Under the pieces are notes generated by a model. That model was not told the origin of the DNA. It saw nothing but the letters and a program-made list of their open reading frames with translations, and searched no databases. Of a DNA stretch of 64,000 nucleotides, positions 1 through 64,000 are shown in pieces. A program made the translations under genes and the position numbers. The DNA is from a virus. The stretch lies in IMG/VR virus record IMGVR_UViG_3300047160_010630, positions 44,001 to 108,000 of that record; one strand, 5' to 3'. Position 1 is the first letter of the stretch, and every line of letters starts with the position of its first letter.

Positions 1-210
1 ACCGGCCGTTTCTGTGCCGAGTGCGGCACCTCTCTCAAGGAGCCGGTGAGCGCGACCGGCACGGACAATGCTCCGGCCGACGACGCCGCTCCCGACCTTG
101 AGTCGATGAGCATCAACGAGCTTCGAGAACTTGCCAAGAGTATGGGTGTGAAGACCGCCCGCTCCAAGGACGATCAGATCACCGCTATCCGGGATTCTCT
201 CGGCAAGTAG
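1..210 (+). CDS. Partial (3' end) protein with a zinc ribbon and a Rho-N/HeH-like C-terminal helix pair; head-region accessory protein
   Basis: Frame 1 reads TGRFCAECGTSL...DLESMSINELRELAKSMGVKTARSKDDQITAIRDSLGK*, with TAG at 208-210. Confidence 0.7.
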   Translation, partial: TGRFCAECGTSLKEPVSATGTDNAPADDAAPDLESMSINELRELAKSMGVKTARSKDDQITAIRDSLGK

Positions 211-235
211 CCGAGGTCCCTGACGGGAGGTCGGC

Positions 236-388
236 ATGGCACGAGGACGACACACTTGCACGTTGTGTTGTCGACGAAGTCGTCCTCCCGTCAATCATTG
301 CGCAGACTGCGGGCAACCGTTCTGCGACCGGCACGGAACCTGGTCGGAAGACCGGTGGGTCTGTTTGAGATGTACACGTCGAAAGTGA
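236..388 (+). CDS. Small Cys/His-rich zinc-finger protein (50 aa; not in the ORF track)
   Basis: GGGAGG RBS; MARGRHTCTLCCRRSRPPVNHCADCGQPFCDRHG...WVCLRCTRRK*. Confidence 0.65.
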   Translation: MARGRHTCTLCCRRSRPPVNHCADCGQPFCDRHGTWSEDRWVCLRCTRRK

Positions 389-401
389 TGCACATAAAAA
401 C

Positions 402-421
402 TGTGCTATCATAACCTTATG
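402..421 (+). promoter_or_regulatory. Extended -10 promoter giving a leaderless LAGLIDADG mRNA
   Basis: TGTGC-TATCAT-aacctt-ATG; no RBS. Confidence 0.5.
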
Positions 422-1192
422 GTTGATCGTGCGTGCTCTTTTCCTGAGTGCAGCAGGCCGCACAAGGGTCGGGGTTACTGTCAGAGCCATCTGAAGATGG
501 TGCGCAACGGGGTCCCTCTGCGGCCTATAAGGGATCAAGTCGTCAGAAATAGCTATACCTACGATCACGAATTCTTCTCTTCTGTAAACACAGAAGAGAA
601 GGCTTACTGGCTGGGGTTCATTACCGCTGACGGATGTATTTCGGATACCGGTGATAGCAGGTTTCTCAGCATTAGGCTTCAAGACAGGGACCATGACCAT
701 CTCGTCAAATTTTGTCGGTCTCTGAAATCTAACCGCCCGGTCCTTCGGTCTCCGGGCGTGTCCTATATGTCTGTGAGCTCTCGCCAAATAATTGATGATC
801 TCATCTCCCTGGGGGTCACTCCGAGAAAGAGCCTTACGGCCGCTCCGTGGTCATCTGCTTCTCCGGAGTTGGCACGGCACTATATCCGGGGATTGTTCGA
901 CGGGGACGGGTTCCTTCACAGGGAGAAGCGGGGCGGCTGGGCAGCAGGATTCGGATCGGGCAGACGGCTATTGGTAGAATTCTTCGCCGCGTACGGGATT
1001 ATCGCAACTGGGTCTACTGCAAAAATTCGAACAGCTTTCACCTCGGCGGGCAACGAATTCTTCGACTGGCGCGTGAACGGTGTCAAGGTAACCGGCAATC
1101 TGATCTCCTGGTTGTATAAGGACACGTCGATGTATTTGGATCGAAAAAAGTCCTTGGCAGACGAACTTATTGGTTCCCAGGAGCCCGATTAG
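419..1192 (+). CDS. Free-standing double-motif LAGLIDADG homing endonuclease with an N-terminal Zn-binding module
   Basis: EKAYWLGFITADG and HYIRGLFDGDG motifs; lower GC than the flanks; N-terminal CSFPEC...GYCQSH. Confidence 0.9.
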   Translation: MVDRACSFPECSRPHKGRGYCQSHLKMVRNGVPLRPIRDQVVRNSYTYDHEFFSSVNTEEKAYWLGFITADGCISDTGDSRFLSIRLQDRDHDHLVKFCRSLKSNRPVLRSPGVSYMSVSSRQIIDDLISLGVTPRKSLTAAPWSSASPELARHYIRGLFDGDGFLHREKRGGWAAGFGSGRRLLVEFFAAYGIIATGSTAKIRTAFTSAGNEFFDWRVNGVKVTGNLISWLYKDTSMYLDRKKSLADELIGSQEPD

Positions 1193-1219
1193 TACCACCT
1201 TTAGGGGGTGATTCATACA

Positions 1220-2173
1220 ATGCCCTTCGGTAGCGCGTACATTTCGCCGTCCATGCTCACAACCGCCCCTACCGGGTTCCCGTGGTCCATAATTCCTTTC
1301 CCAAAAGCGACCAGCGCCCAGCAGCTGGCGGAGCAGACCAACATTTGTTGGAGAGCCACCTCTACTATCGACGGCTATTGTTTATAGGGCAACCAGGTCC
1401 TGCGCTCCACCATCAACAACGAGAACATTTCCGGCCCGGGGAACTACCGCGTCAATATCCAGAACGGCACGGGCAACGTCCGCATGATCCTGCGCCGCTG
1501 GCCGGTGATGCAGATCGTCGCCGTCCAGGTGGCCAACAACGCGGTGTTCCCCCGGCAGTGGCGCAATGTGCCGACCGGGCTGTTCGACGTCGAGCACCCG
1601 GTCCTCGGTGTGTACACGAACACCGCGCCGACGTCCAGTGCCGACGGCGGCCAGTCGATTCTGATCGCTCCCGGCTACGCGGACTGGAGCAATGGGCGTG
1701 ACGGCTTCCGGTTCCTGGTCTCCTACCTGAACGGCTGGCCGCACACCGGCCTGGTGACGGCTTCCACGGCCGGGACGACGACGCTGTCCGTGGACGACGT
1801 CACCGGCTGGGCCGGGGCCTTCGGGACCATCTACGACGGCGCGCAGACGGAGACGTTCGAGGCCGTCAGCGTGACGGCGACGGCGCCGCTGAGCCTGCCG
1901 AACAACGTGGGGACGGTGCAGACGGGCCCGGGGACCGTCACCTTGAGTTCCCCGCTCCTGTACGCGCACCCGGTCGGCACGATCGTCACCTCCCTGCCGG
2001 GCAGCGTCATCTGGGCGACCATTCTGGCCGCCACTGCCCAGGCGCTGGAATCGGGTGCCACCAGTGTCAGTATCCAGAACATTCCTGGGTCGCTGACCAC
2101 GGGTGGGCACGGTATCGCGGATATCAAGACGGAGTACGAACTGCTGCTCGATCCGTATCGCCGCGTGATATGA
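1220..2173 (+). CDS. Probable head-to-tail adaptor / head completion protein, interrupted by in-frame TTA-TAG at 1382-1387
   Basis: RBS GGGGGTGA and ATG 1220 are in frame with ORF 1484-2173; reads ...WRATSTIDGYC-L-*-G-NQVLRST...; C-terminus LLDPYRRVI is typical of adaptors; sits before the neck genes. Confidence 0.75.
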
Positions 2174-2181
2174 TATGTTAC

Positions 2182-2220
2182 TTGCGTACAGCTCAGGATT
2201 CGTGTACTGTAAGAAACATG
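2182..2220 (+). promoter_or_regulatory. SigA/HrdB-like promoter giving a leaderless HNH mRNA
   Basis: TTGCGT-N17-TACTGT-N7-ATG. Confidence 0.6.
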
Positions 2221-2982
2221 AGTGAACGATTCTGCTCTGTCGCAGACTGCCCCAACCCGAAGCTCAACAACACTCCTGTGGGCCCTCTGTGCTCCAAGCA
2301 CTACCAGCGATACCGGCGCCGGGGGTCCGTAGATTCGGTCGCCAAGCCGCACGCCTACACAAAGAAGATCACGGGAGCCCCCTGCACCGTGGGAGAGTGC
2401 ACGAATCCCGTCGTTGTTCGGGGAATGTGTGGCGCCCACTATCAGCGCAACGTCAAGCATGGTAATCCCAGTACGCTTCTGCTGGACCGTAGCCGCACCC
2501 CCGAAGAACGGTTCTGGTCGTTCGTCGACAAGAATGGCCCTGAAGCGTTCCACTCGCAGACCGGAAAGCCCATCGGAAAGTGTTGGAACTGGTCCGGAGG
2601 GGTCTCCGATGGATATGGGATGTTGTGGCTCAACAAGAAAAACATCCACGCGCACAGATTCTCTTACCGGTTGTATCGGGGAGCTACTCCTGACGGCCTG
2701 GAGCTGGACCACCTGTGCAGGAACCGGTCCTGTTCGAACCCGGCGCACCTTGAGCCAGTCACCCACAAGGAGAATGTGCGTCGGGGGGAATCCCCAAGCG
2801 CCGTGGCGCGCCGTACTAAGCGGTGCAAGATCGGGCACGAGTACGAGCCTTCGTCAGGTCCTGGCCCCCGGGGCTGTCAGACGTGCAGGTACTGGCACAC
2901 TGAGGCGCACAACGCCAAGATCCGCAACCGCCCCTTCGAGCAGCTCGCGCTGTTCCCGGTCAGTTGGGTGAGAACCGAATAG
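2218..2982 (+). CDS. HNH homing endonuclease with two N-terminal Zn modules
   Basis: CWNWSG...AHRFSY...LELDHLCRNRSCSNPAHLEPVTHKENVRRG. Confidence 0.9.
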   Translation: MSERFCSVADCPNPKLNNTPVGPLCSKHYQRYRRRGSVDSVAKPHAYTKKITGAPCTVGECTNPVVVRGMCGAHYQRNVKHGNPSTLLLDRSRTPEERFWSFVDKNGPEAFHSQTGKPIGKCWNWSGGVSDGYGMLWLNKKNIHAHRFSYRLYRGATPDGLELDHLCRNRSCSNPAHLEPVTHKENVRRGESPSAVARRTKRCKIGHEYEPSSGPGPRGCQTCRYWHTEAHNAKIRNRPFEQLALFPVSWVRTE

Positions 2983-2990
2983 AAAAATTA

Positions 2991-3020
2991 GAAACCCGGT
3001 CCACTCAGGGCCGGGTTTCT
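2991..3020 (+). terminator. Hairpin / intrinsic terminator
   Basis: AGAAACCCGG-TCC...GGG-CCGGGTTTCT inverted repeat. Confidence 0.6.
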
Positions 3021-3043
3021 TCATGCACCGAGGGGGTCCACCC

Positions 3044-3211
3044 GTGGCCACGTACAAACCTCCCCGCCACCTCAGGGGCGGTATACACGCCCGTACGCTC
3101 ACGGCGCGCCAGCAGCACCGCCGCTCCGGGGCGAAGAAGACCCTCACCCGGCGGATCAACGCGAAGCTGTTCCGGGGACGCACGGTCAACGCGCCCCGGC
3201 ACCGGTGGTAA
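3044..3211 (+). CDS. Small, very basic protein
   Basis: GAGGGG RBS and GTG start; Arg/Lys-rich 55 aa. Confidence 0.55.
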   Translation: MATYKPPRHLRGGIHARTLTARQQHRRSGAKKTLTRRINAKLFRGRTVNAPRHRW

Positions 3212-3221
3212 CAGAGAGTAG

Positions 3222-3722
3222 GTGAGCCTGTTGCCGCTGAATTCTGTGCAGCAGTACGTAGCCAATCAGATCAACGGGATCCAGGTCCCGACCATTCCGC
3301 AGCCGATCGAGGCGTTCATCACGCCACCTGCCATGGAGGCCCCCAACGGCCCCAAGGCGTACATCTGGGGCGCCCGCAACCGGGGCCGACGGCAGACGAT
3401 GCCGCGCGGTATCGCCCCGGCCGCCGGATTCAAGCGGCTCGACTGGACCGTGGACATCTACCTGATCTACGAGACCCTGGCGGACGATCCGATGATCGAC
3501 CAGGACTTCCCGCTCATCATCGACGCCGTCCTCACCAAGCTGTGGACGACGACGATGCCGGTGTTCATCACCGACCCGGTCACGGAGCAGGTGTCCCAGA
3601 TCCAGTCGGTCGGCGAGGAGTGGAACCTGGAGTACCCGCCGGAGCGCACCCCCTCTACTTTGCGTACGGTCTGGTACTCGTCACGGATCGCCATGGACAT
3701 TCTGGAGATTGTGCAGGCATGA
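3222..3722 (+). CDS. Tail completion / tail terminator-like protein
   Basis: Position in the neck module, size and GC3-rich codons. Confidence 0.55.
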   Translation: MSLLPLNSVQQYVANQINGIQVPTIPQPIEAFITPPAMEAPNGPKAYIWGARNRGRRQTMPRGIAPAAGFKRLDWTVDIYLIYETLADDPMIDQDFPLIIDAVLTKLWTTTMPVFITDPVTEQVSQIQSVGEEWNLEYPPERTPSTLRTVWYSSRIAMDILEIVQA

Positions 3723-4165
3723 GCGCTTCACTGGAATTCGACGGCTCGGACCTCGGGGTCTTCAAGAGGATCAGCTTCGCCCGCGCGGTGTCCCGGTGGA
3801 TCGAAGAGGTGTCCCCGGAGATCGAGGAGTCCATCAAGAACGAGGCCCCGAAGCGGACCGGCGCACTCAAGGACTCCATCACCCACCGGAAGAGCTTCGG
3901 CTTCTCCGGCGTGGCGGTGGAGTACGGCAGCCGCCTCCCCTACGCCAGTTATGTGGAGGAGGGGACTCCGCCGCATATCATCCGTGCGCGGAACGTCAAG
4001 AATCTTCGGTTCCAGGGGCGCAGCGGGGACATCGTCTACGCGCCCTACGTGAATCACCCGGGAACCCGTCCCAATCCGTTCTCGCAGCGGGCCGTGGAGC
4101 GGATCCTGCCGGAGCTTCAGTCCCGCTTCGCAGAAGATGTCGAGAGCGAATTCCGAAAGGCGTGA
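3719..4165 (+). CDS. HK97 gp10-like neck/tail component
   Basis: APKRTGALKDSI...YASYVEEGTPPH...VNHPGTRPNPF motif; ATGA overlap with the upstream gene. Confidence 0.8.
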   Translation: MSASLEFDGSDLGVFKRISFARAVSRWIEEVSPEIEESIKNEAPKRTGALKDSITHRKSFGFSGVAVEYGSRLPYASYVEEGTPPHIIRARNVKNLRFQGRSGDIVYAPYVNHPGTRPNPFSQRAVERILPELQSRFAEDVESEFRKA

Positions 4166-4168
4166 TGT

Positions 4169-4435
4169 ATGCGGCTGCGGTACACGGGGTCCCACCCTGT
4201 CACCCTGATGATCCAGGGCATGGAAGTCGATTCCGGCGGCGAGGTGGACGTCCCGGACGAGCTGGCGGAAACATTCCTGCGGCGGGGGGACTTCGTCCCT
4301 GTCCCGGGAGCGGACCTGGCCCTCGCCGGAGAACGGATGCCGGAGGTCCGCCACCAGGACATGGCGCCGGTTGCGGACATGTCGCACATGATGCTCGGCG
4401 GCCAGGAGCCTGTCGCTGAAATCGAAGCTGTCTAA
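4169..4435 (+). CDS. Small hypothetical protein preceding the tail tube gene
   Basis: MRLRYTG...GEVDVPDELAETFL; fills the gap in the operon. Confidence 0.65.
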   Translation: MRLRYTGSHPVTLMIQGMEVDSGGEVDVPDELAETFLRRGDFVPVPGADLALAGERMPEVRHQDMAPVADMSHMMLGGQEPVAEIEAV

Positions 4436-4443
4436 GGAGCGGT

Positions 4444-5880
4444 ATGGCCTTCCCCACGATTACCGAGCGCTACGGGTCGCTTTCCGCTACCGGCCTGGCG
4501 AAGGAAGCGACTTTCGGTGTGCCGGTCGCGGCCACCACCTTCCTGCCGATGACCGGCAATACGATGGAGATGGACCCCGGGTGGTTCTCTCCGCACGTGA
4601 TGCAGGCGGCTCGCGACCTCCAGATCTACAACCTGTACGGCGAGTACAAGTTCCACGGCGCGCTTTCCGGGCCGCTGTTCCCGTCGAACGCCATCGCCCT
4701 GCTGGTGGCCTCCATCGGGCAGGACAACGCGGTCGGCACCGGTATCTTCGGCACGCCGGTCACGCCGACGTCGACCACGTCCAGCGTCTCCACCGTGGCC
4801 GGTGCCACGACGATCACGGTGACGTCGCCCACGGGTTTCGCCACCAACCAGGAAATCCTGATCGACACCGGCCAGCTCCTGGAGGTCCGCAAGATCTCCG
4901 GTGTCGCCGGGTCGGTCATCACCGTGGCCGATGCCCTGTTCTTCGCGCATCCGAGTGGTGCCACCGTCTCCACGGCGACCACGACCACGCTGAGCGCCCC
5001 GTCGATCGTCGGTGCGACGACGGTCACGGTCACGTCGGCCACCGGCATCGTGCAGAACTCGTTCGTCCAGATCGACGTCAACAGTGTCACCGGTACGACG
5101 ACGTCCGAGGTGCGCCGGGTCACCAACGTGGCGACCAACACACTGACGCTGGACACGGCGCTGGTCTACGCCCACGCGAGCGGCGCCCAGGTCGTCCTGG
5201 TGACCACTCCGTACACGCACACCATCACCCAGCAGAACAGCCTGCCGTCGCTGACGGTGGAGAAGAACCTCGGTTCCTTCCAGAGCCTTCAGTTCGCCGG
5301 GTGCAAGGTCAACAAGTTCGACGTGAAGGCACCGACCGGGAACAACCCGGTGGACATCACGGCGGACATGATGGGCCAGTCGGTGCTGTCGCTGACCACG
5401 CCGACGGCCGTGACGGTGACCAGCGAGTCTCCGTTCGTGTTCGCGGAGGCCGTGCTCACCGCTTTCGGCAACACCCGATTCGACGCGCGCAACATCACGA
5501 TGTCGATCGAGAACGGTCTGAAGGAGACCTACACCTATTCCGGGAACCACGGGCCGAGCTTCATCACGCCGGTCACCGTTCACGGTATGGGGTCGTTCGA
5601 CGTGGTGTGGTCCAGCCTGACGGATGCTACGTACGGTGACTTCACCAAGATGGTGAACGGAACGCTGGGCTCGCTGATCTTCTCGGTCATCCACCCGGCG
5701 AGCGCCGGGACGGTGACGTTCTTCCACCCGCAGATCGTTCTGAATAAGTTCGTGAACGACGTGAAGATGGAAGATGTAATTTTGTCTACGATGAACTACG
5801 AGGCTACGCGTCCCGTATCCGGCAACAACCAATTCACGGTCCAGGCCTACGTCTCGAACCAGACCTACCTGTCATATTAA
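4444..5880 (+). CDS. Major tail (tube) protein with two inserted beta-rich modules
   Basis: TGLAKEATFGVP...YTHTIT...LPSLTVEK...FAGCKVNKF tube motifs; upstream of the chaperone and tape measure genes. Confidence 0.8.
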   Translation: MAFPTITERYGSLSATGLAKEATFGVPVAATTFLPMTGNTMEMDPGWFSPHVMQAARDLQIYNLYGEYKFHGALSGPLFPSNAIALLVASIGQDNAVGTGIFGTPVTPTSTTSSVSTVAGATTITVTSPTGFATNQEILIDTGQLLEVRKISGVAGSVITVADALFFAHPSGATVSTATTTTLSAPSIVGATTVTVTSATGIVQNSFVQIDVNSVTGTTTSEVRRVTNVATNTLTLDTALVYAHASGAQVVLVTTPYTHTITQQNSLPSLTVEKNLGSFQSLQFAGCKVNKFDVKAPTGNNPVDITADMMGQSVLSLTTPTAVTVTSESPFVFAEAVLTAFGNTRFDARNITMSIENGLKETYTYSGNHGPSFITPVTVHGMGSFDVVWSSLTDATYGDFTKMVNGTLGSLIFSVIHPASAGTVTFFHPQIVLNKFVNDVKMEDVILSTMNYEATRPVSGNNQFTVQAYVSNQTYLSY

Positions 5881-5901
5881 TCACACCAGAAAGAGGCAGC
5901 G

Positions 5902-6315
5902 ATGGGATTCCTCTCGGCCTTCGGCGACGTTAAGCGCATCACCCTCGACAAGGAGCGCGGCTACTGGGTCGACCTCAAGGAGCACGTCAGCCAGGGCGAT
6001 CGGGAGACCGCCCAGCGGTCCCTGGAGTCGGTGGTGGTGGTCGACGGGAAGACCAACATCTCCCCGGACGTCACCACGTGGCGCGAGCAGATGGTCCTGG
6101 CCACCATCGCCGGGTGGAACCTGGACGACGACAACGGCATCTGGCCCATCACCCTGGACAGTGTCAAGCGGCTGCCGGGAACGGTCTTCGACATGCTGTG
6201 GGTGGAGGTCGAGAAGCTGGGCGAGATCCGTAAGGGTACCGCCCAGCAGGAATTTCGTGATGGAACTGTCGGCGGCGATCAGGATGGGGACGCCGGGTCC
6301 TCCGGTGCTCGGTAG
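5902..6315 (+). CDS. Tail assembly chaperone (G-like)
   Basis: Between the tube and tape measure genes; IAGWNLDDDNG..PITLDSVKRLP. Confidence 0.8.
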   Translation: MGFLSAFGDVKRITLDKERGYWVDLKEHVSQGDRETAQRSLESVVVVDGKTNISPDVTTWREQMVLATIAGWNLDDDNGIWPITLDSVKRLPGTVFDMLWVEVEKLGEIRKGTAQQEFRDGTVGGDQDGDAGSSGAR

Positions 6316-6460
6316 GTTCCTGCTGCGCCGGATGTTCTGGAAAGAGCTGGGGATGCGCGAGGCGGATGTTCTCGCGCTCCCGGCGCAGGAGATCGACGAC
6401 TACGTCCTCATCTTCCAGATGATCCAGCGTGAAGAGCAGAACCGAAACCGGAGGTCGTGA
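6254..6460 (+). CDS. Tail assembly chaperone extension (T-like), in the +1 frame relative to G
   Basis: LRRMFWKELGMREADVLALP..; overlaps G; candidate slip at TTT-CGT 6253-6258 (or own ATG at 6260). Confidence 0.6.
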   Translation, partial: FVMELSAAIRMGTPGPPVLGRFLLRRMFWKELGMREADVLALPAQEIDDYVLIFQMIQREEQNRNRRS

Positions 6461-9327
6461 TGGCTGGTCTCACCGAGTTCACCGTCATGGCGATCATCGA
6501 CGCCCAGGACAAGGCCTCCCGCGTCCTGGACAAGGTCATCTCCACGGTGGAGGAACTCGGCTCCGTCATGGACAAGACGGCCGAGGACGTCAAGGCCGCC
6601 GCCGACTCCATCGACGACAGCCTGCTCAAGACCGCCAGCGGCGCCGACGCCCTGGCTCTGGCCAACGACCGGGTGACAGCTTCGGAGGCCAAGCTGACGC
6701 TGGCCACGCAGGAGCAGGCCGCCGCTGAAGACCTGCTCCGGGAAGCCCGCGCCACGGGTGCGAGCGATGCGGAGCTGATCGCCGGTGAGCAGCTCCTGGC
6801 CAACGCCGAGCGCGACACGGCCAAAGCGGCGGCCGAGCTTGAGGCGGCGCAGATCCGGGTCAACGAGATCACCAAGCTCCGGACCGAGTCCACCCGGGAG
6901 CTGGCGGTTGCGGAGGAGGAGTCCTCCACGGCCAGCAGCGGTATTGCTGGGGCGGCGCTGGCCGTGGCCGCAGGGTATGCCATCGCCGGTGCCGCCACGG
7001 TGAAGTCGGCGGCCGACTTCCAGACGGCTACGACGCACCTGGTCACAGATGCGGGCGAGTCCGGCGACAAGATCGCCTGGGTCTCCCAGCAGATGATCGA
7101 CATGGCCTCCCAGGTCGGCTTCACGGCGACGGAGCTGGCCAATGGTATGTACCACATCGAGTCTGCCGGTATCCACGGGGCGAAGGGCGTCGACGTCCTG
7201 CGGGTCGCTGCCGAAGGCGCGAAAGTCGGCGGCGCCGACCTGGACACGGTGACCAAGACGCTGGCCGGTACGATGGCCGCGTACGGCAAGGATTCCCTCG
7301 CCGACGCCATCAAGTTCACGAACGAACTTATCGCGACCACGTCCCAGGGTGACGTCCGCCTGCAAGACCTGACGACGACACTCGGCAACGTCGTCCCGAT
7401 TGCGGCTGCTGCCGGAATCACTTTCGACCAGGTCGGCGGCGCGATTGCCACCATGACCACGCAGAACATGACGGCCGCGCAGGCGTCGCAGAACCTGGCC
7501 CACTTCATTCAGTCCCTGGAACGCCCCAACGGTGTGCAGATCCAGCAGATGCAGGCGCTCGGACTGACGCAGGAGGATGTGTCAAAGTCCCTGGCCGGTC
7601 CCGGAGGACTTGTCGGCACGGTCGAAATGCTGACGGACGCCATTTCCAAGCACACCAAAAACGGACAGGTCTTCATCAACACCTTGCAGAACTCGGAGAC
7701 CGCTGCCCACGCCGCCAATATCATGCTCGCGAACATGGATCCGACGTTGCGGAATCTTTCCAACGAGCTGGTCAGTGGGGCTATTAATACCAAGGACTAC
7801 GAGAAGGCCACCAGGGAAATGGGCCCAACGGCGACCAAGCAGGGGTCGCAGTTCCTGAGCCTCAACGAGAAGATGGGCGCCTTCAACAAGCTCCTGGCGA
7901 ACGGCAGCGGGGAGTCGGAGAACTTTAATACGGCCATGTCCAACCTCACCGGCGGACAGATCGGTCTCCGGACGGCGCTCATGCTGTCCGCCCAGGGCGG
8001 CGACTACTTCTCTGAGTCGGTCAACGAGATCGCCAAGGCCGGGAACGAGGGCGGCGGGGCGGTCAAGAACTGGGACACGATCCAGAAGACGTTCAACCAG
8101 AAGCTGTCCGAGGCGAAGGCGTACCTGGATTCCCTGGCCATCACCATCGGCCAGAAGATCATCCCGTGGATCGAGAAGCTGGGCGAGAAGCTCGCACCGG
8201 TCGTGGAGTGGCTGGGCAAGAACAAGACCGTGGTCGAAGCCCTGGCCATCGGCCTGGGCGGTGTCCTGCTCACGGCCATCGGTGTGATCACCATTGCGCT
8301 GGCCGCCCTGGCGATCCCGATCATCGCCGTCGGCGCACTCGTCATACTGCTGAAGAAGGCCTGGGACGAGTTGGCGAAGTGGTTCGAGGACCACAAGTCG
8401 ACGTTCGTCGAAGCCTGGGACTACGTCGTGAAGAAGTTCGACGAGCTGACGAAGTGGCTTGACGAGCACGTGATCAAGTGGGCCAAGGAGCAGTTCGCGG
8501 ACTTCCTGACGTGGTGGCACGCGCACGCGTCCGAGATCTCCACCGTCTGGAAGATCGTGTGGGGCGAGATCCTGGTCGTTCTCGAAGTAGCATGGGGAAA
8601 TATCAAGGCCGTCCTCATGTTCCTGTCGGCTTTCTGGGTGGTCATCTGGGGCGGTATCAAAGACTTCCTGAAGCTGATCTGGGACGAGGTTTCCGGAATC
8701 ATCAAGTCTGCGCTCCATTTCATCGAAGGAATCATCGGCATCGGTCTCGACCTCATCACGGGGCACTGGAGCAAGGCGTGGAGCGACCTCGGCCAGACGG
8801 TCGTGAACTTTCTGACCGACGGCCAGGACATCATCGTCAACTTCTTCAAGGATGCCGACAAACTCCTGGTCGACGCCGGAAAGAACATCGTCAAGGGCCT
8901 CGTCAACGGGTTCAAGTCGGCCATGGGCAGCATCAACGACTCACTCGGCAGTATCGCCAGCACCATCAAGAGCTACTTTCCCTGGTCACCGGCTAAGAAG
9001 GGCCCCCTTTCAGGGAGCGGGGCCATCGAGATCGCCGGAAAGAACATCGGGACACTGCTGGCCTCCGGCATGCACGATTCGGTGACTACGGTGGCCAGGG
9101 CGTCCAGCAGGCTCGCCGGAGCGGCGGGGATCAACGTCGGCGCCGGGTTCGGCGCGGGCGGACTGGCGGCCGTCGGGCCGGGCGTCGGCGGCGGCGGGGG
9201 CATCGTGATCGACATGCGCGGGTCCCAGCTCATGTCCAACCAGGACATGGACATCTTCGTGGACCGCGTGGGTCGGCGTCTCGCGACCCGTATTCTGCCT
9301 GCGGGTGGGGTCAGAATCAGGTCGTAG
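6460..9327 (+). CDS. Tape measure protein
   Basis: About 955 aa, Ala/Gly-rich helical; TP901-like core (ATELANGMYHIESAG), Trp-periodic repeats, FPWSPAKKGPLSG. Confidence 0.95.
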   Translation: MAGLTEFTVMAIIDAQDKASRVLDKVISTVEELGSVMDKTAEDVKAAADSIDDSLLKTASGADALALANDRVTASEAKLTLATQEQAAAEDLLREARATGASDAELIAGEQLLANAERDTAKAAAELEAAQIRVNEITKLRTESTRELAVAEEESSTASSGIAGAALAVAAGYAIAGAATVKSAADFQTATTHLVTDAGESGDKIAWVSQQMIDMASQVGFTATELANGMYHIESAGIHGAKGVDVLRVAAEGAKVGGADLDTVTKTLAGTMAAYGKDSLADAIKFTNELIATTSQGDVRLQDLTTTLGNVVPIAAAAGITFDQVGGAIATMTTQNMTAAQASQNLAHFIQSLERPNGVQIQQMQALGLTQEDVSKSLAGPGGLVGTVEMLTDAISKHTKNGQVFINTLQNSETAAHAANIMLANMDPTLRNLSNELVSGAINTKDYEKATREMGPTATKQGSQFLSLNEKMGAFNKLLANGSGESENFNTAMSNLTGGQIGLRTALMLSAQGGDYFSESVNEIAKAGNEGGGAVKNWDTIQKTFNQKLSEAKAYLDSLAITIGQKIIPWIEKLGEKLAPVVEWLGKNKTVVEALAIGLGGVLLTAIGVITIALAALAIPIIAVGALVILLKKAWDELAKWFEDHKSTFVEAWDYVVKKFDELTKWLDEHVIKWAKEQFADFLTWWHAHASEISTVWKIVWGEILVVLEVAWGNIKAVLMFLSAFWVVIWGGIKDFLKLIWDEVSGIIKSALHFIEGIIGIGLDLITGHWSKAWSDLGQTVVNFLTDGQDIIVNFFKDADKLLVDAGKNIVKGLVNGFKSAMGSINDSLGSIASTIKSYFPWSPAKKGPLSGSGAIEIAGKNIGTLLASGMHDSVTTVARASSRLAGAAGINVGAGFGAGGLAAVGPGVGGGGGIVIDMRGSQLMSNQDMDIFVDRVGRRLATRILPAGGVRIRS

Positions 9328-9348
9328 AACCGGCAAGGAGACGCATTC

Positions 9349-10734
9349 GTGGCCATTATTACGCCGAGCCTCACGATCACCATCACACCTCCCGGCGGAT
9401 CCCCTATCGATTACTCGACCAGGCTGATGTGGGGTGGCGGCAGCGGCGGAATGACCATCACCCAGAACTTCGGCCGCCAGGGTGATACGGCGACGTTCTT
9501 CCTGATGGACCAGACCACCGGGGCACCGGACTTCGTCATCCCGGTGTTCAGCCAGGTGAAGATCGTGGACAACACGGCCGGTGGGGTGACGATCTTCGCC
9601 GGGGTCGTCAACAACCCGTCCCTGATCCTGGACGGCCCCACCAGGAACGAGTGGCAGTGCCAGTGCACGGACTACGCGTTCTACGCAGACAACTCGATCG
9701 TCCAGGGGACGTTCATCGGGCAGACGGTGGACCAGATCGTCGTGGCCCTGACCCAGCAGGCCAACTGCGGGATCACGGCCGCGACGATCGCCAACGGCGG
9801 GTTCGTGGCCCCTGGCCCGCAGCTGCCCAGCTACGTGTCCAACTACACCACGCTGTCCGGAGCGTGGCGGCGCCTGGCCCAGCTGGCCGGTCAGGTCACC
9901 CCGTACGGCTGGTACGTGGACGAGAACCGGAACCTGCACTTCTACGACGCCACGACCGCGCAGAACTCCGGCGTGACGTTCACGACGAGTCCGACGAATT
10001 CCGGTTCCCTGACCGAGGGCCACCTGGATTTCGACAACTTCTCCTACGAATGGGACGGGCAGTCGGTCCGCAACCGGATCCTGGTCCAGGGGGCGAACCA
10101 GGCCATCAAGTTCGGGACCATTACCAATCCTGCGACCGACACCTGGCAGTCCAACGGGACCCAGTCCTCGTGGCCCCTGCGGTTCACGGTGACCGGGTCC
10201 CCGGTGCTGGCTGTCAACGGGACCCAGGTCGCCGTGACGCCGGTCAGTGCGGGCCAGACCAGCACGGCGCCCTGGCAGATCGCCCAGAACAGCGTCGGCG
10301 CGTGGTTCCTGATTGCGGCCTCGGTACCTCCGGCCGGGCAGAAGATCCAGCTCTGGTACGACTACCTGGTGCCGGTCGTCGCGCAGGCGAACGATTTCGG
10401 GTCGCAGAGCCTGTACACCGGTCCGAACGGCGGTGTGTTCGCCGAGTACATCTCCGACACGTCCTTGACGACGGTTCCCATGGCGCTGGCGCGGGCCATG
10501 CGGGAGAGGACCGAGTACGCGTTCGCCGTGGAGCGGATGAACTTCTCGACGACCGAGGATTGGCTGGGATGGATCCGGGCTGGTCAGACGTGTACGATCA
10601 TCAACAGGTTCGTGCCCGATGCGAGGACCAGTTACAGCCCCGGCATCAATGGCACGTTCATCATCATCGGGAATTCGGTCCAGTTCGGAGCGGGCGGTTT
10701 CCGTAAGATGCAGTTGACGGCGGTCAGGATCTAG
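9349..10734 (+). CDS. Minor tail / baseplate hub-like protein
   Basis: Follows the tape measure gene; WYVDENRNLHF, VRNRILVQG. Confidence 0.75.
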   Translation: MAIITPSLTITITPPGGSPIDYSTRLMWGGGSGGMTITQNFGRQGDTATFFLMDQTTGAPDFVIPVFSQVKIVDNTAGGVTIFAGVVNNPSLILDGPTRNEWQCQCTDYAFYADNSIVQGTFIGQTVDQIVVALTQQANCGITAATIANGGFVAPGPQLPSYVSNYTTLSGAWRRLAQLAGQVTPYGWYVDENRNLHFYDATTAQNSGVTFTTSPTNSGSLTEGHLDFDNFSYEWDGQSVRNRILVQGANQAIKFGTITNPATDTWQSNGTQSSWPLRFTVTGSPVLAVNGTQVAVTPVSAGQTSTAPWQIAQNSVGAWFLIAASVPPAGQKIQLWYDYLVPVVAQANDFGSQSLYTGPNGGVFAEYISDTSLTTVPMALARAMRERTEYAFAVERMNFSTTEDWLGWIRAGQTCTIINRFVPDARTSYSPGINGTFIIIGNSVQFGAGGFRKMQLTAVRI

Positions 10735-10744
10735 GGGCGGTGCG

Positions 10745-10954
10745 ATGCCGGGAGTGTTTCGACCGTACACGATTGTCGATGTCCTAGGTACGATCAACGA
10801 GCAATCCGTTGCCGCTCAGGGCGCCATCGTCACCGGACAGGGATTCTTCGCGCAGACCAACGAGAACTTCACGTCCCACGACACGATGACGACCGTGGTG
10901 CGCACCAATCCGACGTACGACAACGGAACCTGGGGCACGCTCACATGGAACTGA
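10745..10954 (+). CDS. Small tail protein
   Basis: Operon position and codon usage. Confidence 0.6.
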   Translation: MPGVFRPYTIVDVLGTINEQSVAAQGAIVTGQGFFAQTNENFTSHDTMTTVVRTNPTYDNGTWGTLTWN

Positions 10955-11487
10955 CAGGCGGTGCGCAGTTCGGGATCCACGGCCACCTCTCCCTCACCGT
11001 GCTGGACGAGGACGAGAACGTGGTGGATTTCCGTGAGGGCGACAACATCATGTGCACCAACGGACTCACGGCCATTGTGAACGCCCTGGTGTGGTCGGGC
11101 GTCCAGGACCAGGCGAACGCGCTCGGGCTGACCTCCCCGACCTACCTGACGCCGCTGTGGGGGGCGGTCGGCTCCGGCGCGGGCACGGTCGCGGCGTCGG
11201 ACACGCTGCTCTTCGCCGAGCTGGGCCGCGAGACGGTGGGCGCCGGTGCGACGTCCCCGGCCACGCCCAGCATTAATGCGCAGGCGACGTGGCTGTTCTA
11301 CTTCCCGTCGCCGCCTGTGACGTGGACGGTGACGGAGGCCGGTGTGTTCGCCAACGGATCGTCCAACCCAGCCACGGTGGTCACCGCCGGAACCCTGCTG
11401 GACCACTGGGCTTTCGCTCCGTCGGTCACCGTGTCGACGTCCAACACGCTGATCCTCCAGGCGACCTTCACGATTGCGGGGGTGTGA
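10945..11487 (+). CDS. Minor tail protein
   Basis: NIMCTNG...AVGSGAGTVAASDTLLFAELGR...TVTEAGVF fibre-attachment-type motif. Confidence 0.75.
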   Translation: MELTGGAQFGIHGHLSLTVLDEDENVVDFREGDNIMCTNGLTAIVNALVWSGVQDQANALGLTSPTYLTPLWGAVGSGAGTVAASDTLLFAELGRETVGAGATSPATPSINAQATWLFYFPSPPVTWTVTEAGVFANGSSNPATVVTAGTLLDHWAFAPSVTVSTSNTLILQATFTIAGV

Positions 11488-11488
11488 C

Positions 11489-12238
11489 GTGCCGACGACA
11501 CCCAACTGGCAGGCGGCCACCAGCGGTTCTCCCGCGCAGGCCGCGCACGTCAACCAGTTCCTCGGCACCCATGCGACCACGCTCCTCTACGCCGGTGTGC
11601 AGCGGTCCGCGCAGACCACGGCCGGAACGGGTAGTACGTCCACGAACGGTACCTGGCTCGCGCAATCCTTCACGACCGCCGTCGGCCAGACTGCTATCGG
11701 GTACGTGCTCATCCAACTGGACCCGAACACCGGCCTGGGGTCCAACCTGGCGCCCACCACGGTATCCCTCTACGCCAACTCGGCGGGTGCCCCGACCGGT
11801 GCGGCCCTCGTGTCGGCAACGGTGACCGCAGAGTACGGGTTCTTCGGGCCGATCAACCTGTTCGTGCCGATGCCCATCACCGGCCTGACGGCCAGCACGA
11901 CGTACTGGATTGTCGCCACCGCTGCGGGCAACGCGTCGTTCAGCTACTCCTGGAACCGGTCCAACCAGACGAGCGGCGCGTCCACGTCCGCCAACGGCAC
12001 GACGTGGGTGGCACAGACGTACGGCTTCCTGTACCAGGTGTTCGACCAGACGGCCAGCGGACTGCTCCAGGGCACCTGGGAGGACGCGGGGGCCCGGTGG
12101 ACGTGGCGTAGCTACGCCACCCCGAGCAACAGGATCACCGCGACCACCGAGTACACCGCCGGTCAGACCACCGCCGGGTATCTCCAGTCGAACCGCAGCT
12201 ATACGTACACCAACAACCTTTTGACAGGAATCAGCTGA
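11489..12238 (+). CDS. Minor tail protein
   Basis: GTG start; Thr/Gly-rich; LAQSFTT, LTASTTYWIV; N-terminus paralogous to 12736. Confidence 0.7.
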   Translation: MPTTPNWQAATSGSPAQAAHVNQFLGTHATTLLYAGVQRSAQTTAGTGSTSTNGTWLAQSFTTAVGQTAIGYVLIQLDPNTGLGSNLAPTTVSLYANSAGAPTGAALVSATVTAEYGFFGPINLFVPMPITGLTASTTYWIVATAAGNASFSYSWNRSNQTSGASTSANGTTWVAQTYGFLYQVFDQTASGLLQGTWEDAGARWTWRSYATPSNRITATTEYTAGQTTAGYLQSNRSYTYTNNLLTGIS

Positions 12239-12723
12239 TGGCCGATACAGCTGCTGTTCTCGCCCTGGTGCAGTCGCAGTTCGCGGTCAACAAGCCGTCG
12301 TTCTTCGGGTACCAGAACACCGTCCAGTCACTGGCCAACACTGCCTGGACACCCCTCAGCATCGACGCCAGCGTGGACGACAACTACGCCGGGCATTCCA
12401 ACTCGACCAACAACTCACGGTACACGGCCCAGGTGGCGGCTACCTACAGGGTGAGCGGATGCTACGCCCCGGCGGCGAACGCCACAGGGTTCCGTGCGGT
12501 GCGGCTCATCAAGAACGGCAGTACGATCCTTTTGGGCAGCGGCCTGTACTCGCCGCCCATCAGCGGGGCGGAGATCGGCGTCCCCACGCCTTCCGCCTTG
12601 GTAGCTCTGGCCGTGGGGGACTACGTCGAAGTGCAGGGATGGCAGAGCTCCGGAGGAAACCTGAACACCATCCTCGACGTTGATCTGCGATGCAGCTTCA
12701 CCGTCACGTTTGAGCACTTCTAA
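12238..12723 (+). CDS. Tail protein with a C1q-like beta-sandwich
   Basis: HSNSTNNSRYTAQVAATYRV...LAVGDYVEVQGWQSSG. Confidence 0.7.
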   Translation: MADTAAVLALVQSQFAVNKPSFFGYQNTVQSLANTAWTPLSIDASVDDNYAGHSNSTNNSRYTAQVAATYRVSGCYAPAANATGFRAVRLIKNGSTILLGSGLYSPPISGAEIGVPTPSALVALAVGDYVEVQGWQSSGGNLNTILDVDLRCSFTVTFEHF

Positions 12724-12735
12724 TCCGAGGTCACG

Positions 12736-15108
12736 ATGCCTACCACCCCATCCTGGGAACCGGCCCGGAACGGCATTCCCGGCGACCCCAACGCCGTCAA
12801 CCACGCCAGCCAGATCGACCAGATGCTCGGCGTCCACGGCATCACGCCGGTCTACACCGGGAGCAGGGTGGTCACCCCTGCCGGGAACTACTCCAACCTC
12901 CTGAACTTCACCACGGCGACGGACGTGTCCCAGCCGTTCACGATGTCGGGGACATCCATCGGCCGGGTCGTCCTCCCGGTCGTTCCCGTGGGCCAGGGGG
13001 CCGACCTCACCGTGTCCCTCTACCCCGACAGCTCGGGGAACCCCAACCTGAGCAATCTGCTGGCGTCGACCCACATTCCTGCCGCTTGGATCGGGCAGAC
13101 CACCGCAAATGGAAGTTCCCCCGTAGCGGGTCCATTGGGCGCGCCACACACGAACACATGGTACTTCACCGGCACACGAACAACTCAGCCCTACGTTCCT
13201 CCTGCGAACTCCTCCTTCGGCGCCACCGGATCCCCGTCCGTGGCGACGTCCGGCAACTTCTTCATCTTCGCGGGCGGTTTCAGCCTCACCGGCAGCAATC
13301 TGTCGTCCGTGGTCGCCACGGCGAGGTGGCAGGGAGCGGGTAGTGTCACGCTGCCCATCGCGCAGCCGTCCCTCCCCGTGGCCACATGGCTGGCCGGTGT
13401 CGGGACGACGACCAACGCCGTCATCGTGGCCGGTGGGGTGACCGGGTCGACGACGACGACGGCAAACGTGTGGGTCGCCAGCTGGGACCCCAACGTCGGA
13501 ACCATCGGGACGTGGAGCGCCCAGACAGCGCTACCCACCGCCATCAACTACCCGGCCGTGGCCACCAGCGGCGCCAATGTCTACGTCATCGGCGGCGATA
13601 CGACCACGCCGGGGAATGCCAACGTCAGCACCGTCTACTCGACCGTCATCACCAACGGCCAGACGTCGGCCTGGGCCCAGCAACCGTCTCTGCCGCAGCA
13701 GTTGAAGAGCTGCCTGGTCGGGGTCCTCAACGGCTGGCTCATCGTGGCCGGTGGCATCAACAACGCCGGGAACACTGTCACCTCCACGTACTACTCGAAG
13801 ATCAACGCCGACGGTTCCCTCAGTCAGTGGCTCACCGGCCCGGTGATGGTGCAGGACGGCGGCGCCACCCTCCCCGGCGCGCAGACGGCGCTTACGAACA
13901 ACGCCTTCATGGTCGTCAGTGCCAACAGCACCGTCTCCGGTGGGACCAGCGTCCAGCTTCTGGGGGTCACCTCCAACGGGGTGGCCGATCACTGGAATTC
14001 TTACACGTACTTCTCGGGCGGCGGCACCGTAACGGAGTTCACCGCCGCGTTCCCGCTGGGTGACGGAACCTGGAATCTCATCAACATCAACACAGACGGC
14101 GGCAACCAGTTCATCGACAGCTCGGTGATACTGCCGTCAACCCTGGTCTCCGTACCGTTGAGTGCCACGGGCCTCACGTCGGGCGGCACGTACCACGTGG
14201 TCCTCCAGCAGGCGAACAGCCGGACCGCCTCGGACTACCTGCTGTACACCACCCTGGACACGTTCGCCATGGGTGTCGGGAACTACGGGCTCAAGTCGCC
14301 CAGGCATGCCAATACGTGGACCGTCATCCTGGGTACCACTCCCTCGGCCGCACGTGTCTCCGTCCCCCTGGCCGTGTTCAACAATGCCCCGAGCAGCGGT
14401 AGCGGTAGCAATATCGTCCACACCTGGGAAGACCCTTCCGCTACCGGTAGCGCTGCTACCAACAAGACCGCTGCTCGGGCCTCCACCATCTTCTACAACA
14501 GCCAGTACTCCCTGCCGTACGGGGCCATGGAGGCGACCGCCGGTCCCAACGACGCCCAGAACGTCAATCCGACATTCGCCACGGGCGTCGGCGACTGGAC
14601 GGCGCACAACGGCACGTTCACCCAGTCCAGTGCCCAGGTGCAGGGCGGCTTCGCGTTCTCCGGCCTGCTGACCCCGACCGGCGGCAACCCCACCGCCAGC
14701 GCGACCAGCGGCCTCATCACCATCACGCCGGTGGCGCCGCTGTTCTCCAACGCCCAGTGGTTCATGGTGAACGGCTGGGTGTACTCGCCGACCGGCTGGG
14801 CCACGACGTCCCTCAGCGTGGACTGGTACACGGCGGCCTCGGTGTTCATCTCCACGAGCAGCAACGTCCAGTCGGTCGCCGCTGCGACGTGGACGAACTT
14901 GGTCAACTTCTTCCAGGCTCCGGCCACCGCGCGGTTCGCTTCCATCAATGTCGTGGAGTCCGGGACTCCCGGGGCGACGAACCTCCTGTACACGTCGAAT
15001 GTGACCTTCTCGCTGGCGCCGGAACTCACGCCGGTCTTCGCCGACGTGGCGCAGGTCACCTACGGCAGCGCCCCGTATCCGCCTACGGGGGTCGTTCAGC
15101 TCACCTGA
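12736..15108 (+). CDS. Receptor-binding / tail fibre protein with a Kelch-like propeller and a C-terminal carbohydrate-binding-like domain
   Basis: Repeated IVAGG/YVIGG...W..Q..LP units; NPTFATGVGDWT CBM-like region. Confidence 0.75.
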   Translation: MPTTPSWEPARNGIPGDPNAVNHASQIDQMLGVHGITPVYTGSRVVTPAGNYSNLLNFTTATDVSQPFTMSGTSIGRVVLPVVPVGQGADLTVSLYPDSSGNPNLSNLLASTHIPAAWIGQTTANGSSPVAGPLGAPHTNTWYFTGTRTTQPYVPPANSSFGATGSPSVATSGNFFIFAGGFSLTGSNLSSVVATARWQGAGSVTLPIAQPSLPVATWLAGVGTTTNAVIVAGGVTGSTTTTANVWVASWDPNVGTIGTWSAQTALPTAINYPAVATSGANVYVIGGDTTTPGNANVSTVYSTVITNGQTSAWAQQPSLPQQLKSCLVGVLNGWLIVAGGINNAGNTVTSTYYSKINADGSLSQWLTGPVMVQDGGATLPGAQTALTNNAFMVVSANSTVSGGTSVQLLGVTSNGVADHWNSYTYFSGGGTVTEFTAAFPLGDGTWNLININTDGGNQFIDSSVILPSTLVSVPLSATGLTSGGTYHVVLQQANSRTASDYLLYTTLDTFAMGVGNYGLKSPRHANTWTVILGTTPSAARVSVPLAVFNNAPSSGSGSNIVHTWEDPSATGSAATNKTAARASTIFYNSQYSLPYGAMEATAGPNDAQNVNPTFATGVGDWTAHNGTFTQSSAQVQGGFAFSGLLTPTGGNPTASATSGLITITPVAPLFSNAQWFMVNGWVYSPTGWATTSLSVDWYTAASVFISTSSNVQSVAAATWTNLVNFFQAPATARFASINVVESGTPGATNLLYTSNVTFSLAPELTPVFADVAQVTYGSAPYPPTGVVQLT

Positions 15109-15126
15109 CCAGGGAAAGGCGTGCAC

Positions 15127-15444
15127 ATGTCCGAGAACGGCGACAACGGGCACGGGAGCAGCGGGAGCGTCAGCTACAGCATCAAGGAGCTGCTCGACGG
15201 CATCAAGACCTCGATCGACCGCCTGTACGGGAAGCTGGACACCAAGGCGGACCGGTCCGAGGTGCTGGAGCTGTCGCGGCAGATCAGCCAGGAGAGCAAG
15301 CGCGTGGATGCCCTGGAGACCACGTACCGGGTCGAGACGAAGTCCGAGTCCGACCACAAGGAGTGGACGAAGTGGCTGATCCCGGCGCTGATTGCTGTGG
15401 CGATGCTCGGGGTGAGCATTATCCAACTGTTCGGAAAGAGGTAG
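15127..15444 (+). CDS. Coiled-coil protein with a C-terminal TM helix (holin/lysis accessory)
   Basis: KLDTKADRSEV coiled coil; WLIPALIAVAMLGVSII. Confidence 0.6.
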   Translation: MSENGDNGHGSSGSVSYSIKELLDGIKTSIDRLYGKLDTKADRSEVLELSRQISQESKRVDALETTYRVETKSESDHKEWTKWLIPALIAVAMLGVSIIQLFGKR

Positions 15445-15446
15445 GC

Positions 15447-15890
15447 ATGCCCGACGACAAGGTGGTGGCGGCGCACGTCCAGCCGCATTCGAGCCACTAC
15501 AACGTCCATTTCCCGGAGCACGGTTCCCGTGAAGGGGATCCGCACTACAAGGATTTCCATCACTACCACGAGACCGCCAAGCGCGATCCGGAACTCTACC
15601 AGTGCGCGGTCGGCAAGCGGCGCGGGGACTTCTCGGACTGCACGCTGGACCTTCCGCTGGAGCTGCACCACACGCACATCGAATGGGCGCTCCAAAACGG
15701 CGTGGACCTGGCCTTGATGGAGCACCAGTACCCCGGCGTGTCGAACGCGGAGGAGCTGGGGGCCTGGGTGGAAAGCGGATCTAATTTGTCTTTTTATTGC
15801 CAATTCCATCACCGAGGTCACGGTGGCGCCCACGTGGCCAGCGCGAGTGACTTCGAGGGCCAGCATTTCGTCAAGAAGATGATTTCGTAG
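15447..15890 (+). CDS. His/Cys-rich protein with a degenerate HNH-like fold, in the lysis cassette
   Basis: C..G...C...LELHH...NLSFYCQFHHRG..GAH. Confidence 0.55.
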   Translation: MPDDKVVAAHVQPHSSHYNVHFPEHGSREGDPHYKDFHHYHETAKRDPELYQCAVGKRRGDFSDCTLDLPLELHHTHIEWALQNGVDLALMEHQYPGVSNAEELGAWVESGSNLSFYCQFHHRGHGGAHVASASDFEGQHFVKKMIS

Positions 15891-15922
15891 CGTTCTAAGC
15901 ACACGAACTAAGGAGACTATCT

Positions 15923-16708
15923 GTGCACCTCGTTACTCGCACTGAGTGGGGAGCCCCCGCCGAGACCCCCGCCGCCGACATGGCGACCGCGCAGGGCGTG
16001 AAGATCCACTGGATCGGCGGTCCGTACACCACCCCGGCACAGCACGGCCCGGAATGCGACGCTGAAGTCCGCGCCATCCGGCAGGAGCACCTGTCCAATC
16101 CCGACCAGCACTGGGTGGACATCGCCTACAACTTCGTCGTGTGCCAGCACGGGGTGGTCTACGAGGCTCGTGGTCTGCGCAAGGAGAGCGGCGCCAACGG
16201 TGATCAGCCGCTCAACAAGAAGGACTACGCGATCTGCGGGGTCCAGGGGACCAACGAGCAGCTCTCCGACGGCCTCAAGGGCGGCCTGCGGGACGCGATC
16301 GAGTACATGCAGGCCAACGGCGCCGGTCCGGAGATCCTCGCGCACCGTGACGGTTACAGCACCGACTGTCCGGGTGACGAGCTGTACGCCTGGGTCCACG
16401 CGGGTGCTCCGCGTCCCGGCGGTGTGCCGTCGCCTGCCCCGTCGCCCGCTCCGTCACACGAGCCCGCCCCCTCCTGGCCGGGCCGCTATCTGCGCAACGA
16501 CCCCGGCCAGGCGATGATGCACGGCGATGACGTGCGTGACTGGCAGCAGCGGATGCACGACCGGGGCTGGGCTATCGCGGTCGACGGCTGGTACGGCCCG
16601 TCCAGCGCCCACGTCTGCGGCCAGTTCCAGGCCGAGAAGGGCCTGACAGTCGACCAGGTCGTGGGACCGGTCACCTGGGCCGCTGCCTGGACGACGCCGG
16701 TCAGCTGA
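15923..16708 (+). CDS. Endolysin: N-acetylmuramoyl-L-alanine amidase with a peptidoglycan-binding domain
   Basis: VTRTEWGA, IHW, WVDIAYNF, AHRDGYSTDCPG; VDGWYGP...LTVDQVVGPVTW. Confidence 0.92.
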   Translation: MHLVTRTEWGAPAETPAADMATAQGVKIHWIGGPYTTPAQHGPECDAEVRAIRQEHLSNPDQHWVDIAYNFVVCQHGVVYEARGLRKESGANGDQPLNKKDYAICGVQGTNEQLSDGLKGGLRDAIEYMQANGAGPEILAHRDGYSTDCPGDELYAWVHAGAPRPGGVPSPAPSPAPSHEPAPSWPGRYLRNDPGQAMMHGDDVRDWQQRMHDRGWAIAVDGWYGPSSAHVCGQFQAEKGLTVDQVVGPVTWAAAWTTPVS

Positions 16709-17258
16709 CCAGGGCCATGCCGGGGATGTGCGTGGGGGAGACGGAGCCGACGCCGGGCGGGAGCAGGGTGATCTCGATGGGCTTCGCCGTGGCGAACGCG
16801 GCGACGTCCGCCGTGTTCACCTCCACCGTCTCGTGGCGGCCGGTGGCCGGGTTGCGCTGGGTGACCTTGCCGGTCAGCGGCTCCTTGGCCCAGTCGTGCC
16901 GCAGCTGGGCGACGTCGATCGCCTCGGTGGCGTCGCTGACGTGCGGGTCGGCCGCGTCGAACATGGCGAACGAGACGCGCTGCTCGTTGGTCCAGGCCGC
17001 GTCGATGGCCATCTGGAGACGGTTCTCCAGGTCGGCGATCTGGTCCCGGAGGTGGACCTCGTTGACGAGCAGGTCCCGGACGGTGTCCTCCATCCGGTTG
17101 TAGTCTTCCTGGACCTTGTTCTTCTGGATCTCCAGGAGGGCGATGTGCGAGCGCTCCTGCTCCAGTTCGCGCAGGAGCTGGCGCACGCGGCGTCGGCTGC
17201 GCTCGGGCGGGTTCTCGATGCGCAGGAGCTGCGCGACGGCCTTGATTCGGGGGTTCAC
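16701..17258 (-). CDS. Hypothetical coiled-coil protein
   Basis: AGGAAAGGAA leader and GTG start; heptad pattern. Confidence 0.6.
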   Translation of the reverse strand: MNPRIKAVAQLLRIENPPERSRRRVRQLLRELEQERSHIALLEIQKNKVQEDYNRMEDTVRDLLVNEVHLRDQIADLENRLQMAIDAAWTNEQRVSFAMFDAADPHVSDATEAIDVAQLRHDWAKEPLTGKVTQRNPATGRHETVEVNTADVAAFATAKPIEITLLPPGVGSVSPTHIPGMALVS

Positions 17259-17299
17259 GCGGTCTGTTCCTTTCCTCGTTCGTGTGTGATCATCACAGT

Positions 17300-17335
17300 A
17301 CACGCCCCCGCTTGCTGCTGCAAGCGGGGGCGTGT
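17300..17335 (-). terminator. 16-bp hairpin overlapping a promoter (TTGCAG-N17-TACTGT on -)
   Basis: ACACGCCCCCGCTTGC-N4-GCAAGCGGGGGCGTGT. Confidence 0.7.
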
Positions 17336-17346
17336 TCGTGTTTGGG

Positions 17347-17604
17347 TCAGCTGCCGTTACCGGCGTTGCGTCGCTCGGTGTCGTCACCCTGCGAGGCCGG
17401 AGGGTTGCCGAAGACCCGGTTGGCCTGGCGCTGGGCCTGGATCTGGTTGGAGGTGTGGACGGCGTCGTTCTCGGCCTTGGCGAAGTCGTCGGCCCCGCCG
17501 ACGGACAGGTAGTCCTGCCGGTCGGCGGCGGCTCCCTGGTTCATCCGCTGCTCGAAGGCACCGGAGCCCGGGTCCGGGTCACTGTTCCTCTTGAAGAGAC
17601 CCAT
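17347..17604 (-). CDS. Small hydrophilic hypothetical protein
   Basis: AAGGAA leader; MGLFKRNSDP... Confidence 0.6.
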   Translation of the reverse strand: MGLFKRNSDPDPGSGAFEQRMNQGAAADRQDYLSVGGADDFAKAENDAVHTSNQIQAQRQANRVFGNPPASQGDDTERRNAGNGS

Positions 17605-17644
17605 TTCCTTGTTCCTTTCTGCGCTGGGTAGAATCTCCACCCTG

Positions 17645-17727
17645 TGTGCTCGGAGGGAGTCGAACCCTCACGTCTCTTGGACGCCGGTACTTGAAGCCGG
17701 TGCGTCTGCCTGTTTCGCCACGAGCAC
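17645..17727 (-). tRNA. tRNA-Leu(CAA)
   Basis: Acceptor GTGCTCG/CGAGCAC, loop TT-CAA-GT, long variable arm, GGTTCGACTCC; no CCA. Confidence 0.88.
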
Positions 17728-17731
17728 TCAG

Positions 17732-17812
17732 CAGAGGGTAGAGGTAACGCTCCCCGAGCCTTTCAGCTCCCCAGATTTTCAAGACCTGTTTGCACCTTGT
17801 GCGGTACCCTCT
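17732..17812 (-). tRNA. tRNA-Ser(TGA) with atypical D and T loops
   Basis: Acceptor AGAGGGT/ACCCTCT, G discriminator, stem CAGGT/ATCTG, loop CT-TGA-AA, long variable arm; T-loop lacks TTCG. Confidence 0.7.
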
Positions 17813-18165
17813 ATATGTGTGACTGTTTTACCGTGATGGTCACTTGAATTGAGTATTACTACACGATTTTCTGGAACTATATAAACTGCCAGAAGATCTG
17901 ATTTATTTCCGTCGAACTTTATTACTCTTGTCTCATTTGTATTGTGTCGTACTGATTTAAGCTGTACGGCATAGCTCTTTTTGGATCCTTTGTAGGAGGT
18001 GCTTTTAACCTCTACTCTGGAAAGGATTCCTTCTTTAACTACTACCATGTCAAAGTTCGCATTACCAAAAACTGGTAGATAAACATCGTAACCTTGACGC
18101 ACGAATTCATGTGCTACGGCTGCTTCTCCGAGTCTACCCTTCTTTACTGTGTTCACGCGTCTCAT
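17779..18165 (-). CDS. PD-(D/E)XK homing-type endonuclease (I-Ssp6803I-like), free-standing in the tRNA cluster
   Basis: KGRLGEAAV...GYDVYLP...FDMVV...RVEVKST; strongly AT-rich; likely leaderless GTG start at 18156. Confidence 0.85.
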   Translation of the reverse strand: MRRVNTVKKGRLGEAAVAHEFVRQGYDVYLPVFGNANFDMVVVKEGILSRVEVKSTSYKGSKKSYAVQLKSVRHNTNETRVIKFDGNKSDLLAVYIVPENRVVILNSSDHHGKTVTHIEGTAQGANRS

Positions 18166-18177
18166 AATACAATAAAG

Positions 18178-18248
18178 AACGGACGACGGGAATCGAACCC
18201 GCACCTCCAGCGTGGAAGGCTGGGGCACTGCCGTTATGCAACGTCCGC
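18178..18248 (-). tRNA. tRNA-Gly(TCC)
   Basis: CCAGC-CTTCCAC-GCTGG anticodon arm; GGTTCGATTCC. Confidence 0.92.
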
Positions 18249-18249
18249 G

Positions 18250-18332
18250 TGGAAGTGGAGGGAATTGAACCCCCGAGCCCGAAGGATCCGGTTTACAGCC
18301 GGACGCAACCAGCCAACAGTTGCCTCACTTCC
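18250..18332 (-). tRNA. tRNA-Tyr(GTA)
   Basis: TCCGG-CTGTAAA-CCGGA; variable arm; GGTTCAATTCC. Confidence 0.92.
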
Positions 18333-18337
18333 AACAG

Positions 18338-18411
18338 GGTGACCTACGGGAATCGAACCCGCAACCTTCGGTGCCACAGACCGACGCTCTGCCAATTGAG
18401 CTAAGGCCACC
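18338..18411 (-). tRNA. tRNA-His(GTG) with encoded G-1
   Basis: TCGGT-CTGTGGC-ACCGA; G-1:C73. Confidence 0.93.
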
Positions 18412-18438
18412 ATTGCCGGTGTACTGCATGAATCGTAG

Positions 18439-18512
18439 TGGCGGGGACAGGATTTGAACCTGCGACCTACGGGTTATGAGCCCGCCGAGCTACCGAGCTG
18501 CTCCACCCCGCT
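18439..18512 (-). tRNA. Initiator tRNA-fMet(CAT)
   Basis: 1:72 mismatch; GGG/CCC anticodon stem; CTCATAA loop. Confidence 0.93.
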
Positions 18513-18536
18513 CCTACGAGCTTAGCAGGTCGCCGC

Positions 18537-18566
18537 GCCCGGCGCCCGGAGTTCCGGGCGCCGGGC
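18537..18566 (-). terminator. GC hairpin after the 18576 gene, followed by a TGC-TAAGCT -10 for the tRNA operon
   Basis: GCCCGGCGCCCGGA-GT-TCCGGGCGCCGGGC. Confidence 0.6.
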
Positions 18567-18575
18567 CACCGGCTG

Positions 18576-19190
18576 TCAGATCTTCTGGGGCTCCGCGTCA
18601 CCGGCGTCGTGCGCCGGGGCGTCGGTCTTCTCGGCGGTGTCCTCGGTCGCCGTCGCAGCGGCCAGCGCCTCGGCGACGACGGCCCGCACGAGCACCTTCA
18701 GGGTGCGGCGATGCGCGCGGTCCGACGTGACGCTGTGGCCGAACCAGGTGTACAGCGCCTTCTCCGCCTCGGTCGGCGACTCGGCCTCCGGCAGCACCCC
18801 GGCGCGCTGGGCGGCCCGGACGTACCGGTCCCAGTCGGAGCACCAGCTCTTGGCAGCGGCCAGCTGGTCCAGCTCGTCCAGGGTGGCGGGGAGGATCTTG
18901 AAGACCTCCTCGGCATGCTCCGAGAAGTCGCGGAGGTTCTCGGCGATGTACCTGACCAGCGGGTCCTCGGACTCCTTCAGCTTGTCCCAGGCGCCCCGGC
19001 GGACCTCTCGCGCGGTCGTGCTGTTGACCTGCTGGCAGGCGTCGCGGTAGTTGCGGAAGGTGTAGTCGCTCCAGTTGTTCTCGGTGCCGTAGTCCTCGCG
19101 GTACTTGGCGGCGATCGCGTCCAGCTTCTCGCGGATCTGCTCGGGGGTGATGGTGACGGCGGCGAAGTACGCCTCGATCTCGGGGAGCAT
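18576..19190 (-). CDS. Hypothetical protein
   Basis: GC3-rich ORF with own promoter and AGGAA leader. Confidence 0.75.
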   Translation of the reverse strand: MLPEIEAYFAAVTITPEQIREKLDAIAAKYREDYGTENNWSDYTFRNYRDACQQVNSTTAREVRRGAWDKLKESEDPLVRYIAENLRDFSEHAEEVFKILPATLDELDQLAAAKSWCSDWDRYVRAAQRAGVLPEAESPTEAEKALYTWFGHSVTSDRAHRRTLKVLVRAVVAEALAAATATEDTAEKTDAPAHDAGDAEPQKI

Positions 19191-19244
19191 CCTGTTCCTC
19201 TTTCTTCTCTTCCTGGTTCCTGCCCTCGTGGGCCGGTGAGAAGA

Positions 19245-19273
19245 ACACTACGCAGGACCTGACCCGCCGTCAA
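19245..19273 (-). promoter_or_regulatory. SigA/HrdB-type promoter
   Basis: TTGACG-N17-TAGTGT. Confidence 0.7.
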
Positions 19274-19328
19274 CCCCCGACCGGGAACCGCCCCCGGGCC
19301 GTGTGCCCGGAGGCGGTGCGCTCTTCCT

Positions 19329-20009
19329 TTAGAAGGGGAGGCCGCCGTTGTCGAACGGCAGCGCCGGGGGAGCGGTGTCCTGGGGCGCCTCGTCCTGCGG
19401 CTCCTCCTCCTCCTCCTCGGCCTTGTCCTCGTCCAGGACGTCGTACTTCTGCGGAGGCTCGTACTCGGCCTCTTCCTCTTCCTCTTCCTCCTTGGTGGAG
19501 TCCGCGACCGGCTGCGGCTGGGCGACCGGCTGCGGCTGGACAGCGGGCTGGGGCTGTGCCATCATCGGCTGCGGGGAAGCTGACGGGGCGCCAGAAGCCG
19601 TGCCGGTTCCGGGAGCCTTCACGTTCTTGAGCTTGCTACGGGTCTGCCCCTGCCACTCGTCCTCCTCGACCTCGATCTGGCAGGCCTTGCCGATCAGGTC
19701 GTTGGCGACCTTCTCCATGGAGGGATCGGTCCCGAAGTAGGCGCCGTTCAGGCCGAGTGCCGCCATGTGCCGGAAGAAGAATCCGAGCGCGATGGCGCTG
19801 TCCGGGCTGATGGTGAAGGTGTTGGGCATCGGCTTGCCCTGGAACGGACCCGAGGTGATCTTGAAGACGGCCTTGATCTGGTCCTTGCCGTTGCTGTTCT
19901 TGGTGTGGCTGGCCTTGGTGATGACCGCGTCGTAGGTCCCCTTGGGGATCGTGACGAACCCGGCGTCCTCGGCGGCCTTCTGGAGATCCTTCCAGGAGTA
20001 CTGCGCCAT
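19329..20009 (-). CDS. DUF669-type ssDNA-binding protein
   Basis: IPKGTYDAVI...LIGKACQIEV...WQGQTRSKLK; acidic tail ending LPF; next to the Sak4-like gene. Confidence 0.8.
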   Translation of the reverse strand: MAQYSWKDLQKAAEDAGFVTIPKGTYDAVITKASHTKNSNGKDQIKAVFKITSGPFQGKPMPNTFTISPDSAIALGFFFRHMAALGLNGAYFGTDPSMEKVANDLIGKACQIEVEEDEWQGQTRSKLKNVKAPGTGTASGAPSASPQPMMAQPQPAVQPQPVAQPQPVADSTKEEEEEEEAEYEPPQKYDVLDEDKAEEEEEEPQDEAPQDTAPPALPFDNGGLPF

Positions 20010-20767
20010 CAGCTCTGCACCTTCTTCGCGTTGGTGTCGGTCTTCTTGGTGTCGGTCTTGGTCTCGCCCCGCAGGAGCCGGAGCATCTCCACGACGTTCG
20101 GGTTGTCCACGTACGACCCGAGCGCTCCGCCGACGCGTTCCCCGGTGATGTAGCCCGGGGTCGGCCCGATGTACAGGCGGTGCGCCAGCTCCCCGTTCAT
20201 GTCGGGGACGATCGCCAGGTACGCGCAGCAGTCCACGTGGTACGGCAGGACGGTGGACAGGGAGCCCTGGACGTAGGGACGCCAGTCCTCGTCATCCTTC
20301 TTCGCCATGGCGATGATCACCACCGCGTCCAGCGGCTTGACCGGGTGCGTCGTCAGGTCGCGCATCTGCCGGACCAGTTCAGACACCCTACGAAGCAGCG
20401 TGCCCCAGTCCTGCTGCTTCATCTGGTCGTGGCCCACCAGGGCGTCGATGCAGCGCTGCTGGATCTCCGAGATGGAGTCCAGGACCACCGAGACGAACGG
20501 GTGCTGGCCGGAGTTCAGCCACTCGTACGCCTTCTCGATCGTCTGGTAGTCCCGGACGTAGACGATGGCGGTGTCCCAGGTGCCGTCGGCGACCGGCGGG
20601 GCGTACTGCTTGGGGTCCCAGACGACCTTCTTGCCTGGCACGAACCGGGCGCCCATCTCGGCGTCCAGGATCAGGCGGGGGGCCGGGGTGGTGGCGCCGA
20701 AGGTGGTCTTCCCGGTCTTGGCCTTGCCGTAGACGAGGATGTTGAGTCCGATGTGGAAGTCATTCAC
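20009..20767 (-). CDS. Sak4-like AAA_24 ssDNA-annealing ATPase
   Basis: ILVYGKAKTGKTT Walker A; VVLDSISE; QQDWG. Confidence 0.85.
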   Translation of the reverse strand: MNDFHIGLNILVYGKAKTGKTTFGATTPAPRLILDAEMGARFVPGKKVVWDPKQYAPPVADGTWDTAIVYVRDYQTIEKAYEWLNSGQHPFVSVVLDSISEIQQRCIDALVGHDQMKQQDWGTLLRRVSELVRQMRDLTTHPVKPLDAVVIIAMAKKDDEDWRPYVQGSLSTVLPYHVDCCAYLAIVPDMNGELAHRLYIGPTPGYITGERVGGALGSYVDNPNVVEMLRLLRGETKTDTKKTDTNAKKVQS

Positions 20768-21722
20768 TGCGTGCGCTGTCCTTTTCCTGTGCGAATTCTT
20801 CGACTACGCGTTCGATGAGTTCGTTTCCGTAGTATGCAAAAGGGTCCGCCTGAGTGTACTCACCGGCCAGTGCGTCCTCGAACCGTGAGCCGTCGTCCGC
20901 GAGGTGGCACACCTTCACGAAGGGGCACCAGTCGCAGTGCGTTCCCGGGTTCGGGTAGGCGACGCGCTTGTGGTCCTCACCATTGTCGAGCCGGTCACTG
21001 ACATTCAGGATGTCCTGGGCCGTCTCCAGGGTGCGCAGCCACATGCTGTTCAGGTCGTGCCGGTTGAAGTTGACCTCGACCTGCTCGTAGAACGGGCCCT
21101 TGGCCCTGGCCGTGCGCTTGGAGCGCAGGAGCATCGTGTACAGCATGCCGCCGGAGCGGTCGGTGCCGTGCTCCTGCGCGTCCAGGTTCTGGAGGAGCGT
21201 GTAGAAGCGCATTTGCTCGTCCCGCAGGAGCTTGTCGGCCTTGGACAGTGTACCGACCGTCTTCCAGTCCCGTCCGAGCACCACGCCGTCCCATTCCCTG
21301 CGGATCAGCTGGTCCAGCTTACCGACCAGGGCGATCGGCCGTCCGTCCGGCGCGCTGGTTTCACGTGAAACGATGCGCTCGGTGGCGACGATCGTCAACC
21401 CCGCGTCCACGCCGGTCGACTCGGCCCACGGGAGGTAGCCCTCCACCATCGTGCGGGCCCAGTCGTGCTCCTTGTCCAGCTCTTCGGCCCAGTTCGGGTA
21501 CTCCTGGACCGCCCACTGGTAGACCTTCTCCAGGACGGACAGCGGGTCCAGTGCGTACCCGTAGTACGCCTCCAGGGCGAGGTGCACGCGGGTGCCCAGC
21601 TCGGCGTAGCCGACCGGCTTGCGGCGTGACGGCTTGACGGTGAGCTGCTGGTAGTACCCGAGGTACCACTTCCTGCGGCAGGCCTTGAAGGTTTGCAGAA
21701 GGCTGTTGCTGAACGCGTGCAC
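20760..21722 (-). CDS. Cas4/RecB-like PD-(D/E)XK exonuclease
   Basis: SNSLLQTFKACRRKW, GTRVHLALE, GKLDQL, DWKT, QMRFY, CDWCPF...C. Confidence 0.88.
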   Translation of the reverse strand: MHAFSNSLLQTFKACRRKWYLGYYQQLTVKPSRRKPVGYAELGTRVHLALEAYYGYALDPLSVLEKVYQWAVQEYPNWAEELDKEHDWARTMVEGYLPWAESTGVDAGLTIVATERIVSRETSAPDGRPIALVGKLDQLIRREWDGVVLGRDWKTVGTLSKADKLLRDEQMRFYTLLQNLDAQEHGTDRSGGMLYTMLLRSKRTARAKGPFYEQVEVNFNRHDLNSMWLRTLETAQDILNVSDRLDNGEDHKRVAYPNPGTHCDWCPFVKVCHLADDGSRFEDALAGEYTQADPFAYYGNELIERVVEEFAQEKDSARSE

Positions 21723-21883
21723 CGGGAGCTGCTCCTAGAGTGGTGGTTCGCCGACGATCATCTCCGTATAGATATGCGGGCCGTCGCACACCCAGAGATC
21801 TGTCTCCTCGTCCTGGTGGGTCCAGCGCTTCTCGCACCGGTACCAGAAGGTGAGCTTGGCCTGGCAGCGCCCGTCACGCGGAC

Positions 21884-23632
21884 TCAGCCAGCGCCGAGCA
21901 GCTTCTTCAGCGCTTCCGCGTCCCTCATCACGTCCTCCATCCGCCACTGCTTCCCCCTCAGAAGGTCGATCCTGTTCTCCTCCACCGTACCGGGCGTGAT
22001 CTGTTCGATGATCCGCACTTCGGCGTGGTGCTCGGATCCGATCCTATGGATACGATCTTCCCCTTGCATGTTCTGCACTTCGCTGTACGAGCGCTGCATG
22101 AAAAGCATGGTGTTCGCACGGGTCAGCGTGATGCCTTCGGCGCCCGCCCCGAGGGTGAGCAGGATGACCCGCGTGCGGCCCTCCTGGAAGTCCTTGACGG
22201 CCCCCTGGCGCTCCAGGGCGGACTGGGCGCCGGTCACCAGGCCGTAGGAGATCTTGTGCTTCTCCAGGCGCTTGGCGGCCAGCTCGATCAGCTGCCGGGA
22301 GACGGCGGCGACCACGAGCGGTTCGTCCCCCATCTCCTCCAGCAGGTCGATCAGGTCGTCCACCTTGCCGGACGGGTCCGACAGATGCAGCCCGCCCTCG
22401 TCGTCCACCTCGGCCGACGCGGCGGCGAACTGGAGCAACCGGGTGAGCTTGGACAGCGGGTCCACGGCCACCAGGATCTCGTTCAGCTGCGCGATCATCA
22501 GCTCGCGCATCTGCGCGTACGCCTTGGCCTGCTTGGCGGACATCGGCGTGTGCCGGTACTGGACCGGGAGCTTGGGCGGGAGCTGGGGGAGTGCGGCCTC
22601 TTTCGGAATACGCCGCATAATGGGATCGATGATGCAGAACAGCTCGGACCGGTTCACCGGATTGATGCCGATGACCTCGTTCCCGCCGAAGTAGTTGTAC
22701 GAGAACTGCGCGTAGCGGTCCAGGAATTTCGTCTTCGCCCTGAACCAGTCCGGCTCGATGGTGTGGAGGATGCTCCACAGGTCGCCGATGTTGTCCCGCA
22801 CCGGCGTGCCGGTCAGCGCGAACCGGTAGACGGCCTGATGGGCCACGTACCAGCAGGCACGCGTCCACTTGGCCTTCGGGTTGGACAGCTTGTGCGCCTC
22901 GTCGAAGACGATACTCCGGTGGCCCAGGGAGTTGAGTTCCTTCTCCTCCCGGTCCTTGTCGGTCAGCGCGATGTCACCGTACGGGGCGATCCGCGAGTGC
23001 AACCGGACCGCGTCCCAGTTCAACACGTAAACCATGGCACCGGCCTCCAGCTGTTTGCGCCGCTTGACGGCCGTGCCGTCGACCACCTGGACGGTGACCT
23101 CCGGCGCCCACTTCTTGAAGTCCTCCTCCCACACAGTGTATTTCAGGGAGTTCGGACAGATGATGAGCGCCGGGAACGGATTCATGTTGAGGTCGCGCAT
23201 GAGCTGGAGTGTGCGGATCGCTACGGGCGTCTTCCCCAGGCCCATCGGATTGGCGAGAACGGCCCGCTCGTTGGTGGCCAGGAAGTCGACGTCGACACGT
23301 TGGTAGGGGAACAGCTTGAGCTGCTGGTTTCGCTCGATCCAGTCGAGCGACGGCCCGTAGGTGATGTCGGCGTGCAGCGCGTCCCGCAGCTTCATCGCCG
23401 GGACGATCTTCTGTGCCCGCTCCTTCCAGGCCCACGCCTGGAGTTCGTCCCCGATCGTCAGGTCGTCCTTGAAGACTCCCCGCAGGACCATGCAGGTGGC
23501 CCAGGTGAGCGGGGCCGCCCACACACCGAGGTCTTTCTTGTACGAAGCCCCGGGAATCTGCGCAGTCAGGTGCCGCTGATGGTAGCTGCTGGTGATGTGA
23601 ACGGCTTCGCCTACACGTTCTGCATACGCCAT
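21884..23632 (-). CDS. SNF2-family helicase
   Basis: LFPYQ, MGLGKT, FDEAH, LTGTP, AEGITL, QGEDRIHRIG. Confidence 0.92.
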   Translation of the reverse strand: MAYAERVGEAVHITSSYHQRHLTAQIPGASYKKDLGVWAAPLTWATCMVLRGVFKDDLTIGDELQAWAWKERAQKIVPAMKLRDALHADITYGPSLDWIERNQQLKLFPYQRVDVDFLATNERAVLANPMGLGKTPVAIRTLQLMRDLNMNPFPALIICPNSLKYTVWEEDFKKWAPEVTVQVVDGTAVKRRKQLEAGAMVYVLNWDAVRLHSRIAPYGDIALTDKDREEKELNSLGHRSIVFDEAHKLSNPKAKWTRACWYVAHQAVYRFALTGTPVRDNIGDLWSILHTIEPDWFRAKTKFLDRYAQFSYNYFGGNEVIGINPVNRSELFCIIDPIMRRIPKEAALPQLPPKLPVQYRHTPMSAKQAKAYAQMRELMIAQLNEILVAVDPLSKLTRLLQFAAASAEVDDEGGLHLSDPSGKVDDLIDLLEEMGDEPLVVAAVSRQLIELAAKRLEKHKISYGLVTGAQSALERQGAVKDFQEGRTRVILLTLGAGAEGITLTRANTMLFMQRSYSEVQNMQGEDRIHRIGSEHHAEVRIIEQITPGTVEENRIDLLRGKQWRMEDVMRDAEALKKLLGAG

Positions 23633-23667
23633 TCCTCAGCCTTTCCTGGTGCGTGATGATCAGTGTA

Positions 23668-24138
23668 CTACTCGTCGAAGAGTTCCGCAGCGAGATGCAT
23701 GGGTGTACGACCTTCTCGCAAGGTCCATGCCAACAAATGAGCTGCTGCGTCGTTTGCATGCACCTGACCGGGCTTGTGCCAGCGCAGCTTCTGGAGCTTG
23801 TCGCCGTCCATGCCGAGCTTCCTGGAGGCGGAAGGCACCGGCGCCAGCAAGGTGGTGTTGTACTTGTACGCGATCCACTTCACCATGCCGATGACCTCAA
23901 GGCTGTACTCGGGGTCGCTGGCCACGGTGGACGGCGTGACGATGAACTTCTCGTACCCGACGGCCAGCTGGTTGTGGTGGAACCGGGCGTACGACTCCAG
24001 GTCGTTGCCCAGGGTGAAGAAGTCCAGCTGGCCGCTGGAGAAGGACATCTCGGAGGAGAGCGAGGCCCAGCCGGTCAGCTTGCCGGGGTCCAGCCAGATG
24101 ACGCGTTCGAAGTGCTTCGGGACATTTACTTTTGCCAC
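23668..24138 (-). CDS. RuvC-like Holliday junction resolvase
   Basis: WLDPGKLTGWA; YEKF; HANDAAAH. Confidence 0.75.
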   Translation of the reverse strand: MAKVNVPKHFERVIWLDPGKLTGWASLSSEMSFSSGQLDFFTLGNDLESYARFHHNQLAVGYEKFIVTPSTVASDPEYSLEVIGMVKWIAYKYNTTLLAPVPSASRKLGMDGDKLQKLRWHKPGQVHANDAAAHLLAWTLREGRTPMHLAAELFDE

Positions 24139-25901
24139 CGGTCTCTCATGACCTTTCCTCCGGCTGTCAGAGGAACACGATAACCCGTCCGGTCCGTCAT
24201 GCAGTCTTCAATGAGCTTCAGTACGTCGTCCGCGTCCTGCTCGGGTACTTCGCACAGGATCTCATCGTGAATGGGCAGCAGCATGTTGTCCCCGAGGCCG
24301 ACGGAGTCCATGGTGACCAGGCACTGCTTCATGTAGATGGCCGCCGTACTCTGGATCCGCGCGTTGAACGCCTGCGTGTACTCGCTGCCGCGCTCGATCC
24401 CCAGGCGGTGGCCCAGGTGGCTGAACAGGTGCGGGTGGCGGGTGGACTTCGCCGCGCGCTCGTACCGCGTGAGCGCTTCCTTGATGCCCGGGAAGCGCCC
24501 GAAGAACTCACCGGCAGCATACGCCATCTGCTCGTTCGACACGCCGGTGGCAATCGCCATGGCCTCGATGTTGTCGCCGCCGCCGTACGCGGACCGGTAG
24601 ACCAGGGTCTTGATCTGGTTGCGGCGCGGGTCGCTCTTCTCGATCCGCTCGCCGAACACCGGTACGGAGAGTTCGCAGAAGAGGTCCCCGCCGTCGCGGT
24701 CGGCCCGTTCGAACGCCTCGATCAGGCCGGGGTCCTCGGTGAAGTGGGCTGTCAGCCTGGCCTCCACCTGGTCCAGGTCGCACGTGACGAAGACGCGTTC
24801 CGGCCGTGGCACGAACGATCCGCGTACGAACTTGTCGTCTCGGGGGAGTGTCTGGAGCGCCGGGTCCGTCACGGACATCCGGTCGGTCTTGGCGGCCATG
24901 GTGTTGATGGTGGCGTGGACGACGTCGAATTCGTCCCGGAAGTCCAGGAAGTTCTCCAGGTAGGAGCGCCGCATCTTCGTGGCGTGCTTGATGTGCTTGA
25001 TGTACTTCGCCAGTTCGCGTGCGGCCGGGTGATCGGCACGGGCGGCGAAGAACTCCAGGACGGTCTTGTCCATCTGGGGGGAGCCGAGCGCGGTGTACTC
25101 GGTGATCTCGCACCCGAGCCGCTCGAACGCCCGCGCCAGCTGGCCGCTGGACCCGGGTGCGGTGATGCCGTGGACGTTCTTGAGCCACACACGTGCTTCG
25201 TCCTCGAACGTGCTCAGCTTGGCGATGGCCTGCTCGACGTAGGGGACGTCCAGCTGCATTCCCTTGAGCATCATGTTCGTACAGATACGAAGAGTGGCCA
25301 TCTCCAGTTCGTATGCTTCCCTGGCGGTGGCCTCCACGCCGGGCCGGATCTTCTGGTCCAGGTGGGCGGTGAGGATCGGGTCCAGGGCCGAGTACACCCA
25401 GTAGGGGGCAAAACTGATGGGGACAGTCGCCCAGGTCCACCCCTGCGCCTTCATGCCCTCGTCCAGGGCCTTCTGGCCCTGCGCGGCGGTGCGGTCGATG
25501 CGCCGTTCGGACTGCCACTTCAAGCCCTTGGGCTGCATGGAGTCTTCGACGGCGGCCTGGACCATCGTGTCGTGCAGCCGCTCCCACGGAAGCTGGATCC
25601 CGCCCTGGACCTGGAACATCCGCTGCTCGAACGGGGCGTTGTGGCAGACCCACCAGCCCTCGTAGTCGCGGATGACCTCCAGGATGCCGCCCTTCCACAG
25701 GTCCCATGGAATCGCCCAGCCTTGGTGGAGGTCGCCGAACTGGACGAGGCGCAGTTTGTGCTTGTGCGGATTGAGTCCCTCGGACTCGGTGTCGACGGCG
25801 AGCGGAGTCTCTCGACGCTCGCCGACCCATCGCTTGAATGCGAACAGGTCTTCGATGGTCTCTACCAGATTCAGCTGGACATGGTCAAGAATTCCGGCCA
25901 T
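24126..25901 (-). CDS. Family A DNA polymerase with a 3'-5' exonuclease domain
   Basis: AVDTESEG, HNAPFE, HDTM, YSALD; motif A DLDQVEAR, motif B KTLVY..AYG, motif C IHDEI. Confidence 0.95.
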   Translation of the reverse strand: MAGILDHVQLNLVETIEDLFAFKRWVGERRETPLAVDTESEGLNPHKHKLRLVQFGDLHQGWAIPWDLWKGGILEVIRDYEGWWVCHNAPFEQRMFQVQGGIQLPWERLHDTMVQAAVEDSMQPKGLKWQSERRIDRTAAQGQKALDEGMKAQGWTWATVPISFAPYWVYSALDPILTAHLDQKIRPGVEATAREAYELEMATLRICTNMMLKGMQLDVPYVEQAIAKLSTFEDEARVWLKNVHGITAPGSSGQLARAFERLGCEITEYTALGSPQMDKTVLEFFAARADHPAARELAKYIKHIKHATKMRRSYLENFLDFRDEFDVVHATINTMAAKTDRMSVTDPALQTLPRDDKFVRGSFVPRPERVFVTCDLDQVEARLTAHFTEDPGLIEAFERADRDGGDLFCELSVPVFGERIEKSDPRRNQIKTLVYRSAYGGGDNIEAMAIATGVSNEQMAYAAGEFFGRFPGIKEALTRYERAAKSTRHPHLFSHLGHRLGIERGSEYTQAFNARIQSTAAIYMKQCLVTMDSVGLGDNMLLPIHDEILCEVPEQDADDVLKLIEDCMTDRTGYRVPLTAGGKVMRDRWQK

Positions 25902-26007
25902 CGGCTTCCTCTTCCTTGCGCACGAAGGCGACGGCAGATCCGTTTCCGGACCCGTTGCCGCCGCCTTCGCTCTGATCGATCGGCAGGCTCAACCTACCAT
26001 GTGCGGA

Positions 26008-26388
26008 TCATCGGGTGAAGAGCCGACGCTCCGCGACCAGCTGGTCGTTCGGCGCCCGCGAGTCGATCGTCTTGACCACGGGCAGCTGTCCCAGCAGGTG
26101 CTCCCGCTCCAGCTCGGCCTCGGTGGGAGGCTCGAACACCCGGGGAAGCTCCAGCATGTCCAGAAGCTCGTGGTGGGCGGCCTCGTCCAGCTCCACGCGC
26201 CGGGCGTAGGCGTTGACCACCTGGGCGGCCACGCGCGACGCAAGGCTGTGGGCGGCCAGGTCGGCCGCGTAGAGATCCCCGTGCGTGCCGTCCTTGGTGG
26301 TGCCGTCCAGGACGTTCTCCTGCGGTTCCTCGGCCGGGAAACGGCCGAGGCCGGTCTCAGCGAGACCGGCCTCAGTGGAATTGTCCAT
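26008..26388 (-). CDS. Hypothetical protein
   Basis: ORF with RBS, in the operon. Confidence 0.6.
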   Translation of the reverse strand: MDNSTEAGLAETGLGRFPAEEPQENVLDGTTKDGTHGDLYAADLAAHSLASRVAAQVVNAYARRVELDEAAHHELLDMLELPRVFEPPTEAELEREHLLGQLPVVKTIDSRAPNDQLVAERRLFTR

Positions 26389-26389
26389 G

Positions 26390-27517
26390 TCAGTTGTCCT
26401 TCCCCAGGATCTTGTCGAACTTCGCGAAGTTGCTTCGGAACACCTTCAGGGTCTTCTGGAGCTGGTCGCGCTCCTTCTTGACCTCCTCCAGCTCGGCCCG
26501 CAGCGCGGCCAGCTCGGAGTCCTTGGCGTCCAGGCTGGCCTGGACGTCGGCCTGGACCTGCTCCTCCAGCGTGCGGAGCATGGCCAGCAGGCTCGTCACG
26601 TTGGTGATGTGCTCGCCGAGCGACAGGCCGTCGGGGTCGACGGCGACCTCGTCGGCGGCGGCGGCGGGCGTCTCGGTCAGCTCGGCAACCACCTTCTCGC
26701 GCGCCTGCTCGGCCCGGGAGGCCAGGTAGTACTTGGTGTAGAACTGGGACGACCCGAACACGATCAGGTCGGACATTGAGCTTTCCGCCAGGTGCTCCAC
26801 GGTCTTGCGGGTCCGGTTGCGGGTGGCGCGCGGGTCGGCCTCCTGGGCCTTCTCGATGAAGTAGTAGACCGACTCGGGGCCCTTCGCCTCCTTCGCGACC
26901 GTCAGGACCAGGTCGGCCAGGTCGTCGTCCGAGAGCTTGCCCGGCGGGAGGTCCACCCGGCTGCCGTCGTCCTTGATGCGGAAGGCGTGCGCCCGGAACT
27001 CGTGGGAGGCGCGGATCTGCGGGAGGGTGCTGATGGTGCGGCACCCCGGCTCCCGGCAGGGGTAGGGCGTGCCGGTGCTGGTCTCGGACATGCGGTTCTC
27101 TTCCTTTTCCTCGGGTTCCTGCGTGTTCTTGCTGGTGACCGTCAGTCCGGCCCAGTGCTTGGCGACCCACCACAGGGCCTGGCCCCCACGGATGGCCCGG
27201 CGACGGCAGACCAGGGTCTTCGTCACCCGGTGGTACTCGTTGACGGCGAGCTTGATCTCCTGGATCTTCTCCCTGTCCTCGCGGTAGCTGTCCTTCGACT
27301 CCGGCCAGATGTCGGAGATGACCGAGTTGACGGCGCCCTGCCACATGTAGCCGGGTCGGCCGTCCATGTAGGGCTGGGTGGCCTTGGCCTTGTTGACGCG
27401 GTTCAGCACGGCGAACCAGACGAACTGGGCCGTGGCCGCGATGCCTTCCGGACTGTCGTCCAGGAAGTCGGGCACGGAGCCCGCGTCGATGTGTGCTGTG
27501 TCCTTGAAGCTTGGCAT
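26390..27517 (-). CDS. Hypothetical protein with a C2H2-like zinc finger and a C-terminal coiled coil
   Basis: YPCREPGC...SHEFRAH; ELAALRAELEEVKKERDQLQ; promoter TTGACA-N17-TACAGT. Confidence 0.7.
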   Translation of the reverse strand: MPSFKDTAHIDAGSVPDFLDDSPEGIAATAQFVWFAVLNRVNKAKATQPYMDGRPGYMWQGAVNSVISDIWPESKDSYREDREKIQEIKLAVNEYHRVTKTLVCRRRAIRGGQALWWVAKHWAGLTVTSKNTQEPEEKEENRMSETSTGTPYPCREPGCRTISTLPQIRASHEFRAHAFRIKDDGSRVDLPPGKLSDDDLADLVLTVAKEAKGPESVYYFIEKAQEADPRATRNRTRKTVEHLAESSMSDLIVFGSSQFYTKYYLASRAEQAREKVVAELTETPAAAADEVAVDPDGLSLGEHITNVTSLLAMLRTLEEQVQADVQASLDAKDSELAALRAELEEVKKERDQLQKTLKVFRSNFAKFDKILGKDN

Positions 27518-27604
27518 GGTGTTCTTCCTTGTTCCTCGTTCCTGATGCATCCGACTGTACCGGGGTGCTGAATGACTGTCAACACCCCGGACTGTCGTGG
27601 TGGA

Positions 27605-28210
27605 TCAGAGAGTGCGGACCACGGCGAGGGCAACGCCCAGGTCGTCGTCGACAGCGGATGCCTGCGCCAGCATGCGCTGGGCGGGGATGCTGACCTTGCC
27701 GTCCGCGCCTTCGCGGATCTTGGCCAGGACATCGGCGGGGGTGGGGCACTCGGAGACCTGCGGGAGATCGACCTCCGTGACCACGAACTCCGGGAGCGCG
27801 CTGCGGCCGAAGGGCCCGGCAGGGCGGCACTCGGTGCAGGGCTCGGCGTCGTCCGACAGGTCCTCGCTGGGGATCTCGTCGCCGTTGGAGGCCCCCTTGC
27901 ACACCTTCTTGTCCGCACGGTGGTGCTCGCTGTCCGTGCGGTGGAAGACGTCACTGCATCCGACGACCTCCAGGATGTACAGTCCCGTGTTGGAGCCCTC
28001 GGTGACGCGGTACAGGGTCATGTCCGTCCATCGGGCGAACCGGGCCGTGGCCTTGGTGGACGCCGTGCCGAGCATGACTCCGGTGAACTCCAGGTCGTCC
28101 ATGCCGATGGGGGTCTCGACCTTGTACTTCTTGGGGGTGGGCTTGCGCCGCTGCGACCTCGTGCGGGTGGCCGTGGGGGGCACGGCCTTGAACGGGTCAT
28201 TATGGGTCAT
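27605..28210 (-). CDS. Hypothetical protein
   Basis: RWTDMTLYR..GLYIL; Cys pairs; AGGAA leader. Confidence 0.7.
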   Translation of the reverse strand: MTHNDPFKAVPPTATRTRSQRRKPTPKKYKVETPIGMDDLEFTGVMLGTASTKATARFARWTDMTLYRVTEGSNTGLYILEVVGCSDVFHRTDSEHHRADKKVCKGASNGDEIPSEDLSDDAEPCTECRPAGPFGRSALPEFVVTEVDLPQVSECPTPADVLAKIREGADGKVSIPAQRMLAQASAVDDDLGVALAVVRTL

Positions 28211-28331
28211 AAGGATGTGCTTCCTCTCGTCTGTTCCTCGTTCCTATGCTAGCAGATCTTGGTCGAACTACTAGGCCTGGACGAGTACAGCATGAAGGAC
28301 CCGACCCCTTGGTGTCAACGGGCCGGGTCCT

Positions 28332-28601
28332 TCACTGGGGGGTCTTGCGCGGGCGCCCCCGGCCGCGCTTCTCGCCGGGGGCCAGCGTCGTCCCTTTCCG
28401 GTAGCTCGGCTGGAGGTGCTGGTGGTCGGAGCGGTGCTTGGAGGGGTAGAGCGTCAGGGTCCACCACTGGGCGCCGCAGTCCAGGTCCATGCACGGGCCG
28501 AAGTCGACCTTGGGCCGGTTCAGCTTGACCCATCCGCACTGCTCGCACACGGCGGTGACGCAGTACGCGCACGGGAACTTGCGGATGGGCTTGGTGGGCA
28601 T
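28332..28601 (-). CDS. Zinc-binding protein with a C-terminal AT-hook
   Basis: CAYC..CEQC..C....C; KRGRGRPRK. Confidence 0.7.
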   Translation of the reverse strand: MPTKPIRKFPCAYCVTAVCEQCGWVKLNRPKVDFGPCMDLDCGAQWWTLTLYPSKHRSDHQHLQPSYRKGTTLAPGEKRGRGRPRKTPQ

Positions 28602-28610
28602 GGTGAAAGG

Positions 28611-28862
28611 CTACCCCAGGTAGTGGGCAATCAGCTCGTCCGTCGTCAGCTGCTCCAGCTTGCCGATCTCCTGGGACATCTTGTAGTCGGCGACGAACGC
28701 GAGGATGTCCTTGAGGGGGATCTCGATGTAGCCTTGGTCCCTGCTGTCCCGGAGCTTGTCGAAGTCGTTCTCGTAGATCCGCAGTCCGTTGCTGCGGTCC
28801 CCGTGGGTGACGTAGGTGACGCCCGACTCCGGGCCCTCGAACATGTGCATGATCTTCCTCAT
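28611..28862 (-). CDS. Hypothetical protein
   Basis: Coupled ORF. Confidence 0.65.
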   Translation of the reverse strand: MRKIMHMFEGPESGVTYVTHGDRSNGLRIYENDFDKLRDSRDQGYIEIPLKDILAFVADYKMSQEIGKLEQLTTDELIAHYLG

Positions 28863-29179
28863 TCCTCGGTAGGGGTATGCAGGGAGGCCTGGATCGCGCG
28901 GACCTCGTCCATGTCCTTGGACGCGTCGCCGACGTGGACCAGGTGGTGGCCCAGACGGCGGTGCTCCCCGGCCTGGATCGCGTCCAGCATGCGCTGGCCG
29001 ATCAGCTGGCCGTGCTCGTCCACGACGTGGAAGTGGCCGTGGACGTCCGGCTTCACCAGCTCGGCGGGGACGACCAGCCAGTCCTTGTCGCGCAGGGGCT
29101 GGACCTCGCTGTCGGCGAGCTGGAACGGCGTGCCGATGGGGCCCTTGTCGCCCCGCATGAAGTACCAGCGCTTGTCCAT
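28859..29179 (-). CDS. Hypothetical protein
   Basis: Promoter TTGACA-N18-TAGAGT and AGGAAGAAGGAA leader. Confidence 0.7.
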   Translation of the reverse strand: MDKRWYFMRGDKGPIGTPFQLADSEVQPLRDKDWLVVPAELVKPDVHGHFHVVDEHGQLIGQRMLDAIQAGEHRRLGHHLVHVGDASKDMDEVRAIQASLHTPTEE

Positions 29180-29243
29180 CGGTTCCTTCTTCCTGCTGTT
29201 CGGTGCCTCACTCTAGGAAGGGGCACGCACAGCTGTCAAGGCG

Positions 29244-29441
29244 TCAGTCCCTGAGCGGGAGGACGTAGATCCCGCCGTCGCGGCGGATGGCCTCCTGGAC
29301 GGTCTCCTCCTCGCGGGCCTGGCGCAGCGCCTCGGAGATGTCGGTGGTGACGACCACCGTCAGCTCCCGGCCGCCGTGGTCGGTGACCAGGAAGGCCTCC
29401 ACGGGGCTGGGGCGGCGAGTCTTCTGCTTGGCCTGGGGCAT
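29244..29441 (-). CDS. Small hypothetical protein
   Basis: AAGGA RBS; MPQAKQK... Confidence 0.5.
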   Translation of the reverse strand: MPQAKQKTRRPSPVEAFLVTDHGGRELTVVVTTDISEALRQAREEETVQEAIRRDGGIYVLPLRD

Positions 29442-29596
29442 CGGCGCGTTGTCCTTATTGTCTGTAGGTGCTGTGCGACAGGACGCTACCACGGGAGATC
29501 GCCTCGACCAAGAAGACCTTGGGGCTGGACGCCGGTCCACCGGAACTGATACTGTGTGAGCACGCCGGAGGAACCGGCCAGGAAGAAGGAAACAGC

Positions 29597-29776
29597 GTGA
29601 GCATGGAGCAGGGCGAGTGGCTCGCCGACATGGCCAGCCAGAACAGCATCGTGATCGAGCGGGCGGAGCGCGGTGAGCACGCCGCCGGGTACCCGACCAG
29701 CCCTTCCGTGGAGCTTCTCAAGAACGAGGCGGCGGAGCTGTCCGCCCGCGCCGCCGACCTGTTGGCCGACGAGTAG
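29597..29776 (+). CDS. Small hypothetical protein (first gene of the rightward arm)
   Basis: TGGACG...TACTGT promoter and AGGAA leader. Confidence 0.6.
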   Translation: MSMEQGEWLADMASQNSIVIERAERGEHAAGYPTSPSVELLKNEAAELSARAADLLADE

Positions 29777-29791
29777 AAGGAGAGAGCCGCC

Positions 29792-30049
29792 ATGGGGATC
29801 TTCAGCAGGGGCGGCAGTGGGCCGTCCGAGCCCGCGCAGCCTACCGGCGGTGCGGACGGCCGGGGCACGGCGAAGCCGCAGGAGGCGCCGCACATGGCGC
29901 CGTTCGAGCGGATCGACTACACCGACAAGGGCGGCACGCCCGCCAGCGAGGTGTCCTACACCGCTGTGGACACCGACAGCCGGGTGGAGACCATCGCGCA
30001 GGGCGGCGGCACGAACATCTCCGTCAGCCCGTTCAAGCGCAACCGCTGA
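29792..30049 (+). CDS. Small hypothetical protein
   Basis: AAGGAG RBS. Confidence 0.65.
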   Translation: MGIFSRGGSGPSEPAQPTGGADGRGTAKPQEAPHMAPFERIDYTDKGGTPASEVSYTAVDTDSRVETIAQGGGTNISVSPFKRNR

Positions 30050-30080
30050 CCACCCGCTCCACGACCAGGAAGAAGGAACG

Positions 30081-30320
30081 ATGCCCGAGATCGCGGTCTG
30101 CATCCTCTACACCCGCACCACCGAGGAGAACGTCACCCGCACGCTCGACATCCCGCAGGAGGTGCTGGACCGCACCAAGGGCGAGGACGGCGAGGAGCTG
30201 GATGACGTCCTCCACGAGTACCTCACCGACCACGAGGAGCTGTGGGACCTGAACGACGACGAGGCCGAGGTGACCAACGAGGAGATCACCTCGATCGACG
30301 AGATCGAGATCATCGAGTAG
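30081..30320 (+). CDS. Small, highly acidic protein
   Basis: About 27 D/E versus 4 K/R in 79 aa. Confidence 0.7.
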   Translation: MPEIAVCILYTRTTEENVTRTLDIPQEVLDRTKGEDGEELDDVLHEYLTDHEELWDLNDDEAEVTNEEITSIDEIEIIE

Positions 30321-30406
30321 TACGCTGGTGCCGGACGGCGCGGGCGCACCGCGTCGTCCGGTCCCTGACCCGACCCGGAAACAGAATGATACGAACCGAG
30401 GAACAC

Positions 30407-31297
30407 ATGACCAACGAAACGTCGCCCGAGCTGGCGGACGCGCCCAAGCTGGACACCGTCCGGATCACCCCGGAGATGGCGGTGGAGATCCTCAACCGCC
30501 GCAACACGCACAACCGGCAGGTCCGCCGGTCGCACGTCGAGAAGCTGGCCCGCGACATGGTCAGCGGCAAGTGGCGGGTCAACGGCGAGGCGATCAAGGT
30601 CGCCAAGGACGGGACCGTCCTGGACGGCCAGCACCGCCTGCTCGCCGTCGCCGCCAGCGGTGTCGCCATCTGGACGGTGTACGTCGCCGACCTGGACCCC
30701 GACACCCAGTACACCATGGACGCCAACCTGAAGCGGTCCAACGGCGACCACTTCCGCCTCATCGGCGAGTCCGACGCGTTCGCGCTGGCTGCCATCCTGC
30801 GCGCCGCCTGGCAGTGGGACAACGGCGACCAGGGGTTCAGCACCCACATCCACCCCACCCAGTCCGACCTGGCGGTCTTCCTGACCGCGAACCCCGGCAT
30901 GCGCCGCTCGGTGGAGGTCGCCGGGCGCGCCTACCGGGACTTCCGCTTCCTCAGCAAGACGGCCTACGGGGTCGCGCACCACATCATCAGCCAGGTGGAC
31001 GAGCACGACGAGCACTGGCCCGAGTTCTTCGCCCGGCTGGGCGACGGTGCCGAGGTGAGCACCGGCAACCCGATCCACACGATGCGCAAGCGCACCATGT
31101 CGGACCGGGACGAGCGCAACCGCAAGCGGCTCACGCTCGGCAACCAGATCGGGTACATCACCTACACCTGGAACCGGTGGCGGGACTACGTGGAGACGGG
31201 CAAGACGCTCCTCAAGTTCGCCTACAACAGCGCCGACGGCGTCCCGCTGCCCGTCAAGCCGCTCCAGGTGCGGCAGGGGGAGCTGGACAGCGACTGA
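30407..31297 (+). CDS. ParB-like (DGQHR) protein
   Basis: NTHNRQVRRSHVEKLARDM..GKW...LDGQHRLLA. Confidence 0.85.
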   Translation: MTNETSPELADAPKLDTVRITPEMAVEILNRRNTHNRQVRRSHVEKLARDMVSGKWRVNGEAIKVAKDGTVLDGQHRLLAVAASGVAIWTVYVADLDPDTQYTMDANLKRSNGDHFRLIGESDAFALAAILRAAWQWDNGDQGFSTHIHPTQSDLAVFLTANPGMRRSVEVAGRAYRDFRFLSKTAYGVAHHIISQVDEHDEHWPEFFARLGDGAEVSTGNPIHTMRKRTMSDRDERNRKRLTLGNQIGYITYTWNRWRDYVETGKTLLKFAYNSADGVPLPVKPLQVRQGELDSD

Positions 31298-31375
31298 GGT
31301 CACGTTCTCCGGGAACGGCTGTGGTTCCGGCACGGCCGTTCCCGGGCAGGTCTGCACCCCACCAGAAAGGACATC

Positions 31376-31921
31376 ATGGGCGACCCCCTGAACCTGACCC
31401 GCGCCATGCGCACGGCGTACGACTTCATCCAGGCCAACGGCTACGCGACCGGCGCGCATCCGGCCGTGTCCGAACCGACGGCCCAGGCACTGCGCAACCG
31501 TGGCCTGGTCGAGATGTACCACGTCCCGACCGGTCACAAGAACACCACGGCCTGGGTGGTCATCCCGCTCGGCAAGCCGAAGCCGAAGAAGGTGGAGCTG
31601 CCGCACATCACGGTGGCTGCCCCTGCCACGGTGAGCAAGGTGCTCGGACTCGGCAAGGACGCCAGCGACAAGCCGCTGGTGCGTGCCCGCAGTGTCAGAG
31701 AACTCAGCAGCAACAGCTCGCAGTGCGGCGGGTACGCCGTGGCGACGTCCAGCACCAGGGGCGAGGTGATCGTCTCCTATGTCACCCCGGACGACATGAA
31801 CCTGGCCACCGTCCTGCGGGTGCGTCCCGAGATGCTGAAGCGCTACGCCGAGGTGCTGCGCGCGGCGCAGTACGAGGTCCGGGAGGACGCGATGTACAGC
31901 GTCCTGTTCGTCAGCAAGTAG
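31376..31921 (+). CDS. Hypothetical protein
   Basis: GAAAGGA RBS. Confidence 0.7.
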   Translation: MGDPLNLTRAMRTAYDFIQANGYATGAHPAVSEPTAQALRNRGLVEMYHVPTGHKNTTAWVVIPLGKPKPKKVELPHITVAAPATVSKVLGLGKDASDKPLVRARSVRELSSNSSQCGGYAVATSSTRGEVIVSYVTPDDMNLATVLRVRPEMLKRYAEVLRAAQYEVREDAMYSVLFVSK

Positions 31922-31934
31922 GAAGGAGGAACAG

Positions 31935-32675
31935 ATGAGCGACGGCACCTCGCTCGGGGACCGTATGAAGGCGTACGAACGGCCGTACCGGCAGCTTCTT
32001 CCGCGTCGTACGTACACGATCATTCGGGTGGACGGTCGGGCCTTCCACAGCCTGCTGAAGCATGCCAAGCGGCCGTACGACGCCGACGTCATGGCGTGCA
32101 TGGACTACGTCGCCCTGAGCCTGTGTGAGGAGGTCCAGGGCGCCCGGCTGGCCTTCGTGCAGTCCGACGAGGTCAGTGTTCTGCTCACGGACTTCGAGAG
32201 CACCGGCACCCAGCCGTGGTTCGGCGGGGTCCTGGCCAAGATGGTGTCCGTCAGCGCCTCCATCGCGACGCTGGAGTTCAACGACTTCGCCGGTGACCTC
32301 GGGCTGGACCTGCCGGACCTGGCCCAGTTCGACTCGCGGGTCTTCACCGTCCCGGACCCGGTGGAGGTGGCGAACTCCTTCATCTGGCGCCAGCAGGACG
32401 CCACCCGCAACAGCATCCTCATGGCCGGGCAGTCCGTGTTCTCCCGCAAGGAACTCCAGGGGAAGAACACGAACGAGATCCAGGAGATGCTGTGGCAGCA
32501 GCACGGCATCAACTGGAACGACTACCCGGAAGGCTTCAAGCGCGGCCGGGTGTGCATCCGCCAGGAGGACGCTCCGACCGGCTGGGCAGTCGTGGCAGCT
32601 CCGGTCTTCAAGGCGGAGCCGGGCACGTTCCTGGCGGACGTGATCCCGCCGATGCCGTCCCTGCACGGCGAGTAA
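31935..32675 (+). CDS. Thg1-like tRNA(His) guanylyltransferase / 3'-5' RNA polymerase
   Basis: DRMKAYE, IIRVDGRAFH, QSDEVS, FDSRVF, WRQQDATRNSI, GINWND...FKRG. Confidence 0.93.
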   Translation: MSDGTSLGDRMKAYERPYRQLLPRRTYTIIRVDGRAFHSLLKHAKRPYDADVMACMDYVALSLCEEVQGARLAFVQSDEVSVLLTDFESTGTQPWFGGVLAKMVSVSASIATLEFNDFAGDLGLDLPDLAQFDSRVFTVPDPVEVANSFIWRQQDATRNSILMAGQSVFSRKELQGKNTNEIQEMLWQQHGINWNDYPEGFKRGRVCIRQEDAPTGWAVVAAPVFKAEPGTFLADVIPPMPSLHGE

Positions 32676-32715
32676 CCTGTACGGGAGTCCGGTGAGATCG
32701 GGCTCCCGTACAGGT
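32675..32715 (+). terminator. Hairpin terminator followed by a promoter (TTGACG-N17-TATTGT, 32717-32745)
   Basis: ACCTGTACGGGAG...CTCCCGTACAGGT. Confidence 0.65.
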
Positions 32716-32791
32716 GTTGACGACTGATGGTGGGTCATGTATTGTTTTCCTTGTCAGCAGGAAACAGGAACCAGGAATGAAGGAGGCCGAC

Positions 32792-33640
32792 ATGGCCAGC
32801 AAGAAAATCACCTACACCGCCCCCAACGGCGAGACCACGACCAGCACCACCAAGAAGACCCACGCCATCATGGGCTTCAACCCGAAGACCCCGTGGGTCG
32901 ACCCCTACATCATCTCCCGCCACGGCCGCCTCCAGCTGGCCCTGGACGCCAAGGAGAAGGGCACCAAGATCCCCGACGGTGTACGCACCATCGTCGCCCC
33001 GCTCACCGACGACGGCACCCGCGACGAGGTGTGGGCCGAGCGCGTTGCGGAGCTGCGCCACCCGGAGGACATGGAGGACGTCGCGGAACTGCACATCGAC
33101 TTCGTCGAGCAGAAGGTGGGGCGGTGGCAGGAGATCCTGACCGCCTCCGAGATGTGGGCGCCGTCCACCCAGGAGGACAAGGAGAAGAAGGCCAAGACCA
33201 TGGCCTTCGAAGAGAAGAAGCTGGCCGAGGCTCGGGAGGAGCTGGCCGCCGTCCGCTCGCTGTACGCTCTCGACCTGCTGGCCAAGGCCGTCGAGGAGCA
33301 GATCGTCGCCGAGCCCGCGCCGGTCGCGAAGGCTCCGAAGCCGAAGAAGGCGCCGAAGACCCGGCGCGGTCCGGCCAAGACCCGGTTCATCAAGGAGGTG
33401 GCCGACCTGATCCGTGGCGAGGACGGCGGCCCGCAGTCCCCGCAGCCGGTCGTCAACGGGCGCACCGTCTCCACCGGCCACCGGGTGACCGTGGAGCGCG
33501 ACGTGAACGGCCGTCACACGGCGCTGATCGTCCGTGACGGCAACGGCGACTTCTTCGAGTTCCGCTGCCCGTTCACCGCCGACAACGCGGGCAAGATCGC
33601 CACCCAGATCTGGGGCCTCATGGAGACCATGGGCCTGTAG
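32792..33640 (+). CDS. Hypothetical protein
   Basis: Strong promoter, AGGAA leader and AAGGAGG RBS. Confidence 0.75.
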   Translation: MASKKITYTAPNGETTTSTTKKTHAIMGFNPKTPWVDPYIISRHGRLQLALDAKEKGTKIPDGVRTIVAPLTDDGTRDEVWAERVAELRHPEDMEDVAELHIDFVEQKVGRWQEILTASEMWAPSTQEDKEKKAKTMAFEEKKLAEAREELAAVRSLYALDLLAKAVEEQIVAEPAPVAKAPKPKKAPKTRRGPAKTRFIKEVADLIRGEDGGPQSPQPVVNGRTVSTGHRVTVERDVNGRHTALIVRDGNGDFFEFRCPFTADNAGKIATQIWGLMETMGL

Positions 33641-33681
33641 TTTTCACGGCACTGTCCCGGAGCAATGGAGGTAGTTGAAAA

Positions 33682-34020
33682 ATGGATTACCTGGCCGCAC
33701 AGAAGATGCTGAAGCACGTCGTGGACATCACCAACGACCGCTACCGCTACGTGCGGGTCGAGCGGAAGGCCCTGCTCGCCTACCTGGAGGAGCAGGACCG
33801 CCTACGCGCCCTGCTCACCGATATGCACACCACCATGGGACGCCTCCAGTTCGCCGCCCTCCACGTGAGCGGCCACGTGGAGACGCTCAACACCCAGCTG
33901 GACCGGACCGCGCCCGGCTGGAAGCCGCCCGTGGAGCCCGTGGAGTGCGAGTGCGGCATCGAGTGGAAGACCGGCATCATGGGGCCGGGACACAACAACA
34001 TCGACTGTGTCAGGCACTGA
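33682..34020 (+). CDS. Hypothetical protein
   Basis: GGAGG RBS. Confidence 0.6.
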   Translation: MDYLAAQKMLKHVVDITNDRYRYVRVERKALLAYLEEQDRLRALLTDMHTTMGRLQFAALHVSGHVETLNTQLDRTAPGWKPPVEPVECECGIEWKTGIMGPGHNNIDCVRH

Positions 34021-34042
34021 CACCGAAACAGGAAGAAGGAAC

Positions 34043-34351
34043 ATGGACACCGCCAGTTTCGTCGCAGGGGTGGTCGGCACGACCGCCGTGTCCCTGGGCG
34101 GCTTCGTGATCGGCACGGTCAAGGAGCGTCGTCGCCGACCGCGCCCCGAGCCGCGCCCCGAGCCGGAGATCTGCCTGTGCACGCACGGCGCCAACGTCCA
34201 CGACGCCAAGGGCTGCCACGCCGAAGGCAGGAAGCGCGTCACGGCCATCGACCGGCACAACGCGACCGAGACGTACGTCTTCGACGAGTGCACCTGCATT
34301 CGGTACGTCGGCCCGAACTCCACCTACATCCCGGAACTCAGCGACTCTTGA
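34043..34351 (+). CDS. Membrane-anchored Zn-binding protein
   Basis: N-terminal TM; CLCTH..H...C; CTCIRYVGP. Confidence 0.65.
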   Translation: MDTASFVAGVVGTTAVSLGGFVIGTVKERRRRPRPEPRPEPEICLCTHGANVHDAKGCHAEGRKRVTAIDRHNATETYVFDECTCIRYVGPNSTYIPELSDS

Positions 34352-34410
34352 CGGCCACCTGACGATCTGTCATCCTGGTACCAGGAACACGGAAGAAGGA
34401 AGAGGACACC

Positions 34411-34737
34411 ATGCTCCAGGGCAAACCCGTCGTCATCATGCCCAACGTCGTCAGCCGCATCCTCGGATCCCACGAGGTGGACGGCAAGAAGCTGGGCCGC
34501 GCCCAGGTCCGCAACGGAAAGTACGGACGGGAGGAACTCGGCGGCTTCAAGGTGACGAAGGGCTCCGGCTACGCCTACGTCGCCGTGCGCTACATCGCGC
34601 CCGACGACATGCACGAGGACCAGGTGGAGGAGACCCGCAACCACTTCCTCACCCTCTACGCCGAGATCCTGGAGGCGCACGGCCTCACCGTACGCCGGAC
34701 CGCCTACGGCCTGTCCGTCCGCAAGCCCGAGAACTAA
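34411..34737 (+). CDS. Hypothetical protein
   Basis: Promoter TTGACG-N17-CATCCT; AGGAA leader. Confidence 0.7.
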   Translation: MLQGKPVVIMPNVVSRILGSHEVDGKKLGRAQVRNGKYGREELGGFKVTKGSGYAYVAVRYIAPDDMHEDQVEETRNHFLTLYAEILEAHGLTVRRTAYGLSVRKPEN

Positions 34738-34873
34738 CCCCCACTGCTGCCCGGCGGCGCGTCTGCGGTGTGCCGCCGGGCCTCCCGCTCGGTGAAGGTC
34801 ATCCTTGCTCGTCGGGGGGGACGTGATCACACCGGGCGGGATAGGATTCAGGAAACAGGAAGAAGGAATTACG

Positions 34874-35101
34874 ATGAAGCCCGGCAAGTACTTCAGCATC
34901 CTCACGTTCATCTGGGGCCGGACGCACTACATCGTCACCCGAGACTTCACGGTGCGCGTGGACGTGTCGCGCAGTGACCTGTTCGACGACGTCAAGCGGG
35001 ACGCCTCGGAGTTTCTTTACACGAAGACGGGGATCCGCCCCGACCCGGAGTACATGATCGTCCTGTTCCACAGCTTCGAGTACGACGAGGCCCTGTCCTG
35101 A
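34874..35101 (+). CDS. Hypothetical protein
   Basis: AGGAA leader. Confidence 0.6.
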   Translation: MKPGKYFSILTFIWGRTHYIVTRDFTVRVDVSRSDLFDDVKRDASEFLYTKTGIRPDPEYMIVLFHSFEYDEALS

Positions 35102-35118
35102 GGAAAGAGGAAGAGGAA

Positions 35119-35307
35119 ATGACGCACACGAACGACGGCCCTTTCGGCCCCCACTACGACGGCCTGGTGGAGTTCGTCCACCACCAGATCGAGGACTACC
35201 TCAGCGTCAGCAACGCCTACACCGACGCCGACACGGTCGACCTGGCGGACAACATCGCCCTCTCGATGCTCAACGCGTACGACATCGCCCCCAAGGACCA
35301 GAGGTAG
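35119..35307 (+). CDS. Hypothetical protein
   Basis: AGGAA leader. Confidence 0.6.
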   Translation: MTHTNDGPFGPHYDGLVEFVHHQIEDYLSVSNAYTDADTVDLADNIALSMLNAYDIAPKDQR

Positions 35308-35311
35308 AGGA

Positions 35312-35518
35312 GTGCTCAACATGACCGACAGCCCGTACGACCAGCGGGTCCGGCTTCACGGCGGTGCCGACGTCCACGGCGCGGCCGGGGGAGGCGAGGT
35401 CACCACCTACGGGCACACCGCCTGCGACCTGACGGTCATCAGCGCGGACACCCGGCTCGACCCGTCCACGCCGGTCACCTGCACGCCGTGCGCCCGCACC
35501 ATGGCGAACGACGCCTAG
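35312..35518 (+). CDS. Small Zn-ribbon-like protein
   Basis: TAC...VTCTPC. Confidence 0.55.
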   Translation: MLNMTDSPYDQRVRLHGGADVHGAAGGGEVTTYGHTACDLTVISADTRLDPSTPVTCTPCARTMANDA

Positions 35519-35563
35519 TTCACACCGTCCGTCCGGAAACCGCCCCAAAAAAGGAAAGAAATC

Positions 35564-36190
35564 ATGAACGAGAACACCGACACCCCGATCTTCTACAAGG
35601 CCGTCCGCGTGAACGGCCGCGACTTCCACACCGACACCGTGGACTACGCGTCCCTTTGCGGAACCGGCCAGCAGCTTCCCGAGCTTCCCGGCGGCGAGTG
35701 CTGCACCAGCGGCGTGTACCACGCTTCGACGTCGAAGGCGGACACCCTCATCGGGGGATCATGGCCGTGCCGCCTGTTCGAGGTGACGGGCACGCCGGTG
35801 GCGGAGGAGGAGAACAAGCGGGGCTTCCGCACGCTCACGGTCGTCCGCGAGCTTCCCGCGCACGAGGCGCTCGGGCCCAACGGTAAAGCCGTCGCGGAAC
35901 TGATCACGAGGGTGGAGTCCCTGGCGGCCGAGCAGCTCGAAGCGTTGGGCGCTGCCCGGGGCGCTGCCTGGGACGCTGCCTGGGACGCTGCCCGGGGCGC
36001 TGCCTGGGACGCTGCCTGGAACGCTGCCTGGAACGCTGCCCGGGGCGCTGCCTGGGACGCTGCCTGGAACGCTGCCCGAAACGCTGCCCGGGACGCTACT
36101 GCCGCTTTGGTTGTCCGCGACCTCGTCACCGACGAGCAGTTCGATCTGCTGTACGGGCCTTGGGCTTCCGTCATGGAGCGCGAAGCGTGA
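35564..36190 (+). CDS. Hypothetical protein with a tandem AA(W/R)(D/N/G) tetrapeptide tract
   Basis: About 12 12-nt repeats GCTGCC(T/C)GG(G/A)(A/G)C at 35951-36097. Confidence 0.8.
   Translation: MNENTDTPIFYKAVRVNGRDFHTDTVDYASLCGTGQQLPELPGGECCTSGVYHASTSKADTLIGGSWPCRLFEVTGTPVAEEENKRGFRTLTVVRELPAHEALGPNGKAVAELITRVESLAAEQLEALGAARGAAWDAAWDAARGAAWDAAWNAAWNAARGAAWDAAWNAARNAARDATAALVVRDLVTDEQFDLLYGPWASVMEREA
35951..36097 (+). repeat. 12-bp tandem repeat inside a CDS
   Basis: gctgcctgggac / gctgcccggggc / gctgcctggaac units. Confidence 0.85.
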
Positions 36191-36579
36191 ACGCGGCCCT
36201 CGCCTTCTACCTCGCCGGACTCGCTGGCTGCCTCGTAGGCATGCTCCGGATGGACAAGGCGCAGCGCCGCCGGACGTGCGTGGTAGCCGTCATCTGGCCG
36301 GTCGTGGCCGTTCCGGCAGTAGGCTGGTTCCTCGTCTGCCTTCCTGGTAAGGTTTACACCGCGACCAGGAAGAGGAAGGAGAACTGGACCATGAGACTTC
36401 CCATCGCGTACAAGGGCCGCACCGAGAACGGCTGGCACCGGTACTACGCCCAGCGTGCGTTCACGAACATCCGGACGGGCAGTTCGTACACCGTCCACAT
36501 CGACAAGTCCCGTTTCCTGGCCTGGTGCGAGGCCTGGTGGGTGTGGATCAACCTGCGCATCACCGGAGACGAGATCTGA
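36187..36579 (+). CDS. Membrane protein, with a possible internal start at 36391
   Basis: Two TM segments; internal AGGAAGAGGAAGGAG leader before an in-frame ATG. Confidence 0.55.
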   Translation: MNAALAFYLAGLAGCLVGMLRMDKAQRRRTCVVAVIWPVVAVPAVGWFLVCLPGKVYTATRKRKENWTMRLPIAYKGRTENGWHRYYAQRAFTNIRTGSSYTVHIDKSRFLAWCEAWWVWINLRITGDEI

Positions 36580-37019
36580 TGAAGTCCTTCGAGGCCGGAA
36601 AGACCTACGCCCAGAGCCTGCCGGGCACCGAGGTCCGGATGCTGTTCGCCTGCCAGTCGCTCATCACCCATCCGGACTCCGGCCGGACGTTCGCCAGCGG
36701 GTTCACCTCCTACGAGGGCTCCAGCCTGTGGCGCGACGTCCCGGTCAACTACCGCAACCCCGGAAACTGGGAGCTGCTCGAAGGGCAGGACACGGAGCCG
36801 TACTTCGAGCCGGGCGTGCGGTACGAGTTCCGGCCCGACGGAGGCAGCCGGGTGGGCGCCGAATTCCTGTGCGCCGGGGTGATGGACAACCCCATCAGCG
36901 GGACCCGGCACGCCGTAGGGTACTGGCGCCAGGTCTGGGCCAGCGGGAAGACCGGCGAGTGGGAGTTGCGCAGCAAGCCCAGCATGCGCGACTGGTACCC
37001 GGCGAAGGAGGAGAAGTGA
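36579..37019 (+). CDS. Hypothetical protein with an internal duplication
   Basis: FEAGKTY / FEPGVRY repeated unit. Confidence 0.65.
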   Translation: MKSFEAGKTYAQSLPGTEVRMLFACQSLITHPDSGRTFASGFTSYEGSSLWRDVPVNYRNPGNWELLEGQDTEPYFEPGVRYEFRPDGGSRVGAEFLCAGVMDNPISGTRHAVGYWRQVWASGKTGEWELRSKPSMRDWYPAKEEK

Positions 37020-37252
37020 GCCCGAAGCCCACATGCCTGGGCGGCCAGACCGGCCGGTGCACCACCGATCCGACCTGGCGCGTGCGGGCGTACTCCGTAC
37101 CGGACTGGCGGATCCAGGACTCCCCTCCTGGCAGCCCCGGCCCGTACTGGGACTACGCCTGCGGACGACACCTGCACTACATCGCCAGCGAGACCACCGA
37201 AGGAGAGCAGATGACCTTGGTGCTGGAACGGATCCGGACGGACGAATCGTGA
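37016..37252 (+). CDS. Small Zn-binding hypothetical protein
   Basis: C......C...ACGRHL; GTGA overlap. Confidence 0.55.
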   Translation: MSPKPTCLGGQTGRCTTDPTWRVRAYSVPDWRIQDSPPGSPGPYWDYACGRHLHYIASETTEGEQMTLVLERIRTDES

Positions 37253-37638
37253 CCTTCCTCATCGTCGCCGGGTGCTGCCTGCTGTACCTGGTCATCGGCC
37301 TGGGCATCGGCCGGTACCTGTACGGGGCCAACCGGGCCGGGGCCATCGACCTGTACGCCGAGCTGGGGGTCCCGGACCCGGTCGACGAGTACGAGCGGGA
37401 GGACCACGACTTCGACCACGGGCTCTGCCGGGCCTGTGTCTTCGTCTGGCCGGTGGCCCTGGCCGTCCTCGGGATCGTCGCGCTGGCCGCCTTCGGCTCG
37501 TGGGTGGTGCAGGGGTCGCGCCGACGGTCCGCCTTCGAGAAGGACGAGGCCGTCGCCCGCCAGGAGAAGCGGGACGCCGCCATGCAGGACATGGGCATCC
37601 ACGACCAGGGCGGCGAGATCTTCGGGAAGAGCGAGTAG
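37249..37638 (+). CDS. Two-TM membrane protein
   Basis: Hydrophobic segments; VWPVAL. Confidence 0.65.
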   Translation: MTFLIVAGCCLLYLVIGLGIGRYLYGANRAGAIDLYAELGVPDPVDEYEREDHDFDHGLCRACVFVWPVALAVLGIVALAAFGSWVVQGSRRRSAFEKDEAVARQEKRDAAMQDMGIHDQGGEIFGKSE

Positions 37639-37647
37639 GCTGTCCGC

Positions 37648-38001
37648 ATGACTGCGGAACCGTACGACGGCATGTGCATTCTTGTCTGGCCCGCCGGACC
37701 GGCGACCCCGGCCAGCCCGATGGCCTGGAAGGACGTGCAGATCTTCGACGCCGTCACCGGCCTCGCGCTGGTGACCGTGCTCGGCTTGGAGATCTGTGTC
37801 GGCAACGCGCAGGGCTGGACCCCGTACGTGCCGGTCACCGTGCGGATCACCGCGCTGGCCGGTGACGACGGGAAGATCCTGGGCCACGGCCAGCCCATCG
37901 TGTGGGAGGATGCCGGAACCGGGGACCCTGTCCCCAAGAAGGGCGAGTACCTGTACCTGGTCGCCGAGATGCGGGTGGGGGCCGCCACGACCGAGGAATG
38001 A
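37648..38001 (+). CDS. Hypothetical protein (possible paralog of 45666-46043)
   Basis: GMCILVWP...WKDVQIF versus GCVIISWP...WSDVRYF. Confidence 0.65.
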   Translation: MTAEPYDGMCILVWPAGPATPASPMAWKDVQIFDAVTGLALVTVLGLEICVGNAQGWTPYVPVTVRITALAGDDGKILGHGQPIVWEDAGTGDPVPKKGEYLYLVAEMRVGAATTEE

Positions 38002-38011
38002 GGAAGAGAGA

Positions 38012-38533
38012 ATGCCCGATCCTTTCGCAGCTTTTCGCAGAGGGTTTGCCCGGGACCTGCACCTCCAGGCCGTCCGGGAGAGCAAGCGGGCCAGGTGCTC
38101 CTGCGGAAAGGCCATCTACGAGGGCCCCTCGCAGTGCTACACCGCCATGGAGCGGCTGCGGCGCCTCTTCCCGGGGGAGGGAACCCCGGAGCGCTGCTAC
38201 CAGTGCCCGGACGAGCGCCAGAACTGGCACCTGACGACCTCCCCCCTCCGGGAGTCCAACCGCGTCGAAGCGGAGGAGATCGTTCAGCGCCGGGAGGCGT
38301 GGACGGCCCGCCACCTCATGCTGTGCTCCCTGCGGCAGTGGGGTGTCACGACGTCCCCCTGCCGACGTGAGTTCAAGGCGACCCAGCGCATCCCGCGCTG
38401 GGGGAACGCGGTCGGTCACCGCCGGTCGGTGAACCGCTACCGCGTCAAGACCGTCGTTGTCGTCGTCCGGGGCTACCGGGGCGAGCGGGCCTTCACGCGA
38501 GGGCTGCGGAGGAAGATCAGGGAGGCACGGTGA
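38012..38533 (+). CDS. Basic Zn-binding hypothetical protein
   Basis: CSCGKAIY...CYQCP...WHLT. Confidence 0.65.
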   Translation: MPDPFAAFRRGFARDLHLQAVRESKRARCSCGKAIYEGPSQCYTAMERLRRLFPGEGTPERCYQCPDERQNWHLTTSPLRESNRVEAEEIVQRREAWTARHLMLCSLRQWGVTTSPCRREFKATQRIPRWGNAVGHRRSVNRYRVKTVVVVVRGYRGERAFTRGLRRKIREAR

Positions 38534-38853
38534 CCGACATGCCGGACGAGGAGATCGTCTGGGAGGCGTGGGAACGCATCCCCGACGACCTGGTGCTGTG
38601 GTCGCACGGGGACGAGCTGGCGGCCGGGCACTTCACCGACCGCACCTACGACTGGTGGACCTCGCAGCTGGGGCACCACGAGCGCGGACCCGGCGGCTGC
38701 AAGGACTGCGGGGACGTGTGCCTGCTGGCCGTCTTCCACGAGGCGGTGGCCATCTCGGTCATCCGCGAACTGCTGCGGCAAGGCCTCTTGAACATCGACA
38801 CCGGAACCCGCTACACTTCAACTACCAATCAGGAAGAAGGAACTGAATCATGA
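38530..38853 (+). CDS. Hypothetical protein
   Basis: Coupled ORF. Confidence 0.6.
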   Translation: MTDMPDEEIVWEAWERIPDDLVLWSHGDELAAGHFTDRTYDWWTSQLGHHERGPGGCKDCGDVCLLAVFHEAVAISVIRELLRQGLLNIDTGTRYTSTTNQEEGTES

Positions 38854-39188
38854 ACAAGATCTTCATCCCCCTCGCGGCCGTCGTCGGCGCGATCAGCCTG
38901 ACCGCGTGCAGCAGCATCGACATCCCCAGCCCCACCGCCCAGGACTACAGCGACCAGGCCACCATGCAGGCCGCCCACCCGGGCATGGACTGCGTGATGG
39001 AGTGGGTCGACCCGGGCCAGTACATGACCAACTGCTACCCGATGTCCTACCACCCGCCGTACTCGGTGCGGGTGTACTACCCCAAGGGCTGCACCTGCCC
39101 GGCCACCCAGTCGCGCCCGAAGAACTACCAGGCGCCCAAGAAGGTCACGGTCGTCCAGCACAACACCACCGTCATCCACAACCACTGA
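38850..39188 (+). CDS. Lipoprotein
   Basis: Signal peptide with lipobox LTA-C. Confidence 0.7.
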   Translation: MNKIFIPLAAVVGAISLTACSSIDIPSPTAQDYSDQATMQAAHPGMDCVMEWVDPGQYMTNCYPMSYHPPYSVRVYYPKGCTCPATQSRPKNYQAPKKVTVVQHNTTVIHNH

Positions 39189-39197
39189 GGGGGAGAC

Positions 39198-39440
39198 ATG
39201 AACGCTCGCGAAGTGCTGGAGGACAAGCTCTCCCGCCGCCACCCGTCCGACGTCGCGACGTGGCTGAACGACTACCGCGAGGAGATCCGGATCGAGACCT
39301 CTCGCGAAAACGTGGCCCGGATCCGCGCGGCCAAGGAGAAGCGGGACGAGGACTTCTACCCGTACTTCCCCGAATCCTACGGGGCCGAGACGGACGGCTG
39401 GGAATCGGCCATCGACTCCATCAACCCCGACAAGGAATGA
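39198..39440 (+). CDS. Hypothetical protein
   Basis: GAGGGGGAG RBS. Confidence 0.65.
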   Translation: MNAREVLEDKLSRRHPSDVATWLNDYREEIRIETSRENVARIRAAKEKRDEDFYPYFPESYGAETDGWESAIDSINPDKE

Positions 39441-39441
39441 C

Positions 39442-39873
39442 ATGAACGCTCGCACCCGCCACGCCCGGCGCATCCTGCGGACCACCCGGCGCGGTCCGTG
39501 GGGCAAGGGCCGCAACGCCATCAACAACTCCATGCAGCCGGTCTACGGCGCCGACGGCGAGATCATGCACTACCGGCTGGTGAACGACCCCTGGTACACC
39601 CGGCGCAGCGGCTTGTACCGCCCGGGGAAGGGCATCTCCCACCGCACCAAGGCCGCTCAGGTCTGGCGCAAGGCGCACGAGAAGTCCGCCCGCTGGGACG
39701 TTGGCCATGCCCTGTCCGACTGCTGCGGCTGGGGCAACGGCGAGGCCCACCACGACCCGTTCGCGTACGTCGGCTCGCTCGTCCCGCCGCGTCCGGCGCC
39801 GTTCGACGAGGACGACGAGGACTCCATGATCCACTGGGACGCCCACAAGATCCCCTGGAAGAGGAAGCGATGA
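39442..39873 (+). CDS. Basic hypothetical protein
   Basis: Coupled ORF. Confidence 0.6.
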   Translation: MNARTRHARRILRTTRRGPWGKGRNAINNSMQPVYGADGEIMHYRLVNDPWYTRRSGLYRPGKGISHRTKAAQVWRKAHEKSARWDVGHALSDCCGWGNGEAHHDPFAYVGSLVPPRPAPFDEDDEDSMIHWDAHKIPWKRKR

Positions 39874-40718
39874 GCTACACCGGGCGCAAGACCTCCGTCC
39901 GGCACCTGCCCCTGGACGAGAACGGGCACGCGAGCTTCCCCCGCAAGGAGGACGCCCTTGTCATGGTGATCTCGACCGTTGACGACCCGATCCCGCATGT
40001 CATCCTGTACCCGGACCGCTGCCGGTTCTGCGACTACTACCCGGTCTTCGAGGTCACCGACGACCTGGTCCGGCTGAAGGATCCGTGCCCGCTGCCGAAC
40101 GGCGTGACCACCGTCACCGAGGTCTCCTTCCGCTCCGGGAAGATCATCGTCAACGACAGCCTGTGCCCGATCTACGACTGGGAAAGCTACAAGAAGGGTC
40201 GCGCCAGCTACAACTCCGCGCTCGGAGCGGGGAAGGTGATCCAGGAGATGGCCGAACTCGGCTGCGCCTACGGGCCGGTCATCGGCGGCTGCCCCGATCT
40301 GTACCGCACAGGGGAGGGCACCTACATCATCGCCACGCCTGCCTACAACCCGTGCGTCCAGTGCGAAGGGGACGGCAGCGACGCGGACGCCGACTGCACC
40401 TGCGACGACGAGCGGCCCATTCCCGGCGCCGAGAAGCTGTTCGACTCCAGCATGGGCTTCGGCCTGTGGGCGTACTCCATCGCCGACTACGCCGACTGGG
40501 AGGCCAAGTCCCAGGCCTGGATCGACGCCGAGGCAGGCGATAAGGAGCGCGAGAAGCGCCGCGAGCGGATCAAGGACCGGGTCCAGTACGCGGATGTGAT
40601 CGACTTCCCGCCCGGCACCTACCGCTTCACCCACCACTCCGGAGAGAAGGGCTTCGTGGCCTCCCACGACACCAGCGACATGGTGATCTACGCGCACGTC
40701 GAACGCATCGGCGACTGA
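39870..40718 (+). CDS. Hypothetical protein
   Basis: ATGA overlap; GC3-rich. Confidence 0.7.
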   Translation: MSYTGRKTSVRHLPLDENGHASFPRKEDALVMVISTVDDPIPHVILYPDRCRFCDYYPVFEVTDDLVRLKDPCPLPNGVTTVTEVSFRSGKIIVNDSLCPIYDWESYKKGRASYNSALGAGKVIQEMAELGCAYGPVIGGCPDLYRTGEGTYIIATPAYNPCVQCEGDGSDADADCTCDDERPIPGAEKLFDSSMGFGLWAYSIADYADWEAKSQAWIDAEAGDKEREKRRERIKDRVQYADVIDFPPGTYRFTHHSGEKGFVASHDTSDMVIYAHVERIGD

Positions 40719-40890
40719 TGAAGCGCCGCGTCCCCCGGGACGTCCGGTTCGCCCAGGCAGGCATCGGCGGGCGCCCCCGCAAGGAGATCATCCACCGGTG
40801 GATGTCCCGGGCCAAGCGCGCCACCCACAAGCGGGAACGCCGCGAAGGAAAGACAGACGTGAACGAACAAAGGAAGGAGAGCGAGGAACC

Positions 40891-41259
40891 ATGAACGAGA
40901 TCAAGAAGGGCGACCTGGTCTGCTACACGGTGGACCTGGAGGAGCTGGAGAACCACGCCCGCACGTGGGAGGTCGAGTACGTCGCCCACGAGGAGGCGAA
41001 GGCGTGGATCCACTGCACCCTCCCCAACGGGAACCGCATCGACCGCATCTCCCCCACCTGTAGGCTCACGCGGGTCGCGCCGCGCTTCGAGCCCGGCAAG
41101 AAGTACACCCGCATCGGTGCCGCTCCCGATCGCTCGGAGTCGGTCTACCCGGTCACCGTCGTGGACGTCACCGACGACTGGGCGATCGGCTGGCGACGTT
41201 CCGGCGCGCCCTGGACCTGCCTCCAGGACAGGCGCGGCGAATGGGCCGAGGTCCAGTGA
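40891..41259 (+). CDS. Hypothetical protein
   Basis: AGGAA leader; FEPGKKY motif as in 36579. Confidence 0.65.
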   Translation: MNEIKKGDLVCYTVDLEELENHARTWEVEYVAHEEAKAWIHCTLPNGNRIDRISPTCRLTRVAPRFEPGKKYTRIGAAPDRSESVYPVTVVDVTDDWAIGWRRSGAPWTCLQDRRGEWAEVQ

Positions 41260-42152
41260 CCCCGGTTGCACACCGCATCCTGCTGGTCGGCGGCAGCCAC
41301 GATGGCGAGACGCGCGACACCGACCGGGGTGCGGGCCGGTACCTGAACCTCCCGGCCTACAGCGACAGCGGTCGCGGCTGGGACCACTACGAGATCCTGC
41401 GCCACGTCAAGCACGGCTGGGTGGCGGTGGACGTCGACATCCCCCGCCACGGCCAGGGCGCCGCCGTGGAGGCGACGCTGGCCCGAATCAAGGAACAGGA
41501 GACACTCGTGGCCATTCCCGCGACGGAGCTGCGCACCGTCCTGCTGTGCGGCGGACCCGCCGACGGCCGGGAGATCCGCATCCCGGCCGACATGAACGCA
41601 TGGACGGTCATGGAGGCGCGGGTCGGCGGACCCCGCACCCAGGTCTACGACATCGTCCCCAACACGTACGCGGAGAGCACGTACGAATGGGTCGGCGTCC
41701 CGCGCGAGCAGGACCGCCTCACCCGGGCGATGACCGCCAAGACGACCCTGGCCAGCGACCGGCAGAAGAAGGCGCAAGCCCTCGGGGCCGTGGCGTCCAC
41801 GCTCTCCCAGCGTGCGGTCACCATGCCCGTCACGATCGTCCCCAAGGAGAAGTGGGCAACCGTGGAGTTCCAGCCGCCGCCGACCGACCCGATCTCCCAC
41901 GCGGCGTTCCGGCTGGCCAGCGCGACCGGCATGACCGTCCGGTACGCGCACCGGTTCCTCACCGAGCTGGTCCAGCAGATCGGCGTGCCCGCCGCGCCGA
42001 AGGCGGCCGTGAAGGGCGAGACGGCGATCACCATCAACACCACCAAGCCCGCCAAGTGGCGGTTCATCGACACCGAGACCGGCGAGACCTGGCGGTGGGA
42101 CGTGGAGGCCGGGACGTTCAAGAAGGTCGTCTACCCCCACCAGCAGTCATGA
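41256..42152 (+). CDS. Hypothetical protein with duplicated (L)xGGxxDG domains
   Basis: ILLVGGSHDGE and VLLCGGPADGR. Confidence 0.7.
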   Translation: MTPVAHRILLVGGSHDGETRDTDRGAGRYLNLPAYSDSGRGWDHYEILRHVKHGWVAVDVDIPRHGQGAAVEATLARIKEQETLVAIPATELRTVLLCGGPADGREIRIPADMNAWTVMEARVGGPRTQVYDIVPNTYAESTYEWVGVPREQDRLTRAMTAKTTLASDRQKKAQALGAVASTLSQRAVTMPVTIVPKEKWATVEFQPPPTDPISHAAFRLASATGMTVRYAHRFLTELVQQIGVPAAPKAAVKGETAITINTTKPAKWRFIDTETGETWRWDVEAGTFKKVVYPHQQS

Positions 42153-42430
42153 CGAACGTCTGCTTCGCCTGCGGCCAGGAACTGGAGTACATCTACCCGG
42201 CCAGGGAGGGCGAGCCCCCGTTCACCTATGGCACGCACTTCAGCGCCACCGGCAACTACGGCTCCGGCGTGTTCGACCCGTCGGACCGCCGGACCAGCCT
42301 GCGCCTGACGGTGTGCGACGACTGCATGCACATCTACCGGGAGCGCATCATCATGATCACGACAACGCGCCCGGCTCCCACCTACCAGTGCCGTGCATGG
42401 ACACCTCCGACAGCGGAGGACGAGGAATGA
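42149..42430 (+). CDS. Small Zn-binding protein
   Basis: CFACG...GNYGSGVFDP...VCDDC. Confidence 0.65.
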   Translation: MTNVCFACGQELEYIYPAREGEPPFTYGTHFSATGNYGSGVFDPSDRRTSLRLTVCDDCMHIYRERIIMITTTRPAPTYQCRAWTPPTAEDEE

Positions 42431-42521
42431 ACGCGCCGGTGATACGCTCACCCCGTGAGTGTTGGTCCCCGTGCCTGACCCCCGCGACGGCAGGCACACC
42501 TGTTCGAACAGAAATGTACTC

Positions 42522-42821
42522 ATGACTGAGAAGATCACCATCAGGCCGCTTGAGGACCGCATCGTGGTCCAGCCGCTGGAGGCGGAGACCACCACGGCCT
42601 CGGGCCTCGTGCTGCCGGACAGCGCCCAGGAGAAGCCCGCCGAGGCGGTCGTCCTGGCCGTGGGCCCCGGACGCTACGAGAACGGCACGCTGGTGCCGAT
42701 GAGTGTCGCCGTGGGAGACCACGTGCTGCACGCGCGCTACGGCGGCACCGAGATCAAGCACCAGGGCCAGGAGTACGTCATCTTCCCGGCCCGGGAGATC
42801 CTGGCGATCATCGAGAAGTAG
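42522..42821 (+). CDS. groES: Co-chaperonin GroES (phage-encoded)
   Basis: [10 protein letters not shown]...[16 protein letters not shown]...VLAVGPG...VGDHVL..RYGGTE. Confidence 0.95.
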
Positions 42822-42832
42822 CCTGACGAACC

Positions 42833-42859
42833 GGCGCACCCTCCAGCGGAGGGTGCGCC
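42833..42859 (+). terminator. Hairpin after groES
   Basis: GGCGCACCCTCC-AGC-GGAGGGTGCGCC. Confidence 0.6.
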
Positions 42860-42878
42860 CCTCAGAGAGGAAAGAGGA

Positions 42879-43166
42879 ATGACCGACCCGATGGACGACC
42901 CCGAGACGATCGCCCGCACCGAGCAGAAGATCATGAGCATGGGTACGGACCAGATGAAGGCGTTCGCCCTCAGCATCGCCGAGGCCTTCCCCGGGCTCGA
43001 CGACGAGGAGCGCGCGGCGTGGCTGGCCGACATCGACGCCGTGCCGGACACGTACTGGGCGCCGGACAGCCTGCTGCACTCCTTCAAGGTGCTCCAGGAC
43101 AGCGGCTGGAACATGGCCCTCGCCGTCCGGGCACTCGCCCGGGAGCAGGAGGAGAACCATGACTGA
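42879..43166 (+). CDS. Hypothetical protein
   Basis: AGGAAAGAGGAA leader. Confidence 0.65.
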   Translation: MTDPMDDPETIARTEQKIMSMGTDQMKAFALSIAEAFPGLDDEERAAWLADIDAVPDTYWAPDSLLHSFKVLQDSGWNMALAVRALAREQEENHD

Positions 43167-43299
43167 GACCCAGCTGTACGCACTCGAACTGCTCGGCGGC
43201 GTGATCACCTTCGGCTGCTTCGGTGCGGCCTGGTACCTCAAGCGCTCCCAGCGCCGTGCGGCGCAGTCCGGCCTACCGGCCGGAAACGACGAGGACTGA
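43159..43299 (+). CDS. Small single-TM protein
   Basis: AGGAGG RBS; MTETQLYALELLGGVITFGCFGAAWYLKR. Confidence 0.55.
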   Translation: MTETQLYALELLGGVITFGCFGAAWYLKRSQRRAAQSGLPAGNDED

Positions 43300-43368
43300 G
43301 GCCTTGACCCGCCGGGCGGGGAGGGGTAGTGTCTTCCCCAGGAACGAGGAACGAGGGAAGGACACACC

Positions 43369-43635
43369 ATGCGGAACAGCGACAACCTCACCCCGCTCGG
43401 CAAGGCCGTCTACTGGGCCAAGAAGGCTGAGCACGCGAAGACCGAGTACTTCTTCTCGGAGGAGGTGCGGGACCGCGTCCTGCGGCAGAACATCGAACTC
43501 TCCCGCATGTGGCTGCGCATCGCCGACAACCGGGGCATCATCACCGGCTGGTCGGTGGCCAAGACCATCACGGAGGAGACGACGATCGAGGACGACGGCG
43601 ACACCGAGATCGAGGACGCCACCCCCGATGCCTAG
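43369..43635 (+). CDS. TP..A..WA paralog family member 1
   Basis: LTPLGKAVYWAKKAE...LSRMWLRIA; promoter TTGACC-N17-TAGTGT. Confidence 0.7.
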   Translation: MRNSDNLTPLGKAVYWAKKAEHAKTEYFFSEEVRDRVLRQNIELSRMWLRIADNRGIITGWSVAKTITEETTIEDDGDTEIEDATPDA

Positions 43636-43864
43636 GATCACCACCGTCGGCGAACTCAGACGCGAACTGCGCCACCAGGGCTTCGACACCGTGATGGGCG
43701 GCAAAGGACACTGGAAGGTGTACCGTGGACGCCGCCTCATCACCACCCTGCCCAACACACCCAGCGACATCCGCAGCGTCCGCAACTGCATATCCGAACT
43801 CGGCAAGGCCGGGTTCAAGCGGCCCGCCACCCACCAGAAGAGCCGAGGAAGGATCCAGGAATGA
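43628..43864 (+). CDS. HicA-like mRNA interferase domain protein
   Basis: ELRRELRHQGF...GKGHWKVY...TPSDIR..RN..SEL.KAGF. Confidence 0.7.
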   Translation: MPRITTVGELRRELRHQGFDTVMGGKGHWKVYRGRRLITTLPNTPSDIRSVRNCISELGKAGFKRPATHQKSRGRIQE

Positions 43865-44331
43865 AGCCACCCTCCATGGACGCCGAGGCACGCTTCCGCG
43901 CCCGCTTGGCGGAACTCGGCGCCACCCTGCTCGACACCCACTGGCGCGGCACCCGCTACAGCTACCGCATCCGCTGCAAGAACGGCCACGAGTCCACCCC
44001 GACCGCCACCACCCTCGTCTACCACGAGAACGCGGGCGTGTGCCGCCAGTGCGCGGCCCTGAACAACCCGCACAACGTCGTCCGCACCGCCCGGTCCCGC
44101 CAGGCGTTCCTGGACCGGCTGGCGGCCGAGGGCGTGGTGCTGCTGGAGGAGAAGTGGCTCGGGTCCGACGCGGTGCACCGCATCCGCTGCGCGCAGGGGC
44201 ACGAGACCACCATCCGGCCGCAGGCCCTCACCCGGTTCCACTACAGCCGCAACAGGTCCAAGGCCTGGCAGCGCAGCCGCGTCTGCGTGCCGTGCAAGAT
44301 CGAGGAAGAGAAGGAGAAGAAGGATGGCTGA
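43861..44331 (+). CDS. Tandem treble-clef zinc-ribbon protein
   Basis: IRCKNGHE..CRQC and IRCAQGHE..CVPC repeats. Confidence 0.7.
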   Translation: MKPPSMDAEARFRARLAELGATLLDTHWRGTRYSYRIRCKNGHESTPTATTLVYHENAGVCRQCAALNNPHNVVRTARSRQAFLDRLAAEGVVLLEEKWLGSDAVHRIRCAQGHETTIRPQALTRFHYSRNRSKAWQRSRVCVPCKIEEEKEKKDG

Positions 44332-44536
44332 GATCCTGGAAGTCCGCCGAGTCGTCAGCATCAACCTGCTGGGCCTGACCCGCGACGATTGCTACGTGCT
44401 GTACAACGGGTTGGACCGGATGCTCAACGACCTGAACCACGTCACGACCCTGTCCGACGCCGAGGGCGATGCCGTGGAGTCCCTGCGAAGCATGCTCTCG
44501 AAGGCGCTCAGCGAGAGCGACTGGGAGACGAACTGA
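44324..44536 (+). CDS. Hypothetical protein
   Basis: Coupled ORF. Confidence 0.6.
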   Translation: MAEILEVRRVVSINLLGLTRDDCYVLYNGLDRMLNDLNHVTTLSDAEGDAVESLRSMLSKALSESDWETN

Positions 44537-44805
44537 TGGTCAGCCGACACGGCCTGGGGATCGTCCAGGGCAGGACCCCCATGGAGATGGCCGCCCAGTG
44601 GGCGGTGGACGCCGAGGAGGTGTTCGACTCCAAGGGCACGTACGAGTCCACGGACGACTGGCTGGGCCACCTGTACGGCACGATCCAGATGGCCCAGATG
44701 TGGGCGGCCGTCACCACCGCGTCCGCATGTGACGTGGGCATGACGGTGGCGGACCTCCTGCCCGCCGTACCGCAGCCCCTGGACATCCCCGACGACGGAC
44801 AGTAG
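44536..44805 (+). CDS. TP..A..WA paralog family member 2
   Basis: RTPMEMAAQWAVDAE...MAQMWAAVT. Confidence 0.7.
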   Translation: MVSRHGLGIVQGRTPMEMAAQWAVDAEEVFDSKGTYESTDDWLGHLYGTIQMAQMWAAVTTASACDVGMTVADLLPAVPQPLDIPDDGQ

Positions 44806-44891
44806 CGTAAGACCCCTCGGGGCCGCCGGACACCGTCCGAGGGTGCGCAGGACGGCGGCCCCGGGAACCGACCAACAGGAAGACGGAAACG

Positions 44892-45545
44892 ATGGACAAC
44901 GACGACGACGCCCGCATGACCCCGCTGGAGCTGGCCGTCCACTGGGCCGAGGACGCCCAGGACGTCTGGGGCAACGAGGAAGGCCTGGAAGAGGACGTCC
45001 GCGTCGTGCAGCACGGCATGAGCGTGGACAACTCCCTCATGTGGTCCTCGATCGCCAGAGCCGCAGCGGCCTGCGGACGGGGCAGCGAGACCGTCGGACA
45101 GCTCCGGGGACCCGCACGGGTGTTCGCCTTCCACGGCACGGGGCTGGAGCAGCTGGACGCCCTGCCGGACAACGTCGTCTCCCTGCCGCTGACCCCCACC
45201 GGGCAGATCCCCAACTCCCGGCGCCTGCGCTGCCAGGCCCACCGGCTCCTGCTGCACGAGCACGGCGAGACGCAGAAGTTCCACCAGGGACGCTGGTTCC
45301 TGGACATGGCCGCCGGTGTCCAGCCGGTGGAGACCTACTACCACGTGCGCACGTCGAACGGTGCGATCGTCGGCTCCCTGGACCCCGCCGACTCGTCCCA
45401 GCGCGCCGAGCGGTACATCATCACCCCGGGCCAGCTGCGGTGCGCCGAGCACAACCGGCTGTTCTACCACCACGAGGAGCCGGAGGAGCCCCACGAGGGC
45501 GCCTGGCACCGCTACCCCACCGACACCGAGAAGGACTGCACATGA
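44892..45545 (+). CDS. TP..A..WA paralog family member 3, with an extra C-terminal domain
   Basis: MTPLELAVHWAEDAQ...NSLMWSSIA. Confidence 0.7.
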   Translation: MDNDDDARMTPLELAVHWAEDAQDVWGNEEGLEEDVRVVQHGMSVDNSLMWSSIARAAAACGRGSETVGQLRGPARVFAFHGTGLEQLDALPDNVVSLPLTPTGQIPNSRRLRCQAHRLLLHEHGETQKFHQGRWFLDMAAGVQPVETYYHVRTSNGAIVGSLDPADSSQRAERYIITPGQLRCAEHNRLFYHHEEPEEPHEGAWHRYPTDTEKDCT

Positions 45546-45665
45546 CCACCATGCACACCCCCAGCGAGCCGGACCCGGGCGGCGGACGCCCCCGCCCGCA
45601 CGAGACGCCGGTATCCACGCCCGGCAGTGCGCAGGCGTCGGAGCCGGGACAGTAGGATCTGATCC

Positions 45666-46043
45666 ATGGACAACGAATTCGCTGGCTGCGTCATCATCTC
45701 GTGGCCGAACAAGCAGGACGAGAGCGGCGTGCGGTACGCACCGTACTGGTCCGACGTGCGCTACTTCAAGCTGAACGGCCAGGAGATCACCTCCATCCGG
45801 CCGGACACGGTGAAGCTGTACAGCGCCGGGGGCGTCGGGATCCAGCTGGAGGCCGAGGTCGTCGCCGCCACGGACGAGGAGATCGCCCGCGCCTACCGGT
45901 ACCCCCAGACGTCGAACGACGTCCTGGTGGTGGTCAACCGCTACACCGTGACCGAGATGCTGATCGGCGAGGAACCGGGTCCACGCAACTACGTCCTCAT
46001 GACGGACGCGCCTTCTGTGGACACCGTGGCTGGGCCGCAGTAG
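45666..46043 (+). CDS. Hypothetical protein
   Basis: GC3-rich ORF; TAGGAT -10 just upstream (leaderless). Confidence 0.65.
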   Translation: MDNEFAGCVIISWPNKQDESGVRYAPYWSDVRYFKLNGQEITSIRPDTVKLYSAGGVGIQLEAEVVAATDEEIARAYRYPQTSNDVLVVVNRYTVTEMLIGEEPGPRNYVLMTDAPSVDTVAGPQ

Positions 46044-46136
46044 CATAGAACTCCGCAGTCGCCGGTCGCAGTTCGATGATGCATGCGACTGGCGGCTACG
46101 GGAATCGACCACACCAGGAAGAAGGAAGAAGAAAGC

Positions 46137-46619
46137 ATGAACGACAACGACATGACCCCGTTCCAGCGCGCCGTGCGCCTCGCGGACCAGGCGGAGCGCA
46201 AGCTCTCCGCCGACTCACCCGCCACGTCGATCGCGCGCGTCGCCGACACCTGGGCGAACATCGCCATGACCACCCGGGCCGCGCTCAACGGCCGCCTCAC
46301 CGTCGGCGAGATGCTGCCGCCGGAGCCGGAGAAGAGCGTGTCCCAGACGGCCGCCGAGGCGTTCGCCTACTACGCCGACGCGCCGGAGCGGATCACCCCG
46401 AAGGTGGACGAGGTGGCCGAGGTGGCCGACCGGCGCGCCCGCCAGGAAGGCAAGATCGTCATCAACGCGCCGTACCTGTCACCGACAGTCACCGAAAGCC
46501 TGGTGCGGTGCGTTCAGCACGGCCAGCGGCTCGCCCACCACCGTGGCCTCCCCGGCGGCGGCGTCAGGGTCCTCCACACCGGCGTGTGGAACCTGGACGT
46601 GACCGGCGGCGCGGAGTAG
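46137..46619 (+). CDS. TP..A..WA paralog family member 4
   Basis: MTPFQRAVRLADQAE...VADTWANIA. Confidence 0.65.
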   Translation: MNDNDMTPFQRAVRLADQAERKLSADSPATSIARVADTWANIAMTTRAALNGRLTVGEMLPPEPEKSVSQTAAEAFAYYADAPERITPKVDEVAEVADRRARQEGKIVINAPYLSPTVTESLVRCVQHGQRLAHHRGLPGGGVRVLHTGVWNLDVTGGAE

Positions 46620-46836
46620 CGTAAAGACTCCGGATCCGGGGTGCACGAGCTGTCCACCCCGAGGTCCGGGTCGTCGCAGTAGCAGGCTGACCGGTCTGGA
46701 GGAGGCCGGACGGGGCTGCTATGATCACCGGGCGACGACAAGAAGGGCGTGGACTCCCCGGTCCACGCCCTTCGTTTTCCCCTGTTTTGGCCGCAAGGGA
46801 TATGACACCGTGCATGAAAGGACGGGATCCAGCACT

Positions 46837-47748
46837 ATGTCATCTAATGAAAAGATAGCACACGAATCCGCAGGCCGTCCAGCGCACCTGGACCCGGCCT
46901 GGCGCTACGTGCCCCTCAACGAGGACCGCAAGCCGATCATGAAGGTGGAGGACGACCCCCGCTTCTGGGAGGGCGCCGAAGCGGACTGGGAGTCCTTCCA
47001 GGACTGGGTCGAGGCGGAGGGCACCATCGGCATCCTGCCGGAGAAGAGCGGCCTGGTGATCCTGGACTGCGACGCCCGCCGCGAGTTCGACGTGGACGGC
47101 AACAGCGCGAAGCTGGCCGTGCGCCACGGCATCGACGACCTGAAGCGCGTCGCGGCCGAGCACGGCGAGAACGTCGTGCCCACCTTCACCGTGAAGACGA
47201 AGTCCGGCGGCTTCCACCTGTACTACCGCCAGAACCCCCAGCTGCCGGTCACCTCGAAGGGGCACCGGGACGGCTGGAGGGTGGACGTGAAGGCCTCCAG
47301 GAACTCCTACGCGGTCTCCCCGCCCTCGGTGGGCTACACGGTCGTGCGCGACCTGGAAGCGGCCGTGCTGCCCCTGTGGCTGGCCTCCTGGATCTGCACG
47401 GTCAACCAGTCCACCCTGCCCACCGGCGGCGCGCGGATGGCCGAGCGCATGGAGCGGGCCAGGCACGCCAAGATCGACGTCCTGGCCCACGGCTCCGGGT
47501 CGTCCATGTTCGAGATGTGGTGCCTGGCCCTGCTCGGCGTGGTGGAGGACGCCGCCCGGCACGGCGGCTGGAACAACGCGATCTACACCACGGCCCGGGA
47601 GTTCTTCGACGTCGGCATCGACGAGGAGCACGTCCTGGACATGATCATGCACGCCACCCCGCCCTGGGACGACAAGGGTGCCGACATGATCGCCCGCACG
47701 GTATCCTCGGCGTGGCGCGGCCATCTGGACAAGACCGGCCGGGACTGA
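46837..47748 (+). CDS. Bifunctional DNA primase/polymerase (prim-pol) domain protein
   Basis: IGILPEKSGLVILDCD, VKTKSGGFHLYY, VDVKA..SYAVSPPS. Confidence 0.88.
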   Translation: MSSNEKIAHESAGRPAHLDPAWRYVPLNEDRKPIMKVEDDPRFWEGAEADWESFQDWVEAEGTIGILPEKSGLVILDCDARREFDVDGNSAKLAVRHGIDDLKRVAAEHGENVVPTFTVKTKSGGFHLYYRQNPQLPVTSKGHRDGWRVDVKASRNSYAVSPPSVGYTVVRDLEAAVLPLWLASWICTVNQSTLPTGGARMAERMERARHAKIDVLAHGSGSSMFEMWCLALLGVVEDAARHGGWNNAIYTTAREFFDVGIDEEHVLDMIMHATPPWDDKGADMIARTVSSAWRGHLDKTGRD

Positions 47749-47779
47749 ACAAGGAACGCACACGAACGAGAGGAACGCG

Positions 47780-49261
47780 GTGGACTTCACCCCCAGCCCC
47801 GACCAGCAGCAGGCCATCGACAGGATCGTGAACTGGTTCCTCACCTGCCGACGGGACGTGGAGTACTGCACCGGCGCAGCGGACACGGACAGTGACCGGA
47901 AGTGCCCCCAGGTCCCGCACACCCACGTCGATGCGGGCCTGGGACCCGGGCCGGTCATCTCGCTGGGCGGGTACGCCGGGACCGGCAAGACCTCCGTGCT
48001 CGGGCACCTGGGCATGCTGCTGGTCGACAAGGGCGTCAAGCTCGTGTTCGCCACCCCCACCAACAAGGCCGCCGGAGTCCTGCGCAGGAAGCTCCCCGAG
48101 GAGCTGAAGCCGCTCGTCTCCACCACCTACGCCCTGAGCTACATCCCCGACCCGAAAGACAAGTGCAAGCAGAGCGGGTACTTCGTCGACGAAGTGTCCA
48201 CCGAGTGCACCTGCGGAGAAGTCGCCCAGGACTGCACCTGCCCCAGGCTGTTCACCCCGTGCGGCCAGCACGACGGCACGTGCACGGTCGTGGAGCACCT
48301 GGAGTGGATCAAGCGCGACACCGTGCGCGGGCACGCCGAGCTGATCGTCGTGGACGAGGCCTCCATGCTCTCCCAGGAGCAGGTCGAAGACCTGCTGGAC
48401 TTCGGCCTGCCCGTGCTCGTGACCGGCGACCACGGCCAGCTCCCGCCGGTCATGGCGCAGATGAACCAGTGGATCGCCAGGCCCGACATTGTTCTTGTGG
48501 AGAACCACCGCCAGAAGCAGGACACCTCCGGCATCGTCGACCTGGCGCTGTGGGCCCGCGAAGGATTCCAGCTGCGCAAAGGCGTCTGGGGGGACGGGCG
48601 CACGGTCGTCATGGGAAAGGACGACCCGCGAGGAGGCCAGCTGCTGGACCCGGAGCGGTTCCGCGCACGCGGCCCGGAGGCCACCTGGCCGCAGATCATC
48701 TGCGCGCTGAACGCGGACCGGGCGGGCATCAACAGGATCTTCCACGGCCCCGGCCCCGTCCGCGCCGGGGACAAGGTCACCGCCCTGCGCAAGTGCGTCG
48801 TGCCGGTCGTGGAGCGGTTCGACCCGGAAGGACGGCCGGTGCCCCGCATGCGCAGCGTGCAGGTGGTGGAGGCGGACGGCTCGGTCGGGGTGTCGGGGGA
48901 GCTGGAGGCCGTCAAGCGCACCGTCCACAACGGGGCGAGCGGCATCGTGCTGAAGGCCTGGGAGCCCAAGGGCGGCCTCGTGCGGATCGTCGTGGCGCTG
49001 GACGACGGGCCGATGGTGGAGGTGTCCGGCTGCGAGGAGAAGCAGTTCGGACACGAACGGACCCTGGGCAAGAACGAGGTCGTCTCGCGGGAGAGTCGGC
49101 TGTGGGACTACGCGTACGCGGTGACCTGCCACCGGGCCCAGGGATCCGAGTGGGACGAGGTCATTGTCATGGACAACGCCGGTGCGGACAGGGAGCGGTG
49201 GCGCTACACCGCCATCACCCGCGCCAAGCAGAAGCTGATCGTGATCTCCATGAGAGAGTGA
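47780..49261 (+). CDS. RecD/Dda-like SF1B helicase with Cys-rich insertions
   Basis: GGYAGTGKT, TPTNKAA, VDEASM, GDHGQLPP, YAVTCHRAQGSEW, YTAITRA. Confidence 0.92.
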   Translation: MDFTPSPDQQQAIDRIVNWFLTCRRDVEYCTGAADTDSDRKCPQVPHTHVDAGLGPGPVISLGGYAGTGKTSVLGHLGMLLVDKGVKLVFATPTNKAAGVLRRKLPEELKPLVSTTYALSYIPDPKDKCKQSGYFVDEVSTECTCGEVAQDCTCPRLFTPCGQHDGTCTVVEHLEWIKRDTVRGHAELIVVDEASMLSQEQVEDLLDFGLPVLVTGDHGQLPPVMAQMNQWIARPDIVLVENHRQKQDTSGIVDLALWAREGFQLRKGVWGDGRTVVMGKDDPRGGQLLDPERFRARGPEATWPQIICALNADRAGINRIFHGPGPVRAGDKVTALRKCVVPVVERFDPEGRPVPRMRSVQVVEADGSVGVSGELEAVKRTVHNGASGIVLKAWEPKGGLVRIVVALDDGPMVEVSGCEEKQFGHERTLGKNEVVSRESRLWDYAYAVTCHRAQGSEWDEVIVMDNAGADRERWRYTAITRAKQKLIVISMRE

Positions 49262-49314
49262 TCGTCCGCAGGTTGCGCGAAGTCCCGTGAACGAACGACC
49301 GGAAAGGCCGTGCC

Positions 49315-51300
49315 TTGGCCCACGACGCCGACGACACCCCGCCCGCCGACGACCGGGAGGAGGGCCCTGCGCCCGACGTCCTGGCCGCCATCCACCGCAC
49401 CAGGGACGGGCTGCTGGCCGCCGAGGAGAAGAAGAAGGCGGACGGCACCTGGACCCTGGAGGACATGCTCAAGGTCGCGGACGCCCTGGGCAAACTGGAG
49501 CGCGCCGAGCAGTACCACACCGCCCGGCTGGCCGACGAGGAGGTACTGCGCAGGCTCACCGGCGGCCAGGACGGCTACCGGCTGCCGGAGAACACCAGCG
49601 CCAGCAAGCAGTCCAGCTACAGGCTCACCGACGAGGGCGTCGTCCATTCGTACACGAAGGGAACGGGGAAGGCGACGGTCCTGGAGGAGGAGGTCATCGC
49701 GTTCCGGCCGTTCGTACCGGTGGAGCGGCTCAAAGACGACCAGGGACGCCACCAGTACCGCATCGCCTGGCTGGACACGGCGGGCGAGGTGCAGGAGCTG
49801 GTCATGACGGCGGAGGAGACGGCCAGCCGCACCCTGTTCACCCGGGCCTTCCCCGACCACGTCGTGACGTCGGTCCACGTCATGGCCTGTGTCGAGTACA
49901 TGTCACAGTGCTTGCGGTACAACCAGCAGTGGCTCCAGGACCGGGTGAAGGTCGCCGCCACCCAGCTCGGCTGGTCGGCCCAGCTGGCGGACGGGGAGAT
50001 GGACGTGGAGCAGTTCACCTCCGGCCCCGGACGCCCACGGCACGTCCAGGACGTCAAGAACACCGGCGCATGGCTGGAGGGGCACTGCTCGCGGGGGAGG
50101 ATCGAGGAGTGGAAGGAGGCCGTGGCCGACTGCGCGGACCGGCCGGTCATCCTTGCGGCACTGTCCGCCGCGTTCGCCGCACCGCTGCTGCGGGTCGTGG
50201 GGGCGGCCAACGTCGTCGTGGACGTCTCCGGCACCACCTCGGTCGGCAAGACGGTCCTGCTCGGCCTGTGCACGTCCGTGTGGGCGGACCCTGGGCGGTC
50301 GATGCTCTCGTGGGAGAACACCAGGGTCGCCATGGAGCACTACATGTCCATGCTCAGAGGGATGCCCCTGTTCGTGGACGAGACCCAGCTGGCGGACCCC
50401 AAGATCCTGGAGGAGCTGGTCTACGGCATCACCCAGGGCAAGAGCCGGGGCAGGTCGACCCAGGACGGCACGGGGATGATCGACGGCCAGCAGTGGGAGA
50501 CGGTACTGGTCACCACCGGCGAGCAGCCGATCACCTCCATGACCACCAAAGGCGGCCTGAGCCCGCGCATCGTCCCGCTCACCGGCGCGCCGTGCCGCGA
50601 CCGCGCCCATGCGGAGCGGGTCAGAAGGGTCTCCAGGCGGTCGTACGGGCGCGCCGGTGAGGTATTCCTCCAGGAGGTCGCCCGCCTGGGGGACGAGGCC
50701 CTCCAGGTGCGGTACGAGGAGTTGAAGGAGGCACTGGCGGGGCAGGTCCAGAGCTCGGTGGCGCAGCGCCGGGCGGAGTCGGTGGCGGTGCTGGCCCTGG
50801 CCAACGAGGTGGCGGCCGGGGCCGGGCTGATGCCGCTGGCGCCGCCGCAGGTGTGGGTGTGGGCGGCCAGCGGGGCGGACTCGTCCGTCGAGGGGGACGA
50901 GGACGACCGCCCGCGCGGGGCGCTGCGGGCGGTGATGTCCTGGGCCCAGGTCAACGGCCACCGGTTCTACGGGCACGAGGACGCGATGAGCGTCCCGCCC
51001 GCCTCCGGCTGGGCCGGGCGGTGGGACACGGACGAGTTCGTGGCCTTCCACCCGGAGACCCTGCGCAAGCTGCTGGCGGACCTGGGGTACGAGCACGGGA
51101 ACATCCTCCCGGCCTGGCGGGAGCGGGGGTGGCTCCAGCACAAGCCGGACAAGTACACCTTCACGGTGCGCGTCGGCGGGAAGCCGGGCCTGTTCATCAA
51201 GATCATCCACATGGAGGACGTCGTGGACCCGGGGAGTGCGGAGGGCGGGGAAGAGGCGGCGGACCCTCGGATGGCATGGGTCCGGAGCCTGACGAGGTGA
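49315..51300 (+). CDS. DUF927-family replicative helicase/NTPase
   Basis: QLGW, AAFAAPLL, GTTSVGKT, PLFVDE, GKSRGRS, TTGEQPI, YGRAG. Confidence 0.85.
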   Translation: MAHDADDTPPADDREEGPAPDVLAAIHRTRDGLLAAEEKKKADGTWTLEDMLKVADALGKLERAEQYHTARLADEEVLRRLTGGQDGYRLPENTSASKQSSYRLTDEGVVHSYTKGTGKATVLEEEVIAFRPFVPVERLKDDQGRHQYRIAWLDTAGEVQELVMTAEETASRTLFTRAFPDHVVTSVHVMACVEYMSQCLRYNQQWLQDRVKVAATQLGWSAQLADGEMDVEQFTSGPGRPRHVQDVKNTGAWLEGHCSRGRIEEWKEAVADCADRPVILAALSAAFAAPLLRVVGAANVVVDVSGTTSVGKTVLLGLCTSVWADPGRSMLSWENTRVAMEHYMSMLRGMPLFVDETQLADPKILEELVYGITQGKSRGRSTQDGTGMIDGQQWETVLVTTGEQPITSMTTKGGLSPRIVPLTGAPCRDRAHAERVRRVSRRSYGRAGEVFLQEVARLGDEALQVRYEELKEALAGQVQSSVAQRRAESVAVLALANEVAAGAGLMPLAPPQVWVWAASGADSSVEGDEDDRPRGALRAVMSWAQVNGHRFYGHEDAMSVPPASGWAGRWDTDEFVAFHPETLRKLLADLGYEHGNILPAWRERGWLQHKPDKYTFTVRVGGKPGLFIKIIHMEDVVDPGSAEGGEEAADPRMAWVRSLTR

Positions 51301-51318
51301 CTCGATGTAGTGGTGGTG

Positions 51319-51352
51319 AAAGGCGGTCCGCTGAGGAAGCGGACCGCTTTTT
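51319..51352 (+). terminator. Intrinsic terminator
   Basis: AAAGGCGGTCCGCT-GAGGA-AGCGGACCGCTTTTT. Confidence 0.75.
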
Positions 51353-51559
51353 GTCGTGTGGACCGGGGGTACGGGGGGTTCTGGGGTCCACGTATACCGG
51401 GGTCGTGGGCCTGGTGTGGGCCGCACTGACCTGCGAGTATGCCGTGTGTGCCGGATTTTGGGGGGCAGAGAAGATATAGAGAGGTAAAACGTGAGACACG
51501 AGTACATGTCATGTTTTCACGTTACACAGAGTGACGTACACGAACACACGAGAACACTC

Positions 51560-51720
51560 ACTACTACTACTACTACTACTAGATATCTCTATATATAAGG
51601 GTTACAAGGGTTACAAGGGTTACAGTAAAGGTCAGAGAGATGAGAGAAGGGTAGATGGGGGTAGACGGAGGGGTAGACGAGAGGGGTACATGGAGAGGGA
51701 GAGGGAGAGGGAGAGGGAGG
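51560..51720 (+). repeat. Low-complexity repeat cluster: (CTA)7, (AAGGGTTAC)3, (GGGTAGAY)3, (GAGAGG)4
   Basis: Directly visible tandem repeats in a non-coding region. Confidence 0.85.
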
Positions 51721-52153
51721 AGAAAAAGCCGTAGAAGGCGGTGTGAGGCTGTGGGAGAGGGTGGACGGTAGTCTGGGGCCAGGAGGCGGTGAGAGGCCGC
51801 TGACGGTGCCTTGGAGGGCCGTGTGTACACATCTGGGCTCCCGACGGCGGGAGTGAGGATCAGGATGGACGGACCGGAGCGGGAGGAGCCGGTGGGCGAG
51901 GAGAGCCGACCGGTGCCCCCGGACGGCGCGACCATGGGACCGCTCGTGGGAGGATGTCTGTGCGGAAAGCACACCAAGCCGGGCGAGGAGAACCGGTGAC
52001 GATCTGGTGGTGGCCGGGGAAACGGTGGTGGCTGGCCAAGGAGACCGTCTACCGGACACCCGCCCCGCTCAGGTTCGAGATGTTCGCGGACGGACCGGCA
52101 CAGGCAGTGGACGACATCCCGGAAACCTTTCGGGGAGAGGGCAAGGAGAGCCG

Positions 52154-53107
52154 ATGACCGACGGCGAGAGAGTGACGCTGGACGACGTGGAGGTGGCACT
52201 CTGGAGGGGCATGGGCCTCAAGGAGACCGAGACCGTCGACCGGGTGCTGAAGATCGTGGCGGACTACGCCGAAGGCCTGGCCGCGAAGGTCCGCAGCGAC
52301 ATGGAGGCCGTGCACGCCCTGGAGAAGGCGCGCGAGGGCGGGCAGGCCGTGCCGTACAGCACCGGGATCGCCCTGCCGAACCGGCTCCCGGCGGCCACCG
52401 AGCAGCAGGGGGCCCTGGTCTGCGCAGGGCTGCCCAAGGACACGGTGTTCGGGCCGGTGACGCCGGACACGTTCCTGCCCCGGCCCGGCGAGGAGTTCCT
52501 GCGGCAGGCGCAGCACGGGCCGGTCTGCCCGACCCTGCCGATGCCGGTACCGGTGGATGCGCCCCGGCAGTACCCGTACCCGGTGGGCGGCGTGGAGTGG
52601 CCGGTCGGCGTGGCGGAGGATGCGGCGTACACCACCGACGGCGCGAAGGAGTGGCCGCACTGCCTGGTGGACGAGGAGGAGTCCGGGACCAGCGGGCCGG
52701 TGGAGGTGGAGGGCCCCGGACATGCGGGAGGGACCCCGCGCAATGCCGGGGGGGCCCCCGCCCTTAATGCGGGGGGGACCCCTGTTTGTTTTTCCCGGGA
52801 AGAAAGTCCCCTCCAGGAGCCCGAGGACGCGGTCGCGGACGGTGCGGAGCCGGTGAAGGACGGGTACTGGGGGAAGAGGCCCGAGGACGAGGAGCTGGCC
52901 AAGGCGGCGTTCGACATGATGCTCGCCCGGGTCGTGGACGAGCAGTCCACGCAGGTCCAGCAGCTCAAGTGCTCCCGCTGCGAGAAGGTGAAGGCGGTCG
53001 AGGAGTTCGCCGTCGACCGGTCGCGTCCCCGGGGCAGAAGGTGGCGGTGCCGGGCGTGCGAGTCGGCGGGACGCAAGCCGCGCGGCGGGAAGGTGACGGA
53101 GAGTTGA
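52154..53107 (+). CDS. Hypothetical protein with a C-terminal Zn finger
   Basis: AAGGAG RBS; KCSRCEKVK..EEF......RGRRWRCRAC. Confidence 0.7.
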   Translation: MTDGERVTLDDVEVALWRGMGLKETETVDRVLKIVADYAEGLAAKVRSDMEAVHALEKAREGGQAVPYSTGIALPNRLPAATEQQGALVCAGLPKDTVFGPVTPDTFLPRPGEEFLRQAQHGPVCPTLPMPVPVDAPRQYPYPVGGVEWPVGVAEDAAYTTDGAKEWPHCLVDEEESGTSGPVEVEGPGHAGGTPRNAGGAPALNAGGTPVCFSREESPLQEPEDAVADGAEPVKDGYWGKRPEDEELAKAAFDMMLARVVDEQSTQVQQLKCSRCEKVKAVEEFAVDRSRPRGRRWRCRACESAGRKPRGGKVTES

Positions 53108-53646
53108 ATCGTTAGGAAAGGAAACTTACTTCCACAGGCTGTGGACGGACCTGTGGGTTATACGTATAATCGAGGTGTTCTCGCAGGTCAAGGGGATGAG
53201 AGTCCCCTGGGCCGAAGAGAATTCTGAGGGTAAAATTTTATCGGGAAAAAATTTTTGGCGAAGCTTCGTCACGTAGCATTGGCGGGATCCCGCCACGCAC
53301 GGGCGGGCAGGCGGACGCGCAGGCCGGCCGGTTCGGATACGAACCTTGGTACGAATCGGGTACGAACAGTTCGGAGACGATTGTTCGTGGACAACTCAAT
53401 AGTGGACAAAGCGGACATAGAGGATCCTTCCTGGATCAAGAGGGCAAACGGGCCGAGAGGGCAAACCGGACATCCTGGGGCATGGCAGGCGTGATGAAGC
53501 TGTGATGAAGCCTGCCAGCGGGGAAGTCGGACGGAAGTAAACGCCAAAAGCCCAGGTCAGAGGCTATAGACACGCATCCGCCGGTGGTGCTTTACTGGAC
53601 CCCTCGCCAAGCGGCGGGACAGGAACCAGGAAGCGAGGGACACGCG

Positions 53647-54120
53647 ATGAACGCGATCACGTGCAACCACAGCACCCGCACCGGGGGCGAGAAGTGCGGC
53701 AAGGACGCCACCCACCTGCGTACGCTGGTGTCGGGCAAGCGACAGGGCCGCTGCGCGGAGCACGTCCCGACCGTGGCGGACGCGCTCGGGGCGTACCTGC
53801 CGGTCCGGGTCAAGGGGGCCGCGCTCGCGACGAAGGTCACGGAGGAGACCGTGACGCTGAGCACCGGCGAGGTGATCACCACCCCCAAGGGCATGGAGCC
53901 CCTGCGGGCCGGAGAGCTCGCGGTCATCGGCGAGGCACCGCACCCCCGCCGGGGTGGCAACTTCTCCGGCATGATGCTCCAACGACAGAAGGTGATCATC
54001 AGCATCGCCCGGACGCGCGGGATCACCGTGGCCGACGTGAAGGAGCTGATCCGGCAGGCGCAGGGGACCGAGCGCACCGCGCGGGACTACAGCGGCCTCC
54101 GGTCGCGGCTGAGCCTGTGA
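53647..54120 (+). CDS. Hypothetical protein (first gene of the early-type block)
   Basis: AGGAACCAGGAAG leader. Confidence 0.65.
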   Translation: MNAITCNHSTRTGGEKCGKDATHLRTLVSGKRQGRCAEHVPTVADALGAYLPVRVKGAALATKVTEETVTLSTGEVITTPKGMEPLRAGELAVIGEAPHPRRGGNFSGMMLQRQKVIISIARTRGITVADVKELIRQAQGTERTARDYSGLRSRLSL

Positions 54121-54362
54121 CCGGCCGGGCCGTGATCCTGTACGAGGGGGAGCGGCTCACCGGCACCGTGCTGCCGGACGGCACGGCCGTGGTGGACGCG
54201 GACGGCGGAATATGGGCGGGCGCGAGGCTCTGCAAGGGGTCATACGCCGTCGAACTCCCGCCGGTCGGGCCCGGACCCCGGGAGCTGTACCGTCGGGCCG
54301 CAGAGCGGCGCACAGCGCTTCGCAGCACGATCGCGGGGAAGTACCGTGGCCCGGCCGTGTGA
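54117..54362 (+). CDS. Hypothetical protein
   Basis: GTGA overlap. Confidence 0.5.
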   Translation: MTGRAVILYEGERLTGTVLPDGTAVVDADGGIWAGARLCKGSYAVELPPVGPGPRELYRRAAERRTALRSTIAGKYRGPAV

Positions 54363-54541
54363 GAACGTGCGAGGATGCACGAGGGAAGCGACCAACGCCG
54401 TACCCATGTTCATGGGTACGATATGGATGTGCGCACGCTGCTCGCTGGAACACGGAATCGCGCCGGTGGAAAAGCCGGTCGAAAACCCGTACATTCACCT
54501 CACGCTCAACGACGTGTGGGGCGAGGAAAAGGAAACAGGAA

Positions 54542-54991
54542 ATGAAACTCTGGACCGTGTATGACGGTGGCGCACTGCGCCACCCCGGAGAAGCGATCGT
54601 GTCCGCCACGGTCAGCCGGTGGGAACTGACCGGCGAGGTGATATCGGACCGGGTGGCCCAGGAAATCGCGTCATGGTTCCACTCGCCCCGCGAACCGTAC
54701 TCCACGGTGCTGAGCACACAAGGCAAGGTCGACCACTACATGACCTTGGACGCGTTCGGGGACCCCGAGCAGTTCGAGGGATTCGACCGGGCCTGCCTGC
54801 TGGCCCTGGGGGCGTACATCGCCGACCGGAAGTCGACGGCCGAATCCGGCTACCGGCCCTGCGCCTGCCACACGTGCATGTCCGTCGCCATCGGCTCCAA
54901 CGGCGCGCTGTGCTCCGGGTGCGAGGAATGGGGATGCGACCCGGCCGACGACCGGAACGTGAACGGGTGCGAGGCTCCCCGTGACGAGTGA
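54542..54991 (+). CDS. Hypothetical protein with a C-terminal Cys cluster
   Basis: AGGAA leader; AQEIASWFH; CACHTC...CSGC. Confidence 0.65.
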   Translation: MKLWTVYDGGALRHPGEAIVSATVSRWELTGEVISDRVAQEIASWFHSPREPYSTVLSTQGKVDHYMTLDAFGDPEQFEGFDRACLLALGAYIADRKSTAESGYRPCACHTCMSVAIGSNGALCSGCEEWGCDPADDRNVNGCEAPRDE

Positions 54992-55075
54992 AATCGCCGG
55001 TGGCGTGCTGTTCGTGATCGCCGGAATCATGGTGGTCATCGTATTCGTGATCGAATCGGAGAGGACGGAAACGCA

Positions 55076-55309
55076 ATGAAGCGCTGGATCGCAGTAGCGG
55101 CCATTCTGCTGGCCATCGTGGGGGCCGCCTACATGCTGGGCAGGCACAAGGCGCCCGAGCCGGTCCACGGACCGGTGACCACTGCCACCACCATCATCCG
55201 CACCGCCGACGACGTGACCTCGTTCAACGACGGGTTCACGGACGCCAAGCGGGACGACTGCCAGCAGGGGTACCAGGCCGCGTGCCAGTGGCTGGCCGAG
55301 ACGAAGTGA
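55076..55309 (+). CDS. Secreted or membrane small protein
   Basis: Signal peptide; SFNDGFTDAKRDDCQQG..AACQWL. Confidence 0.65.
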   Translation: MKRWIAVAAILLAIVGAAYMLGRHKAPEPVHGPVTTATTIIRTADDVTSFNDGFTDAKRDDCQQGYQAACQWLAETK

Positions 55310-55317
55310 GGGACGGC

Positions 55318-55629
55318 ATGGACATCACGGCGGACATGGCCGGGTGCTGGCTCGACGGCGCTCACGGCTGGCACAACGCCTACCGGGTGGTGGACCGGGC
55401 CGAGGGGTACGGGTTCACCGTGCCGAGGGAGTACGAGGATTCCCTGTCCCTGTACCGGCAGGACGGACCGGCCGCGCGGGAGGAGGTCCAAGAGGCGATG
55501 AACGGGCACGGCGGTCTGTCCGACCAGGCGACCGAGTACCTGAACGAACGCGCCCCCGAGGGGTACGTGTTCGTGTGGGACGCGGGGGAGCTGTCCCTCA
55601 TGACCGAGGCTGACGCCGAATTCATCTGA
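55318..55629 (+). CDS. Acidic hypothetical protein
   Basis: GCWLDGAHG...ATEYLNE..PEGYVF. Confidence 0.65.
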   Translation: MDITADMAGCWLDGAHGWHNAYRVVDRAEGYGFTVPREYEDSLSLYRQDGPAAREEVQEAMNGHGGLSDQATEYLNERAPEGYVFVWDAGELSLMTEADAEFI

Positions 55630-55691
55630 GTTCGGGAAAAGGAAAGAGGAATTCCGGCCGGGCGAATGGATCAACGGAGAGGAAACAGGAA

Positions 55692-55889
55692 ATGAAGTTG
55701 CACCCGGAATTCGACCCGCGCAGGGTGTGCATCTCCAACGCCATGAGCAAAGGGGAAGCGGAACACGTGGCAGGCGTTCTCATGAGTTCCATAAGCGCGA
55801 TCGGCATTCTCTACGAAGCCGACACGTTCGGCAAGAACACGTGGGCCGTCTACGCCACCCGCAACGGAAAGGACAACCGCAATGTCTGA
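55692..55889 (+). CDS. Hypothetical protein
   Basis: AGGAAACAGGAA leader. Confidence 0.55.
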   Translation: MKLHPEFDPRRVCISNAMSKGEAEHVAGVLMSSISAIGILYEADTFGKNTWAVYATRNGKDNRNV

Positions 55890-56262
55890 CGAAATCATCG
55901 GTACCATTTGGGTGTGCGAGGATTGCCTCATGCACGCGGCGAACGGGGAGTGCGGCGACTGCCACAGTGACCACGGGCACGATGAGGAACCGCTAGACCC
56001 CGAATACCTCGGGGAGGGGTGCACCGTCACGCCGGGCATGGGGTGGGAGGACCACGACACCGAGTGCCTGTCGCACGTGATCAACGACCTGAAGACGCGG
56101 TTCCCGGACGTGGAGCGGCCGGACGTGCCGGACGGCTACGAATGCGACTGTGAGGAGCGGTCGTTTTCCACGTCGCAGTGCGACGGGTGCGGATCGTACC
56201 TGCACGGGGAGCGGCACGGCATGACGCTGTGGGGTCCGGCCAGCGATTCGGTCACGGTCTGA
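55882..56262 (+). CDS. Acidic Cys-rich protein
   Basis: VCEDCL..ANGE; FSTSQCDGCGS.LHGERH. Confidence 0.65.
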   Translation: MSDEIIGTIWVCEDCLMHAANGECGDCHSDHGHDEEPLDPEYLGEGCTVTPGMGWEDHDTECLSHVINDLKTRFPDVERPDVPDGYECDCEERSFSTSQCDGCGSYLHGERHGMTLWGPASDSVTV

Positions 56263-56367
56263 TAACAGGTCACGGTCCGGTAACGGTTGCGGGGAGGGGG
56301 CTTGACGGCCCCCTCCCCCTACGGAAGAGTCGGGTCTGTCAGCAGGAACGAGGAAACGGGAGTGATC

Positions 56368-56538
56368 ATGAACGCCACGGACGGCGCATACTGCATCCGG
56401 TGTCAGCGTGAGGGTCTCCCCTTGGGCATGCTCTGCGACCGGGACGTGATCACGGACCACGGTGCGGACCGTGACCCCGACCTTGAGTCTCGTTACGAGG
56501 GTCGGTGCCTCCGATGCTGCGAGCACAACCACGGCTGA
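56368..56538 (+). CDS. Small Zn-binding protein
   Basis: CIRC...CLRCC; own promoter and leader. Confidence 0.55.
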   Translation: MNATDGAYCIRCQREGLPLGMLCDRDVITDHGADRDPDLESRYEGRCLRCCEHNHG

Positions 56539-56652
56539 ACTCCCGTCCCCACGGAATCATCACAGCACCGTTATGGAACTGTGATGTTTCCCGGCCAGAC
56601 GGTAGGGCATAATCAGGGTGTCAGCAGGAACCAGGAACGAGAGGCAGCGATC

Positions 56653-57636
56653 ATGAACACCGAAATCAACAAGGTCTGCACCAGCACCGGCGCGGTGGAC
56701 CACTACACGTGCAGCCCGGACGTCCGGGACGGCCTCACCTTCTGCGGACGCAAGAACGCGGGCAAGGGCACCGGCGGCCGGATGTGCAAGTCCTGCGAGA
56801 AGATGCTGCCGGGCGTTCTGGAGTTTCAGGCCAAGCTGGACGCGCAGGCCGAGCAGACCCCGGCCACCGAGCCGACCGCCACCCCCTGCCCCGGCCCGCG
56901 CGGCGAGTGCGACGGGACCCTTGAGGAGCACAACGGCCGGGTCCAGTGCTTCTCCTGCGGCTACACCCCCAAGGGACAGGCGCAGCGCATCCCGACGCCG
57001 GTCGTGACCGAGCCGACCGGCGTTCCGACCGCGATCATCGCCGACCACGCGGACGGCCGCACCGTGGAGTGCGCCTACGTGCCGAACGGGAACCCGGCCC
57101 GGGTCGCGGAGCTGATCGCCGACTTCGCGAAGAACACCTACGCGTGGTCGAACGTGCGTGCGGTTGCGGCTGCGAGGGTCGGCCTGTCGAGCACCGTGGA
57201 GCCCGCTCCGGAGCCCACCCCCGTCCCGGTCGAGCCGGAGTTCCCGGCCACGTCTAACGTGTTCGTCGGGTCCGGTCCCTTCGGTGAGGTGACCATGTTC
57301 GCCGATAGCACCGCCACCGTGAACGAGTGGTTGCGTGGGGGGCGCGTGCACAAGCACACGGCCCGACAGGTGCCCACGATGGCCGCTGTGTGCCCGTGCG
57401 ACCGCTACACGGCCCCGGAGTCCACCCCCGCCGTGAACGCGCCGCAGAACCCCGCTCCCGGGCCGTCCCGGGCCATCCCTGCCGGATACGTGGACCAGCT
57501 TGCCGTCAACGGCCACACGATGACGTACCGGATCACCGGGCGGGACCCCGAGACGGGCCGCCACACCGTGAGCCAGTGGGATGCCCAGCACTCCAACAAC
57601 TGCCGGTGCATGGGCGACCCCGATTTCGGCTACTGA
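56653..57636 (+). CDS. Multi-domain hypothetical protein with Zn ribbons and Pro-rich linkers
   Basis: CATAAT -10 and GTCAGCAGGAA leader. Confidence 0.65.
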   Translation: MNTEINKVCTSTGAVDHYTCSPDVRDGLTFCGRKNAGKGTGGRMCKSCEKMLPGVLEFQAKLDAQAEQTPATEPTATPCPGPRGECDGTLEEHNGRVQCFSCGYTPKGQAQRIPTPVVTEPTGVPTAIIADHADGRTVECAYVPNGNPARVAELIADFAKNTYAWSNVRAVAAARVGLSSTVEPAPEPTPVPVEPEFPATSNVFVGSGPFGEVTMFADSTATVNEWLRGGRVHKHTARQVPTMAAVCPCDRYTAPESTPAVNAPQNPAPGPSRAIPAGYVDQLAVNGHTMTYRITGRDPETGRHTVSQWDAQHSNNCRCMGDPDFGY

Positions 57637-57661
57637 AATCCGAGAGAAAAGGAAAAAGGAA

Positions 57662-57877
57662 ATGGCACGACGCAACTACAGCGCGGAGCTACTCGCGGCC
57701 GCTGACAGCGGCTCGGACATCGTGTGCTCCGTGGCCCCCTACCACGGCGTCAACGTGGTCCACAGTCCCCGCCGCGACCACGATCCGTTCCCCTGGTTGT
57801 TGAGCGCGAACGCGGGCCGGATGCAGTACCGCTACCGTGGCCGGGAGTGCCACGCCACCGAGAAGACGGAGAACTGA
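57662..57877 (+). CDS. Hypothetical protein
   Basis: AAGGAAAAAGGAA leader. Confidence 0.6.
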   Translation: MARRNYSAELLAAADSGSDIVCSVAPYHGVNVVHSPRRDHDPFPWLLSANAGRMQYRYRGRECHATEKTEN

Positions 57878-57879
57878 TC

Positions 57880-58059
57880 ATGACCAAGACCGCCATCCGA
57901 GGGACCATGATGTTCGTGCGCCGCGACGGGATCGGCTTCCTGATCGGCCGCGTGCTCATGGTGGACAACCGCCACGGCCACGACGTGTACACCATCAAGA
58001 CGCTGGGCGGGAACCTGATCAGCATCTCGGCCAACGACTACGACGCACAGCCCTACTAA
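57880..58059 (+). CDS. Hypothetical protein
   Basis: GGAG RBS. Confidence 0.55.
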   Translation: MTKTAIRGTMMFVRRDGIGFLIGRVLMVDNRHGHDVYTIKTLGGNLISISANDYDAQPY

Positions 58060-58120
58060 CCACTTCCCCGCCCCTGCAAGGGGCCCACAACAGCCCAGGA
58101 ACCAGGAAGAAGGAAAAGAC

Positions 58121-58315
58121 ATGACCGCCGGTACCCTCGCCCGCTACACGACCGTTCAGGGCATCATCCTCTCCGTCAAGGCCATCATCACCGGACGCGA
58201 CCAGTACGGCCCGGTGACCGTGCTCCGCATCACCGGCGCCCCCAAGGGGTCCGCGTACAAGCGCGGCGAGATCATCACCGTGTCCGCCGACTCGACCGGG
58301 TTGGCGCTGCGATGA
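58121..58315 (+). CDS. Hypothetical protein
   Basis: AGGAA leader. Confidence 0.6.
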   Translation: MTAGTLARYTTVQGIILSVKAIITGRDQYGPVTVLRITGAPKGSAYKRGEIITVSADSTGLALR

Positions 58316-58593
58316 TCACGAAGTACGCGATCAGCTCCCAGCCGGAGCACGCGATCGTGTCCCTGCGAATCCTGGTCCGGCACAACAGCGGAGACCCGTC
58401 CTACGCGGACATCACGCCCAGCCTGCTCCGGCTGTACGACACGGAAGCCGAGGGAATGACCGCTCTCGCCGAATTCCGGGCCACGTACAACGAGGTGAAC
58501 CTCGTTCCCCGGAGCGGACGGGTCCGGGGCAAGCCGGAAGACTGGCACCTTTTCAGGGTGCAGATCCACGAAAGCGCCGAACAGGTCGACTGA
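58312..58593 (+). CDS. Hypothetical protein
   Basis: ATGA overlap. Confidence 0.6.
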   Translation: MITKYAISSQPEHAIVSLRILVRHNSGDPSYADITPSLLRLYDTEAEGMTALAEFRATYNEVNLVPRSGRVRGKPEDWHLFRVQIHESAEQVD

Positions 58594-58665
58594 ACAAAAG
58601 GCGGGGGCAGGAATGCCCCCGCCCCATTCCCCGCAATTCAGGAATTCAGGAAAAGGAGAAAAGAA

Positions 58666-59055
58666 ATGCTTTCCCTCGCCGACCGAATCGAAAAGGACCG
58701 AATTCGGGTCTCTTCCAAATTCGTCGACACCACCACCGACGGCAGCGGATGGCAGCACCACCTGTACCGGGTCACACTCAAGCGCAAGGGCCGCCAATGG
58801 ACGCTGGACTTCCGCCAGGGAATCGGGCACACCAGCGACCCCACCACCTACGACGTGCTCAACTGCATTCTCTCGGACGCCAGCGGCATCCTGAACTGCA
58901 CCGGATTCGCCGACTGGGCCGACGACTACGGCTACAACCCGAGCAGCAGCAAGGCCCGGGAGACGTACGACGCGTGCCGGAAGCAGACGGACCGGGCGTG
59001 GCGGTTCTTCAACGGGTCGCTGACGGAGTACCTGGAAAACACGGACTGGTCGTGA
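58666..59055 (+). CDS. Hypothetical protein
   Basis: PTTYDVLNCILSDA...FADWADDYGY; AGGAA leader. Confidence 0.7.
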   Translation: MLSLADRIEKDRIRVSSKFVDTTTDGSGWQHHLYRVTLKRKGRQWTLDFRQGIGHTSDPTTYDVLNCILSDASGILNCTGFADWADDYGYNPSSSKARETYDACRKQTDRAWRFFNGSLTEYLENTDWS

Positions 59056-59148
59056 AGTGACGTACGTCACACGGCCCGGGGAGGTTTAACCCTCCCCGGG
59101 CCCGGGTAGGTAGCCGGTAGGAAGTCAGGAACCAGGAAGGTAGCGATC

Positions 59149-59643
59149 ATGGCGAACACAATCCCCACCCGGGCCCAGCAGGCCAACCGCAATTGGCGGA
59201 CCGCCGCACGGGGAATCGCTGCCCAGCAAGCCCGCCAGGCAGCCGCACAGACCCCCATGCCGGTCCCGACCCCCGCCCCCAACCCGCTCGCCGGATGGCC
59301 GCAGAACGCCCGGCAGGCGCCCGCACAGGGGGCCCGCCCGGCCATTAGGCAAGGGTGGTACATGGTGGACAGCCGGGCAGCGCACACGGCCCTCGTGGCT
59401 GTCACTGTCCTGGTGTTACTGCTCGGTATCCTGATCGGGGGCGTAGCGGCCCGTGCGGCCAAGCAGGACAGCACGAACGGCAGCGTGGCCTACACAGCGC
59501 CCGCTACGGGCAGCGTGCGGCCCCCTACGGCCACGGAACTGGAGACCCTCCGGGTTGCAGTGACCACGGTAGGCAAGGGGTGGTGTGCCCTTGAGTGGCA
59601 CGCTACTGAGAGTGACTACCAGACGGTGTGTCACCAGGCGTGA
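59149..59643 (+). CDS. Single-TM membrane protein containing an in-frame TTA codon
   Basis: TM ALVAVTVLVLLLGILIGGVAA; TTA at 59416-59418. Confidence 0.65.
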   Translation: MANTIPTRAQQANRNWRTAARGIAAQQARQAAAQTPMPVPTPAPNPLAGWPQNARQAPAQGARPAIRQGWYMVDSRAAHTALVAVTVLVLLLGILIGGVAARAAKQDSTNGSVAYTAPATGSVRPPTATELETLRVAVTTVGKGWCALEWHATESDYQTVCHQA

Positions 59644-60000
59644 CAGTGAGTGAGTGCACTACTCGGGCACAGCCCGTAGCCGAACGACACTGAGAGTGAA
59701 GGGCAAGGTCACAGTTCGATAACAGTTAGATAGCACACAGACTGTTGACAGAGTCAACGGTCTGTGTGCAGACGTTTGTATCTTTAGTACGTATACGTCC
59801 TTTCCGGTCGCGCGCGCAGCTCCCCCCGTTTATTTTCACACCCCCGCACACCATTCCAGTTTTACTCCCCATAATATTACTCCGCCGCCTCCGGCCTCCT
59901 CCAGTTTTACGCTCCCTAGTACTACGCACCTTAGTGTTGACACCGCGTCACCCGTCCCCCTAAGCTGGTCCCACCAACCAGGAACGAGGAAAGGAACACC

Positions 60001-60147
60001 ATGAACGACGAGCAGCGCAAGGGCACCGGCCTGATCATCCGCCACGAGAACGGCGCGTACACCATCCGCATCTGGGCGAGCTGGGGTTTCCTGGCCTTCG
60101 TGGCCCTGGCCGTGGCCGCCCTGATCACGGCCGCGATCTTCTCCTAG
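60001..60147 (+). CDS. Small C-terminally anchored membrane protein
   Basis: Promoter TTGACA-N17-TAAGCT (59937-59965) and AGGAA leader. Confidence 0.6.
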   Translation: MNDEQRKGTGLIIRHENGAYTIRIWASWGFLAFVALAVAALITAAIFS

Positions 60148-60162
60148 GAAAAGGAACCCCTG

Positions 60163-60588
60163 ATGAAGCGCAACCTGAACGAGCCGGTCTTCCTCTACAT
60201 TTCCGCGTCCGTCGTCCAGACCTGGACGCTGGACGAGTACCGCCGCTGCCTGGCCGTGGACGACGGCTGGTCGCGCTGGCTGAACAAGGGGCCGTTCGGC
60301 CTCCAGGTCGTCGCGCCGGGCGAGACGGAGGCGACGGGCTTCACCGTGGTCTCGCGCCCGCTCCCCGGCAGCGCCACGGTGGACGGCGTTGTCTTCGAGA
60401 AGCGGCGGGCCACGCTCCAGCCCCTCGGGTACGACGCCGTCAGGTGGGCCGACAACGGCGGGTACCCCCGGCCGGTCGAGTTCGAGTACTGGGTGCCGGA
60501 CCTGGACGTCATGCTGGACCTGGACCTGGTGCCGTACCAGTGGGTTGACGGCGAGCTGGTCATCACGCTACAGTTCCCCGCGAACTGA
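60163..60588 (+). CDS. Hypothetical protein
   Basis: AGGAAAAGGAA leader. Confidence 0.65.
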   Translation: MKRNLNEPVFLYISASVVQTWTLDEYRRCLAVDDGWSRWLNKGPFGLQVVAPGETEATGFTVVSRPLPGSATVDGVVFEKRRATLQPLGYDAVRWADNGGYPRPVEFEYWVPDLDVMLDLDLVPYQWVDGELVITLQFPAN

Positions 60589-60621
60589 CACACCGACAGA
60601 CACAGGAAGAAGGAACCGGTC

Positions 60622-61098
60622 ATGACGCACAGCAACCCCGACATCGCCCTGTGCAACCACGGGCGCGTCCTGGGGGCGGGCGACTGCCCGCCGTGCACCG
60701 AGGAGGCGGCCACCATCCACTGCGCCAGGCCCCGACGCGTGGCGTCCGTGTACCGCTGCCGGGCCTGCGGCCAGCCGTGCACGCTGGACCCCGGCACTGG
60801 GGATGTGGCCCACCTGCCCGTGCCGCCCTCCCGCCTCTATGCCACCCCCGACCAGGTGCACGCGTTCCTGCTGGAGCACTTCTGCGAGGACGTGCTGCTG
60901 CGCTACCAGCAGGCGGTGGGCCGGGCGGCGGTGGTCGAGGCGGTGGACGACATCACCGCGAACTCCGACACGATCATGGCCAGCCACACCTTCTGCCAGG
61001 GCATGAAGTGCGCCGCCGACCACGTGGACCCGCGTCTGGGGGCCGGTCACTGGCCGTCGTCCCTGGTCGCCCCGCCGACCACCCATAAGGAGGGCTGA
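60622..61098 (+). CDS. Cys-rich hypothetical protein
   Basis: AGGAAGAAGGAA leader. Confidence 0.65.
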   Translation: MTHSNPDIALCNHGRVLGAGDCPPCTEEAATIHCARPRRVASVYRCRACGQPCTLDPGTGDVAHLPVPPSRLYATPDQVHAFLLEHFCEDVLLRYQQAVGRAAVVEAVDDITANSDTIMASHTFCQGMKCAADHVDPRLGAGHWPSSLVAPPTTHKEG

Positions 61099-61406
61099 TG
61101 GCCGGGCTCGGGGAGATCCCCTCCGACGTGGCGTACATGTTCGCCGCCGAGGACACGGACCACAACGCGTTCGCGTGCTGCGTCCCCCACGCGGACTTCT
61201 CCCGTGGTGCGCGGGCGGACGCCGCGATCCGGATCCGGGCGGAGCTGGTGTGCTGCGACATCTACGAGCGGGTGCATCCGCACGTGGATTCTGCGTGCGG
61301 TCCCGCGTGCGACGAGCGGTTCCGGATGGCGATGATGCTCGGCGGGGACGGCCACCTCATCTGCTTCTGGGGCGAGGCGGCTGCCCGGCTGGCGGAGGAG
61401 TCCTGA
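61098..61406 (+). CDS. Hypothetical protein
   Basis: RIRAELVCCD...ICFWGE. Confidence 0.6.
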   Translation: MAGLGEIPSDVAYMFAAEDTDHNAFACCVPHADFSRGARADAAIRIRAELVCCDIYERVHPHVDSACGPACDERFRMAMMLGGDGHLICFWGEAAARLAEES

Positions 61407-61825
61407 TGAGTGAGTCGCTGGACGAGAAGTCCGACCGGCTGTACCGCGAGCAGGGCGCCGCCAGGGCGGGCAGCTGCCCGTTCTGCGCGATCGTGGCCGG
61501 GCTGGCTCCGGTGACCCTGGTCCACGCGTGGCCCGACGCGCTGGCGTTCGTGCCGCTGAACCCGGTGGTGGAGGGCCACACGCTGGTCGTCCCGAAGCTG
61601 CACGTGCAGGACTTCGCGTCCGACCCGGAGACCTCCGCGATGACGATGCGCCGGGCCGCCGAGCTGATGCGCTGGACGCCGCGTGCGATGAACGTGATCA
61701 CGTCCAAGGGGCGTGCGGCGACCCAGTCGGTGTTCCACCTGCATCTGCACCTGGTTCCCCGGGTGGAGGACGACGGCCTGGCGCTGCCGTGGTATTCCGG
61801 CAAGCACAGGAAGAGGGAGGTCTGA
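61406..61825 (+). CDS. HIT-family nucleotide hydrolase
   Basis: CPFCAIV, PLNPVVEGHTLVVPKLH, QSVFHLHLHLVPR. Confidence 0.92.
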   Translation: MSESLDEKSDRLYREQGAARAGSCPFCAIVAGLAPVTLVHAWPDALAFVPLNPVVEGHTLVVPKLHVQDFASDPETSAMTMRRAAELMRWTPRAMNVITSKGRAATQSVFHLHLHLVPRVEDDGLALPWYSGKHRKREV

Positions 61826-62154
61826 TGGACGAGATTCTGCGGTTGCCCGAGTTTGTTACCGCTGACGGTACACACCGTGAGCTGCTGGCTGAGGTCAAGC
61901 GCCGTCGTACAACCTGGCCGTCCGCGTTGCCGTTGCAGCAGGCCGCCGACACGTTGCGGGCGGCGGCTCCGGACATCACCGGTCCGCTGGCCGGACTGGC
62001 GGATCCGGTGGCGGACTGGCTGGACGAGACGGCGAACACGCTGTCCTGGCTGGCGCCGTTCCGGGAGCACGAGGGCGGCTTCGACATGTGGGAGCAGGCG
62101 ATGCGGGTGGCCTCCATCGTCAACGGGACGCTCAAGGAAGGAGACCGGAGATGA
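61825..62154 (+). CDS. Hypothetical protein
   Basis: GGGAGG RBS; coupled. Confidence 0.6.
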   Translation: MDEILRLPEFVTADGTHRELLAEVKRRRTTWPSALPLQQAADTLRAAAPDITGPLAGLADPVADWLDETANTLSWLAPFREHEGGFDMWEQAMRVASIVNGTLKEGDRR

Positions 62155-62450
62155 GTGACGAACGCCCGATCCCCGAGGCCCTGGTCCGCTACTTCGAGCA
62201 GCGGGCCGCCCAGCGCCGGGCCGAGGTCTCCGCGCTGTTCGAGCGCCTCACGGAGCGTGAGCGGCGGCTGGTGAAAGAGGCGGCGGTGATGGGCTGGGTG
62301 CAGGGGATGCGGCACAGCGACCTGGCGTACCCGGGCGGCCGGTACGCGCTGGCTGTGGTGCTGGACGGCTGCCTGGCGCACGAGGATCTGTATCCGGAGA
62401 TCACCGGGTACGTGGAGCCCGAGGACGAGTTGGAGGAGTCCGATGAGTGA
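62151..62450 (+). CDS. Hypothetical protein
   Basis: LTERERRLVKEAAVMGWVQG. Confidence 0.6.
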   Translation: MSDERPIPEALVRYFEQRAAQRRAEVSALFERLTERERRLVKEAAVMGWVQGMRHSDLAYPGGRYALAVVLDGCLAHEDLYPEITGYVEPEDELEESDE

Positions 62451-62697
62451 TCCCCTGACCCGGCAGCAGCGCGAGACCATCCGCCAGCGTCTGGTCCACT
62501 ACCGGAAGACCCACGCGCACATGAACGGCTTCGCGTGTTGTTCTGCACATGCCAGTGCGGACGACGTGCCGGTGCTGCTGGCCGAGATCGAGCGGTTGTA
62601 CAAGCTGCTGGCCGCCCAGTGCACCGGGTGCTACCCGAACCCGCACGACCACGAGGAGCATTGCCCGTACTCCCGCATCCCCGAGGAGAACCCGTGA
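62443..62697 (+). CDS. Hypothetical protein
   Basis: ADDVPVLLAEIERL (Ead-like) segment. Confidence 0.6.
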   Translation: MSDPLTRQQRETIRQRLVHYRKTHAHMNGFACCSAHASADDVPVLLAEIERLYKLLAAQCTGCYPNPHDHEEHCPYSRIPEENP

Positions 62698-62948
62698 TCC
62701 ACAAGGTCCACATCTACACGTCCACCGCCTGCCAGCACGAGCTGCACGAGAACTGCCGCCGGGTGTGCAAGTACTGCGAGAAGCCGAACCAGTGCGTCTG
62801 CGCGTGCCACACGACGAGCGGGGTCTACCGCAGTCTTCCTCCCCGAGCCCGGTGGCACGCCATCCCGTACGAGGATGGTACAATGCCCGCAAAAGCTGTT
62901 CGGGCGGGATCGGAGGCGCCGGTGGCGTCCCGGGACGAGGAGGACACC

Positions 62949-63143
62949 ATGGCGTACGGCGAGGACGAGCGCGAGGTCGAGGGCGGCGAGGGCCGCGAGG
63001 GCCTGCGCAACACCAACGTCAACGTCAACGACGTCGATGTCGACAACGCGAACACCAGCGTGAACGCGAACGACAACCGCAACGTCCAGGTCCAGAAGGC
63101 CGTGGACCACGACTGCGACGGCGATTGCGACTGCGAGGACTGA
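62949..63143 (+). CDS. Small acidic Asn/Val-alternating protein with a Cys/Asp tail
   Basis: GAGGAGG RBS; TGG-TACAAT -10 at about 62876-62884. Confidence 0.65.
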   Translation: MAYGEDEREVEGGEGREGLRNTNVNVNDVDVDNANTSVNANDNRNVQVQKAVDHDCDGDCDCED

Positions 63144-63258
63144 GCGTCGCACCCTGGCCAGTGCCGTCGGACATGCGGGTCCGGCGGCACTGTTGCGTCC
63201 GGCCCGAAGTCTCTGGTAGTCTTTCAGTACCGAGACACACCAAGGAAAGGAAGAGGAA

Positions 63259-63486
63259 ATGAGGATAATGACCGCACAGGAGATGGACCCGGAGGACCTG
63301 GAGGCCGCGATCAACGACTCCCTGGTCAACGCGGAGGCGTGGCGGGGCGGGCACCCAGGCGTGGTGCTGCACTTCTCGGTGTTCGAGGTGATGCGCGAGC
63401 GCGGCCTGCTGGGCAAGGGCCTCTGCCTGACGTACAAGGGCATGGAGGCCGCCAAGGCGGCCCAGCGCGCGTACTGGGGCGATTGA
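63259..63486 (+). CDS. Hypothetical protein
   Basis: AAGGAAAGGAAGAGGAA leader. Confidence 0.65.
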   Translation: MRIMTAQEMDPEDLEAAINDSLVNAEAWRGGHPGVVLHFSVFEVMRERGLLGKGLCLTYKGMEAAKAAQRAYWGD

Positions 63487-63564
63487 GCTGGACTCCCGCT
63501 GCCGACACCTGATAGGGTGTCATCGACGGAACGAGCCGTACCGAACCAGGAAAGGAAGAGAACC

Positions 63565-64000
63565 GTGGCACTGAACCCCGACACCGGCGTGTACGAACCA
63601 CGTCCCTACAACCAGCGCTTCGGGCGGACGCTGAACCGCAAGGGCGTGGCCATGTCCACGATGCTGATGGACACCGTCGAGGAGCGCCTGCGCACCGAGC
63701 CGCTGCACCGCATCCCGGTCAAGGACGTCGCCCGGCGGGTGGGGACGTCGCCCGCGAACTTCTACCAGTACTTCGCGTCGCTGGACGACGTGGTCGGCGC
63801 CCTGCTGGACCGGCTGAGCGCGTACGCGAAGGCCGAGCAGCAGGTGCAGTTCTCGGAGCTGACGGCCGCGAACCTCTACAGCGTCTCCGGCGCGTTCCTG
63901 GTCGACCCGGACACCGACCTGGCCGACGCGCTGGGCGAGCGGGTCGTCGAGACGCTGGAGTTCCTGGAGAAGAACGGCGAGCTGCTGGCCGCCGCGTCGG
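63565..64000 (+). CDS. TetR-family HTH regulator (partial, runs off the window)
   Basis: IPVKDVARRVGTSPANFYQYFASLDDV; promoter TGGACT-N18-TAGGGT. Confidence 0.8.
   Translation, partial: MALNPDTGVYEPRPYNQRFGRTLNRKGVAMSTMLMDTVEERLRTEPLHRIPVKDVARRVGTSPANFYQYFASLDDVVGALLDRLSAYAKAEQQVQFSELTAANLYSVSGAFLVDPDTDLADALGERVVETLEFLEKNGELLAAAS

Follow-up and report, generated by a model that had tools for sequence, protein, structure and literature searches.

A UUA-led coding gap beside a homing endonuclease gene in a putative phage head-tail adaptor gene: a candidate site of short-range ribosomal hopping

Results

An in-frame TTA-TAG insert in a putative adaptor gene

The window analyzed here is a stretch of 64,000 nucleotides from a soil phage, positions 44,001 to 108,000 of the uncultured IMG/VR metagenomic contig IMGVR_UViG_3300047160_010630, which is 108 kb long and estimated to be 88% complete. 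Near the start of the window, on the plus strand, an open reading frame (ORF) begins at ATG 1220 behind the ribosome-binding sequence GGGGGTGA, and its codons from position 1370 read GAC GGC TAT TGT TTA TAG GGC AAC CAG GTC. The TTA occupies 1382-1384 and the TAG 1385-1387, after which the upstream frame is open to TGA 2171-2173. A previous reading of this DNA from the letters alone (hereafter the sequence-only reading) had described the ORF from 1220 as in frame to 2173 with a TTA-TAG inside it, and we confirmed that description.

The gene can be divided into a 5' segment (1220..1381, +; codons 1-54), which is a recoded tract of low GC3 whose protein is ~80% identical to homologues; a 9-nt coding gap, TTA TAG GGC (1382..1390, +), made up of a rare Leu codon, an amber stop, and the proposed near-cognate landing triplet GGC; and a 3' segment (1391..2173, +; codons 55-314 and the stop, GC3 0.90), which is in frame with the 5' segment. 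The last conserved codon before the gap, and the proposed take-off codon, is the TGT of Cys54 (1379..1381, +). Boundaries of 1381-1389 or 1380-1388 would describe the gap equally well. Upstream of 1484 the 3' segment lacks an in-frame ATG, GTG, or TTG, and a start at 1484 would cost 31 conserved residues.

Two homing endonuclease genes flank the adaptor gene. Upstream lies a free-standing, double-motif LAGLIDADG gene (419..1192, +) encoding 257 aa with an N-terminal Cys/His module; its match to Pfam PF14528 (E = 2.3e-6) is above the cut-off, it also matches phrog_4645 "endonuclease" (E = 8.6e-42), and its two motifs, LGFITADG and RGLFDGDG, are both conserved in the alignment. This gene, with a GC content of 0.53 and a GC3 of 0.60, ends 27 nt 5' of the adaptor ATG and 190 nt 5' of the insert. 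At the 3' end of the adaptor gene is an HNH homing endonuclease gene (2170..2982, +; Pfam HNH_3, E = 1.9e-11; phrog_826, E = 3.9e-39), toward which the adaptor GC3 drops to 0.6-0.8 over the last ~50 codons.

The product of the interrupted gene is a putative head-tail adaptor resembling HK97 gp6 and SPP1 gp15, as judged from the match of its predicted fold and from gene order. Comparison of the whole model with VIA-align gave matches in the middling range of that tool to the phage 812 neck (8q01_b, Z 9.5 over 195 residues) and to a GTA protein (6tba_2A, Z 9.3), followed, also at middling Z, by Mycofy1 (9lw9_D, 8.9) and HK97 gp6 (3jvo, 8.0), with the Mu neck and YqbG among the further matches. 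Neither Pfam nor PHROGs matched the adaptor, and Foldseek against the PDB gave nothing clear, its matches being EF-Tu-like beta domains at TM-scores of ~0.2. Tail tube and tape measure genes lie downstream, which fits a head-tail position. In the predicted structure helix 33-54 ends at the gap; the pLDDT of this region is ~91, and the nearly invariant N55 and the invariant Q56 and R59 adjoin the gap. The claim that the insert falls in a conserved, probably essential virion gene is supported.

The CTAT/ATAG stem previously described at the TAG is present, but it is doubtful as a signal, the local fold being no better than that of shuffled sequences (z = -0.1).

The insert is absent from homologues

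In an alignment with 19 homologues (57-82% identity), a single three-column gap falls exactly at L-*-G of the window protein, and DGY[CVLM]-NQ is contiguous in every homologue. Across all fetched loci, the window allele has exactly three codons more than 127 distinct intact alleles, all of them uninterrupted and without the 9 nt; the closest homologue, P0002 (81% identity), likewise lacks the gap. Relative to homologues the 9-nt insert is genuine, as had been claimed. None of the 80 loci of a first viral-contig scan has an insert or a stop at the codon-54 site, a search for the 9-nt gap in other viral contigs found none, making the allele a singleton, and no relative examined has a stop at the gap site, where programmed readthrough would call for a conserved one. 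The sequence-only reading had named a contiguous junction and conserved TTA inserts as features to look for in homologues: the junction of GYC-NQ type is indeed contiguous in them, but no TTA insert is kept at this site, TTA-led inserts being found instead at codons 18-25 of relatives. Among phage records, megablast of positions 1-4500 gave no match, and the sole tblastn match to the adaptor was in a Thermoanaerobacterium phage (31% identity).

Nine alleles of the adaptor gene carry short TTA- or CTA-led gaps

We found nine distinct interrupted alleles of the adaptor gene, that of the window and eight from relatives. Written as take-off codon, gap in brackets, and resume codon, these are TGT[TTATAGGGC]AAC in the window, ATC[TTAGGTC]CCA in L028, AGC[CTAGC]TGG in L122, ACT[TTAAGCC]GGG in L335, ACT[TTATGTGAACC]GGC in L319-321, ACA[TTAGACG]GGC in L324, ATT[TTACCCGGTC]TCC in L358, GGT[TTATGGT]ATT in L241, and ACA[TTAGGGGCCTGAGCT]GGC in L286. 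The inserts of the eight relatives are 5-15 nt long and lie at codons 18-25, seven of them led by TTA and one by CTA, while the window gap is the only one at codon 54. Over all nine alleles, the lead is therefore TTA in eight and CTA in one. Each interrupted allele has a single lesion and is elsewhere open and conserved, and the remaining 127 distinct alleles show no interruption of any other kind. Two gaps, those of the window and of L286, are in frame and contain a stop; the other seven shift the frame, would therefore be lethal without recoding, and are beyond rescue by readthrough.

In four of the nine alleles the take-off tRNA has a cognate codon in the final triplet of the gap, while in the remaining five this triplet consists of G, the same second base, and a pyrimidine. 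In the window, UGU and GGC agree at two of three positions, with an A36-G mismatch at the first position with tRNA-Cys. The landing of UGU on GGC that had been proposed for this site would accordingly be near-cognate but not cognate, and this pair is the poorest match of the 11 gaps compared (the nine alleles and two in phiHau3). RNA folds around the three gaps first found are not significant (z of 0 to -0.3), and no Shine-Dalgarno-like element is common to the compared gaps. Templated insertion by inverted copying was considered and rejected, a lone inverted 6-mer near L028 being at chance level.

The gaps are statistically linked to an adjacent LAGLIDADG gene

The sequence-only reading had not linked the insert to the LAGLIDADG gene or to the recoded tract. 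The LAGLIDADG protein has more than 540 relatives in viral contigs, in many contexts, and as a neighbor of the adaptor gene it is sporadic: homologues occupy the same position at only four other distinct loci (L044, L028, L122, and L335), giving five of 136 distinct alleles. An adjacent LAGLIDADG gene accompanies four of the nine interrupted alleles versus one of the 127 intact ones (Fisher p = 4.5e-5). Because five of the nine interrupted alleles lack such a gene, and L044 carries one yet is intact, this link is statistical and not absolute. A tblastn search upstream of L320, L324, and L358 found no endonuclease remnants, and 80 loci with other members of the LAGLIDADG family, screened for broken downstream genes, showed ordinary adjacent gene pairs only.

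The stretch between the endonuclease gene and the insert also differs in composition. Codons ending in A or T make up 16 of 54 in the 5' segment (17 of 55 when the TTA of the gap is counted), and GC3 is 0.68 over the last 50 codons 5' of the insert versus 0.96 over the next 50. The same contrast has a mean difference of 0.004 in 88 relatives, with 0.16 as the largest drop. The low-GC3 tract spans the region from the LAGLIDADG gene to the insert and stops at the insert. Together, the LAGLIDADG link and the recoded tract point to an insert that exists for protection of an endonuclease target site and not for regulation.

TTA is nearly unused and has no phage-encoded tRNA

TTA accounts for two of 24,387 codons in the 92 confident ORFs of the contig, or 0.08 per 1000, which bears out the earlier spot checks that had suggested great rarity in frame. 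Even the 53%-GC LAGLIDADG ORF has no in-frame TTA and eight out of frame, and over 142 distinct alleles of the adaptor gene TTA makes up seven of 43,037 codons, two of those seven leading a gap. Genome-wide reassignment of TAG is ruled out, as TAG ends 25 of the 92 confident ORFs. In a scan of the whole 108 kb for further frame switches led by TTA or CTA, which returned eight rows (three TTA and five CTA), the adaptor site was the sole TTA row with a short gap; we took the other rows to be ordinary gene ends or junctions.

ARAGORN identified tRNAs for Leu(CAA), Gly, Tyr, His, and Met only in the window, with an Ala and two Thr tRNAs in addition on the whole 108-kb contig. The phage tRNA-Leu(CAA) (17644..17727, -) serves UUG but not UUA codons. 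The 108 kb contain neither a tRNA-Leu(UAA) nor a suppressor tRNA, so that what had been claimed for the window, a tRNA-Leu(CAA) without a Leu(UAA) or amber suppressor, holds for the whole contig too.

As to a host in which tRNA-Leu(UAA) would be limiting in the manner of bldA, the hints come from one relative in a Streptomyces assembly, another in a Catenulispora metagenome-assembled genome, and the strong avoidance of in-frame TTA. The contig, at its estimated completeness, gave no match to an integrase or recombinase, and nothing in the present data speaks for a lysis/lysogeny or other developmental decision.

A short ribosomal hop as the favored explanation

We consider the insert to be an endonuclease-associated coding gap that is crossed by a short ribosomal hop at a hungry UUA codon, an explanation to which we give somewhat better than even chances. 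In form such a gap would resemble those of phiHau3, and in logic the mobA/gene 60 cassette of T4. The gap would have arrived with the LAGLIDADG gene directly upstream, or have been selected owing to it. In phages without the enzyme, the endonuclease would target a conserved stretch in the 5' part of the adaptor gene; in the carrier itself, the recoded 5' segment together with the micro-insert would spoil this target. A plain insertion would harm this highly conserved segment of the protein, and therefore only inserts that the ribosome can skip would survive.

During translation, decoding would stall when UGU (Cys54) occupies the P site and UUA, a codon hardly ever used, the A site. The peptidyl-tRNA would then release, the ribosome would slide 9 nt, the tRNA would re-pair on GGC (two G:C pairs of three), and reading would restart at AAC. 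The product would be the normal 314-aa protein, with the junction ...DGYC-NQVLR..., while any ribosome that decoded UUA would terminate immediately at UAG. The protection from the endonuclease, the hop itself, and its efficiency are what we infer from the features of the locus. On sequence comparison, a ribosomal hop is the most economical reading, because eight more TTA- or CTA-led inserts occur in the same gene of relatives.

The most serious alternative, though in our view an unlikely one, is that the allele is dead: the insert would be a misrepair scar, left for example by end-joining after endonuclease cleavage, in an inactivated adaptor gene of a defective genome. The contig is metagenomic and uncultured and the allele a singleton, the gap combines an in-frame stop with the lack of a cognate landing codon, and an association with an endonuclease is equally expected of cleavage scars, just as the repeats of 1-3 nt at the gap edges suit end-joining as well as they suit landing codons. 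However, random scars would not be expected to begin with TTA or CTA in nine of nine cases when TTA stands at 0.08 per 1000 codons. The absence of other lesion types from the 127 distinct alleles indicates a gene under strong selection, each interrupted allele has one lesion with the rest conserved, and genomes present in sufficient abundance to yield contigs of up to 135 kb would be unlikely to do without an essential virion protein.

We regard it as distinctly improbable that the gap is simply read through. In that case UUA would be translated as Leu, a near-cognate or suppressor tRNA would pair with UAG, and the adaptor would be 317 aa long with L-x-G after Cys54. The window gap is in frame, as is the stop-containing gap of L286, and it lies at a helix end where a four-residue linker starts, so that three added residues might be tolerated. 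Against this, the 108 kb encode no suppressor tRNA and use TAG as an ordinary stop; the length of the site is constant in 127 alleles, with invariant residues next to it; and readthrough leaves unexplained both the seven frame-breaking sister gaps and the TTA lead of the in-frame ones.

It seems very improbable that the phage DNA lacks the 9 nt and that they are an assembly or sequencing artefact of a single metagenomic contig. A non-repetitive 9-nt insert is atypical of sequencing or graph error, similar inserts occur in eight independent contigs of other samples, and the insert sits at a compositional boundary. Hardly credible is an adaptor formed from two pieces, an N-terminal peptide of 55 aa and a C-terminal protein with a start of its own, since the 229-aa ORF from ATG 1484 that could encode the latter lacks invariant Q, R, T, E, G, P, and R positions among the 31 lost residues, the stretch from 1388 up to the ATG at 1484 holds no start codon or ribosome-binding site, and a search for short N-terminal fragment proteins of the adaptor family found none on record. 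A collapsed group I intron is unsupported, as Rfam on positions 1-6000 gave no intron or other RNA family.

Discussion

To our knowledge, bypassing is documented in very few natural genes: gene 60 of T4 and its relatives, phiHau3-type terminases, and one yeast mitochondrion. With the locus described here and its eight sister alleles, gaps of this type are seen in a further, probably essential gene and in a phage lineage unrelated to these.

The closest counterpart is the large terminase gene of the Streptomyces phage phiHau3, which has two 10-nt UUA-led gaps; mass spectrometry and a full-length product support their bypass (PMC10732093), so that the precedent invoked for this site does exist. 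As we read them, these gaps are GGC[TTACTCCGGT]AAG and TCT[TTAACGGTCC]ACG, with the landing pairs GGC/GGU and UCU/UCC. UUA-led gaps have also been noted in the large terminase of two Streptomyces prophages, of which one is named StrepC.1 and the other (7 nt) resides in S. catenulae (Smith et al. 2013, as related by Antonov et al. 2023; PMC10732093). As in phiHau3, the window has a short insert that is absent from homologues with contiguous flanks, situated in a conserved segment of an essential late actinophage gene; the very rare UUA comes first, a 0-frame stop follows soon after, and the last triplet of the insert resembles the preceding codon. The two systems differ in that the window gene encodes an adaptor and not a terminase, in an unrelated phage lineage, and its 9-nt gap keeps the frame and has its stop as the very next codon after UUA. 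Its landing triplet is only near-cognate (UGU/GGC), so that take-off and landing codons are not read by the same tRNA; a homing endonuclease gene adjoins it, whereas none is reported for phiHau3 (PMC10732093); and neither an integrase nor a role in lysis/lysogeny is apparent. The sequence-only reading had presented its model as an inverted developmental switch, but that model is simply the one already published for phiHau3. Part of its interpretation is supported, namely a true insert, a nearly unused lead codon, the phiHau3 precedent, and a hop; the bldA-gated developmental switch, the word "inverted," and the stem as a signal are not.

The arrangement of the genes is closer to that of T4. 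The T4 gene 60 gap lies at codon 46, comparable to the window gap at codon 54 in that both are ~50 codons into the downstream coding segment. In both cases a homing endonuclease gene, sporadic among relatives, lies immediately upstream, a divergent recoded stretch separates it from the gap, and a stop or hungry codon comes first. Manning and Atkins (2022, bioRxiv 10.1101/2022.08.31.505936) assign the gene 60 gap to the mobA element and describe it as opening with a stop or hungry codon; according to earlier work cited there, the insert blocks self-cleavage by MobA. The window, in contrast, has a LAGLIDADG and not an HNH enzyme, without sequence homology between the two loci, and its gap is 9 and not 50 nt long, with no matched GGA codons, no significant take-off hairpin (z = -0.1), and no known nascent-peptide signal.

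Two further phenomena are instructive. Low-level bypassing at hungry codons in E. coli, the work of Gallant and Lindsley as cited in PMC10732093 and bioRxiv 10.1101/2022.08.31.505936, involves the step proposed here, in that a slow A-site codon causes the peptidyl-tRNA to let go and to pair again farther downstream, at a distance of a few to many nucleotides. As described in those citing papers it is unprogrammed, inefficient, and seen in reporters, whereas the window hop would have to supply an essential virion protein. The byps of Magnusiomyces capitatus mitochondria, 27-55 nt long (Lang et al. 2014, via PMC10732093), are likewise short untranslated inserts that interrupt conserved genes in large number, and they are presumed mobile; they differ in their mitochondrial setting and their length, and in the account given there they have no endonuclease partner and are not UUA-led.

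A wider generalization, which we offer tentatively and hold to be plausible though somewhat short of probable, is that in soil actinophages it is routine for homing endonucleases to leave behind, or to select for, 5-15-nt UUA-led gaps in their conserved target genes. Such gaps would be crossed efficiently by a dedicated short-range hop that tolerates a G-first landing (G, the same second base, and a pyrimidine), and essential virion genes like that of the adaptor would thus be constitutively bypass-decoded.

The locus brings together two ideas that the literature has so far kept apart: short hops set off by UUA, and gaps by which a genome is protected against the homing endonuclease that it encodes. 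If the hop is confirmed, gene callers would be systematically mis-annotating such genes as split or broken, the nine natural gap sequences would serve as ready variants for deriving landing rules, and homing endonucleases would be a general evolutionary source of recoding sites. Should gaps of this kind prove routine, hopping would be a common, endonuclease-driven form of decoding in high-GC hosts and not a two-case curiosity.

Interruption of a putative head-tail adaptor gene

The gene at 1220–2173 starts at ATG 1220, with GGGGGTGA upstream, and its codons from 1370 read GAC GGC TAT TGT TTA TAG GGC AAC CAG GTC, exactly as the sequence-only reading had given them. Past the TAG the frame is unchanged and ends at TGA 2171–2173, yielding a protein (P0001) of 317 residues when the TAG is translated as X. 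A search of a large protein collection returned 618 homologues, nearly all of 302–317 amino acids and nearly all from soil metagenome contigs of ~100 kb. Against 19 homologues (57–82% identity), the only gap in the alignment of the window protein is three columns at L-X-G, and the contiguity predicted for relatives is borne out, with DGY[CVLM]-NQ unbroken in all 19. The DNA sequences agree: in a first scan of viral contigs, all 80 loci are free of inserts and stops at the corresponding position, and 127 distinct intact alleles, none interrupted, were collected from three viral-contig scans, a metagenome scan, and a genome scan. Given these uninterrupted homologues at both the protein and DNA level, the 9 nt at 1382–1390 represent a true insert. 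The window's gap allele is a singleton, and its source contig is an uncultured IMG/VR record with an estimated completeness of 88%. One metagenome contig (L106, Ga0210408_10055518) begins, at positions 1–10, with AC CAG GTG, at the Asn-Gln codons of the window's insert site; its assembly may have broken there at a haplotype boundary.

The protein has no match in Pfam or PHROGs. Modelled with AlphaFold from 39 sequences (pLDDT 81.8), the close homologue P0004 has beta domains inserted into a helical core; Foldseek gave no clear match for this model. VIA-align, run exhaustively, aligned the whole model with neck and adaptor proteins at middling Z values, including the phage 812 neck (Z 9.5), GTA particle 6tba_2A (Z 9.3), the Mycofy1 head-to-tail interface (Z 8.9), the DT57C neck (Z 8.7), and HK97 gp6 (Z 8.0), as well as the Mu neck and YqbG. 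Together with the agreeing gene order, in which a tail-tube-like gene and a tape measure gene lie downstream, these predicted similarities make head-tail adaptor a reasonable name. In the P0004 model, the insert position falls at the C-terminal end of helix 33–54 (pLDDT about 91), directly before the nearly invariant N55 and the invariant Q56 and R59. Adaptor residues 171–255 have a phage tail tube domain as their top structural match (Z 10.0), and the beta domain (TTLxVDDVTG...LxxPLxYAHxxG; 1730–1990) weakly resembles repeats in the 478-aa tail-tube-like protein (4444–5880; BLASTP E = 0.03), with extra tblastn HSPs in relatives (L002, 7050–7451; L006, 6504–6866).

Sister alleles share the build of the gap

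After two additional scans and a search for internal stop codons, nine distinct interrupted adaptor alleles had been identified, including that of the window. Written as take-off codon [gap] resume codon, these are TGT[TTATAGGGC]AAC in the window and, at the loci of relatives, ATC[TTAGGTC]CCA (L028), AGC[CTAGC]TGG (L122), ACT[TTAAGCC]GGG (L335), ACT[TTATGTGAACC]GGC (L319–321), ACA[TTAGACG]GGC (L324), ATT[TTACCCGGTC]TCC (L358), GGT[TTATGGT]ATT (L241), and ACA[TTAGGGGCCTGAGCT]GGC (L286). The first codon of the gap is TTA in eight alleles and CTA in the ninth. Seven gaps break the frame; that of L286 is in frame with a stop inside, as in the window. Eight lie within the invariant APTG-x-SW-x-IP motif, after residues 18–25, and the window gap alone sits after residue 54. 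Each interrupted allele has one lesion and is elsewhere open and conserved, and the remaining 127 distinct alleles are free of interruptions of any other kind. These data show that such gaps occur as a class in this gene family.

The claimed rarity of TTA holds: among the 24,387 codons of 92 confident ORFs, TTA occurs twice and CTA 15 times. The ORF of the LAGLIDADG endonuclease (419–1192), at 53% GC, contains no in-frame TTA and eight out of frame. Across 142 distinct adaptor gene sequences, TTA occurs in frame at 7 of 43,037 codons, and two of these seven lead a gap. Eight tRNAs, including Leu(CAA), are encoded on the 108-kb contig, from which Leu(UAA) and a suppressor are absent, as had been noted for the window. 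Twenty-five of the 92 ORFs terminate at TAG, so this codon is an ordinary stop in the genome.

Endonuclease neighbors and a low-GC3 tract

A LAGLIDADG homing endonuclease gene (419–1192; PF14528, phrog_4645), with both catalytic motifs present, stops 27 nt short of the adaptor ATG, and an HNH endonuclease gene (2170–2982) lies at the other, 3' end. A LAGLIDADG homologue directly 5' of the adaptor gene was found at only four other distinct loci, of which L044 has an intact adaptor and the other three are broken near codon 20. An adjacent LAGLIDADG gene accompanies 4 of 9 interrupted but 1 of 127 intact alleles (Fisher p = 4.5e-5). No endonuclease remnant was found for L320, L324, and L358, the upstream spacers of which are nevertheless enlarged; in L324, an HNH gene is located 900 nt upstream.

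GC3 is 0.68 in the 50 codons before the insert, 0.96 in the next 50, and 0.90 in the rest of the adaptor gene. In 88 relatives, the two sets of 50 codons differ on average by 0.004, with no drop exceeding 0.16; in the window's own genome, only 0.8% of the 50-codon windows taken from long genes have GC3 as low as 0.68. By these figures, a compositionally foreign or recoded tract extends from the endonuclease gene as far as the insert, where it ends.

Several further features of these regions were observed. In L028 the LAGLIDADG stop overlaps the adaptor start (TGATG, 3926–3930), which probably places both on one message for translation. Several intact adaptors (L047, at 3533–4924, L038, L265, and L272) lie 860–1140 nt from the upstream gene, against a median of 189 nt, without a recognized endonuclease; these spacers may be decayed insertions, and in L047 an open frame continues for 152 codons 5' of the adaptor start. 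GC3 also falls to 0.6–0.8 in the last ~50 adaptor codons (2015–2173), beside the HNH gene, and some relatives (L070, L063, and L118) carry HNH homologues directly 3' of the adaptor gene; the adaptor gene seems to have here a second recoded end associated with an endonuclease. The LAGLIDADG proteins bear an N-terminal Cys/His module (C-x2-C...H-x3-GYC-x2-H), probably a DNA-binding add-on, in one copy in the window (419–530) and three in L044 (2942–3350) and L122 (528–900); the module also matches HNH-endonuclease PHROGs weakly. Further low-GC stretches upstream of the window, in the structural-gene region (genome ~34.6–35.9 kb), and low-GC3 stretches of the contig at 33.5–34.6, 37.6–39.6, and 42.0–42.8 kb were noted; the genome seems heavily colonized by mobile endonuclease genes.

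Proposed origin and decoding of the insert

In form, the gap resembles those of the phiHau3 terminase gene, which has two 10-nt UUA-led inserts; two prophage terminase genes have one each, of 7 nt in S. catenulae (Antonov et al. 2023, PMC10732093). There, full-length product across the insert was seen in Streptomyces, and the junction peptide was detected by mass spectrometry in E. coli with UUA changed to UAA (PMC10732093). As read here from the DNA, the phiHau3 gaps are GGC[TTACTCCGGT]AAG and TCT[TTAACGGTCC]ACG, each with a final triplet synonymous with the codon preceding the gap. In logic, the locus resembles the mobA cassette of T4, where the gene 60 gap is part of the mobile element, shields its carrier from MobA, adjoins a divergent homology region, and begins with a stop or hungry codon (Manning and Atkins 2022, bioRxiv 10.1101/2022.08.31.505936).

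The common build of the nine gaps and the phiHau3 precedent suggest a ribosomal hop. A ribosome with UGU in its P site would stall when UUA, a codon hardly ever used here, enters the A site; the peptidyl-tRNA would detach and re-pair 9 nt further at GGC, and translation would restart at AAC. This landing triplet pairs with tRNA-Cys at two of three positions, the first being an A-G mismatch. In five gaps the last triplet is non-cognate to the take-off tRNA: TGT/GGC in the window (1388–1390), ATC/GTC in L028 (4001–4003), ACT/GCC in L335 (1487–1489), ATT/GTC in L358 (2501–2503), and ACA/GCT in L286 (212–214). All five consist of G, the same second base, and a pyrimidine, which may be a landing rule or a trace of the insert's origin; a U36-G wobble at the first codon position is possible in four, but not in the window. 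Folds around the three gaps first found revealed no significant RNA structure, and comparison of the gaps revealed no shared upstream motif.

A dead allele or repair scar would be consistent with the singleton status of the window gap and with the endonuclease link, but we consider it unlikely, as it is at odds with the TTA/CTA-first rule and with the absence of other lesion types in an otherwise strictly conserved gene. Readthrough of the in-gap stop is less probable again, being feasible for just the two in-frame gaps and lacking tRNA support. It could not rescue the seven frame-breaking sister gaps, which also lack a good slippery sequence for frameshifting by one base; mainly for this reason, hopping is preferred for the in-frame gaps too. 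An assembly or sequencing artefact is very improbable, and a two-piece protein even more so.

The bldA-gated hop had been proposed as an inverted developmental switch on virion assembly. A developmental or lysis/lysogeny switch is unsupported, and the window's contig gave no integrase or recombinase match. Instead, the association with LAGLIDADG genes, the tract of low GC3, and the parallel with T4 suggest that the gap would owe its existence to the endonuclease: a skippable insert would spoil the target in highly conserved coding DNA while leaving the protein unchanged. Relative to the literature, the gene (an adaptor), the LAGLIDADG partner, and the in-frame UUA-UAG version are new.

What the first reader, a model, noticed from the sequence alone, without database searches (positions are those of the whole stretch)
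17265..63565. Tandem (AGGAAnn)2-4 leader with 7-nt periodicity on about 30 non-structural genes
Seen: purine-rich arrays precede start codons on both strands. Examples: CAGGAACCAGGAAGAAGGAA (about 58096), AGGAAACAGGAAGAAGGAA (34850), AGGAAACAGGAACCAGGAA (32759), AGGAACGAGGAACAAGGAA (- strand, about 27525-27545), and similar arrays near 17270, 19200, 28230, 29190, 29580, 30066, 34030, 34382, 35101, 36366, 38830, 43340, 46115, 53620, 54524, 55680, 56343, 56625, 57648, 58640, 59119, 59979, 60603, 63242 and 63547. I saw no such arrays before structural genes, which use ordinary RBSs. At three promoters (32753, 56338, 56620) the predicted transcript starts with identical GTCAGCAGGAA. Inference: a phage-wide post-transcriptional regulon (RNA-binding protein array, translation enhancer, or stability tag protecting early mRNAs from shut-off), comparable in concept to start-associated sequences in mycobacteriophages. 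Mundane alternative: stacked partial matches to the actinobacterial anti-SD.
Basis: partly seen in the sequence, partly recalled or inferred. Interest (0 to 1): 0.72.

Follow-up and report, generated by a model that had tools for sequence, protein, structure and literature searches.

The report
Tandem AGGAA leaders on phage early genes
An uncultured high-GC actinobacterial phage places two to four copies of a weak ribosome-binding-like word (AGGAA, mostly 7 bases apart) in the short leaders of about 45 non-structural genes and none of its virion genes; relatives share the trait and candidate hosts lack it, so it is a real leader signal in the style of mycobacteriophage start-associated sequences, with its mechanism still untested.

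Summary
AGGAANNAGGAA occurs 33 times in the window against 0.03 expected, and 39 times in the 108-kb record. A 7-nt spacing dominates (33 leader pairs against 4.9 if the units were placed at random).

- **Position:** 45 of 51 arrays precede a coding-like start in the sense orientation.
- **Gene class:** 47 of 125 non-structural genes carry at least 2 units, and 0 of 48 genes in the structural block do.
- **Specificity:** five actinobacterial genomes, Streptomyces included, have 0-3 copies each, the same as a reversed-pattern control. Five distant cultured phages have none.
- **Relatives:** six uncultured relatives have 2-15 exact doublets. These usually lie in a promoter-leader cassette (-35, extended -10, about 10-16 nt, doublet), often followed by a separate canonical ribosome-binding site.

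Array leaders are U-poor and weakly structured. One unit pairs only weakly with the 16S tail, and 16S pairing does not explain the 7-nt phase.

My best reading (0.5) is a cis-acting polypurine leader that recruits ribosomes and protects short early mRNAs. A sequence-specific RNA-binding factor remains a live rival (0.25).

This is a new variant of the start-associated-sequence and polypurine-stabiliser kind. Earlier scan notes describe heptad repeats at starts in other genomes, but not this motif.

The parts
17267..17276 (-). array, 2 units, spacing 5; start GTG 17258 (185 aa)
17605..17616 (-). array, 2 units, spacing 7, abuts ATG 17604; lies 27 nt downstream of tRNA-Leu
19210..19221 (-). array, 2 units, spacing 7, plus a third unit at 19195; ATG 19190 (204 aa)
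19245..19273 (-). promoter-like TTGACG-17-TAGTGT, 23 nt upstream of the 19221 array
25906..25916 (-). array, 2 units, spacing 6; ATG 25901 (DNA polymerase I, 591 aa)
27525..27543 (-). array, 3 units, spacings 7 and 7; ATG 27517 (375 aa); the multi-unit leader is kept in 5 orthologs at 25-34% protein identity
27554..27582 (-). promoter-like TTGACA-17-TACAGT, 10 nt upstream of the 27543 array
28234..28245 (-). array, 2 units, spacing 7, plus a third unit at 28221; ATG 28210 (201 aa); the leader is nearly identical in relative L001 although the proteins are 35% identical
28855..28866 (-). array, 2 units, spacing 7, spacer TG gives a possible upstream TGA stop (frame not checked); start ATG 28862 or 28850
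29183..29194 (-). array, 2 units, spacing 7; ATG 29179 (106 aa)
29210..29239 (-). promoter-like TTGACA-18-TAGAGT, 15 nt upstream of the 29194 array
29580..29591 (+). array, 2 units, spacing 7; GTG 29597 or ATG 29603
30067..30078 (+). array, 2 units, spacing 7; ATG 30081 (79 aa); internal junction, no promoter-like site
31920..31931 (+). array, 2 units, spacing 7 (the only GG spacer); ATG 31935 (Thg1-like, 246 aa); the upstream TAG stop overlaps unit 1
32717..32745 (+). promoter-like TTGACG-17-TATTGT, followed by GTCAGC and the array
32759..32777 (+). array, 3 units, spacings 7 and 7; ATG 32777, or ATG 32792 behind a canonical AAGGAGG site
34030..34041 (+). array, 2 units, spacing 7; ATG 34043
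34850..34868 (+). array, 3 units, spacings 7 and 7; ATG 34874
35101..35118 (+). array, 3 units, spacings 7 and 6, abuts ATG 35119; the upstream TGA stop overlaps unit 1
37994..38005 (+). array, 2 units, spacing 7, spacer TG gives a possible upstream TGA stop (frame not checked); ATG 38012 (173 aa)
38788..38817 (+). promoter-like TTGAAC-18-TACACT, 13 nt upstream of the 38831 array
38831..38842 (+). array, 2 units, spacing 7; ATG 38850
42868..42879 (+). array, 2 units, spacing 7; ATG 42879 or 42891
43304..43332 (+). promoter-like TTGACC-17-TAGTGT, 7 nt upstream of the 43340 array
43340..43351 (+). array, 2 units, spacing 7, lying 17 nt before ATG 43369, with further purine-rich sequence between
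46116..46127 (+). array, 2 units, spacing 7; ATG 46137
53621..53632 (+). array, 2 units, spacing 7, lying 14 nt before ATG 53647, with a GAGGGA site between
54524..54541 (+). array, 3 units, spacings 6 and 7, abuts ATG 54542
55640..55691 (+). two doublets 40 nt apart (55640-55651 and 55680-55691); the second abuts ATG 55692
56344..56355 (+). array, 2 units, spacing 7, preceded by GTCAGC; GTG 56362 or ATG 56369 behind a GGGAG site
56626..56637 (+). array, 2 units, spacing 7, preceded by CATAAT-6 nt-GTCAGC; ATG 56653 (327 aa)
57650..57661 (+). array, 2 units, spacing 7, abuts ATG 57662
58097..58115 (+). array, 3 units, spacings 7 and 7; ATG 58121
58640..58652 (+). array, 2 units, spacing 8, followed by an AAGGAG site; ATG 58666
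59119..59138 (+). array, 3 units, spacings 8 and 7; ATG 59149
59937..59966 (+). promoter-like TTGACA-18-TAAGCT, 13 nt upstream of the 59980 array
59980..59996 (+). array, 3 units, spacings 7 and 5; ATG 60001
60146..60156 (+). array, 2 units, spacing 6; ATG 60163
60545..60574 (+). promoter-like TTGACG-18-TACAGT, 29 nt upstream of the 60604 array
60604..60615 (+). array, 2 units, spacing 7; ATG 60622
63243..63258 (+). array, 3 units, spacings 5 and 6, abuts ATG 63259
63548..63557 (+). array, 2 units, spacing 5; GTG 63565
19473..19489 (-). unit-like run inside coding sequence (Glu-rich); not start-associated, counted as background
27101..27120 (-). unit-like run inside the 375-aa ORF; not start-associated, counted as background
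36367..36377 (+). array, 2 units, spacing 6, inside the ORF my caller chose; possible internal start at ATG 36391 behind a -10-like TAAGGT
53114..53123 (+). two abutting units just after a stop codon, with no start codon next to them

Best explanation
The arrays are a lineage-specific, cis-acting leader module of the phage's non-structural (early or middle) genes.

- Each array is 2-4 copies of a weak Shine-Dalgarno-like pentamer whose AGGA core forms 4 base pairs with the 16S 3' tail.
- The array makes up most of a very short, A-rich, U-poor and poorly structured 5' leader or intercistronic spacer.
- In about 45% of cases it begins roughly 6-25 nt after a sigma-70-type -10 box, so it should lie within the first 25 or so nucleotides of the transcript. 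The remaining arrays fill gaps between genes of one operon.

Inferred mechanism:
- One unit sits in the normal ribosome-binding window and serves as the Shine-Dalgarno site. This holds for 36 of 48 array genes.
- The extra units act as standby or enhancer sites for 30S subunits. Where they are 5'-proximal, they may also shield the mRNA from 5'-end-dependent decay.
- The result would be strong, coupling-independent initiation of early genes on host ribosomes.

Status of the steps:
- Shown: position, strand, gene class, phage specificity, conservation, low structure, weak 16S pairing.
- Inferred: transcript starts, ribosome binding, and any effect on translation or stability.
- Unexplained: the preference for a 7-nt phase.
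For: - 45 of 51 arrays precede a coding-like start within -4 to +35 nt, against 20% for random positions.
- 36 of 48 array genes have a unit whose 5' A lies at -14 to -8.
- Only 5 of 47 array genes have any GGAG in the ribosome-binding window, so the unit itself must serve as the site there.
- Initiation regions of array genes fold at -9.0 kcal/mol, against about -15 for other genes (p = 4e-8 and 4e-10). Their upstream 30 nt are 40% A and 6% T.
- The best 16S pairing in the window is somewhat stronger for array genes (-9.5) than for structural genes (-6.7).
- Arrays fill 39 of 59 non-structural gaps of 16 nt or more, but only 8 of 63 overlapping or tightly coupled junctions.
- Arrays also occur at internal junctions, sometimes overlapping the upstream stop codon.
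- Multi-unit leaders persist at orthologous promoter-proximal genes down to 25-34% protein identity, while unit number and spacing drift (7, 10, 11, 4-6). This fits semi-independent units.
- Isolated triple arrays precede what appears, from similar first residues, to be the same gene in unrelated viral contigs of 45% and 59% GC, which suggests a general ribosome-level effect.
- Experimental precedent: the mycobacterial katG polypurine GGAAGGAA, 4 nt before the start, raises expression more than threefold and stabilises the mRNA (PMC2358910).
Against: - A single unit pairs weakly with the 16S tail (-4.3 kcal/mol, against -9.5 for GGAGG).
- The family's commonest doublet, with a CC spacer, reaches only -5.6.
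- Doublets spaced 7 nt apart pair no better than other spacings, and the spacer bases are not enriched for G.
- In relative G010, 14 of 15 doublets share one 12-mer (spacer C then C or G) and are followed by a separate canonical site. That looks more like a discrete recognition site than generic purine richness.
- The strong 7-nt phase in this phage (33 against 4.9 expected) has no ribosomal explanation.
- Transcript starts are inferred from consensus matches only.
Confidence: 0.5

Rival explanations
1. The arrays are binding sites for a sequence-specific trans-acting factor. This could be a multimeric RNA-binding protein or a sequence-specific endoribonuclease, encoded by the phage or the host, that reads AGGAA(C) units about 7 nt apart. 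It would co-regulate some 45 early mRNAs, for example shutting them off at the switch to late genes, as T4 RegA and RegB do, or protecting them during host shut-off.
For: - The phase is strict (33 pairs at 7 nt against 4.9 expected) and 16S pairing does not explain it.
- A near-invariant 12-mer occupies a fixed place in 14 of 15 cassettes of relative G010, upstream of a separate canonical ribosome-binding site. Similar cassettes occur in G008 and G011.
- The arrays are completely absent from structural genes, which use GGAG-type sites instead.
- The motif is absent from candidate host genomes and from five distant cultured relatives.
- The features closely parallel Cluster K start-associated sequences, for which a bound factor has been proposed but never tested (PMC3203893; PMC12699233).
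Against: - The phage has no recognisable S1, cold-shock, S21 or sigma-70 domain, and about 30 scanned proteins gave no RNA-binding domain.
- Unit number and spacing are not conserved between orthologous leaders.
- The array's position relative to the start codon ranges from 0 to 35 nt.
- Early genes must be expressed before any phage protein exists, so a phage factor could act only later.
Confidence: 0.25
2. The arrays act on DNA. They would be the initial transcribed or downstream region of the early promoters and tune promoter escape, as in phage T5 early promoters. Alternatively they would be asymmetric operator or 'stoperator' sites for a repressor that blocks RNA polymerase.
For: - 11 of 51 arrays lie within 28 nt of a strong -35/-10 match, against 0.44% of random positions and 1 of 124 other genes.
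- 17 of 51 follow a TANNNT box, against 4.7% at random.
- In relatives the doublet is an integral, fixed part of a conserved -35 / extended -10 cassette.
- Orientation follows the direction of transcription, as it does for Cluster A stoperators (cited in PMC3203893).
Against: - About half of the arrays have no promoter-like element upstream. They abut or overlap start codons, or overlap the stop codon of the upstream gene.
- The distance from the -10 box varies from 0 to 24 nt.
- Direct repeats 7 bp apart fall on different faces of the DNA helix.
- The association with ATG starts and with the ribosome-binding window points to RNA.
Confidence: 0.12
3. The arrays are a by-product with no function of their own. 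Either slippage produced heptamer micro-repeats like the start-proximal heptad repeats seen in other bacteria, or partial anti-Shine-Dalgarno matches accumulated by chance in purine-rich spacers.
For: - Heptad repeats next to start codons are widespread in other genomes (earlier scan notes).
- Unrelated AGGAATK-type heptamer microsatellites exist in other viral contigs.
- The unit does contain the AGGA core.
Against: - Each array has only 2-4 units, and the spacer bases differ between units of one array, which is not what slippage produces.
- Composition-preserving shuffles give 0.04 doublets against 33 observed.
- The arrays are conserved at orthologous genes across relatives with 25-70% protein identity.
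- One leader is nearly identical between phages whose encoded proteins are 35% identical.
- The arrays are wholly excluded from structural-gene gaps of equal size.
Confidence: 0.08

Closest known systems
Start-associated sequences (SAS) of Cluster K mycobacteriophages (Pope et al. 2011, PMC3203893)
   Same: - A conserved asymmetric motif lies a few nucleotides upstream of many start codons.
- It is found only at non-structural genes and in one orientation.
- It shows a strong ATG bias and contains a Shine-Dalgarno-like core.
- It is essentially absent from the host genome and conserved across the phage group.
- Its function had still not been tested experimentally in 2025 (PMC12699233).
   Different: - SAS is a single 13-bp word, GGGATAGGAGCCC, often with 17-bp inverted repeats upstream. 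That word is absent here (1 match with 2 mismatches against 2.2 expected).
- The present element is 2-4 copies of a 5-nt unit with variable spacers.
- It is often 5'-proximal in a promoter cassette and can lie up to 35 nt from the start.
- It belongs to an unrelated phage lineage.
Polypurine 5' stabilisers: STAB-SD of B. thuringiensis cryIIIA, the phage SP82 early-RNA polypurine stabiliser, and the mycobacterial katG polypurine GGAAGGAA (PMC2358910 and references B10, B11 in it)
   Same: - A purine-rich, Shine-Dalgarno-like sequence lies in a leader, sometimes upstream of and separate from the working ribosome-binding site.
- The katG element is itself a tandem GGAA repeat in an actinobacterium. 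It raises expression and mRNA half-life.
- One example comes from a phage early transcript.
   Different: - The known cases are single genes with strong 16S complementarity.
- Here a weak unit is repeated in phase on about 45 genes of one temporal class.
- No stabilising effect has been measured.
T4 RegB and RegA control of early mRNAs
   Same: A particular flavour of ribosome-binding site marks one temporal class of phage mRNAs, and a phage protein reads it to shut that class off.
   Different: No RegB- or RegA-like protein has been identified here. The motif differs, and nothing shows that the arrays are cleaved or bound.
Downstream (initial transcribed) region of phage T5 early promoters such as N25
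   Same: A purine-rich sequence at about +1 to +20 is conserved among strong early promoters of one phage.
   Different: About half of the arrays here are not next to a promoter, and they track start codons instead.
Start-proximal heptanucleotide direct repeats in bacteria (TAACTGA-type, cyanobacterial STRR), as raised by earlier scan notes
   Same: A 7-nt period lies directly upstream of start codons.
   Different: Those are long runs of identical units that vary in copy number. Here there are 2-4 units with differing spacers, conserved across relatives.

Membership tests
Cluster K start-associated sequences (SAS) | 13-bp consensus GGGATAGGAGCCC with at most 2 mismatches | tested here: not met
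   One match with 2 mismatches, inside a tRNA gene, against 2.2 expected by chance.
Cluster K start-associated sequences (SAS) | Located 3-7 bp upstream of start codons, in one orientation | tested here: inconclusive
   Orientation is met, since 45 of 51 arrays are in sense before a start. The distance is broader than for SAS: the 5' A of the last unit lies between -4 and -32.
Cluster K start-associated sequences (SAS) | Restricted to non-structural genes; ATG bias; absent from the host genome | tested here: met
   47 of 125 non-structural genes against 0 of 48 structural. ATG starts in 41 of 47 array genes against 56 of 110. Candidate host-lineage genomes hold 0-3 copies per 5.5-10.9 Mb, equal to the control. 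The host itself is inferred only from Ro60 similarity.
Cluster K start-associated sequences (SAS) | Extended SAS: 17-bp imperfect inverted repeats just upstream in about half of the sites | not tested
   I ran no dedicated inverted-repeat scan. The listed upstream sequences show promoter boxes, not shared inverted repeats.
STAB-SD / polypurine 5' stabiliser | Polypurine sequence with good complementarity to the 16S rRNA 3' end | tested here: inconclusive
   A unit gives -4.3 kcal/mol and doublets -5.6 to -9.2, against -15.8 for GAAAGGAGG. The 16S tail sequence was confirmed in candidate host-lineage genomes.
STAB-SD / polypurine 5' stabiliser | Near the mRNA 5' end, upstream of and separate from the working ribosome-binding site | tested here: inconclusive
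   Met for most cassettes in relatives G010 and G011 and for about 12 genes here, judged by predicted promoters. In most genes of this phage the array overlaps the ribosome-binding window. Transcript starts have not been mapped.
STAB-SD / polypurine 5' stabiliser | Increases mRNA half-life through ribosome binding | not testable with these tools
   This needs rifampicin-chase and 30S-binding assays.
Canonical Shine-Dalgarno site | Complementary to the anti-SD and placed about 5-10 nt before the start | tested here: met
   A unit lies at -14 to -8 in 36 of 48 array genes. The AGGA core forms 4 base pairs. This accounts for one unit per array, not for the extra units or the phase.
Heptanucleotide microsatellite (slippage) repeats | Runs of identical 7-nt units | tested here: not met
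   The arrays have 2-4 units and the spacers differ within an array.
Cluster A stoperators | 13-bp asymmetric repressor-binding sites, a cognate repressor, and sites in both genome arms including structural genes | not tested
   I searched for neither the stoperator consensus nor a repressor gene. The one relevant observation is that the arrays are absent from the structural block.

The most novel reading that the evidence does not exclude
The AGGAA(C) heptad arrays are the operator set of a phage-family-specific post-transcriptional regulon. A multimeric RNA-binding protein, or a RegB-like sequence-specific endoribonuclease, would read units 7 nt apart on about 45 early mRNAs and switch the whole class off, or protect it, at the early-to-late transition. 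This would be a second, independently evolved SAS-type system. Its simple repeat grammar should make the mechanism easier to work out than for Cluster K.
Probability: 0.22. Interest if true: 0.8.

Novelty: new variant of a known kind. Interest (0 to 1): 0.55.

Why it matters
Start-associated sequences in mycobacteriophages have been known since 2011 and remain unexplained. This is a second, unrelated phage lineage with the same genome-level behaviour:
- The motif occurs only at non-structural genes.
- It is ATG-biased.
- Candidate host genomes lack it.

The grammar is much simpler here: a 5-nt unit repeated 2-4 times, mostly 7 nt apart. It also has a defined place in a conserved promoter-leader cassette.

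That makes several questions directly testable with small reporter constructs:
- Is such a motif only an enhanced ribosome-binding site?
- Does it stabilise the 5' end of the mRNA?
- Does a factor read it?

The cassettes may also be useful as compact strong expression modules for high-GC actinobacteria.

The limits are that the phage is uncultured, the host is only inferred, and nothing functional has been measured.

Tried and rejected
1. **16S pairing as the cause of the 7-nt phase.** The 16S tail has a near-repeat 7 nt apart, which made this attractive. I rejected it because duplex energies are no better at 7 nt than at 5, 8 or 9, and GG spacers are rare.
2. **Close relatives in the cultured-phage collection.** There was no DNA match. 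Protein matches reach at most 43% identity, and five such phages have no doublets.
3. **Pattern scans of viral contigs for triple arrays.** These mostly returned unrelated heptamer microsatellites or coding repeats. An over-constrained pattern gave only 7 hits.
4. **Single-protein searches for kin of the 375-aa gene.** Nothing was found in viral or metagenome contigs.
The closest relatives (82% and 74% nuclease identity) could therefore not be fetched, and I could not compare leader substitution rates with synonymous rates.
7. **Targeted searches for S21, S1, cold-shock and sigma-70 domains** in the phage found nothing significant. Pfam scans of about 30 non-structural proteins mostly returned nothing.
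8. **Rfam** found only tRNAs.
9. **A phage small RNA complementary to the arrays.** A narrow check of record 9601-11260 (+ strand) found a single complementary pentamer and no run of them.
10. **The SAS consensus** is absent.

Full report
**What the window is.**
The window is bases 44001-108000 of a single 108-kb linear virus record. CheckV rates the record 88% complete and its GC content is about 65%. The cultured-phage collection has no close relative.

My codon-bias gene caller gives 173 genes, laid out as follows:
- A left arm of small plus-strand genes (record 1-19 kb).
- A structural block (record about 20-60.7 kb, which is window 1-16.7 kb).
- A minus-strand replication module (window 16.7-29.4 kb). 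It holds DNA polymerase I, an SNF2 helicase, a PD-(D/E)XK nuclease and an AAA_24 protein.
- A long plus-strand arm of mostly unknown genes. It includes a PrimPol, an SF1 helicase, a DUF927 primase-helicase and a Thg1-like enzyme.

The phage's TROVE/Ro60-like gene is most similar (55%) to Streptomyces genes. The host is therefore plausibly Streptomyces or a neighbouring actinobacterium, but this is an inference.

Yes.
- The exact doublet AGGAANNAGGAA occurs 33 times in the window against 0.03 expected, and 39 times in the record.
- Between consecutive units, a 7-nt step (39) far exceeds steps of 6 (13), 5 (7), 8 (4) and 9 (2).
- Shuffling each 37-nt leader while keeping its composition gives 0.04 doublets against 33 observed.
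- Keeping the observed number of units per leader but placing them at random gives 4.9 +/- 2.1 pairs at 7 nt against 33.
- An independent repeat finder recovers the same families (families D2, D4 and D6).
- The record holds 51 arrays of at least two units, 39 of them in the window.
- 45 of the 51 are followed within -4 to +35 nt, on the same strand, by a start codon that opens a coding-like frame. Random positions do so 20% of the time.

**Which genes carry arrays?**
- 47 of 125 non-structural genes have at least two units within 32 nt upstream. None of the 48 genes in the structural block does (Fisher p = 1.5e-8).
- The split is not an effect of gap size. Among genes with an upstream gap of 16 nt or more, 39 of 59 non-structural genes have arrays and 0 of 26 structural genes do.
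- Among overlapping or tightly coupled non-structural junctions, only 8 of 63 have arrays.
- Structural genes use GGAG or AGGAG (13 of 48) and never the AGGAA unit in the ribosome-binding window. Array genes almost never use GGAG (5 of 47).
- Array genes start with ATG in 41 of 47 cases. Genes without a unit do so in 56 of 110.

**Is it phage-specific?**
Five actinobacterial genomes of 5.5-10.9 Mb, reached through the Ro60 hits and including two Streptomyces, contain 0-3 doublets each. A reversed-pattern control gives the same number. The phage is therefore enriched more than a thousand-fold per base. These genomes carry the expected 16S 3' tail.

**Relatives.**
- The nuclease gene has hundreds of homologs, many on contigs of roughly 100-112 kb. 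An alignment of them recovered 80 viral loci.
- The unit in tandem is the top short-range repeated pentamer in four loci (L256 in record G001, L259, L260 and L273). It is weaker in several others and absent from many loci of similar relatedness.
- Whole-record counts of the exact doublet are 6, 13, 2, 15 and 9 in five relatives, with 0 for the control in each. G001 has 4.
- Five cultured distant relatives, 746 kb in all, have none.
- This phage, with 39, is the extreme member of a patchy family trait.

**Conservation at orthologous genes.**
- The region is syntenic with G001.
- The 375-aa gene (window 26390-27517, minus strand) has orthologs at only 25-34% identity in five relatives. All of them keep at least two units a similar distance after a -10-like box. 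The spacings are 7, 10, 11, 7+5 and 7+7.
- The leader of the 201-aa gene (start at 28210) is almost identical in G001 although the proteins are 35% identical.
- Internal, translationally coupled genes lack arrays in every relative.
- Having several units is therefore under selection. Exact spacing is looser outside this phage.

**Link to promoters.**
- 11 of 51 arrays lie within 28 nt downstream of a strong match to TTGAC, a 16-19-nt spacer and TANNNT. The rate is 0.44% at random positions and 1 of 124 at other gene starts.
- 17 of 51 follow a TANNNT box, against 4.7% at random. Adding non-canonical -10 boxes brings the total to roughly 22-24.
- The consensus scanner finds the best of these sites independently.
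- In the complete relative G010, 14 of 15 doublets are one 12-mer (spacer C followed by C or G) in a highly conserved cassette. The cassette is a G-rich TTTACA -35, about 17 nt, an extended -10, 6-17 nt that usually include CAG, the doublet, then 2-5 nt later a separate GGAG or GGAGG site and the start codon. G011 and G008 show the same layout.
- With a transcript start about 7 nt after the -10 box, the doublet would occupy roughly +5 to +20 of the mRNA. This is inferred, not mapped.
- The other half of the arrays have no promoter-like site. They sit at internal junctions, abut the start codon, or overlap the upstream stop codon.

**Physical properties.**
- Initiation regions (-35 to +25) of array genes fold at a mean of -9.0 kcal/mol, against about -15 for both other classes.
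- Their upstream 30 nt are 40% A, 33% G, 21% C and 6% T.
- One unit pairs with the 16S tail through AGGA only (-4.3 kcal/mol). Doublets give -5.6 with CC, AC or CA spacers, about -9 with one G, and -15.8 with GG.
- The mean at a 7-nt period (-8.4) is no better than at 5 (-10.3), 8 (-8.8) or 9 (-8.3).
- Observed spacers include a G in 20 of 33 doublets, against about 18 expected on my assumption of roughly one-third G. GG occurs only once.
- The unit is thus a weak ribosome-binding site, and 16S pairing does not explain the phase.

**Interpretation.**
The simplest account that fits everything shown is a cis-acting polypurine leader.
- One unit serves as the ribosome-binding site. It lies at -14 to -8 in 36 of 48 array genes.
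- The extra units keep the leader unstructured and offer further weak 30S contacts.
- Where they are 5'-proximal, they may protect against 5'-dependent decay.

There is experimental precedent in an actinobacterium for a tandem GGAA polypurine that raises expression and stabilises mRNA (katG; PMC2358910). The same paper cites the STAB-SD element and a polypurine stabiliser from an early RNA of phage SP82.

I put this reading at 0.5, because three facts fit a discrete recognition site better:
- The strict 7-nt phase in this phage.
- The near-invariant 12-mer followed by a separate canonical site in relatives.
- The preference for a non-pairing C after the unit.

A sequence-specific RNA-binding factor or nuclease therefore stays at 0.25. 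No candidate protein was found. A DNA-level role in promoter escape or as an operator gets 0.12, because half the arrays are not next to a promoter. A neutral by-product gets 0.08, given the conservation and the class restriction.

**Comparison with what is known.**
The closest known system is the start-associated sequence of Cluster K mycobacteriophages. The following points are taken from PMC3203893:
- It is restricted to non-structural genes.
- It lies 3-7 bp before starts.
- 80 of 93 sites precede ATG.
- It occurs in one orientation.
- It is essentially absent from host genomes.
- It contains AGGAG.
- Its function is unknown.

A 2025 survey still calls for functional tests (PMC12699233). 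The element here is not a member of that family. The 13-mer is absent, the architecture is a tandem short unit, and the lineage is unrelated. It behaves the same way at genome level, so I class it as a new variant of a known kind.

**Limits.**
- Gene starts come from my own caller.
- Transcript starts are predicted only.
- The host is inferred.
- Nothing functional has been measured.

Noticed in passing
window 17644-18512 (-): A cluster of five tRNA genes: Leu(CAA), Gly(UCC), Tyr(GUA), His(GUG) and Met(CAU). It lies between the structural block and the replication module. An AGGAA doublet and a small ORF follow directly after tRNA-Leu.
   Followed up: partly
window 31935-32675 (+): A Thg1-like tRNA-His guanylyltransferase or 3'-5' polymerase (Pfam Thg1 1.7e-24 plus Thg1C). 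The same genome carries its own tRNA-His and a Ro60/TROVE gene, which suggests an RNA repair or maturation module.
   Followed up: no
L126:11241-12911 (record coordinates, outside the window): A TROVE/Ro60-like gene (556 aa) whose best genomic matches, at about 55% identity, are Streptomyces species. It is my only clue to the host. A two-unit AGGAA array precedes it too.
   Followed up: partly
G010 (IMG/VR relative, 111.9 kb, terminal repeats); loci L341-L355: About 14 copies of a highly conserved early promoter cassette: a G-rich TTTACA -35, about 17 nt, an extended -10, the doublet, then a canonical ribosome-binding site. It may be usable as a compact expression module and as the family's promoter consensus.
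   Followed up: partly
window 35914-36109 (+): A 12-nt tandem repeat of about 16 copies inside the 208-aa gene 35564-36190, giving a four-residue protein repeat. No Pfam match.
   Followed up: no
L082, L121 and L123 (unrelated viral contigs): What appears to be the same gene (similar first residues) is preceded by a three-unit AGGAA array with a 7-nt period, both in a 45%-GC contig and in 59-60%-GC contigs. Such arrays therefore arise or persist outside this phage family.
   Followed up: no
window 17300-17335 (+): A strong 16-bp GC-rich hairpin followed by a T-rich tail, which is terminator-like. It lies at the boundary between the convergent structural and minus-strand modules.
   Followed up: no
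L043, L103, L057, L084 and others: AGGAATK-type heptamer microsatellites of 3-6 identical units, often next to short hairpins, occur in unrelated viral contigs. They are a different phenomenon from the arrays studied here.
   Followed up: partly
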